The translations under genes were made by a program, and so were the position numbers. Below are positions 1-64,000 of a DNA stretch of 64,000 nt, piece after piece (within the stretch, counting starts at the first letter, position 1; each line of letters begins with the position of its first letter). Origin of the DNA: Chthoniobacterales bacterium (lineage in GTDB: Bacteria > Verrucomicrobiota > Verrucomicrobiia > Chthoniobacterales > UBA10450); assembly GCA_025929155.1 (NCBI GenBank), contig JAICMR010000002.1, forward strand, positions 3,511 through 67,510, read 5' to 3'. The notes beneath the pieces are model-generated. The model saw nothing but the letters and a program-made list of their open reading frames with translations, was not told where the DNA came from and ran no database searches.

Positions 1-271
1 TCGACACTGCGATCTTGGTCGCCAGCGGGCTCCAGCTTTTCGGCACCTCGATATCTTCCTGTTTAAAGATCACCTTGCCGCCGTCGTCGGTGATTTCCGC
101 CGTGCGCCGGTCCCATTCCACCTCGTCGAACGGCGAGACGCCCGGATTGCTGAAGACGCGCTCGAAACGCAAACCGCGCGGCTTCTTGTTTTTGGCTTTG
201 CGGCGGCGGGCGAGAGATTTGCGTTCCTGAGCGAGCGTGGCGGGTTGGAGACCGGGTTTGAGTTGGATCAT
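1..271 (-). CDS. nrdJ: Class II (adenosylcobalamin-dependent) ribonucleotide reductase, first 90 codons; gene runs off the left edge
   Basis: Minus-strand ORF absent from the ORF track because it has no stop in the window. ATG at 271-269. My translation: MIQLKPGLQPATLAQERKSLARRRKAKNKKPRGLRFERVFSNPGVSPFDEVEWDRRTAEITDDGGKVIFKQEDIEVPKSWSPLATKIAVS. The RFERVFS..PGV.PFDEVEW..R.A.I....G..IF.Q..VEVP.SWS.LAT.I pattern is the usual N-terminus of B12-dependent RNR. Confidence 0.75.
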   Translation of the reverse strand, partial: MIQLKPGLQPATLAQERKSLARRRKAKNKKPRGLRFERVFSNPGVSPFDEVEWDRRTAEITDDGGKVIFKQEDIEVPKSWSPLATKIAVS

Positions 272-330
272 TGGGCGAGGCGGGTTAAGGATTGTGAATA
301 GCGGTGAGTTCGCCTCTGAAACTTCCCGTG

Positions 331-365
331 AATATCGTGTGAACAGAGCCTAACAACACGATATT
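331..365. promoter_or_regulatory. Perfect 10-bp inverted repeat AATATCGTGT-N15-ACACGATATT about 60-95 nt upstream of the nrdJ ATG; candidate operator (NrdR half-box-like) or leader hairpin
   Basis: 331-340 aatatcgtgt and 356-365 acacgatatt are exact reverse complements. Each arm matches the ACAC.ATAT half of the NrdR-box consensus as I recall it, but neither forms a full 16-bp palindromic box. Confidence 0.3.
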
Positions 366-521
366 GGGGAGCGGCTTCAGCGGGACCCCAACATAACGGT
401 CCGCAACGGACCATCGGCAAGCATAAAATTCGACTTTTTTCGAGGCTCGTTTTCCCTCTCGACCTAACGAAAAATCGCGCCCAAAACCCGCGGATTTCTC
501 GCCAAACAGGCTGAAGAAGTT

Positions 522-568
522 GTCGTCTCGAGCGGAGTCCCGCGCACGTCGGATGAAGTCGAAGGATC
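522..568. repeat. Diverged partial copy of the palindromic element family inside the nrdJ upstream region
   Basis: GTCGTCTCGAGCGGAGTCCCGCGCACGTCGGATGAAGTCGAAGGATC resembles GTCATCCCGAGCGAAGCG..GGAGTCGAGGGATC. Confidence 0.35.
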
Positions 569-707
569 TTGGAAAGCTGTAACTTTTGTTCACTGGATTC
601 CTCAACTCCGCTCCGTTAGCTCGACGTGACGCGCTGACGCCCACACCAGACTGCGATTCGAGGATTGCAAAAAGGACGCGCCCTTGGATAATTGCACCTT
701 TCGTAAC

Positions 708-799
708 GGAAGGGTGGCTGAGCCCGGTTTAAGGCACTCGACTCGAAATCGAACGTGGGGTAAAACTCACCGTGGGTTCGAATCCCACCCCTTCCGCCA
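708..799 (+). tRNA. tRNA-Ser (anticodon CGA), class II with long variable arm, encoded CCA
   Basis: Acceptor GGAAGGG (708-714) pairs with CCCTTCC (789-795); discriminator G; CCA 797-799. Anticodon loop CT-CGA-AA, anticodon at 744-746. Variable-arm stem GTGGG/CTCAC. T arm GTGGG-TTCGAAT-CCCAC. Confidence 0.9.
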
Positions 800-1048
800 C
801 TCCTTCCCTCGGGCCTTTTTCCTGGCGAAGTTTTTGCTCACACGTTCGGGCCCTGGCGAACTTGCGCTCGTCAGACCCTGATCTTTGGTCCTGCACTTCC
901 ACTTACACTTGCATTCTGCCGCCGGCGGAACCCGGCGCCATTTGTGTTGTGGAATTGGAGGACAACGCGGAACCTCCTAACTGCCGCAGAAGCTCTTTCT
1001 CTGAAGGCACGTCAGTAGCTGATCCTCGCGCCAGCGCGGTTGGACTCG

Positions 1049-1996
1049 TCAGGCGCTCTGCACCAGCCGGCGCACCAGATCTTCCACGGTCACGATCCCC
1101 GTGAGCTGCCGGCGCGCATCAACGACCGCGGCGAGCGTGAGCCGCGCTGCGCGCAGGCGCCGGATGATCCGGTAGGCCGATTCGTTTTCCGCCGCGGTGA
1201 CGATCCGGCGGGTGTAATCGCGGAGCGCGCGGTGTGGTCGCGGGTCGAGCAAAATGTCGAACACATTCACGAGACCAAGAGCCCGCCCATTTTCGGAAAT
1301 GACGGGGACGCGATCGACCTCCGTTTGCGCGCTGAGCCGCAGCAAATCTGGCAGCGGCGTTTCCGGACCCACCGAGACCACGTCGCGCAGCGGGCGCATC
1401 ACGTCAGCCACTTTCACGGTGCGAAAATCGACCACGTTGTGGATCATCGCGCGCTCCGCGGAAGTAAGTGATCCCTGGAGTTCGCCTTCGACCGTGAGCT
1501 GCTTCAAATCTTCGCGAGCGGCAAAGATCCGCGGCTTCGTTTCCTTGCGCGGCAGGCAAAGTCCACCGAGGCGCGCGCCGAGTTCGATGAAGGGCGAGAA
1601 AAGTCGGGACGTAAATTCGAGCAGGCCGGTGAGCGCGGCCAAGGCGCGATATGGGAAGCGGCGGAAGAGCGACTTCGGCAGCACGCCGAGCATGAAGAGG
1701 TAGATCGGGCCAGCGAGGAGGAGCGCGACCAGATAACCCCAAGCGCCTAACGAGGCCACGAGCCGCCGGGTCAGCACGAGCAGGCCCGCGATGTCGGCCA
1801 GATTCGTCACCAGCAGGATGGTGACGAGAAGCCGCTCCGGCTTTTTCAGAAGCCGATGCAGCAGCATGGCCGAGTGGTTCCGCAACTTCACCTGATGGCG
1901 CAGGCGCACCTGGTCGAGAGAGAGAAGCCCAGCCTCAATCCCGGAAAAAACGAATGAGAGCATCCAGAAAAACGCGATCAGAAACCAGGCGCTCAT
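1049..1996 (-). CDS. CNNM/DUF21 + CBS-pair transporter-like protein (HlyC/CorC family, lacks the C-terminal CorC_HlyC domain)
   Basis: 315-aa ORF. N-terminal multi-TM DUF21 pattern (FSGIEAGLLSLD...), then a CBS-pair region (VADVMRPLRDVVSV...). Its start overlaps the upstream paralog's stop by 4 nt. Confidence 0.85.
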   Translation of the reverse strand: MSAWFLIAFFWMLSFVFSGIEAGLLSLDQVRLRHQVKLRNHSAMLLHRLLKKPERLLVTILLVTNLADIAGLLVLTRRLVASLGAWGYLVALLLAGPIYLFMLGVLPKSLFRRFPYRALAALTGLLEFTSRLFSPFIELGARLGGLCLPRKETKPRIFAAREDLKQLTVEGELQGSLTSAERAMIHNVVDFRTVKVADVMRPLRDVVSVGPETPLPDLLRLSAQTEVDRVPVISENGRALGLVNVFDILLDPRPHRALRDYTRRIVTAAENESAYRIIRRLRAARLTLAAVVDARRQLTGIVTVEDLVRRLVQSA

Positions 1997-3282
1997 GGTT
2001 CGAGAATCTCCGCGTCCTCCGGATTCTCCTCGGCGTGTGCGGCGGTTTTCTCGAGGAGCACTTCCTCGATGCGTTTCCGGCTCACGTGCTGGATGGTGAA
2101 GATGACTCGCGGCGTTTCCAACTTCGTCCCCGCTTTGGGCAGGTAACCGAGCCGGTTGAAAAGGTAACCGCCGATGGTGTCAATCCCGTCGGCTTCGAGA
2201 TCGAAACCGAGATACTCCGTGAGGTCGTCGAGCCGCGCGTTGCCGCTCGCGAGAATCCGCCCTTCCTCGAGCGGCTCAATGTAAAGATCGGCGTCGCCCA
2301 GCGGTGCCGCGTCGCTGATGATCTCTTCGATGATATCAGCGAGCGTGATGATTCCCTCGGTGCCGCCAAATTCATCCACCACGATGGCGAGACCCTGCGG
2401 CCGGGCGAGGAAACTTCGGAGCAAATCCGCCGCCGCCATCGTCTCGGGCACATACGACGGCGGGATCAACGTCTCGGGGTACGGCCGCGACGGATCGAGC
2501 AGAAAACGCTTCACGTCCACAATACCGACGACGTTGTCCGGCGTTTCAGCGTACACCGGCACGCGCCGATGCCGTCGCTCCCGAAAAAGCGCGATTGCTT
2601 CCTCGTTAGGCAAATCGTCCGGCACGGCGAACGTATCGACTCGCGGCGTCATGCAATCCTTGGCTGTCTTATCGCCGAGCTTGATGATTTCTTGGATCAT
2701 TTCCCCCTCGGCCTGCTGCAGAGTGCCTTCTTCCTCGCCCATTTCGACGAGCGTCTCGAGCTCTTCGTCGCTCATTTTTCGCCGCACCCGTAGCGAGGGC
2801 GGCGTCAGGCGATCGACCATGCCGGTACTGACATTTTCGAGCGCGCTGCCGACGCGGTCGAGAAACGGCATCAACACCTTGAGAGTGAAAACTCCGAGCT
2901 TCGAAAGCCGATACGGCGTCGAGAGCGCAAGGAGTTTCGGAATTAAATCGCAAAGCAGAACGATGACGGCGAAAATTGCGAGCGCCGCGAGCCACTCTGG
3001 GATGCGCCCGGCAATTGGGCCTTCCCAAATCAGGATCAGGCACAGAATCACGAGCGGCACATTCATGAGCGCGCCGCCGAGAAGGAGAACGTTGAGAACG
3101 CGGCGCGGGCTGTCGCGGAAAAGCGCGAGGAAATCGGTCAGCGAGGGATGCTGCTCGTGCAACCGCTGGATCTGGTGGCTTTTGAGCGAGAAAAGCGCCG
3201 TCTCCAGTCCCGAAAAAAGTGCCGAGCAAAAGACCAGGACAACGATCGCACCGACAAGAATCGCGGTGGTAACTGCAGTCAT
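1993..3282 (-). CDS. Hemolysin-family/CorC-type transporter (DUF21 + CBS pair + CorC_HlyC C-terminal domain)
   Basis: 429-aa ORF: LFSGLETALFSL (DUF21), CBS pair (AKDCMTPRVDTFAVPDD...), C-terminal transporter-associated domain (GNARLDDLTEYLGFDLEADGIDTIGGYLF). Confidence 0.9.
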   Translation of the reverse strand: MTAVTTAILVGAIVVLVFCSALFSGLETALFSLKSHQIQRLHEQHPSLTDFLALFRDSPRRVLNVLLLGGALMNVPLVILCLILIWEGPIAGRIPEWLAALAIFAVIVLLCDLIPKLLALSTPYRLSKLGVFTLKVLMPFLDRVGSALENVSTGMVDRLTPPSLRVRRKMSDEELETLVEMGEEEGTLQQAEGEMIQEIIKLGDKTAKDCMTPRVDTFAVPDDLPNEEAIALFRERRHRRVPVYAETPDNVVGIVDVKRFLLDPSRPYPETLIPPSYVPETMAAADLLRSFLARPQGLAIVVDEFGGTEGIITLADIIEEIISDAAPLGDADLYIEPLEEGRILASGNARLDDLTEYLGFDLEADGIDTIGGYLFNRLGYLPKAGTKLETPRVIFTIQHVSRKRIEEVLLEKTAAHAEENPEDAEILEP

Positions 3283-3380
3283 CCGCCGACTGTGGCCCGG
3301 CGTGAGCGCGAGCCCTCCGGTGCAAAAACTCTGCGTGCTCGGTTGCCGGTCATCTCTGCGGAAACGAGATTAAGCTCTCC

Positions 3381-3863
3381 GTGAACAAAGACCAAAGAAT
3401 TTCCCGGCTCGTCGAGGAGCTGAGCGGTGCGCCCGCAGGAAGCGGGAATGGTGAAATCGCGGAGCATCCCTGCTACGCAGCCTTCTTTCTTTGCTGGAAC
3501 GCGCAGCGTTACTACGAAGCGCATGACGTGCTCGAACACCTCTGGCTGCGCACGGAGAATGAGGACGCGAATTATTTCAAAGGCCTGATCCAGGCGGCTG
3601 GTGGCTTTGTGCATTTGCAGAAACAATTTGAGCGACCGACGCATCCGAAAGATGGGCGCCGGATGTTTCCGGCAGTGCGTCTGTTCCGGCTCGCCGAGAG
3701 AAACCTGCGGCCCTACGCGCCGGTGCGGCATCGCTTCGACATCGATAAATTTCTCTCTCTTTTGAACCGGCAAGTGAACGCGATCGTTGGTTCGGATCAT
3801 CAGCGCAATCCATGGAGTCCCGAGGTCGCGCCGAAGATTGCGCTCAACACCTCGGCCCGGTAA
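3381..3863 (+). CDS. DUF309-family protein
   Basis: 160-aa ORF with GTG start. FLCWNAQRYYEAHDVLEHLWL matches the DUF309 F..g.yyEaHe.lE..W signature as I recall it. Confidence 0.65.
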   Translation: MNKDQRISRLVEELSGAPAGSGNGEIAEHPCYAAFFLCWNAQRYYEAHDVLEHLWLRTENEDANYFKGLIQAAGGFVHLQKQFERPTHPKDGRRMFPAVRLFRLAERNLRPYAPVRHRFDIDKFLSLLNRQVNAIVGSDHQRNPWSPEVAPKIALNTSAR

Positions 3864-3905
3864 ATTTGCCCGGCGCATCCCGCACAGTGGCTGCAAGGCA
3901 AATTC

Positions 3906-3966
3906 GAGGAAATCCTTCGACTGCGTTGCGTTCGCTTCGCTCTCTCTTCACTCCGCTCAGGAGGAC
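3906..3966. repeat. Diverged copy of the GTCATCC...GAGCG palindromic intergenic element family
   Basis: Reverse complement reads GTCCTCCTGAGCGGAGTGAAGAGAGAGCGAAGCGAACGCAACGCAGTCGAAGGATTTCC, similar to the copies at 23877, 34047 and 35052. Lies between the DUF309 gene and the modC 3' end. Confidence 0.4.
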
Positions 3967-4032
3967 CGCAATTTCGCTCCGCGCTCTTCAGATCCTCCGG
4001 AGCGAGGCCTCTGCGCCCTTGCGTCTCTGCGG

Positions 4033-4686
4033 TTAATCTTTCAGCAGTTCCCTCGGCGCGCCGCGCCCAGTTATTTTCCCCCGCTCGATCAGCAACACCT
4101 CGTCGCACAACGCGATCGCTTCCGCGCGATCGTGGGTCACGTAAAGCATTGGAAGATCGAATTCGTTAGGCAACTCCCGCAGCTGCTCGAGAATCGGGTC
4201 GCGCAACTCTCGGTCGAGACCGGTCAGCGGCTCATCGAGCAGCAAGAGCCGCGGCTCCGAAAGCAGCGCGCGTCCAAGCGTGACGCGCTGCCGTTCACCA
4301 CGGGACAGTTGCCGCACATCGCGCGCCAGAAGTGAGGCGATCGCGAGGAACTGCGTCACCCGCTCGAGCGAAAACCGCGGGTTCTGCGCCTCCGCCCGTC
4401 GTCCGTAAAGGAGGTTGCGCCGCACGTCGAGGTTTGGGAAAAGCGAGTCATCCTGCGGCACGTAGCCGATTCGCCGCCGTCGCACCGGGAGATCGTGGAA
4501 GCTGGTGCCGTTAAATCGAATCTCGTGGCACGTGGCCTCACGCAAGCCGGCGATCGTCTCAAGGAGCGAAGTTTTTCCCGCACCTGACGGCCCGAAAATT
4601 CCGGTCCGGTCCGCCGTCAGCTCGAGATCGACTTCGAGGTCGAACCCGGAAAGGGGCAGTCGAATTTTGCCTAACGATAAGTTCAT
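4033..4686 (-). CDS. modC: Molybdate-type ABC transporter ATP-binding protein (short form, no TOBE domain)
   Basis: Start re-set to the ATG at 4686 (MNLSLGKIRLPLSGFDLEV...). Walker A GPSGAGKT, signature LSRGERQRV, Walker B LLLLDEP. ATGA overlap with the upstream modB stop. The ORF-track start at 4962 lies inside modB. Confidence 0.8.
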   Translation of the reverse strand: MNLSLGKIRLPLSGFDLEVDLELTADRTGIFGPSGAGKTSLLETIAGLREATCHEIRFNGTSFHDLPVRRRRIGYVPQDDSLFPNLDVRRNLLYGRRAEAQNPRFSLERVTQFLAIASLLARDVRQLSRGERQRVTLGRALLSEPRLLLLDEPLTGLDRELRDPILEQLRELPNEFDLPMLYVTHDRAEAIALCDEVLLIERGKITGRGAPRELLKD

Positions 4687-5402
4687 CGCGCCTCCCGTTT
4701 CCGGAGCAGCCATTCCGCGCTGAAAACGGCGCCGAACGCAATCACGACGCAGACGAGCAACAAGCGGTAAGCGGTCGCGTCGTGACCGAGCTGCACCGCT
4801 TCGTAAATCCGGAGGGAGAGCGTCTGCGTCTCGCCCGGAATATTTCCCGCGAGCAGGATCGTCGCGCCGAATTCCCCGACCGCGCGCGCGAACGCGAGCA
4901 AAACCCCTCCGCAAATCGCGCGCCCGGCCAACGGGAGCGAGATCGTCCAGAAGACGCGCCATTCACCGGCGCCAAGGGTGCGCGCCATTTGTTCGTAGCG
5001 TCGATTGACTTCTTGAAAGCCGACGCGGGCGGCGCGCACGAGGAGCGGGAACGACATCACGGCGGCAGCAATCACCACCGCCCGCCAGGTAAAAACGATG
5101 TCGAGATGGAACACGCGATGGAGCCAACCGCCTAACGAACCACGCCGCCCAAGGAGCTTGAGCAAAATGAGACCGGTCGCGACCGGCGGCATCACGAGTG
5201 GCAGCGTGACGATCGTTTCGACGACTGATTTTCCAAACCACCGCGGCCGCGCGAGAAGCCAGGCGACGCCGAGGCCGAAGGGCAGAATCAGGAGGGTACT
5301 GCCCGCGCAAGCCACGAGCGTGAACCGCACCGCCTGCCATTCGTCGGGTTGCACCGGCGAATCTTCCGCAGAGCGCGTCGTGAGCACAAGCCGTCTTCCC
5401 AT
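4683..5402 (-). CDS. modB: Molybdate ABC transporter permease
   Basis: TLPLVMPPVATGLILL, ...ARTLGAGEWRVFWTISLPLA... and FARAVGEFGATILLAGNIPGETQTLSL are the typical ModB (CysTW family) motifs. ATG at 5402-5400 preceded by GGAGCAGGAG. Confidence 0.9.
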   Translation of the reverse strand: MGRRLVLTTRSAEDSPVQPDEWQAVRFTLVACAGSTLLILPFGLGVAWLLARPRWFGKSVVETIVTLPLVMPPVATGLILLKLLGRRGSLGGWLHRVFHLDIVFTWRAVVIAAAVMSFPLLVRAARVGFQEVNRRYEQMARTLGAGEWRVFWTISLPLAGRAICGGVLLAFARAVGEFGATILLAGNIPGETQTLSLRIYEAVQLGHDATAYRLLLVCVVIAFGAVFSAEWLLRKREAR

Positions 5403-5654
5403 CAACTCCTGCTCCTGCTCCTAATCACTTTGCAGTGAATTGGCAGCAGGAGTTGTTTGGTGGGGTAGCCAGCAGCCCGCTGCGTCATCCAACGAAGCGG
5501 GAGGCCAAGTGGAGGGCTCTGTTGGGCTTCTTGGCGGCTCCGTCTGAAAAGATCGTGCAACGGGAACTTTAATGAAACTTCAAGGGATCCCTCGGCTGCG
5601 CTGCCTCCGATCGGGATACATCGCGCGTATGCCGATTCGCCCTTAAGCTGCGCC
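5403..5654 (-). promoter_or_regulatory. About 250-nt structured leader of modBC; candidate molybdenum-cofactor (Moco) riboswitch with an SD-sequestering helix
   Basis: No credible ORF. On the mRNA strand, CAACUCCUGC (5455-5446) is the exact complement of GCAGGAGUUG (5412-5403), which contains the SD and abuts the ATG. Upstream there are CCGAG and GCCUCCC (5505-5499) elements that I recall from the Moco RNA motif. Confidence 0.3.
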
Positions 5655-7835
5655 GTGACTCCAAGACCCACTCCCACCGCCAAAATTCAGCCCGCGCAAT
5701 CGGCGCACGCGAACCGGCTCATCGGCGAGAAATCGCCTTACCTTCTCCAGCACGCGCACAACCCGGTTGATTGGTATCCGTGGGGCGAGGAAGCTTTCGC
5801 CAAGGCGCGGAACGAGAATAAACCGATCTTCCTCTCGATCGGTTATTCCACCTGTCATTGGTGCCACGTCATGGAGCGCGAGGAGTTCGAAAAACCGGAC
5901 GTCGCCGCCGTGATGAACGCAGGCTTCGTGAACATCAAAGTCGATCGCGAAGAGCGTCCGGACGTCGATCGGGTTTACATGGCATTCGTCCAGGCGACCA
6001 CGGGCGGCGGCGGCTGGCCGATGAGCGTGTGGCTTACGCCAGAGCTGAAGCCGTTCGTCGGCGGCACTTATTTCCCGCCAGAAGATCGCTACGGCCAGCC
6101 CGGCTTCACCAAAGTGCTCAAGCGCATCGCGGAGGCGTGGGAAAAAGATCAGGGCAAAATCGTTGAGAGCGGCGACCAGATCGTGGCCGCCCTCGCCAAG
6201 GCCAGCGCATCCCCGCCTGACGAGACGGCCAGGCCTAACGAAAAGATTCTCACCACCGCGGCCGATCAGCTTTCGCATCAGTTCGACCAGGCCGAGGGCG
6301 GCTTCGGCGGCGCGCCGAAGTTCCCGCGGCCGGTCACGCTGAATTTCCTCTTCCACAGATCCGCGCGCGCAGGCGCCAATTCCGATGCTGGTCAGCAGGC
6401 GCTCATGATGAGCCTGTTCACGCTCCGCAAAATGGCTGCGGGCGGCATGCATGATCAGCTCGGCGGCGGTTTCCATCGGTATTCCGTGGACGCGCTCTGG
6501 CGCGTCCCGCACTTCGAGAAAATGCTTTACGACCAGGCGCAGCTCGCGAGCGCTTATGTGACGGCCTTTCAAATCACTCGCGAGCCGGCTTTTGAGAAAG
6601 TGGCCCGCGACACGCTCGATTATGTGCGCCGCGACCTGTCTTCACCCGAGGGCGGGTTTTATTCCGCCGAAGACGCCGATAGTCTGCCCAACGAAGCGTC
6701 GATCGAGAAAAAGGAAGGCGCTTTCTACGTCTGGACGAAAGAAGAGATCGACGAGGTGCTCGGCACTCCGGCGGCCGCGATTTTCAACTTTCGATACGGA
6801 GTCGAAGCGCGCGGCAACACGCCGGAAGGAAGCGATCCGCACAGTGAACTCCGGAATCAAAATGTGCTCTTCGTGCAGCATTCACTCGCGGAAACGGCGA
6901 AGCATTTCGAGCTGAACGAAGAGGAAATCGCGGAGTCGTTAGGCCAGAGCTCAATGCAGCTTCTCGCGATCCGCCAAAAACGGCCGCGTCCGCATCTCGA
7001 CGACAAGATCATCACCGCATGGAACGGCCTGATGATTTCCGCTTACGCGCGCGCCGCGCAGGTCTTCGGCGATGGTCAGTTCCTGACCGCGGCCACGAAA
7101 GCGGCCGGGTTTCTCAGGCAGAAACTTTATCGTGAGTCCGAGCAGACGCTGCTGCGCAGCTATCGCGGCGGGCCGGCGGAGATTCTGGGCTTCGCGGATG
7201 ATTATGCGTTCTACATCCAGAGTCTGATCGATCTCTATGAGGCGTCGTTCGACGTGCAATGGCTTCGGCTGGCCGAGCAATTGCAGGCGACGCAGGACCG
7301 GCTTTTCTGGGATGAAACGAACGGCGGCTATTTCACCAGCACGGGGAAGGACGCGAGCATTTTGCTGCGGATGAAGGAGGATAACGACAACGCCGAACCC
7401 GCTCCGAGTTCGGTCGCGGCGCTCAATCTCTTCCGGCTCGCGCAGATCCGCAACGCGCCGGAAATGCGCGAGCGCGCCGAGGAAACGATCGCGGCTTTCG
7501 GGAGAGCTTTGCAGCACTACCCGACGGCGCTTCCGCAACTGCTCGTCGCCTTGGATTTTGGCCTAACGAAACCACGACAGATCATCATCGCCGGCCGAAG
7601 CGATGGCGCCGACACGCGCGCGCTCCTTGCGGAAGTGCGCCAGCACTACCTCCCCGACACGATCGTGCTCTTGGCGGACGGCTCGGAAGGCCAGCAGTAT
7701 CTCCAGGAAAAGCTCGAAGAGATTCGCGAGATGAAGCCGGGCGCAGGAAAAGCCGCAGCGTATGTCTGCGAGAATTTCACCTGCCACTCGCCGGTCACAT
7801 CGCCGGAAGAATTAGCCAAGTTGCTCCCAAAATAG
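5655..7835 (+). CDS. Thioredoxin-domain protein of the DUF255/YyaL (COG1331) family
   Basis: 726-aa ORF: [45 protein letters not shown], then a long alpha/alpha-toroid-like C-terminal part. Confidence 0.9.
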
Positions 7836-7880
7836 CGGAACGCTCGCGCTCTGCGCGCGATGCCATCGTTTCCGTGCAGC

Positions 7881-7920
7881 GCACTCGTCTCGAGTGCTGG
7901 CGACGGTGTCTCACCGTCGC
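7881..7920 (+). terminator. Two adjacent perfect hairpins, each with a TCT triloop, 46 nt downstream of the DUF255 gene stop
   Basis: GCACTCG-TCT-CGAGTGC (7881-7897) and GCGACGGTG-TCT-CACCGTCGC (7900-7920). No T-tract follows, so terminator function is uncertain. Confidence 0.3.
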
Positions 7921-8056
7921 GAACCTGGCTACGGCCACCGTTTCCATCTGACGCTGACCCGCATGGAAAAGTTCGCCGTCCTCGAACAGCGCGACCAGCA
8001 CGCGAGACGCGTGGGCTACCCGAGCACCGGCATTCAAAATCAAGTCCGACTTCTCG

Positions 8057-8785
8057 TCAGGCCCCATTTCCAGTCACTCGTTCGACCGGTGGCGGCGTTG
8101 CCGGCCGCCGCCGCTTCAGCCGCATCCAGTTATTCCAGGTTTTTCGCATGGTGTCCTTCGGTGTCAGGTATTGCTGGTTAAGTTCGTTGTTTTTCACGAT
8201 TTGGGCCAAAATTCCGCCTAACGAGAAGTCTTCGGTGTTCAAAATCGTGTAGGCCGTTCCGATCGCCGAGTGATGATGCGAATCGCTCCCCGCAGTCATC
8301 GGCAGGCCGCGCATCTGGGCATACTTGAAGGCGTAGCTGTTGTAGCGCCGTAAAGTGGTCGCCGCGTTGAAGACTTCGAGCGCGTCGATCGACAGGTTTT
8401 GCAAAGTCGAAAACCGAATTCCGGCCCGGAACAAATCATAGGGATGCGGCGGAATCGCCAGCCCGCCGCGCTCGTGAATCAGCTCGCAAACCTCTCGCGC
8501 CGGTCGCCCTTTCAGATACGGCAGCGATGCACCGATCGAGAGCAAGTGGCCTTCCGCGGTCGTGACCTCGACCCCAGGAATGATGAGGAACCCATCCACC
8601 GGCTCCCCATCCTCGCGGATCAGGCCTTTGGCGCGCAGATAATCGACGCCGTCGTTCGTGTTGTGATCGGTCAGCGCAAAACCATCGAGGCCCTTGGCGC
8701 GCGCCGACGCGATGTTTTCTTCCGGACTGGAAACGCCGTCGCCGGAAAAGAACGAGTGCGTGTGCAGGTCGATCTTGAAGGGCAT
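8057..8785 (-). CDS. PHP-domain metal-dependent phosphoesterase
   Basis: MPFKIDLHTHSFFSGDG...GLDGFALTDHNT...GSDSHH: the typical PHP His/Asp motifs. Confidence 0.85.
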   Translation of the reverse strand: MPFKIDLHTHSFFSGDGVSSPEENIASARAKGLDGFALTDHNTNDGVDYLRAKGLIREDGEPVDGFLIIPGVEVTTAEGHLLSIGASLPYLKGRPAREVCELIHERGGLAIPPHPYDLFRAGIRFSTLQNLSIDALEVFNAATTLRRYNSYAFKYAQMRGLPMTAGSDSHHHSAIGTAYTILNTEDFSLGGILAQIVKNNELNQQYLTPKDTMRKTWNNWMRLKRRRPATPPPVERVTGNGA

Positions 8786-8814
8786 TGTCAGGAGGCTAGT
8801 TTGCGCGCCGGGAA

Positions 8815-9354
8815 ATGGAAAGAGTCGGTTTCAAGGAATGGGCGCTAGTCTGCGCGGCGCTTGGCGACGGCCGCCAGAGCGTCATCATCCGGAAAGGCGG
8901 GATCGCGGAAGGCCGCGCCGGCTTTCAGTTCCGGCATCGGGAGTTCTTCCTTTTCCCGACATTTTTTCACGAGCAGCTTAGCCGGACCCGGCTAACGGAT
9001 GCGGTTTTGCCGGAGCAATTAACTAACGAGGTCGAGATCCGCTTCTACACAAAGATCGAGGAGACACGAGAGGTCGATGATTGGGAAAAGGCTTGCGCAC
9101 TCGAGCCGCTGCACGTGCTGAACGAAAGCGTGGTGCGTGAGCGGTTCGACTACGGCGATGCGCCGGGCGTGCAGGTCGCTTTCGTGCGGGTGTTCCGAGT
9201 TGCACCGGCCTGGCGGTTCCCGGAGTCGCCGCGCTATCGCGGGTGCCGGTCGTGGATCGAGTTGCCGGAGCCGTCGGTCGATTCCCATCTCGATCCTGTG
9301 CTTTCGGATCAGGAACAGGATCAGAGACGAGCGCAGTTCCGCGCCTTGGTCTGA
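8815..9354 (+). CDS. DUF1802-family protein
   Basis: 179-aa ORF. N-terminus GFKEWALVCAALGDGRQSVIIRKGGIAEG resembles the DUF1802 signature as I recall it. Confidence 0.7.
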   Translation: MERVGFKEWALVCAALGDGRQSVIIRKGGIAEGRAGFQFRHREFFLFPTFFHEQLSRTRLTDAVLPEQLTNEVEIRFYTKIEETREVDDWEKACALEPLHVLNESVVRERFDYGDAPGVQVAFVRVFRVAPAWRFPESPRYRGCRSWIELPEPSVDSHLDPVLSDQEQDQRRAQFRALV

Positions 9355-9454
9355 CGGTGCAGCTTGGTCTTGCACTTCCGGGGAGGACGGAGTGCCAACC
9401 CGTTGCGCGCCCGGAGCCTCGCGGCGGCCGTCTGTGAGTAAAAGCTGCGTCGCG

Positions 9455-10516
9455 TTATCGGCTCGCGGTCAAGTGCGCGAGCGCTTCGATCTCGGCGGTC
9501 TGTGGGAACATGTCGAACGGCGTCACGCTGCGCAGCGTGAACACGCCGCTGGTCTCCGCCAGGTCGCGCGCCAGCGTCGGAGGATTGCACGAGACGTAAA
9601 GCAGCGTCGCCACCGGATAGGATTGCAAAATTTGGCGAACGTCTGGAGTTAAGCCGGTTGCGGGCGGATCGACAATCACTGTCGTTAGACCGAGCTCGGC
9701 GCGACTCAACTCGAGCTCGAGGCGCTGCGAGAGATCGCCCGCGAAGTAGTGCTCCTTAGGCGCGGCCCCGCTCTCGGCGGCGGCGATCGCGTGAATGTCC
9801 CAATCGAGGCCGACGATGCGTGCAAATTTTTCCCGGAGCCGCTTCGCAAAAAAACCAGCGCCGCAGTAGGCGTCGATCAGGAGCGTTTGCGCGGGCGGAA
9901 TCAACTCGCCAATTGCTTCGGCAAGTTGCGCGGCGACGGCGTCATTCGTCTGCGAGAAAACGCGCGGACCGCCGTGCGCGCGCAAGGTGTAATGTCCATC
10001 GCGCGGCCGGCGCTGACGCAGCGAGGCCAGCTCCGCGTTGACTTCCGGCGAAGAGATTGGGCATCGCTCGATGTCGATGAGGCGATGCGAATCCCGCCGG
10101 AAGAATCCGATGACGCCCTCCTCGACGTGAACCGTGACGCGATTGCGATAGCCATAATCGAGCGGTGACGGGACGATCCGTTGCAGCGGCGGCTCGCGAA
10201 ATTTCCCAATCCGCTGCAGGGCCTGCGCGACCTGCCATTCTTTCCAATGCAGTTGATGGGCATAGCTTATGTGCTGATAGACGCAGCCGCCGCAGCGTCC
10301 GAAGTAGGGGCATTCGGGCGCGACGCGTTCCGGCGACGTTTCCTCCAGGCTAACGACTTCAGCCTCGGCGAAAGATTTCTTCTCGCGCGTGATCCGTGCC
10401 GCGACGCGTTCCCCTTCGATCGTGAACGGCACAAAGACGGCTTTTCCCTCGAAGCGACCAACCCCTTTGCCGCCAAACGCGATATCGTCGATTCGCAGTT
10501 CCACTTCGCGTTCCAT
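9455..10516 (-). CDS. TRAM-domain, SAM-dependent 23S rRNA (uracil-5)-methyltransferase (RlmD/RumA family)
   Basis: N-terminal TRAM (IDDIAFGGKGVGRFEGKAVFVPFTIEGERV), Cys cluster CPYFGRCGGCVYQH, methyltransferase motif LIDAYCGAGFF, C-terminal YVSCNPPTLARD. Confidence 0.85.
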   Translation of the reverse strand: MEREVELRIDDIAFGGKGVGRFEGKAVFVPFTIEGERVAARITREKKSFAEAEVVSLEETSPERVAPECPYFGRCGGCVYQHISYAHQLHWKEWQVAQALQRIGKFREPPLQRIVPSPLDYGYRNRVTVHVEEGVIGFFRRDSHRLIDIERCPISSPEVNAELASLRQRRPRDGHYTLRAHGGPRVFSQTNDAVAAQLAEAIGELIPPAQTLLIDAYCGAGFFAKRLREKFARIVGLDWDIHAIAAAESGAAPKEHYFAGDLSQRLELELSRAELGLTTVIVDPPATGLTPDVRQILQSYPVATLLYVSCNPPTLARDLAETSGVFTLRSVTPFDMFPQTAEIEALAHLTASR

Positions 10517-10567
10517 CGGCAGACGTTCGGTGAAACCTGGCGCGCCGTCGAGAAGAGCGAAAGCGCA

Positions 10568-10694
10568 GTTACCGAACGAAGGCCGAGGAATTCAGGTGGC
10601 AGCACAAAGCTTCCGACGTCACCTGTCTTCGGACGGTGATTTTCCCGTAGCGCCACGGGATTCCTCCACTTAGCTACGCTTCGCTCCGAATGAC
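10568..10694. repeat. Palindromic intergenic element (GTTACCGAACGAAGG...GAGGAATTC left arm; GGGATTCCTCC...CGCTTCGCTCCGAATGAC right arm)
   Basis: Reverse complement of the right arm is GTCATTCGGAGCGAAGCGTAGC...GGAGGAATCCC, the same family as 23877, 34047 and 35052. Lies between the rlmD-like start and the TPR gene 3' end. Confidence 0.55.
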
Positions 10695-10714
10695 GGCGGT
10701 GGAATTCGCCCTTG

Positions 10715-11341
10715 TTACAGCAGTGCCTGCAACGTCTTCAGGTCGGGATCGTTCTTGGCGATCGCGCGAAAGCTTTCGTCCATTTGGAAGCTGATCTGCA
10801 AATGCTTGCGCGCGTCGTGTGCATTTCCGAGGAGTGCCTCGTAACAACCCATGTTGTAATAATAAATCGGTTCGCGCCGCAGGGCTGACGGACCTTTCAG
10901 CAGCATCTGGCGCGCCTCGGCAGTTTTCCCGAGTTGGTTCAAACAAAAGCCGGCGTGCAGATAGCCGGCACCGCACTCGGGCGCGACGCGGCAAAGCTTG
11001 CGACTGAGGGTGAGCGCGCGTTTCCAGGAGCTGCGCTGCATCGTGTGGTGTAAGCGCAGCAACAAAACTTCCGGGCGCTCCTGTTCTTCGGCGGAAAGGC
11101 GATTCAGTTCGGCGAGCGACTCCCGCGCCATTCCGAGTTCGGCGTAGCCGCAAGCCGAGCGTAAATGCCACTCAAACTTCATCTGCTCTGCTAAAGCAAA
11201 GGACGCGCCAAGCCGCGCGAGATTGTGCCAGTGGCGGCCGCGCGATTTGCTCAAGTGATCCGCTGCATTAACCGCAAGGGACGCAGAGAGAGCGCAGAGG
11301 AGAGAAGCAAACGCAGCTGTCACTGCGGTCTCTGCGCTCAA
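10715..11341 (-). CDS. Secreted TPR-like hypothetical protein
   Basis: 208-aa ORF with TTG start. The N-terminus is signal-peptide-like (AFASLLCALSASLAVNAA) and the C-terminal half is TPR-like. An alternative ATG start at 11182 cannot be excluded. Confidence 0.5.
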   Translation of the reverse strand: MSAETAVTAAFASLLCALSASLAVNAADHLSKSRGRHWHNLARLGASFALAEQMKFEWHLRSACGYAELGMARESLAELNRLSAEEQERPEVLLLRLHHTMQRSSWKRALTLSRKLCRVAPECGAGYLHAGFCLNQLGKTAEARQMLLKGPSALRREPIYYYNMGCYEALLGNAHDARKHLQISFQMDESFRAIAKNDPDLKTLQALL

Positions 11342-11356
11342 AGAAATACGCAGGCT

Positions 11357-13156
11357 TCAAAGCAGCGTTTCGAGCTCAGCGATCCGGCGTTCGAATAACC
11401 GCAGTGTGCTCTCAACCGGCCCCGGTGTGGTCATGTCCACGCCCGCAGTCTGCAACGTCTCGAGCGGAAACTTCGATCCGCCCGATTTCAAAAAACCGAG
11501 ATACGCTTCGACCGCGCCCGGCAACTTCCCGAGGACGCGTTCGGTGAGCGCGATCGCAGCGGAAACGCCGGTCGCGTATTTGTAAACGTAGAATGCGCTG
11601 TAGAAATGCGGGATGCGCAGGCACTCGAGATCGAGCTGCGGATCGAGCACGACCGCATCGCCGAAATAAGTTTCGAGCAACCGGCGATACTCGGTCTTGA
11701 AGACATCGAGCGTGAGCGCCTCTCCACTTTCCTCGATTGCGTGGATGATCTTCTCGAACTCGGCAAACATCGTTTGCCGATAGAGCGTGCCGCGAATGTC
11801 ATCAATCTGGCGATTAATAATGTAAGCGCGCATTTTCGGATCGTCGGTCTGCTCGAGCAGGTGATGCGTGAGCAGCTCCTCGTTAAAAGTCGAAGCGACT
11901 TCCGCGAGAAAAATCGGATAATCCGCATCCTGGTAAAGTTGCGAGCGTTGCGCAAACCAGGTGTGCATCGAATGCCCGGCCTCGTGCGCGAGCGTGTAAA
12001 CGTCGGAGAAGACGTCCGTCTTGTAGTTCATCAGGATGTAAGGGGGCGCGCCGTAGCTCCCGCTGGAAAAGGCGCCGCTCCGTTTTCCTTTCGATTCATA
12101 GCGATCGCACCAGCGCCCGCGCAGGCCTTGGCCTAACGAATCGACATATTCGCCGCCCAGTGGTCCGAGCGAGGCCAGCACTTTCTCGATCGCTTCGTCG
12201 AACGAAATCTCTGTCTCGATTTCCGCTACCAGCGGCACGTAGGTGTCGTAATGATGCAGCTCGTTCAGGCCGAGCACTCGCCTTCGCAGCTCGTAGTAGC
12301 GAAAAAGCGGCTGCAGATTTTGCCTGACGGATTCGATCAGGTTGTCGTAAACCGCGACCGGAATGTCGTCCCGGAAAAGCGAAGCTTCGCGCGCCGAAGG
12401 ATAATTTCGGACGCGGGCGCGGAAAACATCCGCTTTGACCGAATAGGAAAGCGCTGCTGCGAGCGTGAATTGGTGATCCTGAAACTCCTCATAAAACTGA
12501 TGGAAGGCGCGTTTCCGCAGCGCGTGATCGCGCTTCACGAGGAAAGAGCTGAATGAACTCTGGGTGAGCGGCCGCTCGTCGCCCTGCTCGTCGATCAGCA
12601 CGCCGAACTTCATGTCCACATTCGTGAGTTGCGAGAATGCGTCGTCGTAGCCGTCGAGGGCGGAGCTGCCAAGCGCGAGCAGGCGTTCCTCTTTTTCGGA
12701 GAGGACGTGCGGCTTCATCCGCCGAATCTTGCGGAGGCTCGTGCGCCAGTCTTTTAACGCGGGATCATCGAGAAACTTTGCGAACGTTTCATCGTCGATC
12801 GCCTGGATTTCCGGACCGCTGAAAGCGGTTGCTTCACCGATCGTAGTCAGCAGGTTTTGCAGCTGACCCATCCGTGCGAGATATTCTGGATTCGCACCGT
12901 CTTCGGCGAGCTGGAGCGAGGCAAAATGGTAAACACGCTCGATTTTCAGGTCCAGCGACTTGTCGAATTCGAGCATCTCCGCAAGCGTCGCCGCGGAGTC
13001 GCCGAGCCGGCCTTTCCAAGTCGTTAGGCGGGGAAAATTGGCCTGGACCCAGGCGAAGTCTTCGTTCCACTTATCGGTGTTGGCGAAGAGGAGCGAGAGA
13101 TCCCACTTGTCGGCCTCCGCGATCTGATCGCGCGTCGGTGTCTTTGTTTCGTCCAT
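11357..13156 (-). CDS. pepF: Oligoendopeptidase F (M3B family)
   Basis: Zinc motif [11 protein letters not shown], with family-typical length and sequence. Start set to the ATG at 13156 (MDETKTP...); the ORF-track start at 13174 is a TTG. Confidence 0.9.
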
Positions 13157-13257
13157 CGTATTTTCTCGCCGCAAAAGCCACTGCTGTCACCCCGCGTCGC
13201 GGCCGGGCCTACAGCGACCTTGTATTCTGCGTTGGCGGTCATCAGAGTGAGAATCTT

Positions 13258-14274
13258 ATGCAAAGCTTGCAAATCGGAATGGTCGGCCTCGGCCGGATGG
13301 GTGGGAACATGGCGCGGCGGTTGATGCGCGCGGGGCACCAGTGCGTCGGGTTCGACTACAGCGCGGAGAGCGTCAACGGCCTCGTCGCGGACGGCGGCGG
13401 CGGCGCAAAGTCGCTCGAAGAACTGGTGCAGAAACTCGCCCAACCGCGCGCCGTTTGGCTGATGGTGCCGGCGGGCGATCCGACTGAGCAGACCGTGCAA
13501 AAGCTGAGCAAGTTGCTCGCGCCTGACGACGTCCTGATCGACGGCGGCAACTCAAACTTCCACGACGACGTCCGTCGCGCGAAGGCTCTCGCCGAGAAAG
13601 GAATACACTACATGGATGTCGGGACGAGCGGCGGCGTCTGGGGTCTCGAGCGCGGCTATTGCCTCATGATTGGCGGCCCGGAAGAAGCTTTCAAAAGGTT
13701 GGAGCCGATCTTCAAAACCCTCGCGCCCGGCCCGAGTGGCATTCCGCCGACTTCCGACGTGACCGCAAACACGACGGCCGCGGAAGGTTACCTGCTCTGC
13801 GGCCGGAGCGGCTCGGGACATTACGTGAAGATGGTCCACAACGGCATCGAATACGGTCTGATGCAGGCCTATGCCGAAGGTTTCGACATTATCAAAAACG
13901 CGACCTGTGACGATCTTCCGGAGGACATTCGCTACAAAATCGATCTCCGCGGAGTCGCCGAGGTCTGGCGGCGCGGCAGCGTGATCACTTCGTGGCTGCT
14001 CGATCTTTCCTCGCGCGCCTTTAATGAAGACGTCGAGCTGAGCGGATTTACCGGTAACGTGGCGGACTCCGGCGAAGGCCGCTGGACGATTCAGGCCGCG
14101 CTCGACCAGGGCGTCCCGGCGGAGGTGCTAACCGCCGCACTCTACACCCGCTTCCGTTCGCGACAGATTCACACTTATGCCGAGAAGGTGCTGAGCGCGA
14201 TGCGCAAAGGCTTCGGCGGGCATGTGGAGAAACCTCCGGTTGTTCCAGTGAAGACGGAATTGCCTGCCGCCTAA
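13258..14274 (+). CDS. gnd: 6-phosphogluconate dehydrogenase, decarboxylating (short Gnd/YqeC-like form)
   Basis: Start re-set to the ATG at 13258 ([22 protein letters not shown], Rossmann GxGxxG), then [17 protein letters not shown]. The ORF-track extension back to 12874 is antisense to pepF. Confidence 0.9.
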
Positions 14275-14311
14275 CGAAAGCTGCTCGATAAGATTAAAAG
14301 TACGACGCCCC

Positions 14312-14806
14312 AATGCCAAAATCACGCTGGTCGTGACTGAGGTCGACGGAACGCTCGTCAGCAGTCAAAAAGGAATCACCGAAAGCGCCCACGAAGCGAT
14401 CAAGCCCCTCCACGACGTCAGGATCGGCTTTGCCATCACGAGCGGCAGGTCCGCCGCGCGGGATGAAGATGGATTCCGATGCGGGACTCATCACCGCGCC
14501 GATCGCCGCGTTCAACAACGGTATGCTCGTTCGGCCGGATAACTCGAGAGCCTACTGGCCGCGCGAGGTCGCCGAGCAGGTGATCCCTCGCATTTCCGAG
14601 AATCGTTTGGACGTCTGGCTTTATACCGGGCTCGAATGATGGCCGGCATGCCTAACGACGTCCTGATGTTCCAGGAGAGTGTCTTTGCGATCGCGATGGG
14701 CCAGTCGAGCGACGTAGTGAAAGATGCGGCGGACCGCGTTTCCAGCCGGTTGAACGACGAAGGCTTCGGCCGCCCGGTCGAAGATTTTATCCTCGGCGAT
14801 CATTAG
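14312..14806 (+). pseudogene. Decayed Cof-type (HAD-IIB) hydrolase gene: no ATG, 1-nt frameshift, internal deletion
   Basis: Three frames carry consecutive HAD pieces. They are KITLVVTEVDGTLVSSQKGITESAHEAIKPLHDVRIGFAITSGR (frame of 14333), PPRGMKMDSDAGLITAPIAAFNNGMLVRPDN (frame of 14430) and MPNDVLMFQESVFAIAMGQSSDVVKDAADRVSSRLNDEGFGRPVEDFIL (ends at TAG 14804-14806). An extra T near 14449 (agg-t-ccg) breaks TSGR|PPRGM. The nucleophile Asp is Glu (TEVDGT). Total length is about 165 codons against about 270 for intact family members. Confidence 0.6.
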
Positions 14807-16335
14807 CTGGTTCGCGCTTTCTTGCCGTCGATCAGCAGCAGGGCGCCGAGAGATCCGGCGAGCGCGAGGAGCGCGGCGATCATCATCGTGAGGCGAAAAC
14901 CGCATACGAAAGCCCCCTCGATCGCCTCGGCGGCGGCCTCGCGCTGTGCGGGCGATAGTGCGGCCGGCAACTCGATCGCAGCCAGCTTTTCCTTCTGTGC
15001 CGCGATCTGATCTTTGGAGGCGTTAGGCAAGTTGAGGTGCCCGACGGTTTTCCCGAGCACACGATCGAAAGTCTGCAACATGACGATGCCGAGCACCGCG
15101 ATCGCGAGCAGGCCGGCGGTGCGTGAGACGGCGTTATTCACCCCGGAGGCGATGCCAGCGCGGTTCTGTGGGACGGAGTTCATCACCGTAGTCGTGAGCG
15201 GAGCGACACTTACCGCCATGCCCGCGCCCAGGATGAGCACAGCGGGCAGAAACGTCCGGGCGTAGCTGCCGCCGACGCCGGGCAAAACGAATAGACCGAA
15301 TCCAGCCGCGGCGATGAGCGGGCCGATCACAAGCGGAATTTTGGCGCCGTAACTTTCGACCAGACCGCCCGACCAGCGGGAGAGGACGAAGATGAGCAGA
15401 ATCAACGGCAGGATCGCGGCGCCTGCCTCCGCCGGTGAATAATGCTGCACCTGGATGAGATTGAGTGGCAGGAAAAACATCGTGGCGCTGAGCGCGCCGT
15501 AGAGCAGGAGCGTGAGCAAATTCGCACCGGCAAAAGTCGGCGAGCGAAACAGACCGAGCGGCAGCATCGGATTCTCAACGCGTGCCTCGCGCCAGAGGAA
15601 AGCCGCCACCAGGAACATTGAACCGGCAAGCGTCCCGATGACCGCCGGATGCGTGAAACCAAGCCGTGAAGATTCGATCAAGCCATAGACGAGCGCGCCC
15701 AAACCCAGCGCGGCGAGGAACGCGCCTAACCAATCGAGTGGTTGCTTCGTTTCCGCGGAACTCTCCGGGACGTGCCGGAGCGATAAGGCAATCACGATTG
15801 CAGCCAGCGGCAGGTTGATGAAGAAAACAGCGCGCCAGGAAATTTGCTGCACGAGCCAACCGCCAAGGACGGGTCCAATCGCGGCGGTAATCGCGCTGAA
15901 CCCCGACCACGTGCCGATCGCGCGGCCGCGTTCTTCTTCGCGAAAGGAGCTGCTGATAATCGCGAGGCTGCCGGGCACGAGGAGCGCCCCGCCGAGGCCT
16001 TGGACTGCGCGCGCCGCGATCAACTGGCCGACATTCCCGGCAAGCCCACAGGCAGTCGAGGCTCCGGCGAAGATACCGACGCCCATAACAAAAATCCGCT
16101 GCCGCCCATACTGATCGCCTAACGAACCACCGACGAGCAGAAGTCCAGCGAGGAGAAGCGCGTACGCCTCCACCACCCACTGCACGTCGGTCGCAGTGGC
16201 GTTAAGATTCTTCTGGAGCGCGGGGAGAACGATGTTCACGACCGTCCCGTCGATGAAGGCGAGACTCGAGCCGAGGATGGTCGCGGTCAGCACCCAGGGC
16301 GCCGATTTCCTGGTGCAGAGCGCCTGCGTTGTCAT
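14803..16335 (-). CDS. MFS transporter, DHA2 (EmrB/QacA-like, 14-TMS) family
   Basis: Start re-set to the ATG at 16335 (MTTQALCTRKSAPWVLTATILGSSLAFIDGTVVNIVLP). GSLGDQYGRQRIF motif and multiple TM segments. Sits 40 nt downstream of the Rrf2 gene stop. Confidence 0.85.
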   Translation of the reverse strand: MTTQALCTRKSAPWVLTATILGSSLAFIDGTVVNIVLPALQKNLNATATDVQWVVEAYALLLAGLLLVGGSLGDQYGRQRIFVMGVGIFAGASTACGLAGNVGQLIAARAVQGLGGALLVPGSLAIISSSFREEERGRAIGTWSGFSAITAAIGPVLGGWLVQQISWRAVFFINLPLAAIVIALSLRHVPESSAETKQPLDWLGAFLAALGLGALVYGLIESSRLGFTHPAVIGTLAGSMFLVAAFLWREARVENPMLPLGLFRSPTFAGANLLTLLLYGALSATMFFLPLNLIQVQHYSPAEAGAAILPLILLIFVLSRWSGGLVESYGAKIPLVIGPLIAAAGFGLFVLPGVGGSYARTFLPAVLILGAGMAVSVAPLTTTVMNSVPQNRAGIASGVNNAVSRTAGLLAIAVLGIVMLQTFDRVLGKTVGHLNLPNASKDQIAAQKEKLAAIELPAALSPAQREAAAEAIEGAFVCGFRLTMMIAALLALAGSLGALLLIDGKKARTS

Positions 16336-16375
16336 AAAAAACCGTCCGGACCCGAGCACGCGTCCGTCGGGAAGA

Positions 16376-16792
16376 TCAAGCGGCGCGTCGAACCTTTCGC
16401 AGCAACTTCTGCAAGGTAATTGCCTGTAGATGATCGCGAACCGCTTCCTCCGCGCCTGCGGCAACCTGGCTCATGATTTCGCGCATCGTGCAGCTGACTT
16501 GGCATTTCTTGAAGGCTTTGCGCTCGTTGATCGCGATCACCGGTCGCGGCTGGACCGCGTCGTAGATGTCGAGCAGGGAGATCTCCGTCGGCTTCTTGTT
16601 CATTTTGGTGCCGCCGTTTTTGCCGGTTTGCGTCGCAATGAGCCCGGCGTGGCGGAGCGCGAGAAGCAGACGGCGAATGACTACCGGGTTGGTATTCACG
16701 CTCGCCGCGAGCTGTCGCGAATCCATCGTCGTATCCTCGAACGCGAGCGCTGTGAGGATGTGGACCGCGAAGGTGAACTGCTGGTTAACCAC
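16376..16792 (-). CDS. Rrf2-family transcriptional regulator
   Basis: FTFAVHILTALAFEDTTMDSRQLAASVNTNPVVIRRLLLALRHAGLI is the Rrf2 wHTH pattern. Precedes the MFS gene on the same strand. Confidence 0.85.
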   Translation of the reverse strand: MVNQQFTFAVHILTALAFEDTTMDSRQLAASVNTNPVVIRRLLLALRHAGLIATQTGKNGGTKMNKKPTEISLLDIYDAVQPRPVIAINERKAFKKCQVSCTMREIMSQVAAGAEEAVRDHLQAITLQKLLRKVRRAA

Positions 16793-16901
16793 GGCGCCGA
16801 ATTGTAATCATATTTGTTACGTTCAGCAACGAGCGCCGCGGCTTTTGTTCCATCGCAACTTCGGCATTGCCACTCCCGTGGCGAAAGTTCATGACTGGCG
16901 C

Positions 16902-18395
16902 ATGAGCTGGAAGACACACGCTATGATGCTTGGCATAACGATCGCGCTCGGCGCGGCCGCCCCGGTTTCTCTTGCCGCGCCGGACCTGGAGGCGATCAAG
17001 AGCCAGGTCCTGAAGCAGCACGATCAAGCGCTCAAACGTCTTCAGGACTGGATCGCGCTGCCATCGATCGCGGCCCAAAACCTGAACTACCCCGCGGGCG
17101 CGGAGCTGATGGCGAAAATGCTTAAAGACGCTGGCTTTCAGCGGGCGGAGATCGTGCCAACCGACGGGCAGCCGGGAGTCTTCGCGACCCTCGACGCCGG
17201 CGCTCCGAAAACGGTCGGGCTTTATTTCATGTATGACGTGAAACAGTTCGATCCGAAGGAATGGTCGTCGCCGCCCCTCGCGGGAAAATTGGTCGACAAG
17301 CCGGGGCTCGGACGCGCAATCGTCGGGCGCGGCGCGGTCAACCAGAAAGGCCCGGAATCTGCCTTCCTCGCAGCGCTCCACGCTTTCAAAAACTCCGGCC
17401 AAAAGCTGCCGGTCAACCTCGTGCTGATTGCGGAAGGCGAAGAGGAAATCGGTTCGCCGCACATCGGCCAGATCGTGCACAAAGCGGAAGTGGAAGCCGC
17501 CCTGGCCAAGACGGTTGGCGTATTCATGCCCTCGGCGATGCAGGGCGTGGATGGCACCGTCACCGTCAGCCTCGGCGCCAAAGGCATTATCGAATGCGAA
17601 CTCACTGCGAGCGGCGAAAAATGGGGACGCGGTCCGGCGAAAGACATTCACTCCTCGCTTAAGGCGATGGTGGACAGCCCGGCGTGGCATCTCGTGCATG
17701 CGTTGGATTCATTAGTCTCAGCCGACGGGAACAACATCACGATTGAGAACTATCCGCAGCCGCCGCCCCTGAGCGAGGCGCAGAGGAAGATGATCGACCA
17801 GGCCTCGAAACGTCAGAGCGAAGCGGAACGAAAAAAAATTCTCGGCGTGCGGCATTGGATTGATGACCTCCCGTGGGAAAAAGCGCAGGAACGGCTCGAA
17901 TCCCAGCCGACCGTGAACATCGAAGGACTCGTCGCCGGTTATACCGGGCCGGGAGGCAAAACGATTCTGCCGCACCAAGCCGTTGCAAAACTCGACCTTC
18001 GTCTCGTTCCCGGAATGAAAGCCGCGGACGCCCTCGCAGCCTTAAAAGCGCATCTGGCGAAACAGGGTTTCGGCGACATCGAAGTGAACATGACCGGCGG
18101 TTACGACCCGACCACAACCTCGGCCGATGCGCCGCTCATTCAGGCGCAACTCAAGATCTTGAAAAGCGAGGGGATCGACCCGCTGCTCTGGCCTTGGAAC
18201 GCAGGATCGTATCCTGGTTACGTCTTCACCGGCGAACCGCTCAAGCTGGCTTCCGGCCATTTCGGTCTCGGCCACGGGAGCGGCGCGCACGCGCCGGATG
18301 AGTATTACCTGATCGATTCGACAAACCAGAAAGTGCAAGGCTACGACGGCGCGACCATGTCGTTCGTCGAATATCTCAACGCTCTCGCGAAATAA
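16902..18395 (+). CDS. Secreted M20-family metallopeptidase/dipeptidase
   Basis: Start re-set to the ATG at 16902 (MSWKTHAMMLGITIALGAAAPVSLAAP, a signal peptide), then YFMYDVKQFDP...GRGAVNQKGP...LIAEGEEEIGSP, typical of M20. Confidence 0.8.
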   Translation: MSWKTHAMMLGITIALGAAAPVSLAAPDLEAIKSQVLKQHDQALKRLQDWIALPSIAAQNLNYPAGAELMAKMLKDAGFQRAEIVPTDGQPGVFATLDAGAPKTVGLYFMYDVKQFDPKEWSSPPLAGKLVDKPGLGRAIVGRGAVNQKGPESAFLAALHAFKNSGQKLPVNLVLIAEGEEEIGSPHIGQIVHKAEVEAALAKTVGVFMPSAMQGVDGTVTVSLGAKGIIECELTASGEKWGRGPAKDIHSSLKAMVDSPAWHLVHALDSLVSADGNNITIENYPQPPPLSEAQRKMIDQASKRQSEAERKKILGVRHWIDDLPWEKAQERLESQPTVNIEGLVAGYTGPGGKTILPHQAVAKLDLRLVPGMKAADALAALKAHLAKQGFGDIEVNMTGGYDPTTTSADAPLIQAQLKILKSEGIDPLLWPWNAGSYPGYVFTGEPLKLASGHFGLGHGSGAHAPDEYYLIDSTNQKVQGYDGATMSFVEYLNALAK

Positions 18396-18598
18396 GAGAC
18401 GCCGTCGAGCTTGTGATTGGGATAGTGCAAAAAGGTAACGGGATTGCTTTGTTCTTTGGCTGTCGCGAAACTCGATCCAATGATTGTGCCGGAATGAAAG
18501 CGGCGAGGTGCCATCAAAATTAGTCGCTTCAGGCCTCAAGCGGTCGCGGAATTGCTGGGTTGAGAGTTGGCTCCAAGCTTGTCAGCCTAACGACTGAC

Positions 18599-19732
18599 TC
18601 AGCCTGCATCGCGGCCGCTCTTCGTCGTAGTTTCGCCGGGAAATGCGTGCACCGGGGGGAGCACGTCGCGGAAGGTGGTGCCGTAAATGTCCCAGACGGT
18701 CAGGAATAGTCCGCAGACCAGCGGCCCGATGATGAAACCGATCGGCCCGAAAAGGAAGAGCCCGCCGAGCGTGCCGACGAGAATGAGGAGATCGGGCATC
18801 TTGGCATCTTTCCCGACCAAGCTCGGGCGCAGAATATTATCCACCGTTCCGACGACTGCCGCGCACCAAGAAAAGAGCAACACAGCGGTCAGGGTTTCAC
18901 CCATGATGAAGAGGTAGATTACCGCCGGCACCCAAACGAGCGCTGCACCGATCCCAGGCACAACCGACAACACCGCCATGACCGTTCCCCAAAAAGCCGA
19001 GCCTTGGATGCCCGCCGCCCAAAAACCAATTCCCGCCAACGCGCCCTGGATGGCGCCAATGACGAGCGTGCCTTTGATCGTCGCCCGTGTCACCGACCGG
19101 AGCCGCTCGAGCACGCGGACTTCGTCCTCGTGGTTCAGCGGGGTGTAATAAAAGATCTTCTCCAGCACTTTTCGGCCATCGCGAAGAAAGAAAAACATCG
19201 CGTAAAGCATGACGAAAAGGTTGAGGAGAAACGAAGCCGTCCCGGCGGTGAACTGCGTCGCGCTGGCGACCAGAAAACCGCCGGCTGCTTTCGCGAGCCG
19301 CCCGGCACCCTCCACAATCTCCGTCTGCTGCGGGACGTAATCGGCGAGCGCGGGAAAGCGCCGGACGAGCCAGTCGTGCGCGTTAAAGGAAGTAGCAGCG
19401 CCGAAATGTTGTTGGAGCCACGGCAGCGCCTCGTTGCTGATTCCGATAGCCTGCTGTACGACCAGCCCGACGAATGCGCTGACCGGTCCGGCGACGAGCA
19501 CAAAGAGGATCACCAGCGTCAGCACCGCAGCGAGCGATTTGCGCCCCCGGAACAAGCGCGTCAGCCAGCGATAAAGCGGCTGGAACAGCCCGGCGAAAAT
19601 GGCCGCGAGCAGCAACGGCTGAAGGAAAGGCCAGATCACGGCAATGAAAAGCACCGAGATTCCGAGCACCGCGAGGAGGACAAAACCGGTGCGGAAATTT
19701 CCCCGCCGAATGCTCGAAGGTTCCATGGTCAA
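18599..19732 (-). CDS. AI-2E family transporter (PerM/YhhT-like)
   Basis: 377-aa polytopic ORF: ...VGTLGGLFLFGPIGFIIGPLV... Family-typical length and C-terminal motif. Confidence 0.85.
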   Translation of the reverse strand: MTMEPSSIRRGNFRTGFVLLAVLGISVLFIAVIWPFLQPLLLAAIFAGLFQPLYRWLTRLFRGRKSLAAVLTLVILFVLVAGPVSAFVGLVVQQAIGISNEALPWLQQHFGAATSFNAHDWLVRRFPALADYVPQQTEIVEGAGRLAKAAGGFLVASATQFTAGTASFLLNLFVMLYAMFFFLRDGRKVLEKIFYYTPLNHEDEVRVLERLRSVTRATIKGTLVIGAIQGALAGIGFWAAGIQGSAFWGTVMAVLSVVPGIGAALVWVPAVIYLFIMGETLTAVLLFSWCAAVVGTVDNILRPSLVGKDAKMPDLLILVGTLGGLFLFGPIGFIIGPLVCGLFLTVWDIYGTTFRDVLPPVHAFPGETTTKSGRDAG

Positions 19733-20491
19733 TCAGTGCGCCGCCGCGCGACGGAGCGCGGTCGCTTCAGCCGCGACTTCCCGGAGTGCGGGGAGGAGTT
19801 CCGAAAGCGAATTTCCGGCTCTCGCCGGCGCCGAATGGAGTAGTTCTTCTTCGTGGTCGCCGAGACCTGAATCCTTCAGCCCGCGCAGCCGGCGTTGAAT
19901 CGTTTCACGAATGGCGTTGGCGTTATCGACCCCTCGAAAGAAAGCCGTGTGCAGGCTTTGGCTTTCTTCCAATCCGTTTTTCTTCCGCCGCGTCGGCGTC
20001 GAACCGCCGGCGGTGTCCACCCGTAGATCGGCAATGCCGAGCGCGCGCTGGATCGGTCCCTGCGAAATCGAGATGTTTTGGATATTCGCGAAAGTAATTG
20101 TCATCTCCCGCAGATTGAGAATGCCTTCACGCAGGCGGAGGCTCCGATCGGTGACGACATACCAGCGTTTCTCAAAATCGAGCCTAACGAGTGCGAGCCC
20201 GAGGAGCCGGCCGATCAGGAAGATTGTAATGATGATTTGCGGCAATCCGAGCAGAAGCTTGGGGAAATAATGATGCGGCGCTTGCTGGAGCGCGATGAGC
20301 GGGCCAACCTCGATGAAGACAAGGGCGAGAAGCAGTGCGCCGGTTCTGACAGCCCAGACGAAAAGAAGGTATCGATAATAGTTCGGCGCGGCGCGGAAGC
20401 GTACGGTGCTCCCTTCGTCGCCCGGTGGCGGCTCCGGATCGCCCGGGATGCGGAGGAGCCACTCGCAAAGCTGGCGGAACGCGCTAAACAT
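19733..20491 (-). CDS. Membrane bPH_2 (bacterial PH, YdbT/YdbS-like) domain protein
   Basis: Two TM helices followed by RWYVVTDRSLRLREGILNLREMTITFANIQNISISQGPIQRALGIADLRVDTAGG, the bPH_2/DUF304 pattern. Its stop directly abuts the AI-2E start. Confidence 0.75.
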   Translation of the reverse strand: MFSAFRQLCEWLLRIPGDPEPPPGDEGSTVRFRAAPNYYRYLLFVWAVRTGALLLALVFIEVGPLIALQQAPHHYFPKLLLGLPQIIITIFLIGRLLGLALVRLDFEKRWYVVTDRSLRLREGILNLREMTITFANIQNISISQGPIQRALGIADLRVDTAGGSTPTRRKKNGLEESQSLHTAFFRGVDNANAIRETIQRRLRGLKDSGLGDHEEELLHSAPARAGNSLSELLPALREVAAEATALRRAAAH

Positions 20492-21041
20492 CGGAGAGCG
20501 GCGGGCGTTTGCCTAACGATTGCCGCGTCTGGCGCAACTCGTCGCGAATTGTGCGAAGGAGGGCAACGATTTCCGGGTTGGCATCCTCTTCGGCCATTAT
20601 GTTTTGATCTCCGGGCGGAACTCCGGCCAACTTGGGTCCGGCATGGTAACCCCGCATCCGCGTGTAAAGAAAATCGCGGATGGCTTCGAAATTTTTGAAG
20701 CCTTCTATAATCAGCTCCGCGTCGGAAGAACCCGAAGCCGTCTGAATCTGGATATCCGCGAGACCGAACCAACGCTGCAGCACTCCCGAACGTAGATGAA
20801 TGTCCTGGATCCGCGCATATGTCAGATTCACCTCGCGCCGGAAAAGGATGCCCACCCGCATGTGAATCCCTTCCTCGTCGAACGTGTAGCGCAAGGAGTG
20901 ATAGCGAAAGTAAAGGTAAGGCAGGAGCACGATGAGTCCGGGACCCGTTAGGAGCGCGCGCACAATGTAGACATTCCACAACTCAGGATCGGGCGCAGAG
21001 AGCGCAAAGATCTCCTGCGAGTCAGGTGTCGGGACGGACAT
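20484..21041 (-). CDS. Membrane bPH_2 (YdbS-like) domain protein
   Basis: YTFDEEGIHMRVGILFRREVNLTYARIQDIHLRSGVLQRWFGLADIQIQTASG. ATG at 21041 chosen; the ORF-track start at 21089 is a GTG. Overlaps the next gene by 8 nt. Confidence 0.7.
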   Translation of the reverse strand: MSVPTPDSQEIFALSAPDPELWNVYIVRALLTGPGLIVLLPYLYFRYHSLRYTFDEEGIHMRVGILFRREVNLTYARIQDIHLRSGVLQRWFGLADIQIQTASGSSDAELIIEGFKNFEAIRDFLYTRMRGYHAGPKLAGVPPGDQNIMAEEDANPEIVALLRTIRDELRQTRQSLGKRPPLSDV

Positions 21042-21202
21042 GCGCTTCGAATCTACCGATGCGCGCGTCGGAGCGTAAAGCAGAACCACAGGAACCTGGG
21101 GATAAATCCCTGTCAGTTTATCTGGGCGCGCCCGGACTCCCTCAAAACATCAACCTGCCGCCCGGTTCACATTTCTCTGGTTTGCCAGTCTCTTTCTTTT
21201 CC

Positions 21203-22159
21203 ATGACGCTTCCGCAAGGCATGGAAACTTCGTCCGGCCACCTCACCCGTCGCGACGCTACGCGCTTGCTCATCGGCGCCGGCGCTACGTTGTTGCTCTC
21301 GCCGCGCATGAACGCTGCCCGAAACAACGCTGCGATTCTGACGCGCGCGATCCCTTCAACCAAAGAAAAGCTGCCCATCGTCGGCCTTGGCAGTTGGCAG
21401 ACGTTCGACATCGGCGCTTCGGCTGCAGAGCGCGCGCCGCTCAAGGAGGTGCTGCGACGTTTCGTCCAACTCGGCGGCAGCCTCATCGACAGTTCGCCCA
21501 TGTATGGCCGGGCTGAAGCCGTTATCGGAAACCTCACCAGCGAATTGCATTTGCGAGAGCAATTATTCCTCGCAACAAAAGTCTGGACGACCGGTCGCCA
21601 GGCGGGGATCGACTCCATGGAACGTTCGCTCGCGCGGCTCCGCACAAAATCGCTGGACCTTATGCAGGTGCACAACCTGGTCGACCTCGAGACCCAGCTC
21701 ACCACGCTCCGCGCCTGGAAAGAGGAAGGCCGGATCCGTTATCTCGGCATCACGCATTACACCGATAACGCCTTTCCGGAGATCGAAAAAATCCTGCGTC
21801 GTGAGCCACTCGATTTCCTACAGATCAACTACTCAATCGACGCCCGCGGGGCCGACGAGCGGATACTGCCACTGGCGCGCGATCGTGGCGTCGCCGTCCT
21901 GACTAACCGACCATTCGCGAGCGGCACTCTTTTCCGGCGGGTGCGCGGGCGGCCGCTTCCAGAGTGGGCGGCGGAATTCGATTGCCGGTCGTGGGCGCAG
22001 TTTTTCCTGAAATGGATTGTCGCGAACCCGGTCGTCACCTGCGCGATCCCGGCGACAGGAAAAGTGGATCATCTCGAGGACAACATGAGCGCCGCCCGCG
22101 GACGGCTGCCGGACGAGAAAATGCGCGCGCGAATGGCGCAATTTCTCGCGCGTGCCTAA
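21203..22159 (+). CDS. Aldo/keto reductase with Tat-like signal peptide
   Basis: Start re-set to the ATG at 21203 (MTLPQGMETSSGHLTRRDATRLLIGAGA). AKR motifs: GLGSWQTF, IDSSPMYG, LDLMQVHN, IRYLGITH. Confidence 0.85.
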   Translation: MTLPQGMETSSGHLTRRDATRLLIGAGATLLLSPRMNAARNNAAILTRAIPSTKEKLPIVGLGSWQTFDIGASAAERAPLKEVLRRFVQLGGSLIDSSPMYGRAEAVIGNLTSELHLREQLFLATKVWTTGRQAGIDSMERSLARLRTKSLDLMQVHNLVDLETQLTTLRAWKEEGRIRYLGITHYTDNAFPEIEKILRREPLDFLQINYSIDARGADERILPLARDRGVAVLTNRPFASGTLFRRVRGRPLPEWAAEFDCRSWAQFFLKWIVANPVVTCAIPATGKVDHLEDNMSAARGRLPDEKMRARMAQFLARA

Positions 22160-22164
22160 CGACG

Positions 22165-22896
22165 ATGACCGCACCGCTTCGTCTCGCGATGTGGTCCGGC
22201 CCGCGCAACATCTCGACGGCAATGATGCGCTCCTGGGGAAATCGGCTCGATACGGTGGTGATCGACGAGCCGTTTTATGCGTTTTATCTCCACGCCACCG
22301 CGAAGAAGCATCCCGGCGCCGGGGAAGTGATCGCGAGCGGCGAGACGGATTGGCGAAAGGTTGTTGCGCGCCTAACGAGGGATTCTCCGCCGGGGACGCG
22401 CATCATCTATCAGAAGCAGATGACGCATCATCTGCTCCCGCAGGTGGATCGGGAGTGGATTTTCGGCCTAACGAACTGCTTCCTGATCCGCGACCCAGCC
22501 GAAGTGATTTCCTCCTACCTTCGCAAAAACGACGAGCCCGAAGCAACGGACCTTGGATTCGTGCAACAGGTCGAGATTTTCGACTGGGTCCGCGATCGGT
22601 CAGGGAAAATCCCGCCAGTGATCGATGCTCGCGATGTGCTGGAAAATCCCGAGCGCTCGCTGCGGCTGCTTTGCGGAGCGGTTGGCCTTTCTTTCGATCC
22701 GGCGATGCTGAGCTGGCCGCCGGGTTTGCGGGAAACGGACGGCGTCTGGGCAAAGCATTGGTATGGCGAGGTCGCGCAATCGACTTCGTTCGGGGCAGCT
22801 AAGCCTAACGATGCGGTGGTGCCAGAGCGTTTGCAGCCGGTGTATCGGCGCTGCCTTGAATGCTACAACCGACTCTCACGCTATTGCCTGAGGTGA
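22165..22896 (+). CDS. Sulfotransferase-like P-loop protein of unknown function
   Basis: Start re-set to the ATG at 22165. The MWSGPRNISTAMMRSW N-terminus resembles a sulfotransferase 5'-PSB-like loop. 243 aa, 5 nt after the AKR stop. Confidence 0.6.
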   Translation: MTAPLRLAMWSGPRNISTAMMRSWGNRLDTVVIDEPFYAFYLHATAKKHPGAGEVIASGETDWRKVVARLTRDSPPGTRIIYQKQMTHHLLPQVDREWIFGLTNCFLIRDPAEVISSYLRKNDEPEATDLGFVQQVEIFDWVRDRSGKIPPVIDARDVLENPERSLRLLCGAVGLSFDPAMLSWPPGLRETDGVWAKHWYGEVAQSTSFGAAKPNDAVVPERLQPVYRRCLECYNRLSRYCLR

Positions 22897-22985
22897 TTTT
22901 TATCTCCGCAGATTCCAGAGATCGTTGGCCGTTGTCGGACCCGCCTCCACTTTGTGATCGAATCTGCGAAATCCGCGACTGATTT

Positions 22986-23897
22986 ATGCTCCAGCAATTC
23001 AACGAAAAGAACCGCCACCTGACTGTGAACATCAACGGCCGGCTGCTGCCGCGCGAGGAGGCGGGCGTCAGTCCGTTCGATTCCGCCGTGCAGGGTGGTG
23101 ACGCCGTCTGGGAAGGCCTCCGGCTTTATTGCGGCCGCATCTTTAAACTGGAAGAACACCTCGCACGACTTCGTCGTTCCGCCACGGCGCTTTCCTTTGC
23201 CGAGATTCCGCCTAACGAAACGATCATCGAGGAAATCCGGCGCACGCTGGCCGCAAATCAAATGTGGGACGGCGTCCACATCCGTCTCACACTCACGCGC
23301 GGCGAAAAGATCACTTCCGGCATGGACCCGCGCCTGAACCAACGTGGCCCGACGCTCATCGTGCTCGCGGAACACAAGGCGCCGGTTTACGCGACAACCG
23401 GCTTGTCGCTCATTACGAGCAACATTCGACGACCGCCGCCTGAAATCCTCGATCCGCAGATTCACCACGCGAACCTGCTCAACTCAATCCTCGCGAAAAT
23501 CGAAGCGAACCAGGCCGGCGCCGATGACGCGCTCATGCTCGACAGCCGTGGCTTCGTCGCCGAGACGAACGCAACGCATCTGTTTCTCGTTAGGCACAAT
23601 CAGGTCGCGACCAGTCGGGTGGTCGCCTGTCCGGCGGGGATCACCCGCGGCACGATTTTGGAGATTTGCGCCGCGGAAGGAATCGCCTGTGCGGAGGCAG
23701 ATCTCAGGGTCGAAGAGTTTCACCAAGCAGATGAAGTTTTCTGTTCCGGCACGATGGGAGAACTGGCGAGCGTCACGAAAATCGACGGCCGCACGATCGG
23801 CGACGGGCAAGTCGGCTCGATGACAAAACGCCTGAGCGCACTCTACGGCCGGCACACCCGAAGCGAAGGCACACTCGTCATCCCGAGCGAAGCGTAG
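22986..23897 (+). CDS. Class IV (fold type IV) PLP aminotransferase (branched-chain amino acid/D-amino acid aminotransferase or ADC lyase-like)
   Basis: 303-aa ORF: FDSAVQGGDAVWEGLRLY...HLARL...IRLTLTRG...ETNATHLFLV...GITRGTIL...SGTMGEL, the class IV aminotransferase pattern. Confidence 0.85.
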   Translation: MLQQFNEKNRHLTVNINGRLLPREEAGVSPFDSAVQGGDAVWEGLRLYCGRIFKLEEHLARLRRSATALSFAEIPPNETIIEEIRRTLAANQMWDGVHIRLTLTRGEKITSGMDPRLNQRGPTLIVLAEHKAPVYATTGLSLITSNIRRPPPEILDPQIHHANLLNSILAKIEANQAGADDALMLDSRGFVAETNATHLFLVRHNQVATSRVVACPAGITRGTILEICAAEGIACAEADLRVEEFHQADEVFCSGTMGELASVTKIDGRTIGDGQVGSMTKRLSALYGRHTRSEGTLVIPSEA

Positions 23898-23958
23898 CGG
23901 AGTCGAGAGATCCCGTGGAGCAGCCACGAAGCTCCGGCGCGTAGCTCCGGGAATGAAC
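23877..23958. repeat. Palindromic intergenic element copy (GTCATCCCGAGCGAAGCGTAGCGGAGTCGAGAGATCCC...CCGGGAATGAAC)
   Basis: Family core sequence. Its first 21 nt supply the last codons and stop (VIPSEA*) of the aminotransferase ORF. Confidence 0.6.
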
Positions 23959-24120
23959 CTCATTGTTCTTAAGCCGCGCCTGAGCCTCCCGAAAACTTCA
24001 CCGGTTCCTTCGAATCCATTTCGCTGCTGGGCGCCGCTCGGAATGTCCGCCGCTCAGGCGCGTTGACGTTCTTCGCCCCGGCGGATACTCTCGGCACCGC
24101 TCCCCTTTGCCCCTCCCCTC

Positions 24121-25824
24121 ATGCCGCTGCCTAACGAAGAGTACGTGCTCGACCTTCTCCGCGATGGCGGGCTTGTAACTCCGGCGCAGATCGACGAGGC
24201 GCGCGCGCGGCTCAACGGCAATCCCAGCGTCGTCGAAATCCTGCTCCACGACGGCGTCGTCTCTTCGCACGATATCTCGCGCCGCCTCGCCGGCGAGGCG
24301 CAGATGCCGTGGATCGATCTCTCGGGCATGATTGTGCCGCCGGATCTCATCGCCGAAATCAGCCCGGCGATGGCGCGCCGTTTTCGGATGATCCCCATCG
24401 CGCGGAGCGAAAACCGATTAGTCGTCGCAACCGGTGATCCCCTCGATTTCGACAGCATCGACAGCCTCACTTTTTTGCTCCAGCACGAAATCGAACTCGT
24501 CTGCACGAGCCCCGATCAAATCCGCGAGGAGCTCGTTAAGTACTACGGCGGGGCCAATGAAACGGCTGGCAACTCCTCTCGCGAGATCAGCCAGGTTGAT
24601 CCCGCCGACCTCGAGGTGAAAGGCGCGGAGGCCGCGGAATTCGAGACCGGCGATGCGCCGATTATCCGGATGGTCTCGCTGCTCCTGATCGAGGCGCAAA
24701 AACTGGGCGCGAGCGACATTCATCTCGAGCCGCTCGAGAAAAGTTTCCGCGTCCGGTTTCGGATCGACGGCGTCCTTCACGAGATGCAATCGCCGCCGAA
24801 GAAGTTGCAGTCGGCCATCATCAGCCGGCTCAAGATCATGACCGGCTCGATGAGCATCGCGGAGAAGCGACTCCCGCAGGACGGCCGCATCCAAGTGAAA
24901 ATGGGAACGAAGACGATCGACCTCCGTGTTTCCAGCATCCCGACAAATCACGGTGAAAGCATGGTGATGCGGCTGCTCGACAAAACCAGTTTGCTCCGCG
25001 GTTTACCGGAACTCGGTTTCCTGAGCGACGATCAGAAAACTTTTGAGCGACTGCTGCGCGCGCCGGATGGGATTTTGCTCGTCACCGGACCGACGGGTTC
25101 GGGGAAAACGACCACCCTTTACGCCTGTCTGAACGAGATCAACAAACCCGATTGCAAGATCATCACTGTAGAGGAGCCGGTCGAATATCAGATAAGTGGA
25201 ATTAACCAGGTGCAGGTGAATTCCGAGATCGGAATGACCTTCCCCACAGCGCTTCGGTCGATCCTGCGCCAGTCGCCGAACGTCATCATGATTGGTGAAA
25301 TTCGCGATCTCGAGACGGCTTCGATCGCGACCAACGCGAGCCTGACCGGCCACCTCGTTTTCAGTACGTTGCACACGAACGACGCACCCTCCGCGGTCGC
25401 GCGCCTGATTGATATCGGCGTGCCCCCATTTCTGGTTGCGACTTCGATTCGCGCGATCCTGGCGCAGCGACTCGTTAGGCGACTCTGCCCCAACTGTAGG
25501 AAATCAGGAAACCTTTCGGAGTCGGAGCTGCGCGCGCTCCGGCTCGAGCCCTCGCAACTCAGCGGCGCGAACGTGATGCGGCCGATCGGCTGCGCTGGTT
25601 GCCGGCAGACCGGCTACAAAGGACGGCTGGGAATTTTCGAGCTGTTCGAGATCGAGGACGAAGCACGGCACATGGTGAACAACCGCGCCTCCTCGCTCAA
25701 GTTGCGCCAGCGCGCGCGCGAACTCGGCATGCGCACCTTGCGCGAGGACGGCGTCCGCAAAGTCCTCGCCGGTTTAACAAGCGCGGAGGAAGTAATCTCG
25801 GCCACGCTGGGAGATTTGGATTAG
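24121..25824 (+). CDS. GspE/PilB-family type II secretion / type IV pilus assembly ATPase (copy 1)
   Basis: N-terminal GSPII_E_N-like domain, Walker A GPTGSGKTTTLY, Asp box, Walker B VIMIGEIRD, His box, tetracysteine CPNC...CAGC. Confidence 0.9.
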   Translation: MPLPNEEYVLDLLRDGGLVTPAQIDEARARLNGNPSVVEILLHDGVVSSHDISRRLAGEAQMPWIDLSGMIVPPDLIAEISPAMARRFRMIPIARSENRLVVATGDPLDFDSIDSLTFLLQHEIELVCTSPDQIREELVKYYGGANETAGNSSREISQVDPADLEVKGAEAAEFETGDAPIIRMVSLLLIEAQKLGASDIHLEPLEKSFRVRFRIDGVLHEMQSPPKKLQSAIISRLKIMTGSMSIAEKRLPQDGRIQVKMGTKTIDLRVSSIPTNHGESMVMRLLDKTSLLRGLPELGFLSDDQKTFERLLRAPDGILLVTGPTGSGKTTTLYACLNEINKPDCKIITVEEPVEYQISGINQVQVNSEIGMTFPTALRSILRQSPNVIMIGEIRDLETASIATNASLTGHLVFSTLHTNDAPSAVARLIDIGVPPFLVATSIRAILAQRLVRRLCPNCRKSGNLSESELRALRLEPSQLSGANVMRPIGCAGCRQTGYKGRLGIFELFEIEDEARHMVNNRASSLKLRQRARELGMRTLREDGVRKVLAGLTSAEEVISATLGDLD

Positions 25825-25885
25825 CCATGCGCTCCGAAGTAACCCAAGCCTGCTCGACAAATCAGGCAGGAATCTCTGAGTTACG

Positions 25886-27568
25886 ATGAATAACGAGCGC
25901 ATCGCCGACCTCTTGATCGAGCAAGGCCTGATGGATCGCGCGCAGGCCGACGATCTTCTTGAGACAACACAGAACGGAAAAACGATCGCCGCAGCCATCG
26001 TGGATAAAGGCGTTCTGGACGAAACCCAGTTTTACGAGACGCTCGCGGATGCGCTCGGCACCGAGGTGATCGACCTGAGCGAAATCGAAATCTCGGCGTC
26101 GATTTTAGAGCTGATCCCAGCTGGCCTCGCACGTTTGCATCGAGCGTTGCCGATCGACGTGCAAGAGGACGTGATCCGAGTCGCGCTGGTCGACCCGCTT
26201 GACGTGGAGACGATCGAGGACCTGCGGTTCGTCCTCGGGCGCGAGGTCCAGGTGGTGGTCGCGCCGGGCAGGCAAATTGAGGATCAACTGAAGAAGCATT
26301 ACGGCGAAGACGCATCCACCCTGGAGATTCTCAAACAGCTCGGCCAAAGCGGGCAGATGATGAATCCGGCCGGCAAAGAAGCAAACGGTAATGATGTCCA
26401 AGCCGAAGCGAACGCGACGCCGATTATCCGCTTCGTCGATCTCATTTTGCATCAAGCGATCCAGGATCGGGCGAGCGACATCCATTTCGAGCCATTTGAG
26501 AACGAATTCAAAGTTCGCTACCGCGTCGACGGCGCGCTTTACGAAATGACGCCGCCGCCGCGCCACCTGGCGCTTCCGGTGATTTCGCGCGTCAAGGTGA
26601 TGGCCAACATGAACATCGCCGAACGCCGGCTCCCGCAAGACGGCCGCATCCAGAAGAAGGTTGCCGGCCGTTCCGTCGATCTGCGCGTGTCGAGTTTGCC
26701 CACGCAGTTCGGCGAAAGTCTCGTGCTCCGCGTGCTCGATCGCGCGACTGTGAACCTCGATCTCGAGGCGCTCGGGATGCCGCCAGCTATCTACGACCAC
26801 ATTCTCGAGGTCGTCCATCGGCCGAACGGAATCTTCATTGTTACCGGACCGACCGGTTCCGGAAAAACGACAACGCTTTATTCGTGCCTGCGGAAGATCA
26901 ATACGATCGACTCAAAACTGCTGACCGCGGAAGAGCCGGTCGAATACGACTTGGAAGGCGTGATCCAGGTGGCGGTGAACGACGCGATCGGCTTGAGCTT
27001 CGCACGCGTTCTGCGGGCGTTTCTCCGACAGGATCCCGATCGTATCATGATCGGTGAAACCCGCGATCTCGAGACGGCGCAAATCGCCATCCAAGCCGCG
27101 CTCACCGGCCATCTCGTGTTCACGACGCTGCACACCAGCGATGCTCCCGGCACAGTCGTGCGGCTCATCGACATGGGCGTGGAGCCTTTCCTGATTTCCT
27201 CGACGCTCGACTCGGTTTTGAGCCAGCGCTTGCTCCGCCGCATTTGCGACGACTGCAAAACCGCCTATCGGCCCAACGAGTCACTCCTGATGCAGTTGAA
27301 TTTCGAGCCGGGCGAAATTGGCCAATGCGAATTTTACTACGGCGCCGGCTGCGAACGTTGCCATCGCACCGGCTACAAAGGCCGCATTGGCATTTACGAG
27401 TTGATGAAGATGAACGACCCGCTCCGCGAGTTGATTAATCAGCGGCCGCCCTCGGTCGTGTTGAAAGAAAAGGCGATCGAGCTGGGCATGACAACGCTGC
27501 GGCAGGATGGCATCCGGTGCATTTTCGACGGCCAAACCACGGTCGAGGAGGTGCTGAAATATACGTGA
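25886..27568 (+). CDS. GspE/PilB-family ATPase (copy 2, tandem paralog)
   Basis: Same architecture as copy 1: GPTGSGKTTTLY, RIMIGETRD, CDDC...CERC. It is collinear with copy 1 but clearly diverged. Confidence 0.9.
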   Translation: MNNERIADLLIEQGLMDRAQADDLLETTQNGKTIAAAIVDKGVLDETQFYETLADALGTEVIDLSEIEISASILELIPAGLARLHRALPIDVQEDVIRVALVDPLDVETIEDLRFVLGREVQVVVAPGRQIEDQLKKHYGEDASTLEILKQLGQSGQMMNPAGKEANGNDVQAEANATPIIRFVDLILHQAIQDRASDIHFEPFENEFKVRYRVDGALYEMTPPPRHLALPVISRVKVMANMNIAERRLPQDGRIQKKVAGRSVDLRVSSLPTQFGESLVLRVLDRATVNLDLEALGMPPAIYDHILEVVHRPNGIFIVTGPTGSGKTTTLYSCLRKINTIDSKLLTAEEPVEYDLEGVIQVAVNDAIGLSFARVLRAFLRQDPDRIMIGETRDLETAQIAIQAALTGHLVFTTLHTSDAPGTVVRLIDMGVEPFLISSTLDSVLSQRLLRRICDDCKTAYRPNESLLMQLNFEPGEIGQCEFYYGAGCERCHRTGYKGRIGIYELMKMNDPLRELINQRPPSVVLKEKAIELGMTTLRQDGIRCIFDGQTTVEEVLKYT

Positions 27569-27599
27569 CGGATGCGCCTAACGAAAAGCTTCGAGAATT

Positions 27600-27713
27600 A
27601 TCATCTGAGGAGAGCGAGGGATCTCGCAAGCGCTATGCCAATCCCTTCCCACGACTGCCCTCACACGACGCTTGCGAGATCGCTCGACTTCGCTGCGCTC
27701 CGCTCGGGATCAC
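27600..27713. repeat. Palindromic intergenic element copy with an internal 13-bp perfect stem
   Basis: Left arm ATCATCTGAGGAGAGCGAGGGATCTCGCAAGCG. Right arm CGCTTGCGAGATCGCTCGACTTCGCTGCGCTCCGCTCGGGATCAC. 27620-27632 is the exact complement of 27669-27681. Lies between pilB-like copy 2 and the pilC-like gene. Confidence 0.7.
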
Positions 27714-27794
27714 AAAGCTAGTTCGCCGTCGCGGCGAAAGCTCGACACTTGTTTCTTCGCACTCTATTCTCGCCGGCGTTCATGATCCCCCCGT

Positions 27795-29084
27795 ATGACG
27801 AAATTTAGCTACGTCGCGCTCGACGCTCGCGGCCGGGAATCGACCGGGCTCCTCGAAGCCAACTCCAGCGACGACGCCATTGGCCAACTGCGGCAGGCCG
27901 GGTATTTCCCGACGAGCGTTTCGGAGGAAGGTCCAGACGGCGCGGCGAAAAAAAAAGCGCACAAGCCCGCAAGAGCCGCCATCCAAGCTGCGCCAGGACG
28001 GAAGCGCAAAGGCATCGTCATTTACCAACGCAAAACGGTCAAGGCCAGAACCCTGGTGGTTTTTACCCGGCAACTTGCGACGCTGATCGACGCCGGATTA
28101 CCACTGCTCCGCGGGCTGCACGTTCTCAGCAAACAGGAAAAAGATTCCGTCCTGAAAGCGACGATCGATCAACTGGCGGATGATGTGCAAAGTGGCAGCA
28201 CGTTCTCCGAAAGCCTCGCGCAGCATCCGCGCATCTTTAACCGACTCTTCGTCAATATGGTGAAAGCCGGCGAGCTCGGTGGCGTGCTCGAGCTCGTCCT
28301 CGGGCGGCTCGCGGATTTTCAGGAGAAAGCGCAGAAGATCAAAAACAAGGTCAAGGCAGCGATGATTTATCCGATCATCGTGCTCTGCCTCGCGATGAGC
28401 ATCATGGCATTCCTGCTCGTCTTTATCGTGCCGAAATTTGAGTCGATCTTCCACGACATGCTCGGTGATAAACCGCTCCCGGCGATCACACGATTCGTGG
28501 TGGGGGCAAGCCGGGCTTTCCAGGATCACTGGCTGATCTTGCTCGGCGGTGTGATCGCATTTCCAGCTGCCTATCGTTTCATCGTCAAAACCACGAAAGG
28601 CCGAAGCGCGATCGACCGAATGGCGTTACGCGCGCCGCTCGTCGGCGATCTCACACGCAAGAGCGCGATCTCGCGCTTCGCCCGCACGCTCGGGACGCTG
28701 GTGACGAGCGGCGTTCCGATCCTGCAGGCGCTCAACATCACGAAAGAGACCGCGGGCAACGTCGTCTTGGCCAATGCGATCACGCAGGTGCATGACGCAG
28801 TCAAAGAAGGTGAATCGATCGTGCAACCGCTTGAGGCGAGCCGCGCATTTCCACCGATGGTCATCAGCATGATCGACGTGGGTGAAGAGACCGGGCAGTT
28901 GCCGGAGATGCTCCTGAAAATCGCGGAGGTTTATGACGATGAAGTCGACAATGCGGTTGCGGCGCTGACCTCGATGCTGGAGCCGATTATGATTGTCTTC
29001 CTCGCGCTTGTCGTCGGCACGATCGTGATTGCGCTCTTCATGCCGTTGATCAGTATCATCGGCGGCCTGCAGGCGCAGAGTTAG
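27795..29084 (+). CDS. GspF/PilC-family inner-membrane platform protein
   Basis: 429-aa ORF with two T2SSF repeats (FTRQLATLIDAGLPLLRGL... and FARTLGTLVTSGVPILQAL...). Confidence 0.9.
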   Translation: MTKFSYVALDARGRESTGLLEANSSDDAIGQLRQAGYFPTSVSEEGPDGAAKKKAHKPARAAIQAAPGRKRKGIVIYQRKTVKARTLVVFTRQLATLIDAGLPLLRGLHVLSKQEKDSVLKATIDQLADDVQSGSTFSESLAQHPRIFNRLFVNMVKAGELGGVLELVLGRLADFQEKAQKIKNKVKAAMIYPIIVLCLAMSIMAFLLVFIVPKFESIFHDMLGDKPLPAITRFVVGASRAFQDHWLILLGGVIAFPAAYRFIVKTTKGRSAIDRMALRAPLVGDLTRKSAISRFARTLGTLVTSGVPILQALNITKETAGNVVLANAITQVHDAVKEGESIVQPLEASRAFPPMVISMIDVGEETGQLPEMLLKIAEVYDDEVDNAVAALTSMLEPIMIVFLALVVGTIVIALFMPLISIIGGLQAQS

Positions 29085-29092
29085 CCTAACGA

Positions 29093-29674
29093 ATGCGAAC
29101 AAGGTGCAGCGCCGGTCGTGTCGGCCGCAAAGAGCACTCGAAACCGGCCGACACCTCCACCCCTACAGCGGCCTTCACCATGGTGGAAGTGCTCGTGGTA
29201 ATGGCAATCATCCTGGTGCTCGCGGGGTTAGTGCTCGGCACGAGCAGCTACGTCCACAACAGAGGCGCGCGCTCGCGAGCCGAAGCAGAGATCGCCGCGA
29301 TCTCCGCGGCGCTGGAAAATTATAAGGCGGATAATGGAGTCTATCCTTCGAGCGCGCTTGATCCGGCGATTGCCGATCCGGCCGACTATCGCGCGGCGAG
29401 CACTCTGTTATATGAGACTTTGTCCGGCGACTCCGACGGCGATGGACAGGCGAACACGGATGTTCCTTTCTACCTGACCTTCAGGCCGAATCAGTTGGGA
29501 ACGGAGGCCTCGAAATACTTCGTGAAAGATCCGTTTGGCAATTCCTACGGCTATTCGACGGCCAAGGCCGACAATCCCGCCGGATCGGTCGGCTACAACC
29601 CAACCTTCGATCTTTGGAGCACAGCCGGCTTCACCGATTCCAAGGGGAAGTCCGGCTGGATCAAAAACTGGTAG
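29093..29674 (+). CDS. Prepilin-type N-terminal cleavage/methylation-domain protein (pseudopilin/pilin)
   Basis: AA|FTMVEVLVVMAIILVLAGL has the F(+1)...E(+5) hydrophobic class III signal. The leader is unusually long (about 28 aa if the ATG at 29093 is used), with Ala rather than Gly at -1. Confidence 0.75.
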   Translation: MRTRCSAGRVGRKEHSKPADTSTPTAAFTMVEVLVVMAIILVLAGLVLGTSSYVHNRGARSRAEAEIAAISAALENYKADNGVYPSSALDPAIADPADYRAASTLLYETLSGDSDGDGQANTDVPFYLTFRPNQLGTEASKYFVKDPFGNSYGYSTAKADNPAGSVGYNPTFDLWSTAGFTDSKGKSGWIKNW

Positions 29675-29712
29675 CGCGCCACCCGCTGGCCTTCGCTAAT
29701 AATCGCGCGCCG

Positions 29713-30747
29713 TTAATGCACCACCACGACAACGCGCCGATTCACTTCCTGTTCCTCGATCGACGCTTCGGGTGACGTCAGCAGGTTGGCTTTCCCGTAA
29801 CCACGGGTCGTGATTTGCCGCGGATTGATCCCGAGCGCCTGCACCAGATAACTCTTCACCGCCTCGGCGCGGCGCCGGCTCAGATCGAGATTATATTCGT
29901 CGGACCCGAACGAATCCGTATAGCCCTCGAGCGTAAAGGTCGCCCCCGGGTTGCGCCTGATCAGCGTCGCCACCTTTTGCAACTGCTCAACCGCGCCGCC
30001 GCCCAGCTCCGCGCTGTCGTAAGCGAAAAGCTGATTGTTAGGCATCTGGAATTTCGTGCCAGACCCGAGCGGTCCCTTTTGCGAAAGGAGCGACTCCAGG
30101 TCACTGAAACCGGGCGCGTGATCGGTCCGCGGACCCGCGCTATCGCCGAGGTTTTCGTTGAAAGCACCCGGGCGTTTAATCGTGGTGCTCGTGGCCAGTT
30201 CGGTTCCGTTCAGCGCGGGCTGAGGCCGTCCGGAATCCGCAACATTATTCAACAACGCCTGCTCGCGCTTCGCATTTGGGCTTTTGCTTAGGCTCTGCGC
30301 CGTCGTCTTCTCGATTTCGTTGATGACCGAGTTCAGGTTCGTCTGCTCGACCTTCGGTTTATCCGGAAGCACGTCGCGAGTGTCATCCGGGAGAGCCGCG
30401 GTTGAGTGCACTTCCTGGAGCAACTTGTCGAATGACTTTTGGTCTTCAGGCAATTGCACATCTGTCTTATCCGGGTTCGGCTTGGCCGCTTCCGTCAGAC
30501 TCGCGGCGGCCGGTTGCTCGAGCGGCTTCGCCTCCGCATCGACGCTTTTCACCTTGAAAGCCGGTGGCTGGCTTCTTTCCGGGCCAAGCGGCGCAGTCGG
30601 TTGAAACCCAGTGCGATAAAAGAAGAAGCAGAGGAAGGCGTGCAGCGCGAGCGACGCGATTACGCCGATGAGCAGCCAGTTTCGCGGTTGGCTACGGCCG
30701 GACCAGACCGGTAACGGCGCTGAAGTGCGTGCAGTGGCCGCTCTCAT
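29713..30747 (-). CDS. OmpA/MotB-domain protein with N-terminal membrane anchor
   Basis: The C-terminus TLEGYTDSFGSDEYNLDLSRRRAEAVKSYLV...RRVVVVV is the OmpA_C peptidoglycan-binding pattern. One TM helix near the N-terminus. Confidence 0.8.
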   Translation of the reverse strand: MRAATARTSAPLPVWSGRSQPRNWLLIGVIASLALHAFLCFFFYRTGFQPTAPLGPERSQPPAFKVKSVDAEAKPLEQPAAASLTEAAKPNPDKTDVQLPEDQKSFDKLLQEVHSTAALPDDTRDVLPDKPKVEQTNLNSVINEIEKTTAQSLSKSPNAKREQALLNNVADSGRPQPALNGTELATSTTIKRPGAFNENLGDSAGPRTDHAPGFSDLESLLSQKGPLGSGTKFQMPNNQLFAYDSAELGGGAVEQLQKVATLIRRNPGATFTLEGYTDSFGSDEYNLDLSRRRAEAVKSYLVQALGINPRQITTRGYGKANLLTSPEASIEEQEVNRRVVVVVH

Positions 30748-30984
30748 TCAGGCTTAGACACACGGCACGGGAAAACGTTTGTCAAACTTCGTCCGGAAGC
30801 TGGGGAGTGCGCGCGCTGGCGTGCTCGTGGAGGCGCCTCTCCTTCACGAACTCTCCTTGCTGGCGGAAAGCAGATGTGATGGGTCGGCGTCACAATCCTG
30901 AAAAGAAAAGTAATTGGCGGGCCGCCAAAACCAGCACACGAGGCGCGGGCGCTCCCTGAAGCCATCGCGGAGCAGCGTCGGCGG

Positions 30985-31734
30985 TCACCGGCTGCGCGTG
31001 CGCTCGGTAAAAATCCTCGCCGCGCGCCGAATATCCTCCGCCACATGCACGGCTGGCGAAACAAATTTTGGCGTAAACCACGGATACAAACCGATCAGGT
31101 CATGTGTCACGAGGATCTGTCCGTCACAATCATTTCCCGAACCGATTCCGATCGTGGGAATCGGGAGCCGCGCTGTGATCTGCCGCGCCGCTTCCGGCGC
31201 GACGATCTCGAGCACCACGGAAAATGCACCCGCTTTTTCAACCGCTTGCGCATCGGCCACGAGGCGTTCCGCTTCGGCCGCGCTCCGGCCTTTTACTTTG
31301 TAGCCGCCTTCTTCCCGCACGCTCTGCGGCAACATGCCGATGTGCGCCATCAAGGGAATGCCGGCCCTAACGATCGCTTCGATCTGCCCCACATGGCTTG
31401 CGCCCCCTTCCAATTTCACCGCCGCCGCTCCCGCCTCGACCAGCCGGCCGGCGTTCGCCACCGCCATCTCCGGCGTGTCGTAGGTGCCGATGGAAAGATC
31501 CGCCACGAGGAGCGCGCGCTTCACTCCGCGCGCCGCGGCCCGGGTGTGATGCAGCATTTCCTCGAAAGACACCAGAGTCGTGTCCGGGTAGCCGAGCACG
31601 ACCATGCCTAGGGAATCACCAACGAGGATGATGTCGATCCCGCTTTCATCGAGGAGTCGGGCAGTTGGATAATCGTAAGCCGTGAGCGCGGTGATTCGTT
31701 CGCCCCGGCGTTTGCGCGCGCGAAAATCTTCCAT
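30985..31734 (-). CDS. panB: 3-methyl-2-oxobutanoate hydroxymethyltransferase
   Basis: ITALTAYDYPTARLLDESGIDIILVGDSLGMVVLG...VKLEGG... ATG at 31734 preferred over the GTG at 31752. Confidence 0.9.
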   Translation of the reverse strand: MEDFRARKRRGERITALTAYDYPTARLLDESGIDIILVGDSLGMVVLGYPDTTLVSFEEMLHHTRAAARGVKRALLVADLSIGTYDTPEMAVANAGRLVEAGAAAVKLEGGASHVGQIEAIVRAGIPLMAHIGMLPQSVREEGGYKVKGRSAAEAERLVADAQAVEKAGAFSVVLEIVAPEAARQITARLPIPTIGIGSGNDCDGQILVTHDLIGLYPWFTPKFVSPAVHVAEDIRRAARIFTERTRSR

Positions 31735-31745
31735 GGCGCGCGAGC

Positions 31746-32246
31746 CTACCACTGCACGGGAAGGCGCACCACCGTCGGCGTGAGCGGGAGCTTTTTCGCC
31801 AGTTGCCGGATCGGTTCCGACTCGTCAGGCAAAATCAGGTCCGGTCGGATTTCCGCCAGCGGCTGGAGAACGAAAGCGCGCGAGGCGAGGCGCGGATGGG
31901 GCAGCATCAGGCCGGGCAGATCGAGTGCTTCGTGGCCGAGATAAAGCAGGTCCAGATCGATCGTGCGGGAACGATTGCGCTCGTGTCCGGCGGGCCGGCC
32001 CAGCGCGTGCTCGATTCTTTGCAGCGCGTGCAAAAGATCGGTCGCCGCTCCCGCAAAGCCAACTTCGATCACGGCATTGAGGAACGCCGCCGCGTTCGCC
32101 TCGCAGTCGACCGGTTCGGTTTCATAGAGTGACGAAGAGAGGAATGGCGCCCGCACGCCCGGCAGCGCAATAATTTCCATGCGCGCAGTCGTTAGGCTGG
32201 CGTGGCGATCACCGAGATTCGCCCCGAGGGCAATGCCAGCTCTCAT
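31746..32246 (-). CDS. folK: 2-amino-4-hydroxy-6-hydroxymethyldihydropteridine pyrophosphokinase
   Basis: IALGANLGD...SSLYETEPV...RTIDLDLL...LPHPR: HPPK motifs. Confidence 0.85.
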   Translation of the reverse strand: MRAGIALGANLGDRHASLTTARMEIIALPGVRAPFLSSSLYETEPVDCEANAAAFLNAVIEVGFAGAATDLLHALQRIEHALGRPAGHERNRSRTIDLDLLYLGHEALDLPGLMLPHPRLASRAFVLQPLAEIRPDLILPDESEPIRQLAKKLPLTPTVVRLPVQW

Positions 32247-32259
32247 CGTCGGACGCGTT

Positions 32260-32431
32260 CCTGGCGGGGGAAGTCGAAACTACGGGGAGGAGGGAGTGTC
32301 ACCCCGGCGGCGGGAGGTGTCACCTCCCGCCAGGTCGAAGTAACTTGTAAAGTGGTGGGCAGTGTCGCCGTGAGCTCCAGCTTGCACAGTTGCAGCCGCC
32401 GATTATTGGCCTTGGGCGAGACTCGCCCAAG
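32260..32431. repeat. Structured spacer between dapB and folK: nested or competing inverted repeats plus a 21-nt perfect palindrome
   Basis: CCTGGCGGG (32260-32268) pairs with CCCGCCAGG (32326-34). GGGAGGTG-T-CACCTCCC (32312-32328) shares CCC 32326-28 with the outer helix. CTTGGGCGAG-A-CTCGCCCAAG lies at 32411-32431. Confidence 0.5.
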
Positions 32432-32480
32432 TGCGACCGGCTGACAGCTCGTCCTCCCCGGATCTGAAATCGCCGCGTCG

Positions 32481-33161
32481 CTACAACCCAAGAACATCTT
32501 CCATGTTGTAAAGGCCGGGAGGTTTCCCCACCACCCAGCGCGCAGCGCGCAACGCGCCGCGCGCAAAAGTCTCGCGGCTCGACGCGCGATGCGTCAGCTC
32601 CAGGCGCTCTCCGCGGCCGGCGAAGATTACCTTGTGATCACCCACGATATCTCCGGCACGAATTGAATGAACCGGCACGCTGGCGCTGCGGGTTTCTTCC
32701 AGAATCTCGGCAAGCCTTTTCCCGGTCCCGCTCGGCGCGTCTTTCTTCGTCCGGTGATGCGCCTCGACAATCTCCACATCGAATTTCTCGCCTAACAATG
32801 ACGCAGTTCTGCGCGCGAGCGCGAAGAGCACGTTCACGCCGAGACTGAAATTCGCCGCGAAAACAATGGGTATTTTCTCGGCTACGGCGCGCACAAGGTC
32901 GTTCTGCGCGGCCGTGTGTCCGGTCGTGCCGAGAACCAGGGGCCAGTCGCGCGCCGCGCAGGTTCGGCAGACCGCTTCAGTTGCGTCTGCCGTGCTGAAG
33001 TCGATCACGACGTTGCAACTCTCTGCTAGCGTCCCGAGGCTGCCGCCGCGCTCTGCCCGTGCAGCGATCGTTAGGCCAACTTCACTTTCCGCCGCGGCGC
33101 TGATCGCTTTGCCCATCCGCCCGCCGGCGCCGACCAGCAGCACGCGCACGGGCTCGTTCAT
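32481..33161 (-). CDS. dapB: 4-hydroxy-tetrahydrodipicolinate reductase
   Basis: Start re-set to the ATG at 33161 (MNEPVRVLLVGAGGRMGK), in ATGA overlap with the dapA stop. EAHHRTKKDAPSGTG motif. Confidence 0.9.
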   Translation of the reverse strand: MNEPVRVLLVGAGGRMGKAISAAAESEVGLTIAARAERGGSLGTLAESCNVVIDFSTADATEAVCRTCAARDWPLVLGTTGHTAAQNDLVRAVAEKIPIVFAANFSLGVNVLFALARRTASLLGEKFDVEIVEAHHRTKKDAPSGTGKRLAEILEETRSASVPVHSIRAGDIVGDHKVIFAGRGERLELTHRASSRETFARGALRAARWVVGKPPGLYNMEDVLGL

Positions 33162-34036
33162 CGGCTTTGCTCCAGCGCGTCGATCGTTTGGCGGAGGCGC
33201 GCTTCCGTGGCCGCGCCCATTTTCACCAGAGGCAGACGGCATTCCGCGCTGATCGCACCCCGCCATTCCAAGGCCGTCTTCGCCGGGACAGGATTTGGCT
33301 CGATGAAAAGATCCCGGAAGAGCGGCAGGAACTTCCGGTGCAGCCTTTGTGCTTCCGCCAGATCGCCCTCGAGAAAGGCCCTAACGAGTCGCGAAACTTC
33401 GGCCGGATAAAGATTCGACGCCACGCTCACCACACCAACCGCGCCGACCACCAGAAATGGCAGCGTGAGCGAATCGTCGCCGCTTAAAACCGTGAAACCC
33501 TCCGGCAGGCGCGCAACGAGTTCACTAACACGATCGACGCTCCCGCTTGCTTCCTTGATTGCCACGATGTTTCCGCAGGCGTCGGCCAGCCTAACGACCG
33601 TCTCGGCTGCGATATCGACGGCACAACGACCGGGAATGTTGTAGAGCATGATCGGCAACTTCGTCGCCGCCGCGATCGCTTTGAAATGCTGGAACAGACC
33701 TTCCTGACTCGGCTTGTTGTAATAAGGAGCGACGAGCAGTGCGCCATCCGCCCCGAGTGCTTCAGCTTGCTGCGTGTGCGCGATGGCGTCACGCGTGGAG
33801 TTCGAGCCAGTGCCCACGATCACCTGGCAACGACCCAAGGCAGCCTTTACGGACAACTCGATTAACTGCCCTCGTTCCTCGTGCGAAATCGTCGGTGATT
33901 CACCGGTCGTCCCAAGCGGCACGATCCCGCTCACGCCGCCGGCGATCTGCGTTTCGATGAGTTTTTCAAACGCTTCGACGTCCAGCGCGTCGTTGCGAAA
34001 GGGCGTGACCAGCGCTGTGTAAGTTCCGCGAAACAT
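33158..34036 (-). CDS. dapA: 4-hydroxy-tetrahydrodipicolinate synthase
   Basis: GTYTALVTPF...GVSGIVPLGTTGESPT...VIVGTGSNST...YYNKP...AIKEASG (active-site Lys). Confidence 0.9.
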   Translation of the reverse strand: MFRGTYTALVTPFRNDALDVEAFEKLIETQIAGGVSGIVPLGTTGESPTISHEERGQLIELSVKAALGRCQVIVGTGSNSTRDAIAHTQQAEALGADGALLVAPYYNKPSQEGLFQHFKAIAAATKLPIMLYNIPGRCAVDIAAETVVRLADACGNIVAIKEASGSVDRVSELVARLPEGFTVLSGDDSLTLPFLVVGAVGVVSVASNLYPAEVSRLVRAFLEGDLAEAQRLHRKFLPLFRDLFIEPNPVPAKTALEWRGAISAECRLPLVKMGAATEARLRQTIDALEQSR

Positions 34037-34046
34037 AACCTAACGA

Positions 34047-34174
34047 GTTATCCCGAGCGCAGTCGAAGGTTCCCCTGGAGTTGCCGTGAAGCGAATGCCC
34101 GAGATTCCCGGAGGCGCGACTTGCCGGCGGCCAGTCGGGATTCCTCGACTCCGTTGCGCTTCGCTCGGGATAAC
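34047..34174. repeat. Palindromic intergenic element, 128 bp, with perfect 13-bp terminal inverted repeats GTTATCCCGAGCG / CGCTCGGGATAAC
   Basis: Both termini read directly from the sequence. It fills almost the whole dapF-dapA spacer. The antisense translation gives the STPLRFARD string typical of this element. Confidence 0.8.
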
Positions 34175-34179
34175 GCGCA

Positions 34180-35001
34180 TCACAACTCGATCACTCCGTC
34201 GAACACAAAATCGGCCGGACCGGTCAGCGTGACGTTGCGGAAGCGCTCGTCTTCGCGCACGAATCCGACCTGTAAGACTTCGCCGCCCCGCACCCGCACG
34301 TCGATCGGACCGGCGAGATCTTCTCTTCCCGCGAAGAGAAGCGCGCTCGCGACGACGCCGGTGCCGCAGGCGAGCGTTTCATCTTCAACCCCGCGTTCGT
34401 AGGTGCGAATGGCGATGCTGCGCGGCCCACGCCGCTCGAGAAAATTGGCGTTCGCGCCGCGCGGCTGGAAAAGCGTGTGATGCCGAAGAGCTGCGCCTAA
34501 CGAATCCAGATCGATCTCGTCGATGCTCGCCACCGGCACGACCACGTGCGGGACGCCGCTGTCGACGTAGCCGGCGTGGATCACTTCTCCGTCGATCGGC
34601 ACTTCGACCTCGAGCCGGAGATCCTGCGGATCGCTCATTTGCAGGGTCACGAGGTCGGCGTGCAATTCCGCGCCGATCACGCCCGCCGGGGTTTCAAAAG
34701 TCATTTTTTTGAGTGGGCCGGCGGTTCGATCGGCGAAACGGGCAAAGCAGCGCGCGCCGTTGCCGCACATCTCCGCCTCGCCGCCGTCAGCGTTGTGGTA
34801 GCGCATCCGGAAGTCGGCGCCGTCCCTTGCGGACTCCAGAATCAGAACGCCATCCGCGCCGACCCCGCGATGCCGATCACAAAGCCGGGCAATCTGTGCT
34901 TTCGTTAGGATCAGGTCGCCGGCGCGATTATCGAGCAGGAGAAAATCGTTGCCGGCGCCGTTCATTTTGGTGAAACGCAGCATGCGCTTGGTCGGTAACA
35001 T
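34180..35001 (-). CDS. dapF: Diaminopimelate epimerase
   Basis: FTKMNGAGNDFLLLD...MCGNGARCF...LACGTG (the two catalytic Cys). An alternative ATG at 34983 is equally possible. Confidence 0.9.
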   Translation of the reverse strand: MLPTKRMLRFTKMNGAGNDFLLLDNRAGDLILTKAQIARLCDRHRGVGADGVLILESARDGADFRMRYHNADGGEAEMCGNGARCFARFADRTAGPLKKMTFETPAGVIGAELHADLVTLQMSDPQDLRLEVEVPIDGEVIHAGYVDSGVPHVVVPVASIDEIDLDSLGAALRHHTLFQPRGANANFLERRGPRSIAIRTYERGVEDETLACGTGVVASALLFAGREDLAGPIDVRVRGGEVLQVGFVREDERFRNVTLTGPADFVFDGVIEL

Positions 35002-35051
35002 ATTCTCGCGCGAAACGCCAACTTGGAGGCTCCAGACCCGCCCCGCCAGTT

Positions 35052-35156
35052 GTCATCCTGAGTCGCGCAGGCTGAGGGATGTCAGAATGGTTAGGCAAAA
35101 CGGCCTCGTGCGACGCTCGCGGGATCCCTCCGCACACTTCGCCGGCTCGGGATGAC
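35052..35156. repeat. Palindromic intergenic element, 105 bp, termini GTCATCCTGAG / CTCGGGATGAC
   Basis: Terminal inverted repeats match at 10 of 11 positions. The inner part GGGATCCCTCCGCACACTTCGCCGGCTCGGGATGAC belongs to the family. Lies in the divergent spacer upstream of dapF. Confidence 0.75.
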
Positions 35157-35214
35157 AACCGGTGCGCATGTTCGTTTTTCCATCCGTCATTTGCCGCGGC
35201 GGTTATTTCTTTTA

Positions 35215-35979
35215 ATGAACTGCGTGCGTTCTCTGCTCTTCATCGCGTCGCTGGTTCTGTGCACCGCCGCCCAGGCCCAGCTCGCCCCGAGCCCGATCAA
35301 CGAAGTCATCCTCGCGCAGATCAAAACCATGCCGACCGGCGGCAAATACTCCGCCTCGCGGGCGGCGACCATTCGCCTGCAATCCGCGGCGCATTTCGAA
35401 TCGGGGAAATTTTTCATTCTGCCGGATTCGGCCTCGCCGAGCTACTGCTCGGGCGCGACTTATCTCGTCTTCATGAAAACGATCGAGGCGCTGCGCGATC
35501 GCGGCGATTTGAAGCTCGATTACGAAACGCTCGACGCCCTGATGATCCGCGGCCAACATGACGGGGAAGGAATTTGGGGACGCTGGAACGCGAATGGTCC
35601 GGGCACCGCCCGACTTTTCTCCGAGCTCGGGATTGGGCGGAACTTCGATGACTTCGAGGAGGCGCAACCGGGTGATTTCATGAAGATCTTTTGGTCTCCG
35701 GAAGTCGGACGTGAAGAGCACGGCCACTCCGTGATTTTCCTCGGAATGGAAAAGAAAATGGGCCTCGACTACGTGCGTTATTGGTCGAGCAACATTCCGT
35801 TCGGCTACGGGGAAAAAAGTGTGCCGCGAACGAAGATCGTGCACGCGATTTTCTCACGGCTTTACGCGCCGGCGCAGTTGAGCAGAATCGCGGAAGTGCC
35901 GCGGATCGACGGCTATCTTGCCAGTCTTCTTCGGGTGCGTTCGAGTTACGCCGAGGCCTGCGAAAAGTGCGGCTTCTGA
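35215..35979 (+). CDS. Secreted hypothetical protein with possible Cys/His (papain-fold amidase-like) pair
   Basis: Start re-set to the ATG at 35215 (MNCVRSLLFIASLVLCTAAQA, a signal peptide). SYCSGATYLVF and EEHGHSVIFLG could form a Cys-His catalytic pair, but the family assignment is not secure. Confidence 0.55.
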   Translation: MNCVRSLLFIASLVLCTAAQAQLAPSPINEVILAQIKTMPTGGKYSASRAATIRLQSAAHFESGKFFILPDSASPSYCSGATYLVFMKTIEALRDRGDLKLDYETLDALMIRGQHDGEGIWGRWNANGPGTARLFSELGIGRNFDDFEEAQPGDFMKIFWSPEVGREEHGHSVIFLGMEKKMGLDYVRYWSSNIPFGYGEKSVPRTKIVHAIFSRLYAPAQLSRIAEVPRIDGYLASLLRVRSSYAEACEKCGF

Positions 35980-35992
35980 TTTGCCCCTGACA

Positions 35993-36661
35993 ATGGCCGC
36001 GCTGTCGGGAGCGACGGTCGTGAAGGGCCTCATCCTCGGCTGGTCGGTCGCCTGGCCGCCCGGACCGATCAATGCCGAAATGATGCGGCGCGCGCTGCTC
36101 CCGCGGAAAGAGGGCGGCGGATTCTGGAGCGCCTGGCAGCTCGGTCTCGGCGCCTGCACCGGAGATTTTTGCTGGGCCTTGGGCGTTGCGACAGGAGCAG
36201 GCGCGTTCCTTTCTTCGCGGCGGATTCATCTGGCTCTGGGTGCAATCAGCTTTTCACTGCTGCTCCTTCTCGCGCTGACTTTTGCACGCGGCGCCTGGCG
36301 CGCCTGGCAAGCGCGGGAGGCGACGGGCGCCAGACCGGAGACGACGCTCGCCGCACGTTCGCTCGGCCGCGGCTATCTGCTGGGATTGGTTCTTGCCCTA
36401 ACGAGTCCTTGGAACATCGGCTTCTGGTTTGCGGTCGTTGGCGGTCAAAGCGTGGCCCACGGAGAGGGGAATCTTTCCAACTCACTGACGCTCGCGGCTT
36501 CGGTCGTGGCCGGCGCGATTACCTGGACAATCACGTTTTGTGTTGCCTTGAAACTCGGCGCCCGCCTTTTTGCCCGTCGCTCCTGGCAGATCGCCACGCA
36601 GGCGTTGACCGCGCTGGTGATGCTGTTCTTTGCGGCGCGTCTGGTCGCGACGTTGCTTTAA
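35993..36661 (+). CDS. LysE/RhtB-family amino-acid exporter
   Basis: Start re-set to the ATG at 35993. GLILGWSVAWPPGPINAEMMRR and about 6 TM segments are typical of LysE-type translocators. Confidence 0.75.
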   Translation: MAALSGATVVKGLILGWSVAWPPGPINAEMMRRALLPRKEGGGFWSAWQLGLGACTGDFCWALGVATGAGAFLSSRRIHLALGAISFSLLLLLALTFARGAWRAWQAREATGARPETTLAARSLGRGYLLGLVLALTSPWNIGFWFAVVGGQSVAHGEGNLSNSLTLAASVVAGAITWTITFCVALKLGARLFARRSWQIATQALTALVMLFFAARLVATLL

Positions 36662-36742
36662 GGCGGCTTTCGTGCCGACGACGACTTATGGACTTGTCCG
36701 AGTTAGATTGATCGCGGGACGAAGAGACTAAATTCCAACGAC

Positions 36743-37402
36743 ATGGCCGACCGCGACCTGAAGCTCACGATCAACGAAATCTACTTTTCCGTGCAGGGCG
36801 AGAGCACCTGGGCCGGATTGCCGTGCGTTTTCGTTAGGCTGACTTTCTGCGACCTGCGCTGCACTTATTGCGATACGGAATACGCCTTCTACGAAGGAAA
36901 AAAGCAGCCGTTAGGCGAGATCGTGGAAGCTGTCGTGGGTTACGATTGTTCACTCGTCGAGATCACCGGCGGCGAGCCGTTGCTCCAAAAAAATGTGCTG
37001 CCGTTGATGACCCTGCTCGCTGACGCGGGCCGGACGGTATTGCTAGAAACGAGCGGCGCACACGACATTTCGCAGGTCGATCCGCGCATCCATCGGATCA
37101 TGGATTTGAAGACGCCCGGAAGCGGCGAGGTCGAGCGTAACTTGCTCTCAAACATCGCGCACCTGACCGAGCGTGACGAAGTGAAGTGCGTGATCGGTTC
37201 GCGCGAAGATTACGAATGGTCACGGGAGAAGTTGCGCGAGCATCGGCTGGCGGAACGCTGCCGCGCGGTGCTGTTCTCCCCGATTTTCGGCCGGATCGAT
37301 CCGCGCGAAATCGTGGAGTGGATTCTGGAGGACAAGTTGCCGGTGCGTTTCCAGCTGCAGATGCACAAGTTCATCTGGACGCCGACGCAGCGCGGCGTTT
37401 GA
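36743..37402 (+). CDS. queE: 7-carboxy-7-deazaguanine synthase (radical SAM)
   Basis: INEIYFSVQGESTWAGLPCVFVRLTFCDLRCTYCDT (CxxxCxxC) and EITGGEPLLQ. Confidence 0.9.
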   Translation: MADRDLKLTINEIYFSVQGESTWAGLPCVFVRLTFCDLRCTYCDTEYAFYEGKKQPLGEIVEAVVGYDCSLVEITGGEPLLQKNVLPLMTLLADAGRTVLLETSGAHDISQVDPRIHRIMDLKTPGSGEVERNLLSNIAHLTERDEVKCVIGSREDYEWSREKLREHRLAERCRAVLFSPIFGRIDPREIVEWILEDKLPVRFQLQMHKFIWTPTQRGV

Positions 37403-37602
37403 TCCGCTCTCAGCTCTCGAAACCCGGCCCCTGGCTCACGCCATGCCAGAAATGAAGGAGGGAAACGACGGCCGCTTTCGCGTCGAGTTGCTAGAAGAGT
37501 ACTTAAGGAGCGACGGTTATCTCGTGAATCTACCGCGCTCGCGTTCAGTCAATCGCGCGTTGCGCTCCTGATTTCGCCGAGTCCGTTCATCGGAGCACGA
37601 TG

Positions 37603-38841
37603 TTATGTGGAATTTTTAGCCGACAAGCGAATATTTGGCAGAAACGCCGTGAGCAATCCGATCAACGGCAGGAACGAGCAAAGATGAAAGACGTAGGCGA
37701 TGCTCGTGCGGTCCGCCACTTCGCCCAGAACCGCCGAGCCAATGCCGGCAATTCCGAACGCGAGCCCGAAAAATAATCCCGAAACCAGCCCGACCTTTCC
37801 CGGCACCAGCTCCTGCGCGTAAACCAGGATCGCCGAGAAAGCCGAGGCCAGAATGAGACCGATCAGGACAGTAAGCACGCCTGTCCAAAGCAGATTCGCG
37901 TGCGGAAGCGCGATCGTGAAAGGCGCGACACCGAGGATGGAAACCCAGATCACCAGCTTCCGGCCATAGCGATCGCCCACCGGGCCGCCGATCACTGTTC
38001 CGACGGCGACCGCGAAGAGAAAAAGAAAAAGGTGATACTGCGCGCCCTGAACCGAGAGATGGAATTTCTGGATGAGATAAAAGGTGTAGTAATTCGTTAG
38101 GCTGGCCAGGTAGAAATATTTCGAGAAGATCAAAACCCCGAGGACGAGGAGTGCGAACCAGACGCGTCGCGTGATCTTTGGCAGCTCAACGTGCGGGCGC
38201 GGTCGGGCTTTCGCCTGCGTGAGCTGACTGCGATACCACCGGCCGACGCCGGAGAGAACGGCAATCCCGAGCAGCGCCGGCAGCGCGAACCAGAGCACGC
38301 TTTTTTGTCCGTACGGCACCACGATGAGCGCGGCGAGGAGCGGGCCTAACGAACTCCCGGCATTCCCGCCCACCTGGAAAATGGATTGCGCCAGCCCATG
38401 CCGTCCACCGGAAGCAAGGTGCGCAACGCGCGAGGATTCCGGGTGAAAGATCGATGAACCCATCCCGACGAGTGCGGCCGCTGCGACGACGATGCCGAAA
38501 CTCCAGGCGCGCGAGAGAAGCGTGAGACCGCAGAGCGTCAGACCCATTCCGCAGGCAAGCGAAAACGGCTGCGGCCAGCGATCGGTGAAAAGCCCAACGA
38601 ATGGCTGGAGGATCGAGGCCGTCATTTGGAACGCGAGCGTGATCAGCCCGACCTGCACGAAGCTGAGATGGAAGCTCGTCTTAAGCAGCGGATAGATCGC
38701 GGGGATAAGCGATTGGATCGTGTCGTTCAGCAGGTGCGAAAAACTGATCGCGAAAAGGACCGCCAGCACAGTGGGCTCGGCCGCGGAAAGAGCGGGCGAC
38801 GATTTGCGCGTGAGATGAGTTTCGGTGCCGGGCGACGCCAT
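37603..38841 (-). CDS. MFS transporter (Fsr/fosmidomycin-resistance-like subfamily)
   Basis: 412-aa, 12-TMS ORF. FSHLLNDTIQSLIPAIYPLLK...LQPFVGLFTDRW resembles Fsr-type MFS proteins. Confidence 0.8.
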   Translation of the reverse strand: MASPGTETHLTRKSSPALSAAEPTVLAVLFAISFSHLLNDTIQSLIPAIYPLLKTSFHLSFVQVGLITLAFQMTASILQPFVGLFTDRWPQPFSLACGMGLTLCGLTLLSRAWSFGIVVAAAALVGMGSSIFHPESSRVAHLASGGRHGLAQSIFQVGGNAGSSLGPLLAALIVVPYGQKSVLWFALPALLGIAVLSGVGRWYRSQLTQAKARPRPHVELPKITRRVWFALLVLGVLIFSKYFYLASLTNYYTFYLIQKFHLSVQGAQYHLFLFLFAVAVGTVIGGPVGDRYGRKLVIWVSILGVAPFTIALPHANLLWTGVLTVLIGLILASAFSAILVYAQELVPGKVGLVSGLFFGLAFGIAGIGSAVLGEVADRTSIAYVFHLCSFLPLIGLLTAFLPNIRLSAKNST

Positions 38842-38919
38842 GCGCTGAGGAAGCTAGTCGCGTGCCGATCCAACGCCACCGCCAGACCGCAGGCGCGAGG
38901 ATGACATCGCCGCGCAGCG

Positions 38920-39300
38920 ATGCGATTTTCCACGGCGATGCGCGCCCGCCTCACGAAAGATTTCACCTTCGAAGCCGCCCAGACTTTGCCTTCTGCGCCG
39001 GAGGGTCACAAGTGTCGCAACATGCACGGGCATAGCTTTAAGGTGGAGATTTCGATCGAGGGGGAAGTCGATCGCACGACCGGTTGGGTTTACGATCACG
39101 CCCTCATCGGCGCGGCGGTGAAGCCGCTCGTCGCGCAGCTTGATCACAGCTACCTCAACGAAATCGCCGGACTGGAAAATCCGACGATTGAGAACATGGC
39201 AGCGTGGTTTTGGAAAAAAATAGAAGCCCAATGCCCGGGCCTTTCCGAAGTCGTGATCCACGAGACGCCGACCGCGCGCTGCGTGTATCGCGGGGAATAG
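38920..39300 (+). CDS. queD: 6-carboxy-5,6,7,8-tetrahydropterin synthase
   Basis: FTFEAAQTLPSAPEGHKCRNMHGHSFKVEISIEGEVD..TGWVYD...LDHSYLNE: QueD/PTPS motifs. The start may be the internal ATG at 38938. Confidence 0.85.
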   Translation: MRFSTAMRARLTKDFTFEAAQTLPSAPEGHKCRNMHGHSFKVEISIEGEVDRTTGWVYDHALIGAAVKPLVAQLDHSYLNEIAGLENPTIENMAAWFWKKIEAQCPGLSEVVIHETPTARCVYRGE

Positions 39301-39456
39301 CGTCCGGAGATCACGCCGAATTTCGGAGATCAAAAACACGCTTCTCTTAATTTCTCCGGGTCATTTGGGACATCTGCGATGAATTCGTTACACTGAAGTC
39401 AGTCGCCTGGCCCGTGCACCGCTGCGGTTTCGAGCCGACACCGCGTTTTCAATGGG

Positions 39457-40089
39457 TCAGATGCTGTTCATCCGGTCGAAAAAATCGGCAAAGAGCCGGC
39501 CGTAAATTGCGCCCCGCTCCGGATGATATTGCACCGCGAGACAAAAGCTTTTCCCCGGTCGCTGCATCTGCTCGATCGCATCATCGGTCGCGCACCATGA
39601 CTCGACGACCAAACCGTCTCCGACCTTATCGATCGCCTGATGGTGCGAGCTATTCACCTTCGCGAACCGATATCGCGCTCCGGCGTCGTTCCGGAGCGGC
39701 TGGATGTCGTGGTTTTTCTGCTCGGGAAGATTGTGCCCCGGAATGTCGAGCCGAAGCGTCCCGCCGAGCGTGACGTTCAGGAGCTGCATACCCTTGCAGA
39801 TCGCCAGGATCGGCAGACCGCGTTCCAGCGCATTCTGCGTCGCGGCAAATTCCCATTCGTCCCGAGGTCGATCGCCCTCCTCCAGCACCGATGGATCAGG
39901 CACTGGCTGGCGCAACAATTCCTGCGAGATATCGTTCCCGCCCGTCAGCAGGAGTCCATCCATCTCCGCCAGCGCCCCCGGCTTCTGCGCCGCATTCCAA
40001 AGCTCGATCTCCGGCCGGGCGGCCAGGATCGGGTGGAAAAACTTTTCGTCCTTCGGCCGAATCCAACTGGCAAGACGGGGCATCGGCAA
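39457..40089 (-). CDS. Class I glutamine amidotransferase, peptidase C26 (PuuD-like gamma-glutamyl hydrolase) family
   Basis: LLTGGNDI...ILAICKGMQLLNV (nucleophile Cys)...SSHHQAI...VQYHPE. Confidence 0.8.
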   Translation of the reverse strand: MPMPRLASWIRPKDEKFFHPILAARPEIELWNAAQKPGALAEMDGLLLTGGNDISQELLRQPVPDPSVLEEGDRPRDEWEFAATQNALERGLPILAICKGMQLLNVTLGGTLRLDIPGHNLPEQKNHDIQPLRNDAGARYRFAKVNSSHHQAIDKVGDGLVVESWCATDDAIEQMQRPGKSFCLAVQYHPERGAIYGRLFADFFDRMNSI

Positions 40090-40233
40090 ACTTCGACCGC
40101 TGCCGCGCAGTGTAAAGCCGGTCGGCCTAACGACTATGTGGAGGATTTGAGGAGCGCCGGCTAAAGGAATGCAATAGAAGAAGCGATCGAGACGTCGCCA
40201 CCCGAACTGCAGACATTTGCATAATACCAGCCG

Positions 40234-41397
40234 CTAATTGCCGCGCGCCGAAGCCAGGCTTGCGACCTCTTCATTCCCAGCAAAGGGAGCGGCCGACGGA
40301 GGCGCTGGCTTCGGCATTTTCTCAAAGAGAACTCCGTAAACCTGCAGACTCCGCGCCCGGAAAGCGCCGGCGCAACTCAGCAGGTAAAAGCGCCACATCC
40401 GCCGGAAGCGTTCTCCGAAACGATCGGCAAAGCGTGGCCAGGCGCGCTGGAAATTAGCGTCCCAAGCCATCAATGTCGGGTCGTAGTGCGGACCGAAATT
40501 GCGCACTTCTTCGACCAGGAATAAGCCTTCCGCCGCTTTCGTCAGGCGCGAGAGTGAAGGGAGAAGAGAGTTTGGGAAAATGTAACGCCGAATCCACGGA
40601 TCGATCTGCAGATTCGAAACCGGGTTCCCAATGCCCTGGCAGAGAAAACGTCCTTCCGCGCCTAACGACTTAGCGGCTGCCTCCAGATAGGCTCGATAGT
40701 TTTTAAATCCGACATGCTCGACCATTCCGACGCTGACGATGCGATCGAAGCGGCCGCGCACCTCGCGGTAATCGCGCAGCTGAATCTCGATATCCAGCCC
40801 GGCGCAGAAACGTTCGGCGTATTGTTGCTGCTCCCGCGAAATCGTCAGGCCAATGACGGAGCAACCGAAGTTCTCCGCCGCATATTTGGCCAGGCCGCCC
40901 CAGCCGCACCCGATATCGAGCAGGCGCAGGCCGGGGCGCAGGTCGAGCCATTGGCAAAGCGTCTCCAGTTTGCAGCGTTGCGCGGCCGCGAGATCGTCGC
41001 CTCCCGCAAAAATCGCGCAGGAATACTGCATGAACGGATCGAGCATCGCTTCGAAGAAATCGTTTCCGAGATCGTAATGAACCCGGCCGACGCGGCGGGA
41101 GCGCCGGCGTGTTTGATGATTGCTGAGCAGGGCGGAAGCGAGCCCCACTAGATTGGAAAAACTATAGACGAAACGCTGATCGAGCCGAGCGCCGATAGCG
41201 CGCGCACAGAGTTCGTCTAGCGCCTCACAATCCCACCAGCCATCCATGTAAGATTCGCCAAAACCGAGCGTGCCGGCCGCGAGCACGCGGGAAAAAAAGC
41301 GCGCGTCGTGCAACTGAATGTCCCACGGACGACTGCCGTTGATGCGCACGTCGGCCCCCCGCAGAAGATCCTCGACGACCGCTTGCGCCGCTGCCAT
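40234..41397 (-). CDS. cfa: Cyclopropane-fatty-acyl-phospholipid synthase
   Basis: GESYMDGWWDC...HYDLGNDFF...LLDIGCGWGGLA...SVGMVEHVG...YLLSCAGAFR. Confidence 0.9.
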   Translation of the reverse strand: MAAAQAVVEDLLRGADVRINGSRPWDIQLHDARFFSRVLAAGTLGFGESYMDGWWDCEALDELCARAIGARLDQRFVYSFSNLVGLASALLSNHQTRRRSRRVGRVHYDLGNDFFEAMLDPFMQYSCAIFAGGDDLAAAQRCKLETLCQWLDLRPGLRLLDIGCGWGGLAKYAAENFGCSVIGLTISREQQQYAERFCAGLDIEIQLRDYREVRGRFDRIVSVGMVEHVGFKNYRAYLEAAAKSLGAEGRFLCQGIGNPVSNLQIDPWIRRYIFPNSLLPSLSRLTKAAEGLFLVEEVRNFGPHYDPTLMAWDANFQRAWPRFADRFGERFRRMWRFYLLSCAGAFRARSLQVYGVLFEKMPKPAPPSAAPFAGNEEVASLASARGN

Positions 41398-41429
41398 AGA
41401 AACGGAATCGCAGGAAGCGGCATAAGCCG

Positions 41430-41858
41430 ATGCAAATGTTAATCGCCGAAGCAGAAACGAGAGAGCAGATCGCCAGTTGTTACCCGGTGATGCGGCAGTT
41501 GCGCCCGCACTTTGAGGAAGAAGAGACCTTCCTCACGCAGGTGGAGCGGCAACGGCGCGGAGGCTACCGGATGGCCTTTCTCCGAGAGGGGAACGCGGTG
41601 CGCGCCGTTGCTGGTTATCGCTTCTCCGAATCACTTCACGGGGGCTGCTTTTGTTACGTTGACGACCTGGTCACCGATCAGTTCTCGCGCTCCTTTGGCT
41701 TCGGCGGAGCGCTTTTCGACTGGCTCGTGGAAAACGCGCGCGCGGCCGGGTGCGGAAGATTTGAATTGGACTCGGGTGTGCAGCGTTTCGCGGCACACCG
41801 GTTTTACCTGACGAAGAGGATGATCATTTCGTCGCATCATTTCTCGCTCGAGCTGTAA
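41430..41858 (+). CDS. GNAT-family N-acetyltransferase
   Basis: 142-aa ORF: YVDDLVTDQFSRSFGFGGALFDWLVENARAAGCGRFELDS is the acetyl-CoA-binding motif A pattern. Confidence 0.8.
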   Translation: MQMLIAEAETREQIASCYPVMRQLRPHFEEEETFLTQVERQRRGGYRMAFLREGNAVRAVAGYRFSESLHGGCFCYVDDLVTDQFSRSFGFGGALFDWLVENARAAGCGRFELDSGVQRFAAHRFYLTKRMIISSHHFSLEL

Positions 41859-41867
41859 AGCGGTAAT

Positions 41868-41908
41868 CCTGCTCCTCCTCCCGCTTAAAGATCGAGCAGG
41901 AGCAGGAA
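41868..41908. terminator. 10-bp perfect hairpin TCCTGCTCCT-N21-AGGAGCAGGA between the convergent GNAT and yjbQ-like genes; possible bidirectional terminator
   Basis: The arms at 41868-41877 and 41899-41908 are exact complements. Followed by further GAGCAGGA-like repeats to about 41935. No U-tract. Confidence 0.3.
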
Positions 41909-41965
41909 TAGGAGCACGAGCAGGAGGCGCCGACACGGAAAGTCGCGATCTCATAGCGCAGTTTT

Positions 41966-42433
41966 TCATGAATCCCGAGTTCCCATCACATTCACCGCGA
42001 TCTCCCGCCGATGCGCGGCCCGTCGGTGTTCGAAGATGAAGATCCCCTGCCAGGTGCCGAGCTGCATCCGGCCACGCGCAATCGGGATGACTTCGCTCGT
42101 GCGCGTGAGGACGGAGCGAATGTGCGACGTACTGTCGTCGCCGCCTTCCGCAGTGTGTTCGAAATACGGCGTCGCTTCCGGCACGAGCCGCTCGAAAAAT
42201 TTCTCGAGATCGCGGCGCGCGGTCGGGTCGGCATTTTCCGTAATGATGAGGCTGCAACTCGTGTGCCTAACGAACACTGCAGCCATGCCGGTTTCGACGC
42301 CACTTTTCTTGACAGCTTCGGCTACCTGCGAGGTGATCTCGAAGGTGCCTTTGCCACTGGTTGCGACCGTGAAACTTGCCGAGTGAGAAACCACGCCGGC
42401 AGCCACGTTATCTGCAGCCGCCGACGGTCGCAA
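41966..42433 (-). CDS. YjbQ/UPF0047-family (secondary thiamine-phosphate synthase-like) protein
   Basis: FEITSQVAEAVKKSGVETGMAAVFVRHTSCSLIITENADP...HIRSVLTRTSEVIPI..G.MQLGTWQGIF. TTG start; the true start is uncertain. Confidence 0.75.
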   Translation of the reverse strand: MRPSAAADNVAAGVVSHSASFTVATSGKGTFEITSQVAEAVKKSGVETGMAAVFVRHTSCSLIITENADPTARRDLEKFFERLVPEATPYFEHTAEGGDDSTSHIRSVLTRTSEVIPIARGRMQLGTWQGIFIFEHRRAAHRREIAVNVMGTRDS

Positions 42434-42454
42434 TTACGGGGAAGAGCAGCGCGC

Positions 42455-45400
42455 CTATTGGAGATGATAAACTTCGACTAGGGCGACGCCGGTCGCGTCC
42501 TCCTTGCCGCGCACGACCGCAGTGTAATTGCCGGGCGTGAGCGTGGAGACAATCGCCGCCTCCTTGTCATTCCCGGGCGGCACGGTACTGGCCTCGATCT
42601 CCAGCGCCTGAGTTTCGCGCCAGTTATCGTTCGTCAGGCTGTTGCCGTTGGTGTCGTGCAATTCCAAAACCGGATCTGATAAGGCGCCGGCCACACCGGC
42701 TCCGGTGAGTGAGGGGCCGAGCGCGCGCACCAGCACCTTCGCCGGTTCGCTTCCACCGATGATAAAACCGCCGATCATAACGTTATCGCCCGTCTCGACG
42801 CGGCCGCGGGTGGAGATGTTGCCGAGGCTGACTTCGGCGGAGTCGCTTTCCAAATCATAAACCTCCACGAGGCCGATGCCGGCGCCGCCATTCTTTCCGC
42901 TGACGATCGCGGTGTGCGCGCCAGCCGGAAGAGTCGCGATGATCGCGGATTCGAGCGGGCTGGTCGGAGGAATTCCCGTGGCGACGATTGCGGCTTTTTG
43001 CGTGGACTGCCAATTATCGTTCGTGATGACGGGCCCAACGCTCGGATGCAACTCCAGGACCGGATCAGCTAAACTCCCGGCGAGCGGCAACGTTGGCCCA
43101 AGCGCCCGGATCAGCACCTTTTTACTGGAACCTGTCGGACCGGTTACAATAAAGCCGGCGATCAGAACATTCTCGCCGTCCTGCACGTCCATTCGGGTGG
43201 AAATGTTGAGCGGCTTGCCGGACCTCGGCGCAGCCACGCCGGGATCGACCGTAAGAAGGATGCCACTCGCTTGGGTCGTGGCGGTGGCGTTTGAGCTGAC
43301 TGAGGCGAATTTCCCGCTGATCGCCGTGGCCGCGATCGCGCCGAAGGTATCGTTGGGATCGGGAGCGAAGGCGTCGAGCAACTTCACATTGAGGTTTCCG
43401 CCTAACGTTGCCGTGCCGGTGACGTGGAGTTGATCGATCTGGTCCGGATCGGCGCCGGCTGCCTCGAGGATGAGAGTGCCGTCTTTGTCCTGCGTGAAAT
43501 TGCCCGCGACCGTGATCGTTCCAGGAGAATGTCCGGGCGAGATGTAGCCGCCTGAGTTCACCAGGTCGCCCGTGATCGTGCCGGATCCGGAGAGGACGCC
43601 GCCTTGAAGCGTGACGTTGCTGACGACGATGAGGCCGCCGAAATCCGTTTCGCCCCCTGTCTGCACGAAGCCACTCGGCTCCGCACTGCCGGCCTCGGTT
43701 TCCGCCTTGCGCTGAAAGCTTCCGCCGTCGTTCGTGATCAGGCTGGCCCCGTCGTTGCCGATAATGCTACCGCCATCGTTCGTGATCAGGCTGCCACCGT
43801 CGTTGGTGATCAGGCTGCCGCCGTCGTTCGTGATCAGGCTGGCACCGTCGTTACCGATGATCGTGGCGCCGTCGTTCGTGATGAGACTGGCGCCGTCGTT
43901 GCCGATGATGCTCGCGCCGTAGGGCCCGATCAACTTTGTCTCCGTGACGAGCGATTCCACCACGACCGAGCGCGGCGCTTCCACCGGCGGAGGCGTCTTC
44001 GGCGGAGGCGTCGGGGCGGGCGGCGGAGTGCTGAGTCGATCGACAAAGAACTGACCGAGGTTATGAAAAAAAGTTCCGATGCCGTCGAACAGGCCGTTGA
44101 TTTGCGGCGCGCTTAGCGCGTCGACATTTGCGCTGCCGGAGACGGGCACGATCCCGCCGCGCCCGTTCAACCTAAACGTCCCATAGTTCTCCCAGGAACC
44201 GCTCATCGGCACGTCGGTATCGCTCGACATCGTGACGATGCCGGTGCTCGTGACGACGATGTCGAGACTCTTGAGCGTGCCGCCGTTGATGGCGAAGGAT
44301 TGGCTCACCGTCAGTTTGCCACCCGCGCCGGTGATCGCGCCGCCATTCAACGAAACCCCGGAGACGTTGACATCCTGCGTGATGGAAACGCTGGCCGAGC
44401 CGAGGACGGCGAGGTCGGCGGAGCCGGGAACGCCGGCGGCGCCACTAGCGTCGTGCCATTTCGAGGCGTCGTTCCAATTTCCACCAGTGCCAACGCGAGT
44501 GAAGACTTTTCCGCCGGCCGGTTTAAGCCGGATATGGAGCGGCGTCGAGAAACCTTTGATGCCTAACGAATTCACGGCGTAGGCGCTGACGATATGGTCG
44601 CCGATGACCGTCGTGAAATAGGGAAGTTGAAAGCTGGTGCCGCCGTTGCGGGTTTCGATGACGGTGCCGTCATAGATCAGGCCGATCTCGGAAACGCTGC
44701 CGCCGGAGAAAAACTGGGCGCCGAAAGTGATCGTGCCGGTCGAGTAAACCAGCGGATCCTCTACCGTGCCGTCGTGTCCGCTTTCCGGCGGCGTAATGGG
44801 ACTTACTTCGACGTCGGGGATCGGCCCCGTGACCGTGTGATGGACTCCGACGAAATTCGAGATGCTGTCCTTGCGTCCGGCGTCTGAAGCAATCGCCCGG
44901 AAGTACACCGCATCGCCCGCCGGGTATTTCGTGGTGCTGAGATAGAAGAGGGTCGGGTCGTCGTAGGGAAACATCGCGCCGCCGTTGCCATCGGCGAGGT
45001 CGACCCAACTGCTTTCATCGCCCGGCGTAGTCGTCGTCTGAATCCGAACCGAGACGCCATCCAGTTCCGTTGCTTCCTTCACGTGAAACTTGATTTCCTG
45101 CCCCGGACCATTGGTCGCGAGGAACAGGCTGACCGGCACGACGTGCAGAGCCGTTGTAGCGAGGTCGTAGTAGCCAACGACGTTGGAAATGTTGTCAGCG
45201 TATCCGGGTGCGGAAGCGATTGCGCGAAAATGCATGCCGTTCTGCAGCGGATAATTGAGGCTGTTGAGGACGAAATAACCGGAGGTCTCGTCGAGCGTCA
45301 TGTACCCGCCGCTGCCGTTAGGCAAATCAGCCCACGAACCACTGTCGTTAGGGGTGGCCGTCGCTTGCACTCTCACCTTCAGTCCGGGCGGGTTTCCAGT

Positions 45401-45985
45401 TTGGAGCGCGGAAAAGCTGAGAACCGTGTCCTTGCCGCTACCGGTCGGGTTCACGGTGCTGCCGTTGACCGTGAACTGCGTGGAGGAAAGTCCCCCATGC
45501 GGCGGCGGAGTCGGTGTCGCGGAGGTGCTGGTGATCGTGACGGCGACGTTGGTGGAATTGTCGCCAGGGTTCGGATCATCATCAAAAGGATCGGTCGAAA
45601 CGCCAACCAACCGCACCGGCGCACCAGCTTTTTTCGCGACATAGGCGACCAGGAAAGATGTCGATCCGCCTGAAGGAATGTTAGGCAGATTAATCAGCCG
45701 AAAGCCGGTTTGATCAATCGACGTCACAGGCGGCTCGGCTGTATCGAAAGTCATGTAAACGTCGCTCCCAGACGAATCATCGGGGCTGATGTAGCCGTGC
45801 ATCGCACTCGTCGCGTCCGGGCCGTGATTGGTAACGGTGCAGTTGTAAATGATCTCGTCGCCGATCGCCGCGACCGATGGATTGACGGTCACCGCGATGC
45901 TCAGGTCGGAATCGGCCGCCGCGTTTCCCATCGAACAGACGATGGCGCTGGTGGCAAGAAAGAGGGCGCTGAGAATTTTTTTCAT
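42455..45985 (-). CDS. Giant secreted surface/adhesin-like repeat protein (DUF11-like N-terminal domain, Ig-like repeats, autotransporter-associated beta-strand-like repeats, Pro-rich linker, 8-aa tandem repeats, duplicated C-terminal domain)
   Basis: Start re-set to the ATG at 45985 (MKKILSALFLATSAIVCSMGNAAA, a signal peptide). DLSIAVTVNPSVAAIGDEIIYNCTVTNHGPD is DUF11-like. PPPAPTPPPKTPPPVEAP linker. (I/L)I(G/T)NDG(A/G)S x8. Two roughly 125-aa C-terminal repeats of the form NISTR....G.NV.I.GFI..G.....KVL.RALGP.L...G...DPVLELH........NDNW...Q...I..........E.AI...L..G..TA.V.G......G..LVEVY.L. Confidence 0.85.
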   Translation of the reverse strand: MKKILSALFLATSAIVCSMGNAAADSDLSIAVTVNPSVAAIGDEIIYNCTVTNHGPDATSAMHGYISPDDSSGSDVYMTFDTAEPPVTSIDQTGFRLINLPNIPSGGSTSFLVAYVAKKAGAPVRLVGVSTDPFDDDPNPGDNSTNVAVTITSTSATPTPPPHGGLSSTQFTVNGSTVNPTGSGKDTVLSFSALQTGNPPGLKVRVQATATPNDSGSWADLPNGSGGYMTLDETSGYFVLNSLNYPLQNGMHFRAIASAPGYADNISNVVGYYDLATTALHVVPVSLFLATNGPGQEIKFHVKEATELDGVSVRIQTTTTPGDESSWVDLADGNGGAMFPYDDPTLFYLSTTKYPAGDAVYFRAIASDAGRKDSISNFVGVHHTVTGPIPDVEVSPITPPESGHDGTVEDPLVYSTGTITFGAQFFSGGSVSEIGLIYDGTVIETRNGGTSFQLPYFTTVIGDHIVSAYAVNSLGIKGFSTPLHIRLKPAGGKVFTRVGTGGNWNDASKWHDASGAAGVPGSADLAVLGSASVSITQDVNVSGVSLNGGAITGAGGKLTVSQSFAINGGTLKSLDIVVTSTGIVTMSSDTDVPMSGSWENYGTFRLNGRGGIVPVSGSANVDALSAPQINGLFDGIGTFFHNLGQFFVDRLSTPPPAPTPPPKTPPPVEAPRSVVVESLVTETKLIGPYGASIIGNDGASLITNDGATIIGNDGASLITNDGGSLITNDGGSLITNDGGSIIGNDGASLITNDGGSFQRKAETEAGSAEPSGFVQTGGETDFGGLIVVSNVTLQGGVLSGSGTITGDLVNSGGYISPGHSPGTITVAGNFTQDKDGTLILEAAGADPDQIDQLHVTGTATLGGNLNVKLLDAFAPDPNDTFGAIAATAISGKFASVSSNATATTQASGILLTVDPGVAAPRSGKPLNISTRMDVQDGENVLIAGFIVTGPTGSSKKVLIRALGPTLPLAGSLADPVLELHPSVGPVITNDNWQSTQKAAIVATGIPPTSPLESAIIATLPAGAHTAIVSGKNGGAGIGLVEVYDLESDSAEVSLGNISTRGRVETGDNVMIGGFIIGGSEPAKVLVRALGPSLTGAGVAGALSDPVLELHDTNGNSLTNDNWRETQALEIEASTVPPGNDKEAAIVSTLTPGNYTAVVRGKEDATGVALVEVYHLQ
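43724..43915 (-). repeat. Eight in-frame tandem 24-nt repeats (consensus on + strand GCCGTCGTTCGTGATCAGGCTGGC) encoding (L/I)I(T/G)NDG(A/G)S
   Basis: Unit boundaries at 43724, 43748, 43772, 43796, 43820, 43844, 43868 and 43892. Units 1 and 5 are identical at 24 of 24 positions. Confidence 0.9.
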
Positions 45986-46127
45986 GGTTTGCAGTGGCTG
46001 GCCATTGGGCGCAGCTCTTTGTTTCAGGGAATGGAGATGACGAAGCGGCGACGATATTACCGGACAAATGCGAAAAGTTGTCTCCCGCCCCGCCGCTGGC
46101 GTGTGATCCGCTTCTCTCCCAGAGCAC

Positions 46128-47201
46128 ATGAGTGAAGGGCTAGAGCCACCCACGGATAACGATCGACTCCTCGCGCTTTACCTCGGCGCACCGTCCGATG
46201 CGGAAGCCGCCGCACCGCTCTCCGCTCTGTTCTCGCTCCACGCCGGACCGATCATCGAGGAAATCCTCCAGGCGAAACGGCGGAGAACGCAGCGGGATGA
46301 TTTCGAGCTCGAGGACGTTGGCAGCACGGCCCGCGCTTATCTTTTGCGCCACCTTGCGTCGCTTCGCGCCGGCGAACATGAGGAACCGATCCGCGACTTT
46401 CGCGCTTACGTCGCCACGGTCACCTATTCCGCCTGGGCGGAAGCGCTACGCGCGCGCCACCCACAGCGCGCGCTCCTGCTCAATCGCCTGCGTTACCTTC
46501 TCGAAAACCGGACGACGCAACGCGGCTTCGCGATTTGGGGCGATCCTGGCGGCGCTCAATGGTGCGGCTTTGCGCATTGGAGCGGACGGACCGGTGGCGC
46601 GACACCCAAACGGCAGTGGCTGCTGGCCGATCCAGGTGCGGCGGCTCGCGAAGCCTACGCTGGGGCCGATCCCGCGACGCTGATTTTACCTGCGCTGGTT
46701 GCGAAACTATTTCGATGGCTCGGGGGGCCGATCGAGTTACGCGACCTGACAAATGTCGTGGCCGAGCTGACCGGAATCGCCCGCACGCCGATCCCAGCGC
46801 CGGAGACCGACGCGCGCCGGATCGACCCGCGCAATTCACCGGCCGAAGAACTGGTCTGGAAGGAATATCTCTCCTGGCTTTGGGTTGAAACCGGAACCTT
46901 GTCGCAACGTCAGCGCCGGGCTTTCCTGCTCCATTCCGATCTTTTGCCGGAGCTGGAAGCGGCCGGCGTCGCCCCACTCCGCGCGCAGGCTTCGTCGCTC
47001 AACTTTTCGCCTAACGAATTCGCGGAAATCTGGAACCGCCTTCCGCTCGACGACCTCACGATCGCGCAAATGATCGAAGGGACGCGCCAGCAGGTAATCA
47101 ATTTGCGCCGGGTCGCCCGCGAGAAATTGGGTGCCGCCTGGCGAAAGTGGAATCCAGGTAATAAGCCGCGCGAATTATCATCTAAAGAAGGAAGAGCATG
47201 A
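46128..47201 (+). CDS. Atypically long ECF-like sigma-70 family protein (tentative)
   Basis: 357-aa ORF. A region-2-like segment (IRDFRAYVATVTYSAWAEALRARHP) and a region-4-like HTH (LSQRQRRAFLLH ... LTIAQMIEGTRQQVINLRRVAREKL) are separated by long inserts. 4-nt overlap with the downstream anti-sigma-like gene. Confidence 0.45.
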   Translation: MSEGLEPPTDNDRLLALYLGAPSDAEAAAPLSALFSLHAGPIIEEILQAKRRRTQRDDFELEDVGSTARAYLLRHLASLRAGEHEEPIRDFRAYVATVTYSAWAEALRARHPQRALLLNRLRYLLENRTTQRGFAIWGDPGGAQWCGFAHWSGRTGGATPKRQWLLADPGAAAREAYAGADPATLILPALVAKLFRWLGGPIELRDLTNVVAELTGIARTPIPAPETDARRIDPRNSPAEELVWKEYLSWLWVETGTLSQRQRRAFLLHSDLLPELEAAGVAPLRAQASSLNFSPNEFAEIWNRLPLDDLTIAQMIEGTRQQVINLRRVAREKLGAAWRKWNPGNKPRELSSKEGRA

Positions 47202-48319
47202 ACGCGGACGACCACCTCTCGCCGGATGAGCTCATCGCTTATGGGCAGCGCACGCTCGCACCCGCCGCGCTCCTCCCCGCGAGTGATCATCTTGCTTCGT
47301 GCGAGCGTTGTCGCGCTGCTCTCCGTGAGGCGAACCCGCTGCCTGCGGAAACCGAAGCGGCCACCTACGAAGAGCTGGCCGCGGCCGTCAGCGGGGAAGC
47401 CGATCCCCTCGCCCGTCGGCGTCTCAGGCAGTCGCGGCAGAGCGTTGCCGAGCTGGCTGATCTGCTCGCGTTCCGCGACGAGATGGATGCCCTGCCGGCT
47501 TTCGACTACTCGCTAGGCGAAGAACCGGCTCGCTCGCGTGCGAGCTGGATCCTCCCGATCGCGGCTGGCCTCGCCTTCGCATTCGCCTTGTTTTGGTTGA
47601 ACTCGAGCGGCCGCCAGGCAAGCCGCGGTCTTGTCCTTCACGACGCGGGAAAGAAAATCGTCGTTCGGCAGGATGGCACCGTGCCGGCGCTGGGTCCACT
47701 CTCGGAAGGTTTGCGTGATGCCGTTCGCGTCGCGGCTTCGTCAGGCAAAGTCGAGCTCCCGCCGCTCGTTAGGGAGCTACGCCCAGCTGCCGAGACTTTG
47801 GCTGGCGCACCAACTGTCTCGCAAAACTTTTCCCCGGTCAGCCCGATCGGAACCGCCGTGGCGACCGCGCAACCGACGCTGCGCTGGAGTCGCGACCCAG
47901 ACGCGACTGGTTACCGCGTCAACCTGCAGCGGCGGAGCGGCGGAGCGGTACTCACGAGCCCATCGTTAACCGCGGAACAAAGCGAGTGGACGCCCCCGCA
48001 ACCTTTGGTCGCAGGCGAAACCTATGAATGGGACGTAGAAGCGTTACGCGGGGAGGAAATGATCGGGAAAGCGCCCGCGCCACCCGAACCGGAAGCCTGC
48101 TTCGCAGTTCTGCCTAACGACAAGCAGAAGGAGCTGAGTGACCTTCGGGCACAGCTTCAGGGGTCGCATCTGCTGCTCGGTCTGGCCTACGCCCGCGCCG
48201 GTCTCGTGCCGGAAGCGCGCGCCGAATTCGGCCAGCTCGCCCAGGACAATCCCGAGAGCCAGTTGCCGAAGGACCTCCTCGCCAGCCTAACGATCCCAAC
48301 GCCGGCTAACGCCCGATGA
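47198..48319 (+). CDS. Anti-sigma-factor-like membrane protein (zf-HC2 N-terminus, one TM, periplasmic Ig/FN3-like plus TPR-like C-terminus)
   Basis: HLSPDELIAYGQRTLAPAALLPASDHLASCERCRAAL is the zf-HC2 pattern. TM helix WILPIAAGLAFAFALFWL. Translationally coupled to the sigma-like gene. Confidence 0.6.
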   Translation: MNADDHLSPDELIAYGQRTLAPAALLPASDHLASCERCRAALREANPLPAETEAATYEELAAAVSGEADPLARRRLRQSRQSVAELADLLAFRDEMDALPAFDYSLGEEPARSRASWILPIAAGLAFAFALFWLNSSGRQASRGLVLHDAGKKIVVRQDGTVPALGPLSEGLRDAVRVAASSGKVELPPLVRELRPAAETLAGAPTVSQNFSPVSPIGTAVATAQPTLRWSRDPDATGYRVNLQRRSGGAVLTSPSLTAEQSEWTPPQPLVAGETYEWDVEALRGEEMIGKAPAPPEPEACFAVLPNDKQKELSDLRAQLQGSHLLLGLAYARAGLVPEARAEFGQLAQDNPESQLPKDLLASLTIPTPANAR

Positions 48320-50795
48320 GCACGAACGGCGCCCAGTAAAAGGGGTGCTGATAACGCTCGTTCTTCCGCAGCGCGAGACTCGCCTGCCGCAGCGCCTCGG
48401 CCTTCTCAACGCCCTCGTGCAGGCCGCGATGCAGCTCCACCATTAATTGCGTGCTGCTCGCGCTGTCCACTTTCCATTGGCTGACGATCGTTGCCGGGCA
48501 CCCCGCGGCCATGAAGGCCCACGATAATCCCACCACCCCTTCGCCCGCCGTGACTTCGCCGCGAGCCGTTTCGCAGCCGCACAAGATCGCGAGACGCGCG
48601 CGCAACTTTATGTGCATCAACTCCCGCGCCTCGAGTCGCCCATCTTCTTCCGGCGCAAGATTCACCTGCGAGAAAAGCAGGTAGGAATAAAGCGGCGCGC
48701 GATCGTTGAGCACGCCGTGCGTCGCCAAGTGCAGGATCGCGGCGTTCGCTGCTTCATGCTTGAAAACTTTTTCGCGCGCCTCGTTACCAACGAGGACTTT
48801 GCCGCTCGGCGACGGGTAAATCTTCTCCAGCTCGCGCGCCTGCGAATCCATCTGCGGGAGCGGCTGCCAGCCGCGCTCGCGCGCCATCGCGGAATCGCCC
48901 AGCGCGGGGTTCGCAAATGCCAGCAGCGCGTGTTCCGGAGTCGGTTCCTGGCCATTCTGTTGAGCCCGCGCAAGGAGCGAAAGAGACGGCGCATAACTCA
49001 CGGCGTGCTCGACCAGCAGCGGATGATCCGCGCCGCTCTCAAGCGTCTGAAACGGTAATTCCCAGAGCGACCCGTCCGGAACAATCATGATCGAGCTAGC
49101 TTGCCGCAATTCGGTTTCCACCGGGCGCAGGAGCAGGTCGTAAAGCGCGCCCGCGTCCTTTTCCCAGGCCAGACTGCGCAGCGCCAGCCGCGCCCGGTAC
49201 GCGCTCGTGAGGCGACCTATCTCGGCGCGGCCTTTGCCTAACGAGATCACTTTCAGCTCCGGTTTCGTCTTTTCCGGCCCAAGACGAATGAGAAAAAGAT
49301 AGGCCTCCTCTTCCGTCACGACGTAACGGAGGAGCGTACTTCGCCCCTCCTGCAGCAGCGGGGCAAGCGAGCCTAACGAGTCGAACGACGCCGACGGAGT
49401 GGTCCGGCGCAGCTCTGGGTGCGCCTCCTCCAGCGCCGCCTCGAAATCCTCTTCGGCGCGCTCCGCTTTCTCGACGGCCTTGCTCGCTTTTTCCCCGCCC
49501 GCGTTTCGCAGCTCCCGTCGCGCTCCGGCGAGCTGCAGGTCGAACTGTTGTTGTCGTTTGCGCTCGTCGGTACTCAGGAGCGCCGCCCACTCGACGCGCC
49601 CAGCTCGGGCCATGTCGAGCAGGACGCGCGCGCTCGCTCGTTCCGCGATCGCGAGCGCTTTCTCCGGCTCACCTTGCCTAACGAGAAGTGAAACCAACCG
49701 GTGATACGGCTCGATTTGCTGCGCGAAAAATGTCTCGCGCGCCACGTCGCCGCCTGCGACCTGGCCGCGCATCTTCTCCACGGCCGCGATCGCTTCCTCA
49801 AACGACCGCCGCGCCTCTTTGTCGTCGGCCGCGCATTCCCCGGCGAAGGTGAGCGCCGGCACGAGCTGATCGAGCTGCGCTACTTTACGCGAGAGGGCGA
49901 CGGCCTGCTGCGCCTGCAGGCGCGCCGCCGCGACCTCGCCACGCGCCCGCGCCACCCGCGCGCTCCCCAGCAGGGCCCGGGCTTCCCCGCCAATGTCGTG
50001 CAACTCGCGCGCGAGCTGTAGCGATTGGGCAAAATCGTCGCGCGCCGCGTCGAGGTTCCCGCGTTTGAATTCGAGATCGCCGAGCGTGCCTAACGAACTT
50101 TCGACCCGCGGCCGGAACTTCGCCTTTTCCGCCACGGCCCGCGCGCGCTTGATCGACTCCACCGCGCGCTCGAACTCACCGAGCGCGCTGTAGCTCATGC
50201 CGATGTTGTTAAAGACAAAGGCCATGTTCCAGGCCTGGTCGTCGCCGACCGCGGCACGGGCGCGCTCATAGAACTCAAGCGCGCGCTTCGGCTGGCCCTC
50301 CGTGCGATAAACTTCGCCGATGCTGTTGAGTGCCGGAATGATGCCATCGCGATATTTGACCTTCTCTGAAAGCGCGAGTGCGCGGTAGAACGACTCAAGC
50401 GCGTGCGCAAAATCGGATTCCTCCAGATAGACAATCCCGCGCGCCTGTTCGGCGCTGATTAGCCCGTGGGCAAACTCCGGATGCGCCCGATAAAATCCGA
50501 TTGCTTGATCGATGGCGCCGAGCGCTCCCGTGAGATCGCCGGACTCGCGCAGGACAAAAGCCAGCTCGACCTCCGCCGCGGCAGCGTCCTCGCCGGCGTC
50601 GGCCTGGCGCGCGAGGTGAAGCGCTCGCTCGCATTCGTCCGCCGCGTGCAGGTAGTCGCCGGTGAGTGTTATTTGATAAGCGTGCTGGAGCAGTTGCTTC
50701 CGGATCGCGGCAGAATTCTCTTCTGCGGAGAGTGCGTGGGTCGCGGAGGTGCAGAGGACCAGGAGGGTCGCGAGGAACTGATGGCGGAACGGCAT
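48306..50795 (-). CDS. Secreted TPR-repeat + CHAT-domain (caspase-like protease) protein
   Basis: Start re-set to the ATG at 50795 (MPFRHQFLATLLVLCTSATHALSAEE, a signal peptide). Long TPR array, then a C-terminal CHAT region: ILHLATHGV...LAILCGCETARGE...GVVGLSWAFMAAGCPATIVSQWKVDS (His/Cys dyad). Confidence 0.85.
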   Translation of the reverse strand: MPFRHQFLATLLVLCTSATHALSAEENSAAIRKQLLQHAYQITLTGDYLHAADECERALHLARQADAGEDAAAAEVELAFVLRESGDLTGALGAIDQAIGFYRAHPEFAHGLISAEQARGIVYLEESDFAHALESFYRALALSEKVKYRDGIIPALNSIGEVYRTEGQPKRALEFYERARAAVGDDQAWNMAFVFNNIGMSYSALGEFERAVESIKRARAVAEKAKFRPRVESSLGTLGDLEFKRGNLDAARDDFAQSLQLARELHDIGGEARALLGSARVARARGEVAAARLQAQQAVALSRKVAQLDQLVPALTFAGECAADDKEARRSFEEAIAAVEKMRGQVAGGDVARETFFAQQIEPYHRLVSLLVRQGEPEKALAIAERASARVLLDMARAGRVEWAALLSTDERKRQQQFDLQLAGARRELRNAGGEKASKAVEKAERAEEDFEAALEEAHPELRRTTPSASFDSLGSLAPLLQEGRSTLLRYVVTEEEAYLFLIRLGPEKTKPELKVISLGKGRAEIGRLTSAYRARLALRSLAWEKDAGALYDLLLRPVETELRQASSIMIVPDGSLWELPFQTLESGADHPLLVEHAVSYAPSLSLLARAQQNGQEPTPEHALLAFANPALGDSAMARERGWQPLPQMDSQARELEKIYPSPSGKVLVGNEAREKVFKHEAANAAILHLATHGVLNDRAPLYSYLLFSQVNLAPEEDGRLEARELMHIKLRARLAILCGCETARGEVTAGEGVVGLSWAFMAAGCPATIVSQWKVDSASSTQLMVELHRGLHEGVEKAEALRQASLALRKNERYQHPFYWAPFVLIGR

Positions 50796-50901
50796 TTCGC
50801 GTGAGGAGATTTCGCCTGGTTCTCGAAGAAGCAAGCGGGAACCATGCCCAAGCGACGCGGTGGACGTTTGTGTTTGCTGTGCGCTTTCTCGATCTTGGCT
50901 G

Positions 50902-51498
50902 ATGTTGCGCTTCTTCCTCGCGCTGCTCTTTCTTGCCACAAGTCTGCGCGCGCAACCCCCTAACGAGCACGAGATCGCGCAGCTCTATGGTCGCGGTTTG
51001 GCCGGCAATTCCCATGCCGTGATCGATTGCGTGGCCGCGCTCGAAGAGGTACTGGCGGCTCGGCCTAACGACCAACTGGCGCGGGTTTATCTCGGGAGCG
51101 CCGAAACCCTGCGCAGCCGAGATCTGCCCTTTGGCCTGCAGAAATGGAGGACGCTCCAACACGGGATCGCGTTGATGGATGAAGCCGCGGCCGCCGCGCC
51201 AGAGAATGGCCGGGTCCAGCTTCTGCGCGCGGTTACGAATGAAGCTTTCCCCCCAATCCTCGGCCGGCGGAAAGTCGCACGTGATGCGCTCGAAAAGCTG
51301 GTCGTCGAGGTGGAGAAGGATCGAACGAAACTTTCGCCTAACGATCAGCAACTTCTCTACCTGAATGCTGGGGAGGCCGCGCAAAAGGCCGGCGAGCAGG
51401 CGCGGGCGATCTCGCTTTGGAAGAAAGGTGTTGCGTTGCAGGCGGATTCCAGCCTAACGAACGAATTGCGCTCGGCGATCAAGGCGGCCGCGCCCTAA
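50902..51498 (+). CDS. Secreted helical/TPR-like hypothetical protein
   Basis: Start re-set to the ATG at 50902 (MLRFFLALLFLATSLRAQ, a signal peptide). Divergent from the CHAT gene. Contains four copies of the CCTAACGA word. Confidence 0.5.
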   Translation: MLRFFLALLFLATSLRAQPPNEHEIAQLYGRGLAGNSHAVIDCVAALEEVLAARPNDQLARVYLGSAETLRSRDLPFGLQKWRTLQHGIALMDEAAAAAPENGRVQLLRAVTNEAFPPILGRRKVARDALEKLVVEVEKDRTKLSPNDQQLLYLNAGEAAQKAGEQARAISLWKKGVALQADSSLTNELRSAIKAAAP

Positions 51499-51707
51499 GA
51501 CTGCGTCCCTGCGAGGCTTTGCTTGGGCGTCTGTCCTGTAGGCGAGTTTTCCGCGAGGCCGCGAAAACAGCACGCAAGGCGCGTGCGCTCTTCCGATTTG
51601 AGCACGGGTTTCGAGCGCGGGATTAGTCGAGGATTCCCGAGGTCGATTCACCCTCGGCCTTAGGAGCTCGCGCTCGACGCCCCGGAAAGTTGTGGCCCAT
51701 TACGAGC

Positions 51708-52250
51708 ATGCAGGAGAATCTCGAGCGCGTGCTCTTCGACGAGCAAACGATCCTGCGCCGGCTCGACCAGATTGCCGCTCAGATCGTCACCGACTACCGC
51801 GAGCGCGACCTGACCGTGATCGCAGTCCTAAATGGCAGCCTGATTTTCATGGCCGATCTGCTCCGGCGAATTCCGCTGCCGCTGAAGCTCGATTGTCTGA
51901 GAGTTGCGAGCTATCACGGCGGCACCCGCACCACCGGCGGCGTGGTCTTTAATCAAGTCGCGCTGCCCGACGTGACAGGACGCCATATCTTGATCCTCGA
52001 CGACATTCTCGACAGCGGCGTGACCCTGGCCGCGATCGGCGAAAAGCTGCGTGCGGCGCGACCTCTGAGCGTGAAGCTTTGCGTGCTTCTGCGGAAGCAG
52101 AAGATCCGACTCCGGCCACTCGAAGCCGACTACGTTGGGTTCGATATCCGCGATGAATTCGTCGTCGGCTATGGATTGGATTACCAGGAGCGCTATCGAA
52201 ACTTACCCTGCATCGGAGTCCTCCGGACGGAACTGATCGGAGCGGCCTGA
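51708..52250 (+). CDS. hpt: Hypoxanthine phosphoribosyltransferase
   Basis: LTVIAVLNGSLIFMADLLR...HILILDDILDSGVTL (PRPP motif)...VGFDIRDEFVVGYGLDY. Confidence 0.9.
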   Translation: MQENLERVLFDEQTILRRLDQIAAQIVTDYRERDLTVIAVLNGSLIFMADLLRRIPLPLKLDCLRVASYHGGTRTTGGVVFNQVALPDVTGRHILILDDILDSGVTLAAIGEKLRAARPLSVKLCVLLRKQKIRLRPLEADYVGFDIRDEFVVGYGLDYQERYRNLPCIGVLRTELIGAA

Positions 52251-52252
52251 CA

Positions 52253-52498
52253 ATGCGCATTCCGGTCCAATACTTTTCGCAGTTGAAGGAGATCGCAGGA
52301 GGGTCCGAGGAAATCGTGGAGCTGCCGGCAGGCGCAACAATCGGCGAATTGCTTGCGCGGATCTATCAACTCCATCCGGGTTTAAAGAAGTGGGAGCGTA
52401 CTCTTTTGGTCGGAGCGGGCGTGGAATTCGTGGAACCGGATTACATAATCCAGCCTAACGACGCGATCGCGATTATGCCGCCGGTTCAGGGTGGATGA
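52253..52498 (+). CDS. moaD: MoaD/ThiS-family sulfur-carrier protein
   Basis: 81 aa, ubiquitin-like, ends ...IMPPVQGG (C-terminal Gly-Gly). Confidence 0.75.
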   Translation: MRIPVQYFSQLKEIAGGSEEIVELPAGATIGELLARIYQLHPGLKKWERTLLVGAGVEFVEPDYIIQPNDAIAIMPPVQGG

Positions 52499-52670
52499 GG
52501 CCGCTCGGCGCAGCCGGTGCCCTTTTCTCCATCCAATTGAATCGCGGTTTGCCGCGAAGCGCCGAATGAGATTTAGCCTAACGAGCGAACTTTTTCACGC
52601 GTCAACAGCGAAATTGCTTGCGTCCGGCAGGCGCACAGCATGTAGTGTCAGGCTGGTTCTCGGCCACATC

Positions 52671-53180
52671 ATGCGTTGTCCCAAATGCGGAAACAACGAC
52701 GACAAGGTTATCGATTCCAGGTCGTCGCGCGATCACTCCAGCATCCGGCGCCGGCGCGTCTGTCTTACCTGTGCCTTTCGTTTCACCACCTACGAACAAA
52801 TCGAGCGGGCTCATCTGCGCGTCGTTAAACGTGATCGGACACACGAGCGGTTCGATCGGCGCGAACTCTCCAATAGCGTCGCAAAAGCCTGCGAGAAGCG
52901 CGGCATTGGCCTCATCGTGCTCGAGCAAACGGTCGATGAAATCGTGCACGAGATCGAAACCCACGGCGGCGAGATCACGACCGCGGAGATCGGCGAGAAG
53001 GTCCTCAATAAGCTGCGCGACCTGGATGAAGTCGCCTATCTCCGCTACGCCTCGATCCATCATCGGTTCGAAAACGTCGATCGATTTGTGGAGGAAATTC
53101 AGGCGCTCGCGCGCCGCATCAAACCCAACGTGCTTCAGCGTGAGCTCTTCAATGAGCCGGTAAAAAATGGTCGCGTTTAA
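52671..53180 (+). CDS. nrdR: Transcriptional repressor NrdR (zinc ribbon + ATP-cone)
   Basis: Start re-set to the ATG at 52671: MRCPKCGNNDDKVIDSRSSRDHSSIRRRRVCLTCAFRFTTYEQIE..., then an ATP-cone (VVKRDRTHERFDRRELSNSVAKACEKR...). Confidence 0.9.
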   Translation: MRCPKCGNNDDKVIDSRSSRDHSSIRRRRVCLTCAFRFTTYEQIERAHLRVVKRDRTHERFDRRELSNSVAKACEKRGIGLIVLEQTVDEIVHEIETHGGEITTAEIGEKVLNKLRDLDEVAYLRYASIHHRFENVDRFVEEIQALARRIKPNVLQRELFNEPVKNGRV

Positions 53181-53730
53181 GGAAGAATTTCCCTATCTCC
53201 GCGCTGATTCCGGCCAGCTCTTCGAGTTTAATCGCGCCTGGCTTCAAAAGGCGATCACTCAAGCGGCTGATCGCGCCGGCTATCCGAGCTGGTGGCTGAC
53301 CGAACATGTGACGGAAAGCATCACCTTTTATCTGCGCCTGCGAACGGATGAATCGGTCGTCGCTTTCAGCCAGCTCAATCAAACGGTTCGCTACGTTTTG
53401 AAAGTGATCGGCTACAAGGAGATCGTGCCGCACTTCCGCCCGACTCCGCCGCCGATTTCCATCTCGCTGTTCGAGATCGCGGAAGCGGCCGGCGACGGCT
53501 ACGAGCTGGCTTTTTTCGACCTGCTCGAAAAGCGGGTCGCCGCGCTGACCGCGACGGGCGCGACGAGCGTGCATTTTTTCGGACTCCAGCCGGCGATCAA
53601 GTTGCTCTGTTCCGCGAAGACCTGGACGCGCGGCTGCGATGCGATGCGGGAAGAAGTCACCTGCTTCATTCGGGAGAAAGTGTTCCACGAATCGGAGACG
53701 CGGGCCGATCTGAGTTGCTCGATCCGATGA
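53167..53730 (+). CDS. Hypothetical protein (no family recognised)
   Basis: 187-aa ORF overlapping the nrdR stop by 14 nt and the HIT gene start by 16 nt. The compact operon context is the only support for it being coding. Confidence 0.5.
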   Translation: MVAFKEEFPYLRADSGQLFEFNRAWLQKAITQAADRAGYPSWWLTEHVTESITFYLRLRTDESVVAFSQLNQTVRYVLKVIGYKEIVPHFRPTPPPISISLFEIAEAAGDGYELAFFDLLEKRVAALTATGATSVHFFGLQPAIKLLCSAKTWTRGCDAMREEVTCFIREKVFHESETRADLSCSIR

Positions 53731-54065
53731 CGATTTTCGAGAAAATCATTGGGCGCGAGATTCCGGCGAAAATCGTTTTTGAAGACGACGATGTGATCGC
53801 CTTCCACGATGTGGACCCCAAAGCACCGGTCCACGTGTTGATCGTTCCGAAGCGCGTCATCCCGCGGCTGGCGGAGGCGGAGGAAGCGGATGCACCGTTG
53901 TTAGGTAAACTGATTTGGACGGCAACGAAAGTGGCGCGCGAGCTCGGGGTGGCGGAGAGCGGATACCGCGTTGTGATCAACAGCGGTCCTGATGCAGGGG
54001 AGAGCGTCCCGCACCTGCATGTGCACTTGCTCGGCAAGCGATCGTTAAGCTGGCCGCCCGGGTAG
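53715..54065 (+). CDS. HIT-family (histidine triad) nucleotide hydrolase
   Basis: IFEKIIGREIPAKIVFEDDDVIAFHDVDPKAPVHVLIVPK...VPHLHVHLLG. Confidence 0.85.
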   Translation: MLDPMTIFEKIIGREIPAKIVFEDDDVIAFHDVDPKAPVHVLIVPKRVIPRLAEAEEADAPLLGKLIWTATKVARELGVAESGYRVVINSGPDAGESVPHLHVHLLGKRSLSWPPG

Positions 54066-54116
54066 TCATCCTCACCAAGGTCAAGCTGGGAGATCCTTCG
54101 GTTTGCTTGGGATGAC
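54065..54116. repeat. Short (52-bp) member of the GTCATCC...GGATGAC palindromic element family
   Basis: GTCATCCTCACCAAGG...CTTGGGATGAC. Fills the convergent spacer between the HIT gene and fabI. Confidence 0.5.
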
Positions 54117-54141
54117 GACGTGAGAGAAGACGCCCGGAGGG

Positions 54142-54918
54142 TTACATCCCCATGATCTGATAGCCGCCGTCTACGTAAATCGTCTGGCCGGTGATGGCTG
54201 CCCCACCGTCGCTCGCAAGGAACAATCCTGTCTGGCCGATCTCCGCCGAATCGCAGCTCCGGCCTAACGGGGCGCGTTCCTGGTAATGTTTCATCATCGA
54301 CGAAAAGCCGCTGATGCCGCGCGCGGCGAGCGTGTTAACCGGTCCGGCGGAGATGCAGTTCACGCGGATTTTTTTCTTCCCGAGATCGTAGGCAAGATAA
54401 CGAGCGCTGGCCTCGAGGCTCGCCTTCGCCACGCCCATTACGTTGTAGTGGGGCACGACTTTTTTGGCCCCGTAGTACGTCATGGCCACGATGCTGCCGC
54501 CGTCGGTCATGAGCGGCGCCGCCTCGCGCGCGAGCGCGACTAACGAATACGCGCTGATGTCATGCGCGGTCCGGAAGGCTTCGCGCGAAGTGCTCAGGAA
54601 ATCGCCTTCGAGCGCTTCCTTCGGCGCGAATGCGACCGAGTGCAGCAAGAGATCGATCCGGCTGCTGGTGCCGCGGACTTTCTCAAAAAAATCCGCGATC
54701 TCGTCATCCTGCGTAACATCGCACGGCCAGAGCGGCGTCCCTTCGCCGAATTCCGCGACCAGCTCCTCGACGTTCTCTTTCAATCGCTCCCCCTGATAGT
54801 TGAAAATTAGTTTCGCGCCGGCTCCGGCCCAGGCTTTGGCGATCGCCCAGGCGATGCTGCGTTTATTGGCGACGCCGAAGACGACGCCGGTTTTTCCCGC
54901 GAGAATTTGGTCTGCCAT
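54142..54918 (-). CDS. fabI: Enoyl-[acyl-carrier-protein] reductase (NADH), FabI
   Basis: GKTGVVFGVANKRSIAW...LHSVAFAP...YYGAKKVVPHYNVMGVAKASLE...RVNCISAGP. Confidence 0.9.
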   Translation of the reverse strand: MADQILAGKTGVVFGVANKRSIAWAIAKAWAGAGAKLIFNYQGERLKENVEELVAEFGEGTPLWPCDVTQDDEIADFFEKVRGTSSRIDLLLHSVAFAPKEALEGDFLSTSREAFRTAHDISAYSLVALAREAAPLMTDGGSIVAMTYYGAKKVVPHYNVMGVAKASLEASARYLAYDLGKKKIRVNCISAGPVNTLAARGISGFSSMMKHYQERAPLGRSCDSAEIGQTGLFLASDGGAAITGQTIYVDGGYQIMGM

Positions 54919-55019
54919 AACAGAGGCAGTCTAACGAGTTTGGCTCCGCGCGAAAGCGCCGGGCGGAGGCGGCTCGGGATGTCGGTCGCAATCTTTCACA
55001 ATCGGCTCATAGTGCTGCG

Positions 55020-55271
55020 ATGAAGGTGAAAGTGTTTGTCACTCCCAAAGAGACGGTGCTGGATCCGCAGGGGGCGGCGGTGCACGAGGCGATGCAGCAC
55101 CTCGGTTTCACGGCCGCGCGGGACGTGCGCATCGGGCGTTATCTCGAGATCGAGCTCGCAGAAAATGGCGATGCCCCCGCGCACGAGCCGAAGCTGCGCG
55201 AGCTCTGCCGCGATCTGTTTTCGAATCCAGTAATTGAAGATTACCGGCTGGAAATGCCTAACGAAAAGTGA
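55020..55271 (+). CDS. purS: Phosphoribosylformylglycinamidine synthase subunit PurS
   Basis: 83 aa: [30 protein letters not shown]...FSNPVIEDY. Confidence 0.85.
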
Positions 55272-55978
55272 TGAACTTCGCGGTCATTCAGTTTCCCGGG
55301 TCGAACTGCGACCAGGATTGTCTCGCGGCCTTGCGCGGGATCGATGGGATCCAGGCGGAATACGTCTGGCACAAGGAGACATCGTTAGGCAAAGCCGACG
55401 CGATCGTCCTGCCGGGTGGTTTTTCCTATGGCGATTACCTGCGCTGCGGTGCGATCGCTCGTTTTTCGCCCATCATGCGGTCCGTCGTCGAAGAGGCGCA
55501 CGCGGGAAAGCTGATCATCGGCATCTGCAACGGCTTTCAGATTTTATGCGAAGCGGGTTTGCTCCCAGGCGCGCTCGTGCGCAATCGCTCGCTTCACTTC
55601 ATCTGCGAGCAGGTGCATTTGCGGGTCGAGGCGACGGAGTCGCCGTTCCTGCATGGCCTCTCTTTTGGGGAAGTGCTGCAAATCCCGATCGCGCATGGCG
55701 AAGGTTGCTATTTCGCGGACGAAAAAACGCTCCGGAGCCTGAACGCGCACCAGCAGGTCTTGCTGCGTTACTGCGACGCACAAGGTCGGGTCACGGCCGC
55801 CGCGAATCCGAACGGCTCGGTCGAGAACATCGCCGGGATCTGCAATCGCGAGCGCAACGTGTTTGGTCTCATGCCGCACCCGGACCGCGCCTGTGAAGCC
55901 CGGCTCGGGAGCAGCGACGGCGCCAGGATTTTTCAATCGATGCTGCACTCGTTAGGCGTGGTGGAAGCGGCGGCGTGA
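55268..55978 (+). CDS. purQ: Phosphoribosylformylglycinamidine synthase subunit PurQ (glutaminase)
   Basis: [14 protein letters not shown]...[12 protein letters not shown]...GICNGFQIL (Cys)...MPHPDRA. 4-nt overlap with purS. Confidence 0.9.
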
Positions 55979-56589
55979 GCGTCTTCGTCACCGGCACGGA
56001 CACGGGCGTCGGGAAGACGGCGTTTAGTTGCTGGCTGCTCGAGCGATTGCGGGAGCAAGGTGTCAGCTGCGCCGGCTACAAACCGATCTGCTGCGGGGAT
56101 CGCGAGGACGCCCGGCGTCTGCTCGCCGCCGGCAGCACTGGCCTAACGATCGAGGAAGTTAATCCGATCTGGCTGAAATTGCCGGCCGCGCCACTCACCG
56201 CGGCGCTTGCGGAAAGGCGGGAGCTCGACCTCGTCGCGCTTCGCGGCGGATTCGTCAGGCTGAGCCAGGAGGTGGAATTCGTGGTCGTGGAAGGCGTCGG
56301 CGGCTGGATCGTGCCAATCACCGAGAGCTATTTCTCGAGCGATCTCGCGACTGACTTGCAGTTGCCTGTGCTCATCGTCGTACACAATCGGCTCGGTTGT
56401 TTGAATCACACCTTCCTCACGGTGCGCAACGTCGAAGCTGCCGGCTTGCGCTGCCTCGGCGTCGTCCTGAATGATTTCGGCGAATCGGACGAGGTCGCAA
56501 CGAAAACCAACGCCGATATTCTGCGGCGCTGTCTCTCGATTCCGGTTGTGGAAGGCTTCCAGCCCGAGTTGCTCTCCCGGTTGCGATGA
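55975..56589 (+). CDS. bioD: Dethiobiotin synthase-like P-loop protein
   Basis: GTG start: [19 protein letters not shown]...AGYKPI..G...VVVEGVGGW. 4-nt overlaps on both sides. Confidence 0.75.
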
Positions 56590-58016
56590 AATCAAAGCGC
56601 AAGACGATCGCGGTGCTCGGCGGCGGTTCAGCGGGATTCACCGCGGCGCGGACGGCCTGCAAACGCGGGGCAAATGTTCTGTTCTTCATGGGCGACAACG
56701 CCGATCACGCGTCGCTCTGCATCAACGCCGGCTGCATGCCGTCGAAGGCGCTCTTCGAGCCGATCGACGCCGCGCATCATGCCAAACAACACGGCTGGTT
56801 TCGGGTCGAACCGAAACAGCCTAACGAACTCCTGGCGCAGATCGTTCGGTGGAAGGATGTCGAGATCGAGAAGTTTCGCGTTCATCGGCAGGAAGAAATC
56901 CGCGCGTTGGCCGGCGACTGCTTCAAGATGATCCGCGCGAACGCGCGTTTCACCGGAATGCACGAGGTCGAAAGCCAAGGCCGGCGGTACGAATTCGACG
57001 CGGCGATTGTGGCGACGGGGTCGGCCACCACTTTTCCGGAGCTCACCGGTCTCCATGCAGTCCGCGATGCGGTCTGGACGAGTGATGAAATCCTTCACAA
57101 CACGGAGATCCCGCGCTCCGTTGCCGTGATCGGCGCAGGCCCGATCGGGTTGGAATTTTCGCTGCGCTACGCTCGGCTCGGCTGCGAGGTCACGCTGCTC
57201 ACGACGCGGGAATTGCTCCCGCATTACCCGGCGAAATTTGGCGAGCGAATGGCGGTGATTTACGAGCAGGAAGGGGTTCGTCTGCTAAAGGGCCGCTTAG
57301 TCGCGCGACTACGGCGCGACGAGGCGGGCGCGTTCGAGATCGAGACAGAGGGCGCGGGAAGTTTGCCGCTCCTTCGGGCGGAACGCCTGCTGCTCGCGAC
57401 CGGCCGCCATCCCGCCGTTGACCAACTGAATCTAAGCGCGGCTGGAATTTCGCCTAACGAGAAAGGTGAACTTGAAGTCGCCGAAGACATGCGCGTGCGC
57501 GGGTCCGAGCACATCTTCGCGGCCGGCGACGTGGCGGGGTTACGAATGGTGGTGCACCACGCGCATATCGAAGCCGAGATCGCGGCCGAGAACGCCTGCA
57601 GCGAAGGCGATCGGCGTTGGACGAAGCGGTCGAACATTCAGGTCGTCTTTTCGGATCCTGAATTTGCCTTCGCCGGAATGAGATATCCGGCTGCCGAAAG
57701 CGCGGGTCACAGGCTTGTCACGGCGAGCGCCGAAAGTCGTGATATCGGCAAACTGCACCTCGCTGGAGATGATTTCGGAATCGGTGAATTCGCGGCCGAC
57801 GCGCAGAGCGGGAAGTTGATCAGCGCCGGTTTGCTCTGCAGCGACGCGAGTAATCTGATTCACCTGCCGGCCTACGCGATCGATCACGAGCACACCGTCC
57901 AACAACTCGGCAACGCGGAGTATTTTCACCCGACGAAAATCGAAATCATCAGCGAAATCGGCGACGAACTTTGCCGCAAAGTCGGCGGCCAGCCGTTTGC
58001 GCGCGCGGAGGAATAG
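56586..58016 (+). CDS. Class I pyridine nucleotide-disulfide oxidoreductase (dihydrolipoyl dehydrogenase/mercuric-reductase-like)
   Basis: IAVLGGGSAGFTAA (FAD), redox-active CINAGCMPSK, VIGAGPIGLEF (NAD), AAGDVAG, C-terminal dimerisation region HPT..E. Confidence 0.85.
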   Translation: MKSKRKTIAVLGGGSAGFTAARTACKRGANVLFFMGDNADHASLCINAGCMPSKALFEPIDAAHHAKQHGWFRVEPKQPNELLAQIVRWKDVEIEKFRVHRQEEIRALAGDCFKMIRANARFTGMHEVESQGRRYEFDAAIVATGSATTFPELTGLHAVRDAVWTSDEILHNTEIPRSVAVIGAGPIGLEFSLRYARLGCEVTLLTTRELLPHYPAKFGERMAVIYEQEGVRLLKGRLVARLRRDEAGAFEIETEGAGSLPLLRAERLLLATGRHPAVDQLNLSAAGISPNEKGELEVAEDMRVRGSEHIFAAGDVAGLRMVVHHAHIEAEIAAENACSEGDRRWTKRSNIQVVFSDPEFAFAGMRYPAAESAGHRLVTASAESRDIGKLHLAGDDFGIGEFAADAQSGKLISAGLLCSDASNLIHLPAYAIDHEHTVQQLGNAEYFHPTKIEIISEIGDELCRKVGGQPFARAEE

Positions 58017-58047
58017 CCGTCGCTTCTTTCAGCCTCAACGAGTCGGT

Positions 58048-59241
58048 TCAAAAGCGAACCGTAAATTGCGTTGCGAAGAAACTGCTCGTCCGCTCGGAGA
58101 CGAAATCGCCGCCGATGAGGCTGTATTGGATTTTCCACTGCGTGTGCGCGGAAAAGCGGTAACCCAGGGCGACTTCGGCGCGCCAGATGTCATGCGCTTT
58201 GGCCACGGAGTCGCGCTCGTTCTGGAACATCTGCTGGTTCCAGCGTAATGCCCCGAAAAGTTGCGGCGTGATCTGGTATTTCGTTTCGACGTAGTAGGCG
58301 AAAACATCGGCGTCGCCCACTCGCGGCACCTCGAAGCGTGACTCGATCACTTCCAGCCAGATCTGCCAATGGCCGCGCGCATAGCTGATGTCCTGGCCGA
58401 GGACGAACTGCCGGTAATCGTCAATCCCCCCCTCGTCATGCGGGAGCGGCGCTTCCGCGTTGAGGTAGGGGCCTTCGCCGGCCGAAAGTCCAAAATGCCA
58501 CGCCTCGTTAGGCTGGAGGCCGAAGCGGAGATCGGTCGCGGGGCGGCTGAAATCATATTCATCCCAAGTCTCGGGGCGCGAGGAGACCGGCGCGTTTTTC
58601 ACTTCCGCAGCGTATTGAAACATTCCCAACTCGCCGGAAACAGAGATGCCTTGTGCGTAAGATGGGCCCCAGACCACGGGCAGGAATTCATATTTTTCCG
58701 AACCGGGAACTGCGCGAAAGCTCTGGCCGGTGAGCGGCAGTTGCCAGTCCGAGACCAGAGTTGCCGTCTCGTAAGGGAGCGGCGCGTTCACGAACGGGTT
58801 GTCCCACGACAAATGCCGCTCCACCCAGGCGCCGAAGATGGTGGCGAATCGCCCGACCTGCACGTTGAAGCGGCCGTCGCTCCACGGCGTGATGCGGAGC
58901 GCGAATTCATCCAGCCGTAGTTGCGCGCCGAGGTCGCTCGGGTCGAAACCGGTGTCGACCCGGGACTGCGCAAAAAAGTAAACATGCGGCCCGAGCTGCG
59001 CGTCGAGGAATGCCGTTAGGCGCGGAGCAAACAGGTCGTGTCCATCGGCACGGATCAGGCCGGGCGGCGGCTGCGCGAAATGGTAATACTCGAGGTCGAG
59101 CAGGCCGCTGAGCCGGGCACGGGCCTGATCGTGATAACTGCTGATCGTCAGGCTCTCGTCGATCCGGTCGATCAAATCCTGCGCGGCGAGGAAGGGAGCC
59201 GATGCCAGCCAAAGACCGAAAGAGAGGAGCAACGCTTTCAT
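58048..59241 (-). CDS. Putative outer-membrane beta-barrel protein
   Basis: Signal peptide MKALLLSFGLWLASAPFLAAQ, alternating aromatic/hydrophilic strands, C-terminal ...ATQFTVRF (terminal Phe). 4-nt overlap with the upstream kinase gene. Confidence 0.55.
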   Translation of the reverse strand: MKALLLSFGLWLASAPFLAAQDLIDRIDESLTISSYHDQARARLSGLLDLEYYHFAQPPPGLIRADGHDLFAPRLTAFLDAQLGPHVYFFAQSRVDTGFDPSDLGAQLRLDEFALRITPWSDGRFNVQVGRFATIFGAWVERHLSWDNPFVNAPLPYETATLVSDWQLPLTGQSFRAVPGSEKYEFLPVVWGPSYAQGISVSGELGMFQYAAEVKNAPVSSRPETWDEYDFSRPATDLRFGLQPNEAWHFGLSAGEGPYLNAEAPLPHDEGGIDDYRQFVLGQDISYARGHWQIWLEVIESRFEVPRVGDADVFAYYVETKYQITPQLFGALRWNQQMFQNERDSVAKAHDIWRAEVALGYRFSAHTQWKIQYSLIGGDFVSERTSSFFATQFTVRF

Positions 59242-60995
59242 CTGACTACCTCTTCTGCTTTCGCCAGACCAAAAACCGCCAGAAACTCGGTCCAGGCCGC
59301 GTCCGAGCGGACGAGACTCAGCTCGCCACCGTGCAGTCGCAGAAGCTCGCGTGCGAGGTTCAAGCCAAGACCGTGGCCAGCGACCTCTTCTGCCCCGCCG
59401 CGCTGGAAGCGCTCAAAAATTTCTGGCTGCACTGCGATTGGTATTCCGGGCCCGGTGTTCGCCACGCGCAGCTCTACCGAAGCATCGCGAGCCCGCCCGG
59501 TGATGCGGATGGTGCCATCGCGGTAGTTATATTTCTGCGCGTTCTCGAGAAGATTTTGCACAACCAGACCGGTATATTTTCGGTCGCCCGCGATCCACAA
59601 GCATTCCGGGAGATCGCTCTCGACTTTGAGGTCGCTGCTTTCGGGCAGCGCGCAAATATCCTCCACCCACTCCGCAACGAGGTGCGCGAGATCGACTTTG
59701 TGCAGGTTGAGCCGGAGCTTGCCGGCATCCATCCGCGAGAGCAGGAGGAGGTCTTCGACCACACCCGTGAGCCGATAAGTCTGGTGAATGAGCGACGAGA
59801 TTTCCTCGTAGCTGTCCGTTGGGAGCCCCTCCCGCGCGAGGAGTGAATCCAAGCCGGCCCGGAGGACCGTAATTGGACTTTTGAGCTGGTGAGAAGCATC
59901 AGCGGAGAAGCGAGCCGAGCGTTGCAACTCCGCGTTCGTCGTGACCAGTTTCGCTTCCGCCTCCCGCGCCTGCGCCCGGTTTTTTTCTGACGCGACAGCC
60001 AGGGTCTCCACGGGTTGGGAGAGTCGGTGCGAAAGCAGATGACTAGCCAAAAAACCCACGAGCAGCAGGATGGCGCCGGCGCCGAGAAACTGCGTGCGCA
60101 AGTGTCGCTGACGCGCGCGCAACTGCGTCAGCGGATAAAGGCAGACTTCGTAAGCCGGCGGATATTGCGACTGCGGATTGAGCCGCTTGAAGAAGAGCAG
60201 ATGCGGTGTTCCGGCGATCGCGAGACTGAAACTTCTGGGCTGACCCGCGCCGTGATTGGTAATTTTTGCCACCTCCTGCGCGATTCGCTGACCCGTCGCG
60301 GCATCGAACCCGGAGAGCTGAAGTTTGTTCTGAACCAGAATGCCGCTCATCATTCCAGCGCCGCTGCGGTGCCCGGCCGTCTCGACCGGCGGAAAGCCGA
60401 GGACGAGCGCCGAAATCACTTCACCGGTTTCGGTTGATTGAATCGGGACCGCGATCATTTCATCAACCGTCGTGCCGATCCGCTCGTCCTCGCGCAGGAG
60501 ATAACCGGTCTGCATCCTGGGCGACAGGCTCGGCTGCGCAAGCTGCTTCTGCTCGTTAGGCAAAAGCTGGCCGGCGTCGTCGGTCGGCGGGGGGATTACG
60601 GCGCCATGGCCATCGAGGAAACGGTAAAAGCGCGCGTGCAGAGCGTCGGCCCCGCCCTCGTCGCGCATCAAATCGCGCAGCTCTTCCTGCGCGTTCGGAT
60701 AGAGCAGGTCGAGGGCGTTATCTTCCAGTGCTGCGTGAATCCGGGCATTGCGCGCGAGCGCGGTCGAGCGATCCGCGACGGCGGCGTTGCGCAGATCTTG
60801 GAGACGATGCAGCGCAGCCAGCTCGAGTTGGAAATCTCGCCGTAAATCTTCCTGCACATCCCTGGCCGCGCGATGTTGCGCCACGTAGAGACCTAACAAC
60901 GTCAGCGCGGACACCACCAGCATCATGGCCACGAACAATCGCAGGCGGAAACCGCGCGGAGTGACCGCGGGCGGCTCTGCGACGGCCGGCCTCAC
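59238..60995 (-). CDS. Sensor histidine kinase (two TM, large periplasmic domain, HisKA + HATPase_c)
   Basis: H-box RFSADASHQLKSPITVLRAGL, N-box LLENAQKYN, G-boxes ANTGPGI and GHGLGLNLAREL. Confidence 0.85.
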   Translation of the reverse strand: MRPAVAEPPAVTPRGFRLRLFVAMMLVVSALTLLGLYVAQHRAARDVQEDLRRDFQLELAALHRLQDLRNAAVADRSTALARNARIHAALEDNALDLLYPNAQEELRDLMRDEGGADALHARFYRFLDGHGAVIPPPTDDAGQLLPNEQKQLAQPSLSPRMQTGYLLREDERIGTTVDEMIAVPIQSTETGEVISALVLGFPPVETAGHRSGAGMMSGILVQNKLQLSGFDAATGQRIAQEVAKITNHGAGQPRSFSLAIAGTPHLLFFKRLNPQSQYPPAYEVCLYPLTQLRARQRHLRTQFLGAGAILLLVGFLASHLLSHRLSQPVETLAVASEKNRAQAREAEAKLVTTNAELQRSARFSADASHQLKSPITVLRAGLDSLLAREGLPTDSYEEISSLIHQTYRLTGVVEDLLLLSRMDAGKLRLNLHKVDLAHLVAEWVEDICALPESSDLKVESDLPECLWIAGDRKYTGLVVQNLLENAQKYNYRDGTIRITGRARDASVELRVANTGPGIPIAVQPEIFERFQRGGAEEVAGHGLGLNLARELLRLHGGELSLVRSDAAWTEFLAVFGLAKAEEVVR

Positions 60996-61636
60996 GGCAG
61001 ATCAACGTGCAAGGTTGCGCCGCGCTTTAGATCGACCGGCCGTTCCCGCGTCGTCCGGCTGTCGATCCAGGCCCTGAGCACGAAATGCCCCGCCGGCAGA
61101 TTCGTCAGGCGATATTTTCCTTCCGTATCGGTGACCGTGAAATAGGGCGTGTCGAGCACGAGAATCAGACCACGCATGTGCTCGTGAATGTCACAACGGA
61201 GCGTGACCAGGCCGGGTTTGTCGAAAACCTGAAACGGCGCCGGTTCTTCTCCAGGCGGATAACGGCCGAGGTCGAAGCGTTTCGCCGGAGAGAAGGAAAA
61301 AATGTTGTGATAGGTGTCGTCGTGATTCGGAAAAGTTACCTTGGTTCCAACCTCGATCGCGAGGAGCGGCGGAACGAAGGCGTAATCCTTTTGCGCGACC
61401 TGTTTCGTCGGGAGCGCGCCCGGCTTCGAAAAATCCCCCGCCAGATAAACCACGGCGCGAGGCGGATCCGTCGCGAGCACGCCGGCTTTGCTCACGATCT
61501 CGTAGCGCGCGGTCAAAATCGGGGCCGAGTGAGCTTTCGGGAGCGCGACTTTTCCTTCCAGCGTGGCCTGTGCCAGACAGCTCAACGGCAGGAAGGCTGC
61601 AAGCGCCAGGGCGAGGCGAAAAAATTTGCAGTGCAT
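60992..61636 (-). CDS. Secreted cupredoxin-like + carboxypeptidase-regulatory-like domain protein
   Basis: Start re-set to the ATG at 61636 (MHCKFFRLALALAAFLPLSCLAQA). VTFPNHDDTYHN and LRCDIHEHMRG resemble type-1 copper ligands (His...Cys-x2-His-x2-Met). C-terminal TDTEGKYRLTNLPAGHFVLRAW. Confidence 0.6.
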   Translation of the reverse strand: MHCKFFRLALALAAFLPLSCLAQATLEGKVALPKAHSAPILTARYEIVSKAGVLATDPPRAVVYLAGDFSKPGALPTKQVAQKDYAFVPPLLAIEVGTKVTFPNHDDTYHNIFSFSPAKRFDLGRYPPGEEPAPFQVFDKPGLVTLRCDIHEHMRGLILVLDTPYFTVTDTEGKYRLTNLPAGHFVLRAWIDSRTTRERPVDLKRGATLHVDLP

Positions 61637-61862
61637 CGCGACGAGCCGGTTAGCAGGTTCAGCCGGGGAGGCATACGATGTAGTGGACATGGACCGGGCG
61701 CAATCTCGGCAGCGAGTATTTACCGAGGCCTCGTAAAGAAGCAGGCGACGAAAAGTAACAGGCTCGTAACTTTTCGCTGGTCGCCGCACTCTAGCGGTCG
61801 AGGAAGACTATCTGCCAGCCGGGCTTTCGCTTTTCTACTTCAATCTTCTTTCCGCTCCGTTC

Positions 61863-62528
61863 ATGCACATTCTCGTCGTCGAAGATGAAGTCCGCCTTGC
61901 GCGCCACATCTCTCGAGCCCTTACCACCGCTGGCCACGACGCCATCGTGGTGCATGAGGGCGAGGTTGGCCTGCGCGAGGCGCAACGAACCGACTTCGAC
62001 CTGATCATTCTCGACATCATGCTTCCAGGGATCGACGGCTTCGAGGTGCTGAAGCAGTTGCGCAAATCGCGCGTCGACAGCCGCGTTCTCATTCTCACCG
62101 CACGTGGTGAGTTGACCGACCGCGTGAGCGGCCTCGGCCTTGGGGCGGATGATTATCTCGCAAAACCTTTTGCGATGCAGGAACTCGTCGCGCGGGTGGG
62201 CGCGCTCGGGCGGCGTTATGCGGAAAAGCCGGCAGTTAAATTGCAGGTCGCCGATCTCACGCTCGATCTGACGGAGAATCAGCTCCATCGCGGGGAGCGC
62301 GGGATTGAGCTGTCGGCGCGGGAGCTGACCCTCTTGCGCGTTCTCATGCGCGAGCCTGGCCGCATCTTTAGCCGCACAGAACTCTGCGAACGAGTCTGGG
62401 AGCGCGAGCACGAATACGACATGAAACTGGTGGAGGTCTTTATCAGCCGGCTGCGCAAGAAAATCGGCGATCCTCCGCTCATCCAGACGGTCCGACACCT
62501 CGGCTACTGCATTCGCGAGGCGACGTGA
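61863..62528 (+). CDS. OmpR/PhoB-family response regulator
   Basis: MHILVVEDE...DLIILDIMLPGIDG...LTARG...ADDYLAKPF, plus a winged-helix C-terminus (LTLLRVLM...VFISRLRKKI). Confidence 0.9.
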   Translation: MHILVVEDEVRLARHISRALTTAGHDAIVVHEGEVGLREAQRTDFDLIILDIMLPGIDGFEVLKQLRKSRVDSRVLILTARGELTDRVSGLGLGADDYLAKPFAMQELVARVGALGRRYAEKPAVKLQVADLTLDLTENQLHRGERGIELSARELTLLRVLMREPGRIFSRTELCERVWEREHEYDMKLVEVFISRLRKKIGDPPLIQTVRHLGYCIREAT

Positions 62529-63883
62529 GGAATTGGCCACTGCGCTGGAAACTGGCGCTCTATTCCGCTCTCCTGGCCGTCGCCGCCACCGTCGGTGGCG
62601 CCGCCACGACCTGGATGGTGATGCGTCACCGCGAGATCGCCGCCTTCGATCGCCGCTTAACGATGGATGCCGACGAGCTGTTCCGCGATGTCGAACATTT
62701 CAAGCGCGATCCGATGGCGCGGCGCGGGGGGTTCCAAGAGAGTTTCGTGCCGCTCGCATTGCGGAACCGTCTTGTTCAGGTGACTGACGGGAACGGCCAT
62801 ACGCTCTATCGTTCCGCCGCTTTGCCTGAGCCGATTCCGCCCGACGGGATCGGCAAAATTCACACGCGCAATCTCAAAGGGCGGAGTATTCGAATCGGCG
62901 AGTTCACTCGCGATGGACTTACCTTGCGCGTCGGCGCGGATCTGTGGGAGATCGACCAGGTCGGGCGCGATATCCTCCTGGGCATGCTCGCCGCCATTCC
63001 GACAGTGCTAGTGCTCATCGTTGTCGGCGGGCGCTGGGTTGCGAGCAAGGCGGTCGCGCCAGTCGAAGAGATTCGCCAGGCGGCTATCAAGATCACGGCG
63101 CACCGGCCCGACCAGCGGCTGCCGGTTCCCAACACTCGAGATGAGATTGCCGGTCTGGTCGAGGTCTTGAATGCAGCATTCGAGCGGTTGCAGCGGAGCC
63201 TGGAGCAATCGGTGCGGTTCTCCGCCGATGCATCTCACCACCTCAAAACGCCCATCTCTGTGCTCCGGGCTGGCGCCGAAGAAATCATTGCCGACCACGA
63301 ATGTAACAACCGAACTCGGGCGACAGCCGAAGGATTGCTGCAGCGGATCCACCAGCTCAATGCGGTCGTGGATAACCTCCTCCTGCTCGCCCGCGCCGAT
63401 GCGGGCCGGCTGGTCTTGCACCGTTCCAATTTCGATCTGAGCGAGCTGCTCGAGGGAATACTGGACGACGCCCGGGCCCTGGCGGAGCCATTCCATCTCG
63501 CAGTAGAAGCCGATGTGCCGAAACATCTTCCGCTCCGCGCCGATCGCGGCTTCGTCGGCACGATTGCGCAAAATCTGCTCGAGAATGCAGTGATGTATAA
63601 CACCCCAGGCGGTCGCATCCGCGTTGCCGCCCACGCGGTCAACGGCTGCGTTGAGCTGACGGTTGGCAACACTGGCGCAGGTGTTCCATCCGACCTCGCG
63701 CCGCATCTCTTCGAACGCTTTTACCGCGCCCGCGGCGATGAACGTGTCACCGGCAACGGGCTCGGCCTCAGCACTTCGCAGGAGCTGGCGCGCGCGCACG
63801 GCGGCGATATTACCCTCGTCCGCTCGGACGCGGATTGGACGGAGCTGCAAGTGCGGTTGTGCTCAGAGCCCGCTGCGAATTGA
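62525..63883 (+). CDS. Sensor histidine kinase (CusS/heavy-metal-sensor-like)
   Basis: GTG start overlapping the regulator gene stop. H-box RFSADASHHLKTPISVLRAGA, N-box LLENAVMYN, GNTGAGV, GNGLGLSTSQEL. Confidence 0.85.
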   Translation: MRNWPLRWKLALYSALLAVAATVGGAATTWMVMRHREIAAFDRRLTMDADELFRDVEHFKRDPMARRGGFQESFVPLALRNRLVQVTDGNGHTLYRSAALPEPIPPDGIGKIHTRNLKGRSIRIGEFTRDGLTLRVGADLWEIDQVGRDILLGMLAAIPTVLVLIVVGGRWVASKAVAPVEEIRQAAIKITAHRPDQRLPVPNTRDEIAGLVEVLNAAFERLQRSLEQSVRFSADASHHLKTPISVLRAGAEEIIADHECNNRTRATAEGLLQRIHQLNAVVDNLLLLARADAGRLVLHRSNFDLSELLEGILDDARALAEPFHLAVEADVPKHLPLRADRGFVGTIAQNLLENAVMYNTPGGRIRVAAHAVNGCVELTVGNTGAGVPSDLAPHLFERFYRARGDERVTGNGLGLSTSQELARAHGGDITLVRSDADWTELQVRLCSEPAAN

Positions 63884-64000
63884 GTCACTACTGGCGCACT
63901 CCGGTCGGCGCCCCAGATGAACCAACGACAACGTCCTCCTCTCTTGGGGAGATCCAACTTCTGGCCCGGCGGTCACCGTGCTTCAAACTGCCTAACGAAC

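What the first reader, a model, noticed from the sequence alone, without database searches (positions are those of the whole stretch)
463..63998. Hyper-abundant, chromosome-strand-biased word (G)CCTAACGA: about 1 per kb, 3:1 on the + strand, independent of gene orientation and reading frame
My hand scan found exact CCTAACGA on the + strand starting at 463, 1746, 4670, 5131, 6234, 7562, 8217, 12132, 14270, 14651, 16118, 18586, 20183, 20512, 22155, 22371, 22467, 22804, 23211, 24130, 27577, 29085, 31366, 33380, 33590, 34039, 34496, 36397, 38345, 40126, 40661, 42276, 44562, 47010, 48113, 48286, 49237, 49372, 49677, 50089, 50959, 51064, 51337, 51453, 52454, 52577, 55257, 56142, 56820, 57453 and 63991 (51 copies). 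The complement TCGTTAGG starts at 2603, 4163, 6936, 13021, 23587, 25472, 32189, 33068, 34902, 36831, 38094, 45345, 47766, 55382, 55949, 58505 and 60553 (17 copies). Since 4^8 = 65,536, a random 8-mer is expected about once per strand; assuming about 60% GC gives roughly 0.8. 59 of the 68 copies are preceded by G, giving the 9-mer GCCTAACGA, and there are at least 15 further one-mismatch copies. The word sits inside CDSs of both orientations and in every frame that tolerates it. In the sense orientation it reads P-N-(D/E) or L-T, and antisense it reads S-L-G or V-R. The stop-containing sense frame (cc-TAA-cga) is used only where a stop is needed. In + strand genes I count 23 forward and 7 reverse copies; in - strand genes 20 forward and 10 reverse; 8 forward copies are intergenic. 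The bias therefore follows the DNA strand, not transcription or a peptide motif, which argues for selection at the DNA level. Known motif classes with such behaviour include DNA uptake sequences (Neisseria DUS, Pasteurellaceae USS, about 1 per kb) and Chi sites (strongly co-oriented with the leading strand). FtsK-orienting KOPS/AIMS and cyanobacterial HIP1 behave similarly. The density here resembles DUS/USS and the 75:25 skew resembles Chi/KOPS. I do not recognise this word as a described motif.
Basis: partly seen in the sequence, partly recalled or inferred. Interest (0 to 1): 0.9.

Follow-up and report, generated by a model that had tools for sequence, protein, structure and literature searches.

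The report
Hyper-abundant 9-mer in soil Verrucomicrobia
An uncultured soil bacterium and its close relatives carry the 9-letter DNA word GCCTAACGA about once per 1,000 bases, roughly 120 times more often than chance, and actively preserve it, much like the 'DNA uptake sequences' known from only two other bacterial families; the 3:1 strand bias that drew attention is real here but is not a general property of the word.

Summary
CCTAACGA occurs 68 times (51 +, 17 −) against 0.83 expected. 59 copies read GCCTAACGA, flanks are unrelated, and all four stop-free frames are used in genes of both orientations. A synonymous-codon shuffle predicts 2.3 copies in genes; 57 are seen.

The window comes from a soil Chthoniobacterales (Verrucomicrobiota) MAG. 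The word is dense (0.6–1.8 per kb) only in one clade (PepF ≥81% identical). It is about 10× enriched in sister clades and absent beyond them. A sister clade carries a different word, AAGATCGACA, at about 1 per kb. Copies sit at orthologous positions across genomes only 70–84% identical (62 of 121 conserved, 13.7 expected).

The over-representation profile (120× / 2.5× / ~0) matches published uptake sequences and HIP1, not Chi (5.7×).

The 3:1 strand bias is significant in the window (p = 4.5e-5). Relatives are about 1:1 overall, although one syntenic block shares the bias. The bias does not track GC skew, AT skew or gene orientation.

Best reading: a DUS/USS-like self-DNA tag maintained through transformation or recombination. 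This is inferred, not shown. The Chi/KOPS reading is not supported. No paper in the searched library describes either word.

The parts
463..470 (+). M1 copy (ACCTAACGA), intergenic upstream of tRNA-Ser
1746..1753 (+). M1 copy, antisense (S-L-G) in − gene 1049-1996; conserved in L032, L033
2603..2610 (-). M1 copy, sense (P-N-E) in − gene 1993-3282; conserved in L032, L033
4163..4170 (-). M1 copy, sense (P-N-E) in − gene 4033-4686; conserved in L030, L031, L033
4670..4677 (+). M1 copy, antisense (S-L-G) in − gene 4033-4686
5131..5138 (+). M1 copy, antisense (S-L-G) in − gene 4683-5405
6234..6241 (+). M1 copy, sense (P-N-E) in + gene 5655-7835
6936..6943 (-). M1 copy, antisense (S-L-G) in + gene 5655-7835; conserved in L030-L033
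7562..7569 (+). M1 copy, sense (L-T) in + gene 5655-7835
8217..8224 (+). M1 copy, antisense (S-L-G) in − gene 8057-8785; conserved in L030-L033
12132..12139 (+). M1 copy, antisense (S-L-G) in pepF (11357-13174 −); conserved in most clade members
13021..13028 (-). M1 copy, sense (L-T) in pepF; conserved in most clade members
14270..14277 (+). M1 copy whose TAA is the stop codon of + gene 13258-14274
14651..14658 (+). M1 copy, intergenic (convergent genes)
16118..16125 (+). M1 copy, antisense (S-L-G) in − MFS gene 14803-16464; shared with L031
18586..18593 (+). M1 copy, intergenic (convergent genes)
20183..20190 (+). M1 copy, antisense (V-R) in − gene 19733-20491
20512..20519 (+). M1 copy, antisense (S-L-G) in − ORF 20484-21041
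22155..22162 (+). M1 copy whose TAA is the stop codon of + gene 21026-22159
22371..22378 (+). M1 copy, sense (L-T) in + sulfotransferase gene 22165-22896
22467..22474 (+). M1 copy, sense (L-T) in + gene 22165-22896
22804..22811 (+). M1 copy, sense (P-N-D) in + gene 22165-22896
23211..23218 (+). M1 copy, sense (P-N-E) in + gene 22986-23897
23587..23594 (-). M1 copy, antisense (V-R) in + gene 22986-23897
24130..24137 (+). M1 copy, sense (P-N-E) in PilB/GspE-like gene 24121-25824
25472..25479 (-). M1 copy, antisense (V-R) in PilB/GspE-like gene 24121-25824
27577..27584 (+). M1 copy, intergenic just after second PilB/GspE-like gene
29085..29092 (+). M1 copy, intergenic between PilC/GspF-like and pilin-like genes
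31366..31373 (+). M1 copy (CCCTAACGA), antisense (V-R) in − gene 30985-31752
32189..32196 (-). M1 copy, sense (L-T) in − gene 31746-32246
33068..33075 (-). M1 copy, sense (L-T) in − dapB 32481-33161
33380..33387 (+). M1 copy, antisense (V-R) in − dapA 33158-34036
33590..33597 (+). M1 copy, antisense (V-R) in − dapA 33158-34036
34039..34046 (+). M1 copy, intergenic
34496..34503 (+). M1 copy, antisense (S-L-G) in − gene 34180-35001
34902..34909 (-). M1 copy (TCCTAACGA), sense (L-T) in − gene 34180-35001
36397..36404 (+). M1 copy, sense (L-T) in + ORF 35981-36661
36831..36838 (-). M1 copy, antisense (V-R) in + gene 36743-37402
38094..38101 (-). M1 copy, sense (L-T) in − gene 37603-38841; shared with metagenome locus L214
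38345..38352 (+). M1 copy, antisense (S-L-G) in − gene 37603-38841; shared with L214
40126..40133 (+). M1 copy, intergenic
40661..40668 (+). M1 copy, antisense (S-L-G) in − gene 40234-41397
42266..42273 (+).
44562..44569 (+). M1 copy, antisense (S-L-G) in − gene 42455-46153; shared with L232
45345..45352 (-). M1 copy, sense (P-N-D) in − gene 42455-46153; shared with L232
47010..47017 (+). M1 copy, sense (P-N-E) in + gene 46128-47201; shared with L232
47766..47773 (-). M1 copy, antisense (V-R) in + gene 47198-48319
48113..48120 (+). M1 copy, sense (P-N-D) in + gene 47198-48319
48286..48293 (+). M1 copy, sense (L-T) in + gene 47198-48319
49237..49244 (+). M1 copy, antisense (S-L-G) in − TPR-CHAT gene 48306-50939; shared with L233
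49372..49379 (+). M1 copy, antisense (S-L-G) in TPR-CHAT gene; shared with L232
49677..49684 (+). M1 copy, antisense (V-R) in TPR-CHAT gene; shared with L232, L233
50089..50096 (+). M1 copy, antisense (S-L-G) in TPR-CHAT gene
50959..50966 (+). M1 copy (CCCTAACGA), intergenic; shared with L233
51064..51071 (+). M1 copy, sense (P-N-D) in + ORF 50998-51498; shared with L233
51337..51344 (+). M1 copy, sense (P-N-D) in + ORF 50998-51498
51453..51460 (+). M1 copy, sense (L-T) in + ORF 50998-51498
52454..52461 (+). M1 copy, sense (P-N-D) in + gene 52253-52498
52577..52584 (+). M1 copy, sense (L-T) in + gene 52491-53180
55257..55264 (+). M1 copy, sense (P-N-E) in + gene 55020-55271
55382..55389 (-). 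M1 copy, antisense (S-L-G) in + gene 55268-55978
55949..55956 (-). M1 copy, antisense (S-L-G) in + gene 55268-55978
56142..56149 (+). M1 copy, sense (L-T) in + gene 55975-56589
56820..56827 (+). M1 copy, sense (P-N-E) in + gene 56586-58016
57453..57460 (+). M1 copy, sense (P-N-E) in + gene 56586-58016
58505..58512 (-). M1 copy, sense (P-N-E) in − gene 58048-59241
60553..60560 (-). M1 copy, sense (P-N-E) in − histidine-kinase gene 59238-60995
63991..63998 (+). M1 copy, intergenic at window end
24121..29674 (+). Context only, link to the word not shown: type IV pilus / type II secretion core (two PilB/GspE ATPases, PilC/GspF platform, N-methyl pilin-like protein). This is the kind of machine that takes up DNA in competent bacteria.

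Best explanation
GCCTAACGA ('M1') is a lineage-specific genomic self-tag of the DUS/USS type. I infer that some component of natural transformation in this Chthoniobacterales clade binds the 9-bp word preferentially. The most likely component is a surface DNA receptor on a type IV pilus; a less likely one is an early intracellular processing or recombination factor. DNA fragments carrying the word would then be taken up and recombined more often than fragments without it. That biased transmission (molecular drive, possibly reinforced by selection for conspecific exchange) would convert near-matches to perfect copies and protect existing copies from decay. The process would continue until the word sits about once per kb on both strands, in every reading frame that tolerates it, even where it forces rare codons. 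Sister lineages with a different specificity would accumulate a different word (AAGATCGACA). Shown: hyper-abundance, DNA-level origin, sharp definition, positional maintenance, clade restriction, and a second word in a sister clade. Inferred: that the maintaining process is transformation or uptake. The window's 3:1 strand bias is a secondary, regional feature of unknown cause and is not part of the core mechanism.
For: (1) Magnitude and shape. There are 59 perfect 9-mers against 0.5 expected in the window, and 191 against 1.5 in 202 kb of clade loci. Representation is 120× / 2.5× / −0.2 at 0 / 1 / 2 mismatches. PMC1939737 Table 6 gives 145 / 10 / 1.1 for an uptake sequence, 1129 / 10 / 1.3 for HIP1 and only 5.7 / 1.5 / 0.6 for Chi. 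(2) DNA-level drive. A synonymous shuffle predicts 2.3 copies in genes against 57 seen, and 18–25% of all CTA, TTA and AGG codons lie in the word. All four stop-free frames are used, with sense 30 against antisense 27. (3) It is a free word. Flanks are unrelated and the logo from 388 copies has only weak Y at −4/−3 and R at +1. (4) Active maintenance. Window copies are perfectly conserved in 62 of 121 site-by-genome comparisons, against 13.7 expected from all 9-mers in the same alignments. L031 gives 10/10 at 77% identity, L236 gives 11/12, and sister clades give 0/16. Where a genome lacks a copy it usually has a one-off variant. (5) Clade-restricted with a second word. M1 is dense only where PepF is ≥81% identical, is 10× enriched in sister clades, and has 0 copies in 183 kb of more distant relatives. 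AAGATCGACA occurs at about 1 per kb, 7:9, in L042 and L087, with orthologous copies. (6) Across the clade both orientations are about equal, as PMC1939737 reports for DUS/USS. (7) No IMG/VR viral contig found with the two-copy seed carries the word at 1 per kb (28 hits, roughly the number I estimate from chance). (8) A T4P/T2SS core is encoded in the window.
Against: There is no functional evidence. The organisms are uncultured, and competence genes (comEA, comEC, dprA, pilQ) were not examined. The T4P/T2SS genes are common and not specific to competence. The window's 51:17 bias (p = 4.5e-5), the shared 33:10 bias in one syntenic block, and the mild clustering of orientation in relatives (z = −2.3) are not expected for classical uptake sequences, which show no orientation bias (PMC1939737). 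One-off variants are less enriched (2.5×) than in DUS/USS (about 10×). There are no phased AT-rich flanks as in USS and no inverted-pair terminators as in Neisseria. Two clade members (L034, L036) have few copies, and the data could not show whether that is decay.
Confidence: 0.45

Rival explanations
1. A HIP1-like word. M1 would be the recognition site of an intracellular DNA-binding, modification or repair system, such as an orphan methyltransferase with biased very-short-patch-type repair, or a nucleoid or recombination factor. That system would create and preserve copies without any role in DNA uptake.
For: The abundance, frame independence and positional conservation are of the kind described for cyanobacterial HIP1 (abstracts of PMC5861425 and PMC4390886, seen). 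The over-representation profile is of the same order (against PMC1939737). The second word AAGATCGACA contains GATC and TCGA, which are typical methylation cores. An intracellular, strand-aware process could more easily give regional orientation bias.
Against: M1 is non-palindromic, fully specified over 9 bp and contains no palindromic sub-site, which to my knowledge is unusual for methyltransferase or repair targets. No candidate enzyme was identified. HIP1 itself is now being linked to transformation (bioRxiv 10.1101/2024.09.10.611283), so this rival may collapse into the main explanation.
Confidence: 0.27
2. A replication-oriented signal (Chi for RecBCD/AddAB, or a KOPS/AIMS-type FtsK-orienting word). 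Its strand bias would follow the leading strand and would be scrambled in relatives by rearrangements.
For: The bias is 51:17 in every 8-kb bin of the window, irrespective of gene orientation. The same bias appears in the block syntenic to 46–52.5 kb in four relatives (33:10). On a 1.45-Mb contig the pepF and CHAT blocks lie 670 kb apart on opposite strands, and each keeps its bias relative to the block. That is what an ori/ter-symmetric inversion would preserve.
Against: Relatives with equal or higher density are about 1:1 over 20-kb loci (20:20, 13:15, 16:19, 13:12, 14:17). In 44 random metagenome loci, copies are not co-oriented with a direct seed pair (73:101). There is no long-range orientation correlation in relatives. 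There is no correlation with GC skew, AT skew, GC3/AT3 skew or gene orientation. The 120× over-representation and 1–2 copies per kb are far above Chi. Shared bias in a block is equally explained by inheritance of the same sites.
Confidence: 0.1
3. A by-product with no DNA-level function: a favoured peptide or codon context, a mutational hotspot, or remnants of a mobile element.
For: Only four peptide contexts occur (P-N-D/E, L-T, S-L-G, V-R), and a few copies cluster within single genes.
Against: The synonymous shuffle predicts 2.3 copies against 57 seen. The word uses the rarest Leu and Arg codons. Copies occur on both strands of genes and in intergenic DNA. Flanks are unrelated. Copies are conserved far above background only in M1-bearing genomes.
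Confidence: 0.03

Closest known systems
DNA uptake sequences: Neisseriaceae DUS (GCCGTCTGAA and dialects) and Pasteurellaceae USS (AAGTGCGGT / ACAAGCGGT)
   Same: A short non-palindromic word of 9–10 bp at about 1 per kb and more than 100× over expectation. There is a sharp drop from perfect to one-off copies. It occurs in coding and non-coding DNA in all permissive frames. Both orientations are roughly equal across the clade. It is lineage-restricted, with a different word in a sister lineage, comparable to DUS dialects or the Hin/Apl USS types. Benchmarks are from PMC1939737; my measurements are.
   Different: The sequence is unrelated and the phylum is different (Verrucomicrobiota, uncultured soil Chthoniobacterales). 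Uptake specificity, receptor and competence are all untested. This window has a 3:1 regional strand bias. One-off enrichment is weaker (2.5× against about 10×). There are no phased AT flanks (USS) and no inverted-pair terminators (DUS).
HIP1 (GCGATCGC), the highly iterated palindrome of cyanobacteria
   Same: A hyper-abundant 8–10-mer at up to about 1 per kb, found in all frames, reported as under selection and evolutionarily conserved, and phylogenetically restricted (abstracts of PMC5861425 and 10.64898/2026.06.24.733823). Its function was long unknown and it is now tentatively tied to natural transformation and HGT (bioRxiv 10.1101/2024.09.10.611283 and 10.64898/2026.06.24.733823).
   Different: HIP1 is a palindrome embedding methyltransferase sites (GATC, CGATCG). 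M1 is non-palindromic with no such sub-site. HIP1 is reported to be quasi-periodic, whereas M1 spacing is about exponential.
Chi (E. coli GCTGGTGG) and KOPS/AIMS skewed octamers
   Same: A fully specified non-palindromic 8–9-mer.
   Different: Chi is only about 5.7× over-represented (PMC1939737), whereas M1 is 120×. Chi and KOPS are defined by their polarity relative to replication. M1 is about 1:1 in relatives and in random loci and does not track compositional skews.

Membership tests
DNA uptake sequence (DUS/USS class) | Short non-palindromic word, hundreds to thousands of copies per genome (about 1 per kb), over 100× above expectation | tested here: met
   68 copies in 64 kb against 0.83 expected. 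120× in the window and 123× in 202 kb of clade loci.
DNA uptake sequence (DUS/USS class) | Steep mismatch-load profile: perfect far above one-off, one-off above background | tested here: met
   120× / 2.5× / −0.2, against 145 / 10 / 1.1 in PMC1939737. The shape is the same, with weaker one-off enrichment.
DNA uptake sequence (DUS/USS class) | [quoted passage not shown] | tested here: inconclusive
   The window is 51:17 (p = 4.5e-5) and one syntenic block is 33:10 in relatives. Relatives are about 1:1 over whole loci and metagenome loci give 73 co against 101 anti.
DNA uptake sequence (DUS/USS class) | Lineage-specific word, with related lineages carrying variant or different words | tested here: met
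   Dense only in one clade and absent below 70% PepF identity. AAGATCGACA occurs in a sister clade.
DNA uptake sequence (DUS/USS class) | Competent cells preferentially bind or take up DNA carrying the word | not testable with these tools
DNA uptake sequence (DUS/USS class) | Genome encodes a transformation apparatus (T4P, ComEA, ComEC, DprA) and a sequence-specific receptor (ComP-like minor pilin) | tested here: inconclusive
   The window encodes two PilB/GspE ATPases, PilC/GspF and a pilin-like protein.
Chi site | Strong co-orientation with replication (leading strand), flipping at ori/ter | tested here: inconclusive
   The flip test is impossible with loci of 22 kb or less. The indirect tests are negative: no general bias, no link to skews, and orientation runs flip within about 10 kb in relatives.
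Chi site | Moderate over-representation (a few-fold) | tested here: not met
   120× here against 5.7× for E. coli Chi (PMC1939737).
Chi site | Recognition by RecBCD/AddAB with attenuation of degradation | not testable with these tools
   This needs biochemistry.
KOPS / AIMS | Very high skew (over 80–90%) on the leading strand in all members of the lineage, rising towards dif | tested here: not met
   75% in the window. About 50–56% in relatives at the same loci.
HIP1-type highly iterated palindrome | Palindromic word embedding methyltransferase recognition sites | tested here: not met
   GCCTAACGA is not its own reverse complement and has no palindromic core. This is read directly from the sequence.
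HIP1-type highly iterated palindrome | Hyper-abundance with positional conservation above background | tested here: met
   62 of 121 conserved against 13.7 expected.
Mobile short repeat (REP / MITE / BIME) | Copies embedded in longer conserved, usually intergenic, units | tested here: not met
   Flanks are unrelated over ±30 bp in 388 copies. 57 of 68 copies are inside genes.

The most novel reading that the evidence does not exclude
Uncultured Chthoniobacterales ('Ca. Udaeobacter'-related soil Verrucomicrobia) would practise sequence-specific natural transformation, using clade-specific uptake words (GCCTAACGA in one clade, AAGATCGACA in another). As far as I know this would be the first uptake-sequence system outside Neisseriaceae and Pasteurellaceae, and the first outside that phylum. 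In at least some lineages the word's orientation would also be coupled to a chromosome-scale process, for example replication-strand-dependent integration of the imported single strand, giving uptake sequences a polarity never reported for DUS/USS.
Probability: 0.3. Interest if true: 0.85.

Novelty: new variant of a known kind. Interest (0 to 1): 0.68.

Why it matters
The papers read here treat sequence-specific DNA uptake as a feature of two proteobacterial families, Neisseriaceae and Pasteurellaceae (PMC7811141, PMC1939737). A word with the same genomic footprint has now turned up in soil Verrucomicrobia that have never been cultured. Sister clades carry a different word. This would imply that self-preferring gene exchange is more widespread than assumed and operates in soil. 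It also gives a concrete handle. The words are known, so candidate receptors (minor pilins, ComEA) can be sought by phylogenetic profiling across M1-bearing, M2-bearing and word-free genomes. Binding can then be tested in vitro without culturing the organism. Practically, the words are also sharp taxonomic markers for binning and for detecting foreign DNA in these MAGs.

Tried and rejected
(1) Mobile repeat: rejected, because flanks are unrelated.

(2) Codon or peptide artefact: rejected by the synonymous shuffle.

(3) General replication-type asymmetry of the window. The GC3-skew difference between + and − genes is 0.000±0.017, and the AT3 difference is only 0.035±0.017. After masking M1, only CGCGCGCCG is significantly skewed.

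(4) AT skew as a replication compass. It looked promising in three large samples, but there is no correlation over 51 segments, so I rejected it.

(5) CGCGCGCCG as a compass in metagenome loci: there are too few copies.

(6) Decay of M1 in the M1-poor clade members L034 and L036: the alignments are too short, so this is inconclusive.

(7) Phage carriage. The two-copy seed in IMG/VR gave 28 hits. That is about the number I estimate from chance for a collection of that size (my own estimate, not a tool output). None of the hits is dense.

(8) Inverted-pair or terminator geometry and regular spacing: neither is present.

(9) Exact look-up of the window's own proteins, to obtain more of the same genome: not on record. 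The identical JGI contig has no retrievable DNA.

(10) Literature searches for either word or for uptake sequences in Verrucomicrobia or Udaeobacter returned only primer noise.

Full report

Yes. Exact CCTAACGA occurs 68 times in 64 kb, 51 on the + strand and 17 on the − strand. All listed coordinates are correct apart from one typo (42276 should be 42266). Dinucleotide-preserving shuffles give a mean of 0.83 and never more than 4.

- 59 copies are preceded by G, so the core is the 9-mer GCCTAACGA (45:14).
- Flanks are unrelated. A logo from 388 copies pooled over the window and related loci shows only weak pyrimidine preference at −4/−3 and purine at +1. There are no phased AT tracts. This is a free word, not a mobile repeat.
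- Spacing is close to exponential, with a deficit of very short gaps and no excess of inverted pairs.

| Location | Forward | Reverse |
|---|---|---|
| + genes | 20 | 7 |
| TAA serves as the stop codon of a + gene | 2 | 0 |
| − genes | 20 | 10 |
| Intergenic | 9 | 0 |

All four stop-free frames are used: sense P-N-D/E 17, sense L-T 13, antisense S-L-G 17, antisense V-R 10.

A codon-aware null is decisive. Shuffling synonymous codons within each gene gives 2.33±1.42 copies (maximum 6 in 200 shuffles) against 57 observed. The word accounts for 13 of 51 CTA, 17 of 79 TTA and 10 of 55 AGG codons, which are the rarest Leu and Arg codons of this 61% GC genome. The word is therefore imposed at the DNA level.

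**2. Where does the window come from?**

The PepF protein encoded at 11357-13174 (−) has 100%-identical entries on 69.5-kb (NCBI) and 72.8-kb (JGI) contigs. It also has hundreds of 82–92% relatives annotated as Chthoniobacterales, Spartobacteria or Verrucomicrobiota MAGs from soil.

**3. Phylogenetic distribution.**

I counted the word in those loci and placed them on a PepF tree. M1 is dense in only one clade:

| Locus | Copies per kb |
|---|---|
| window | 1.06 |
| L030 | 1.22 |
| L031 | 1.83 |
| L033 | 1.16 |
| L035 | 1.28 |
| L032 | 0.78 |
| L078 | 0.64 |

- Two members of that clade are poor in M1: L034, the 3.58-Mb contig (0.18 per kb), and L036 (0.33 per kb).
- Sister clades at 73–80% PepF identity keep a residual 10-fold enrichment: 16 copies against 1.4 expected in 181 kb.
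- More distant Chthoniobacterales have none in 183 kb.
- The planctomycete and other distant loci hold at most a single copy each.

A sister clade (L042, L087, and more weakly L043 and L048) carries a different hyper-abundant free word, AAGATCGACA. It occurs at about 1 per kb, on both strands (7:9 and 3:6), about 1000× over expectation, and several copies sit at orthologous positions. The window has none.

**4. Are copies maintained?**

I mapped window copies through pairwise alignments. They are perfectly conserved in 62 of 121 site-by-genome comparisons. Only 13.7 would be expected from the fraction of all 9-mers that are identical in the same alignments.

- L031 conserves 10 of 10 at 77.5% overall identity.
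- L236 conserves 11 of 12 at 79.5%.
- In the sister clades that lack the word the figure is 0 of 16.

Where one genome lacks a copy that others have, it usually holds a one-off variant such as GCCCAACGA, GTCTAACGA, GCCTGACGA or GCCTAAGGA. That is the pattern of a word continuously created and protected in the lineages that use it.

**5. The strand bias.**

In the window the bias is significant (binomial p = 4.5e-5). It is present in every 8-kb bin and is independent of gene orientation. It is not a general property of the word.

- Relatives at the pepF locus give 20:20, 13:15, 6:8, 8:6, 5:9, 6:9 and 14:17.
- Relatives at the locus of the TPR-CHAT gene (window 48306-50939) give 3:5, 9:16, 16:19 and 13:12.
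- All these loci are reversed relative to the window. Turned into window orientation, they sum to about 56% forward. Many of those sites are shared by descent, so the counts are not independent.
- An independent sample came from the one metagenome scan, seeded with a direct pair of copies. In 44 free-word loci the other copies were co-oriented with the seed pair only 73 times against 101. A general 3:1 bias predicts about 70% co-oriented.

The picture is not purely random, however.

- Inside the block syntenic to window 46–52.5 kb, four relatives share the window's bias: 11:1, 9:3, 8:3 and 5:3, which sums to 33:10 (my reading of the site lists).
- Orientation in relatives shows mildly fewer runs than expected (100 against 116.4, z = −2.3). 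There is no long-range correlation.
- Compared with the union of sites in its relatives, the window holds 21 of 34 forward sites but 7 of 21 reverse sites (Fisher p = 0.054).
- On one 1.45-Mb contig the pepF and CHAT blocks are 670 kb apart and on opposite strands, whereas in the window they are 37 kb apart on the same strand. Each block keeps its bias. This fits both simple inheritance and an ori/ter-symmetric inversion.

I found no compositional compass. GC3 skew shows no strand effect and AT3 only a marginal one. Over 51 segments, M1 bias correlates with neither GC skew, AT skew nor gene orientation. The window's bias is therefore real, regional, partly inherited and unexplained. The proposed ori/ter flip test could not be run, because only loci of 22 kb or less can be fetched.

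**6. What is it most like?**

The mismatch-load profile for M1 is 120× / 2.5× / about 0. PMC1939737 tabulates the following benchmarks:

| Word | 0 mismatches | 1 mismatch | 2 mismatches |
|---|---|---|---|
| M1 (this window) | 119× | 2.7× | −0.15 |
| A. pleuropneumoniae uptake sequence | 145× | 10× | 1.1× |
| HIP1 10-mer | 1129× | 10× | 1.3× |
| E. coli Chi | 5.7× | 1.5× | 0.6× |

[quoted passage not shown] M1 matches the uptake-sequence class on these points:

- abundance and sharpness of definition;
- independence of reading frame;
- equal use of both strands at clade level;
- clade restriction, with a different word in a sister clade.

It differs in three ways. The window has a regional strand bias, one-off enrichment is weaker, and there are no USS-type flanks or DUS-type terminator pairs. 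HIP1 is the other close analogue. It is palindromic and methylation-linked, and recent preprints connect it to natural transformation (10.1101/2024.09.10.611283 and 10.64898/2026.06.24.733823).

The window encodes a type IV pilus / type II secretion core: two PilB/GspE ATPases, PilC/GspF and a pilin-like protein. This is compatible with DNA uptake but not specific to it. The two-copy seed found 28 IMG/VR viral contigs. That is about the number I estimate from chance for a collection of that size, and none carries the word at 1 per kb.

**7. Mechanism and confidence.**

The best-supported explanation (confidence about 0.45) is a DUS/USS-like self-tag. A component of natural transformation would prefer DNA carrying GCCTAACGA. 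Motif-bearing alleles would then be over-transmitted by recombination and accumulate to about 1 per kb. What is shown is the footprint of such a drive. The link to uptake is inference.

- A HIP1-like intracellular recognition, modification or repair explanation is the main rival (about 0.27).
- A Chi/KOPS-type replication-oriented signal is unlikely as the core function (about 0.1), although a replication-linked modulation of orientation is not excluded.
- A neutral codon, peptide or mobile-element origin is effectively refuted (about 0.03).

**8. Novelty.**

Searches of the paper library found no description of either word, nor of uptake sequences or competence in Verrucomicrobia or Udaeobacter. 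I rate it as a new variant of a known kind: hyper-abundant genomic words of the DUS/USS/HIP1 type, in a new phylum, with an unrelated sequence and an unusual regional polarity. The decisive work is whole-genome polarity plots, competence-gene and pilin profiling across M1-bearing, M2-bearing and word-free genomes, methylomes, and binding or uptake assays.

Noticed in passing
L042 (UBA10877 Spartobacteria MAG, 14.7 kb), L087, L043, L048; 0 copies in the window: A second, unrelated hyper-abundant free word, AAGATCGACA, in a sister clade. L042 has 16 copies (7:9) and L087 has 9 (3:6), about 1000× over expectation. Flanks are unrelated and several copies are at orthologous positions (for example L042:7746 ≈ L048:12145 and L042:9342 ≈ L087:3354). 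It contains GATC and TCGA.
   Followed up: partly
window, 22 sites (for example 1572, 7048, 8698, 12388, 13445, 16008, 21431, 25057, 28629 ... 53108): CGCGCGCCG is a free GC-rich 9-mer with a strong strand skew of 19(+):3(−), p = 8.6e-4. It is the only word besides M1 to survive multiple testing. In the aligned pepF block all 14 union sites in the window and relatives are '+', of which 7 are not shared with the window. In the 41–52 kb block the orientation is mixed. It is a better candidate than M1 for a genuinely strand-oriented (AIMS/KOPS/Chi-like) word.
   Followed up: partly
window 24121-29674 (+): A type IV pilus / type II secretion core with two tandem PilB/GspE-family ATPases (567 and 560 aa), a PilC/GspF platform protein and a 193-aa N-methyl pilin-like protein. 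M1 copies sit exactly in the two short spacers (27577, 29085).
   Followed up: partly
window, GCCTGACGA / TCGTCAGGC sites: The one-off variant GCCTGACGA (synonymous with M1 in the L-T frame, CTG against CTA) is skewed the opposite way to M1: 2 forward and 10 reverse. At several orthologous positions it replaces M1 in one genome or another. It may be the main precursor or decay state.
   Followed up: no
L029/L034 1-8000 (3.58-Mb contig CBDCJE010000002.1, positions ~2.51 Mb): In the M1-poor member of the dense clade, pepF is flanked by an apparent restriction-modification/defence island (Eco57I-family protein, ResIII-like helicase, DUF4747 and unannotated ORFs). This island is absent from the window and the other relatives.
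   Followed up: no
L234 and L236 (ERZ25039552 contig_29679, 1.45 Mb: 1100747-1123359 and 427632-449431): Synteny is heavily scrambled within this clade. The pepF block and the TPR-CHAT block are 37 kb apart on the same strand in the window, but 670 kb apart on opposite strands in this relative. Neighbours of pepF differ between most genomes at a scale of about 10 kb.
   Followed up: partly
window 48306-50939 (−): A fast-evolving 877-aa TPR + CHAT-domain protein. After the identical entry the best homologue is only 71% identical, then 62%, whereas PepF relatives are 87–92% identical. It carries four M1 copies, all in antisense frames.
   Followed up: no
IMG/VR loci L014, L015, L020, L011, L005: A few 'viral' contigs have 3–4 M1 copies in 3–14 kb (0.3–1 per kb), above chance. 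They could be prophage-flanking host DNA or phages of M1-bearing hosts.
   Followed up: no
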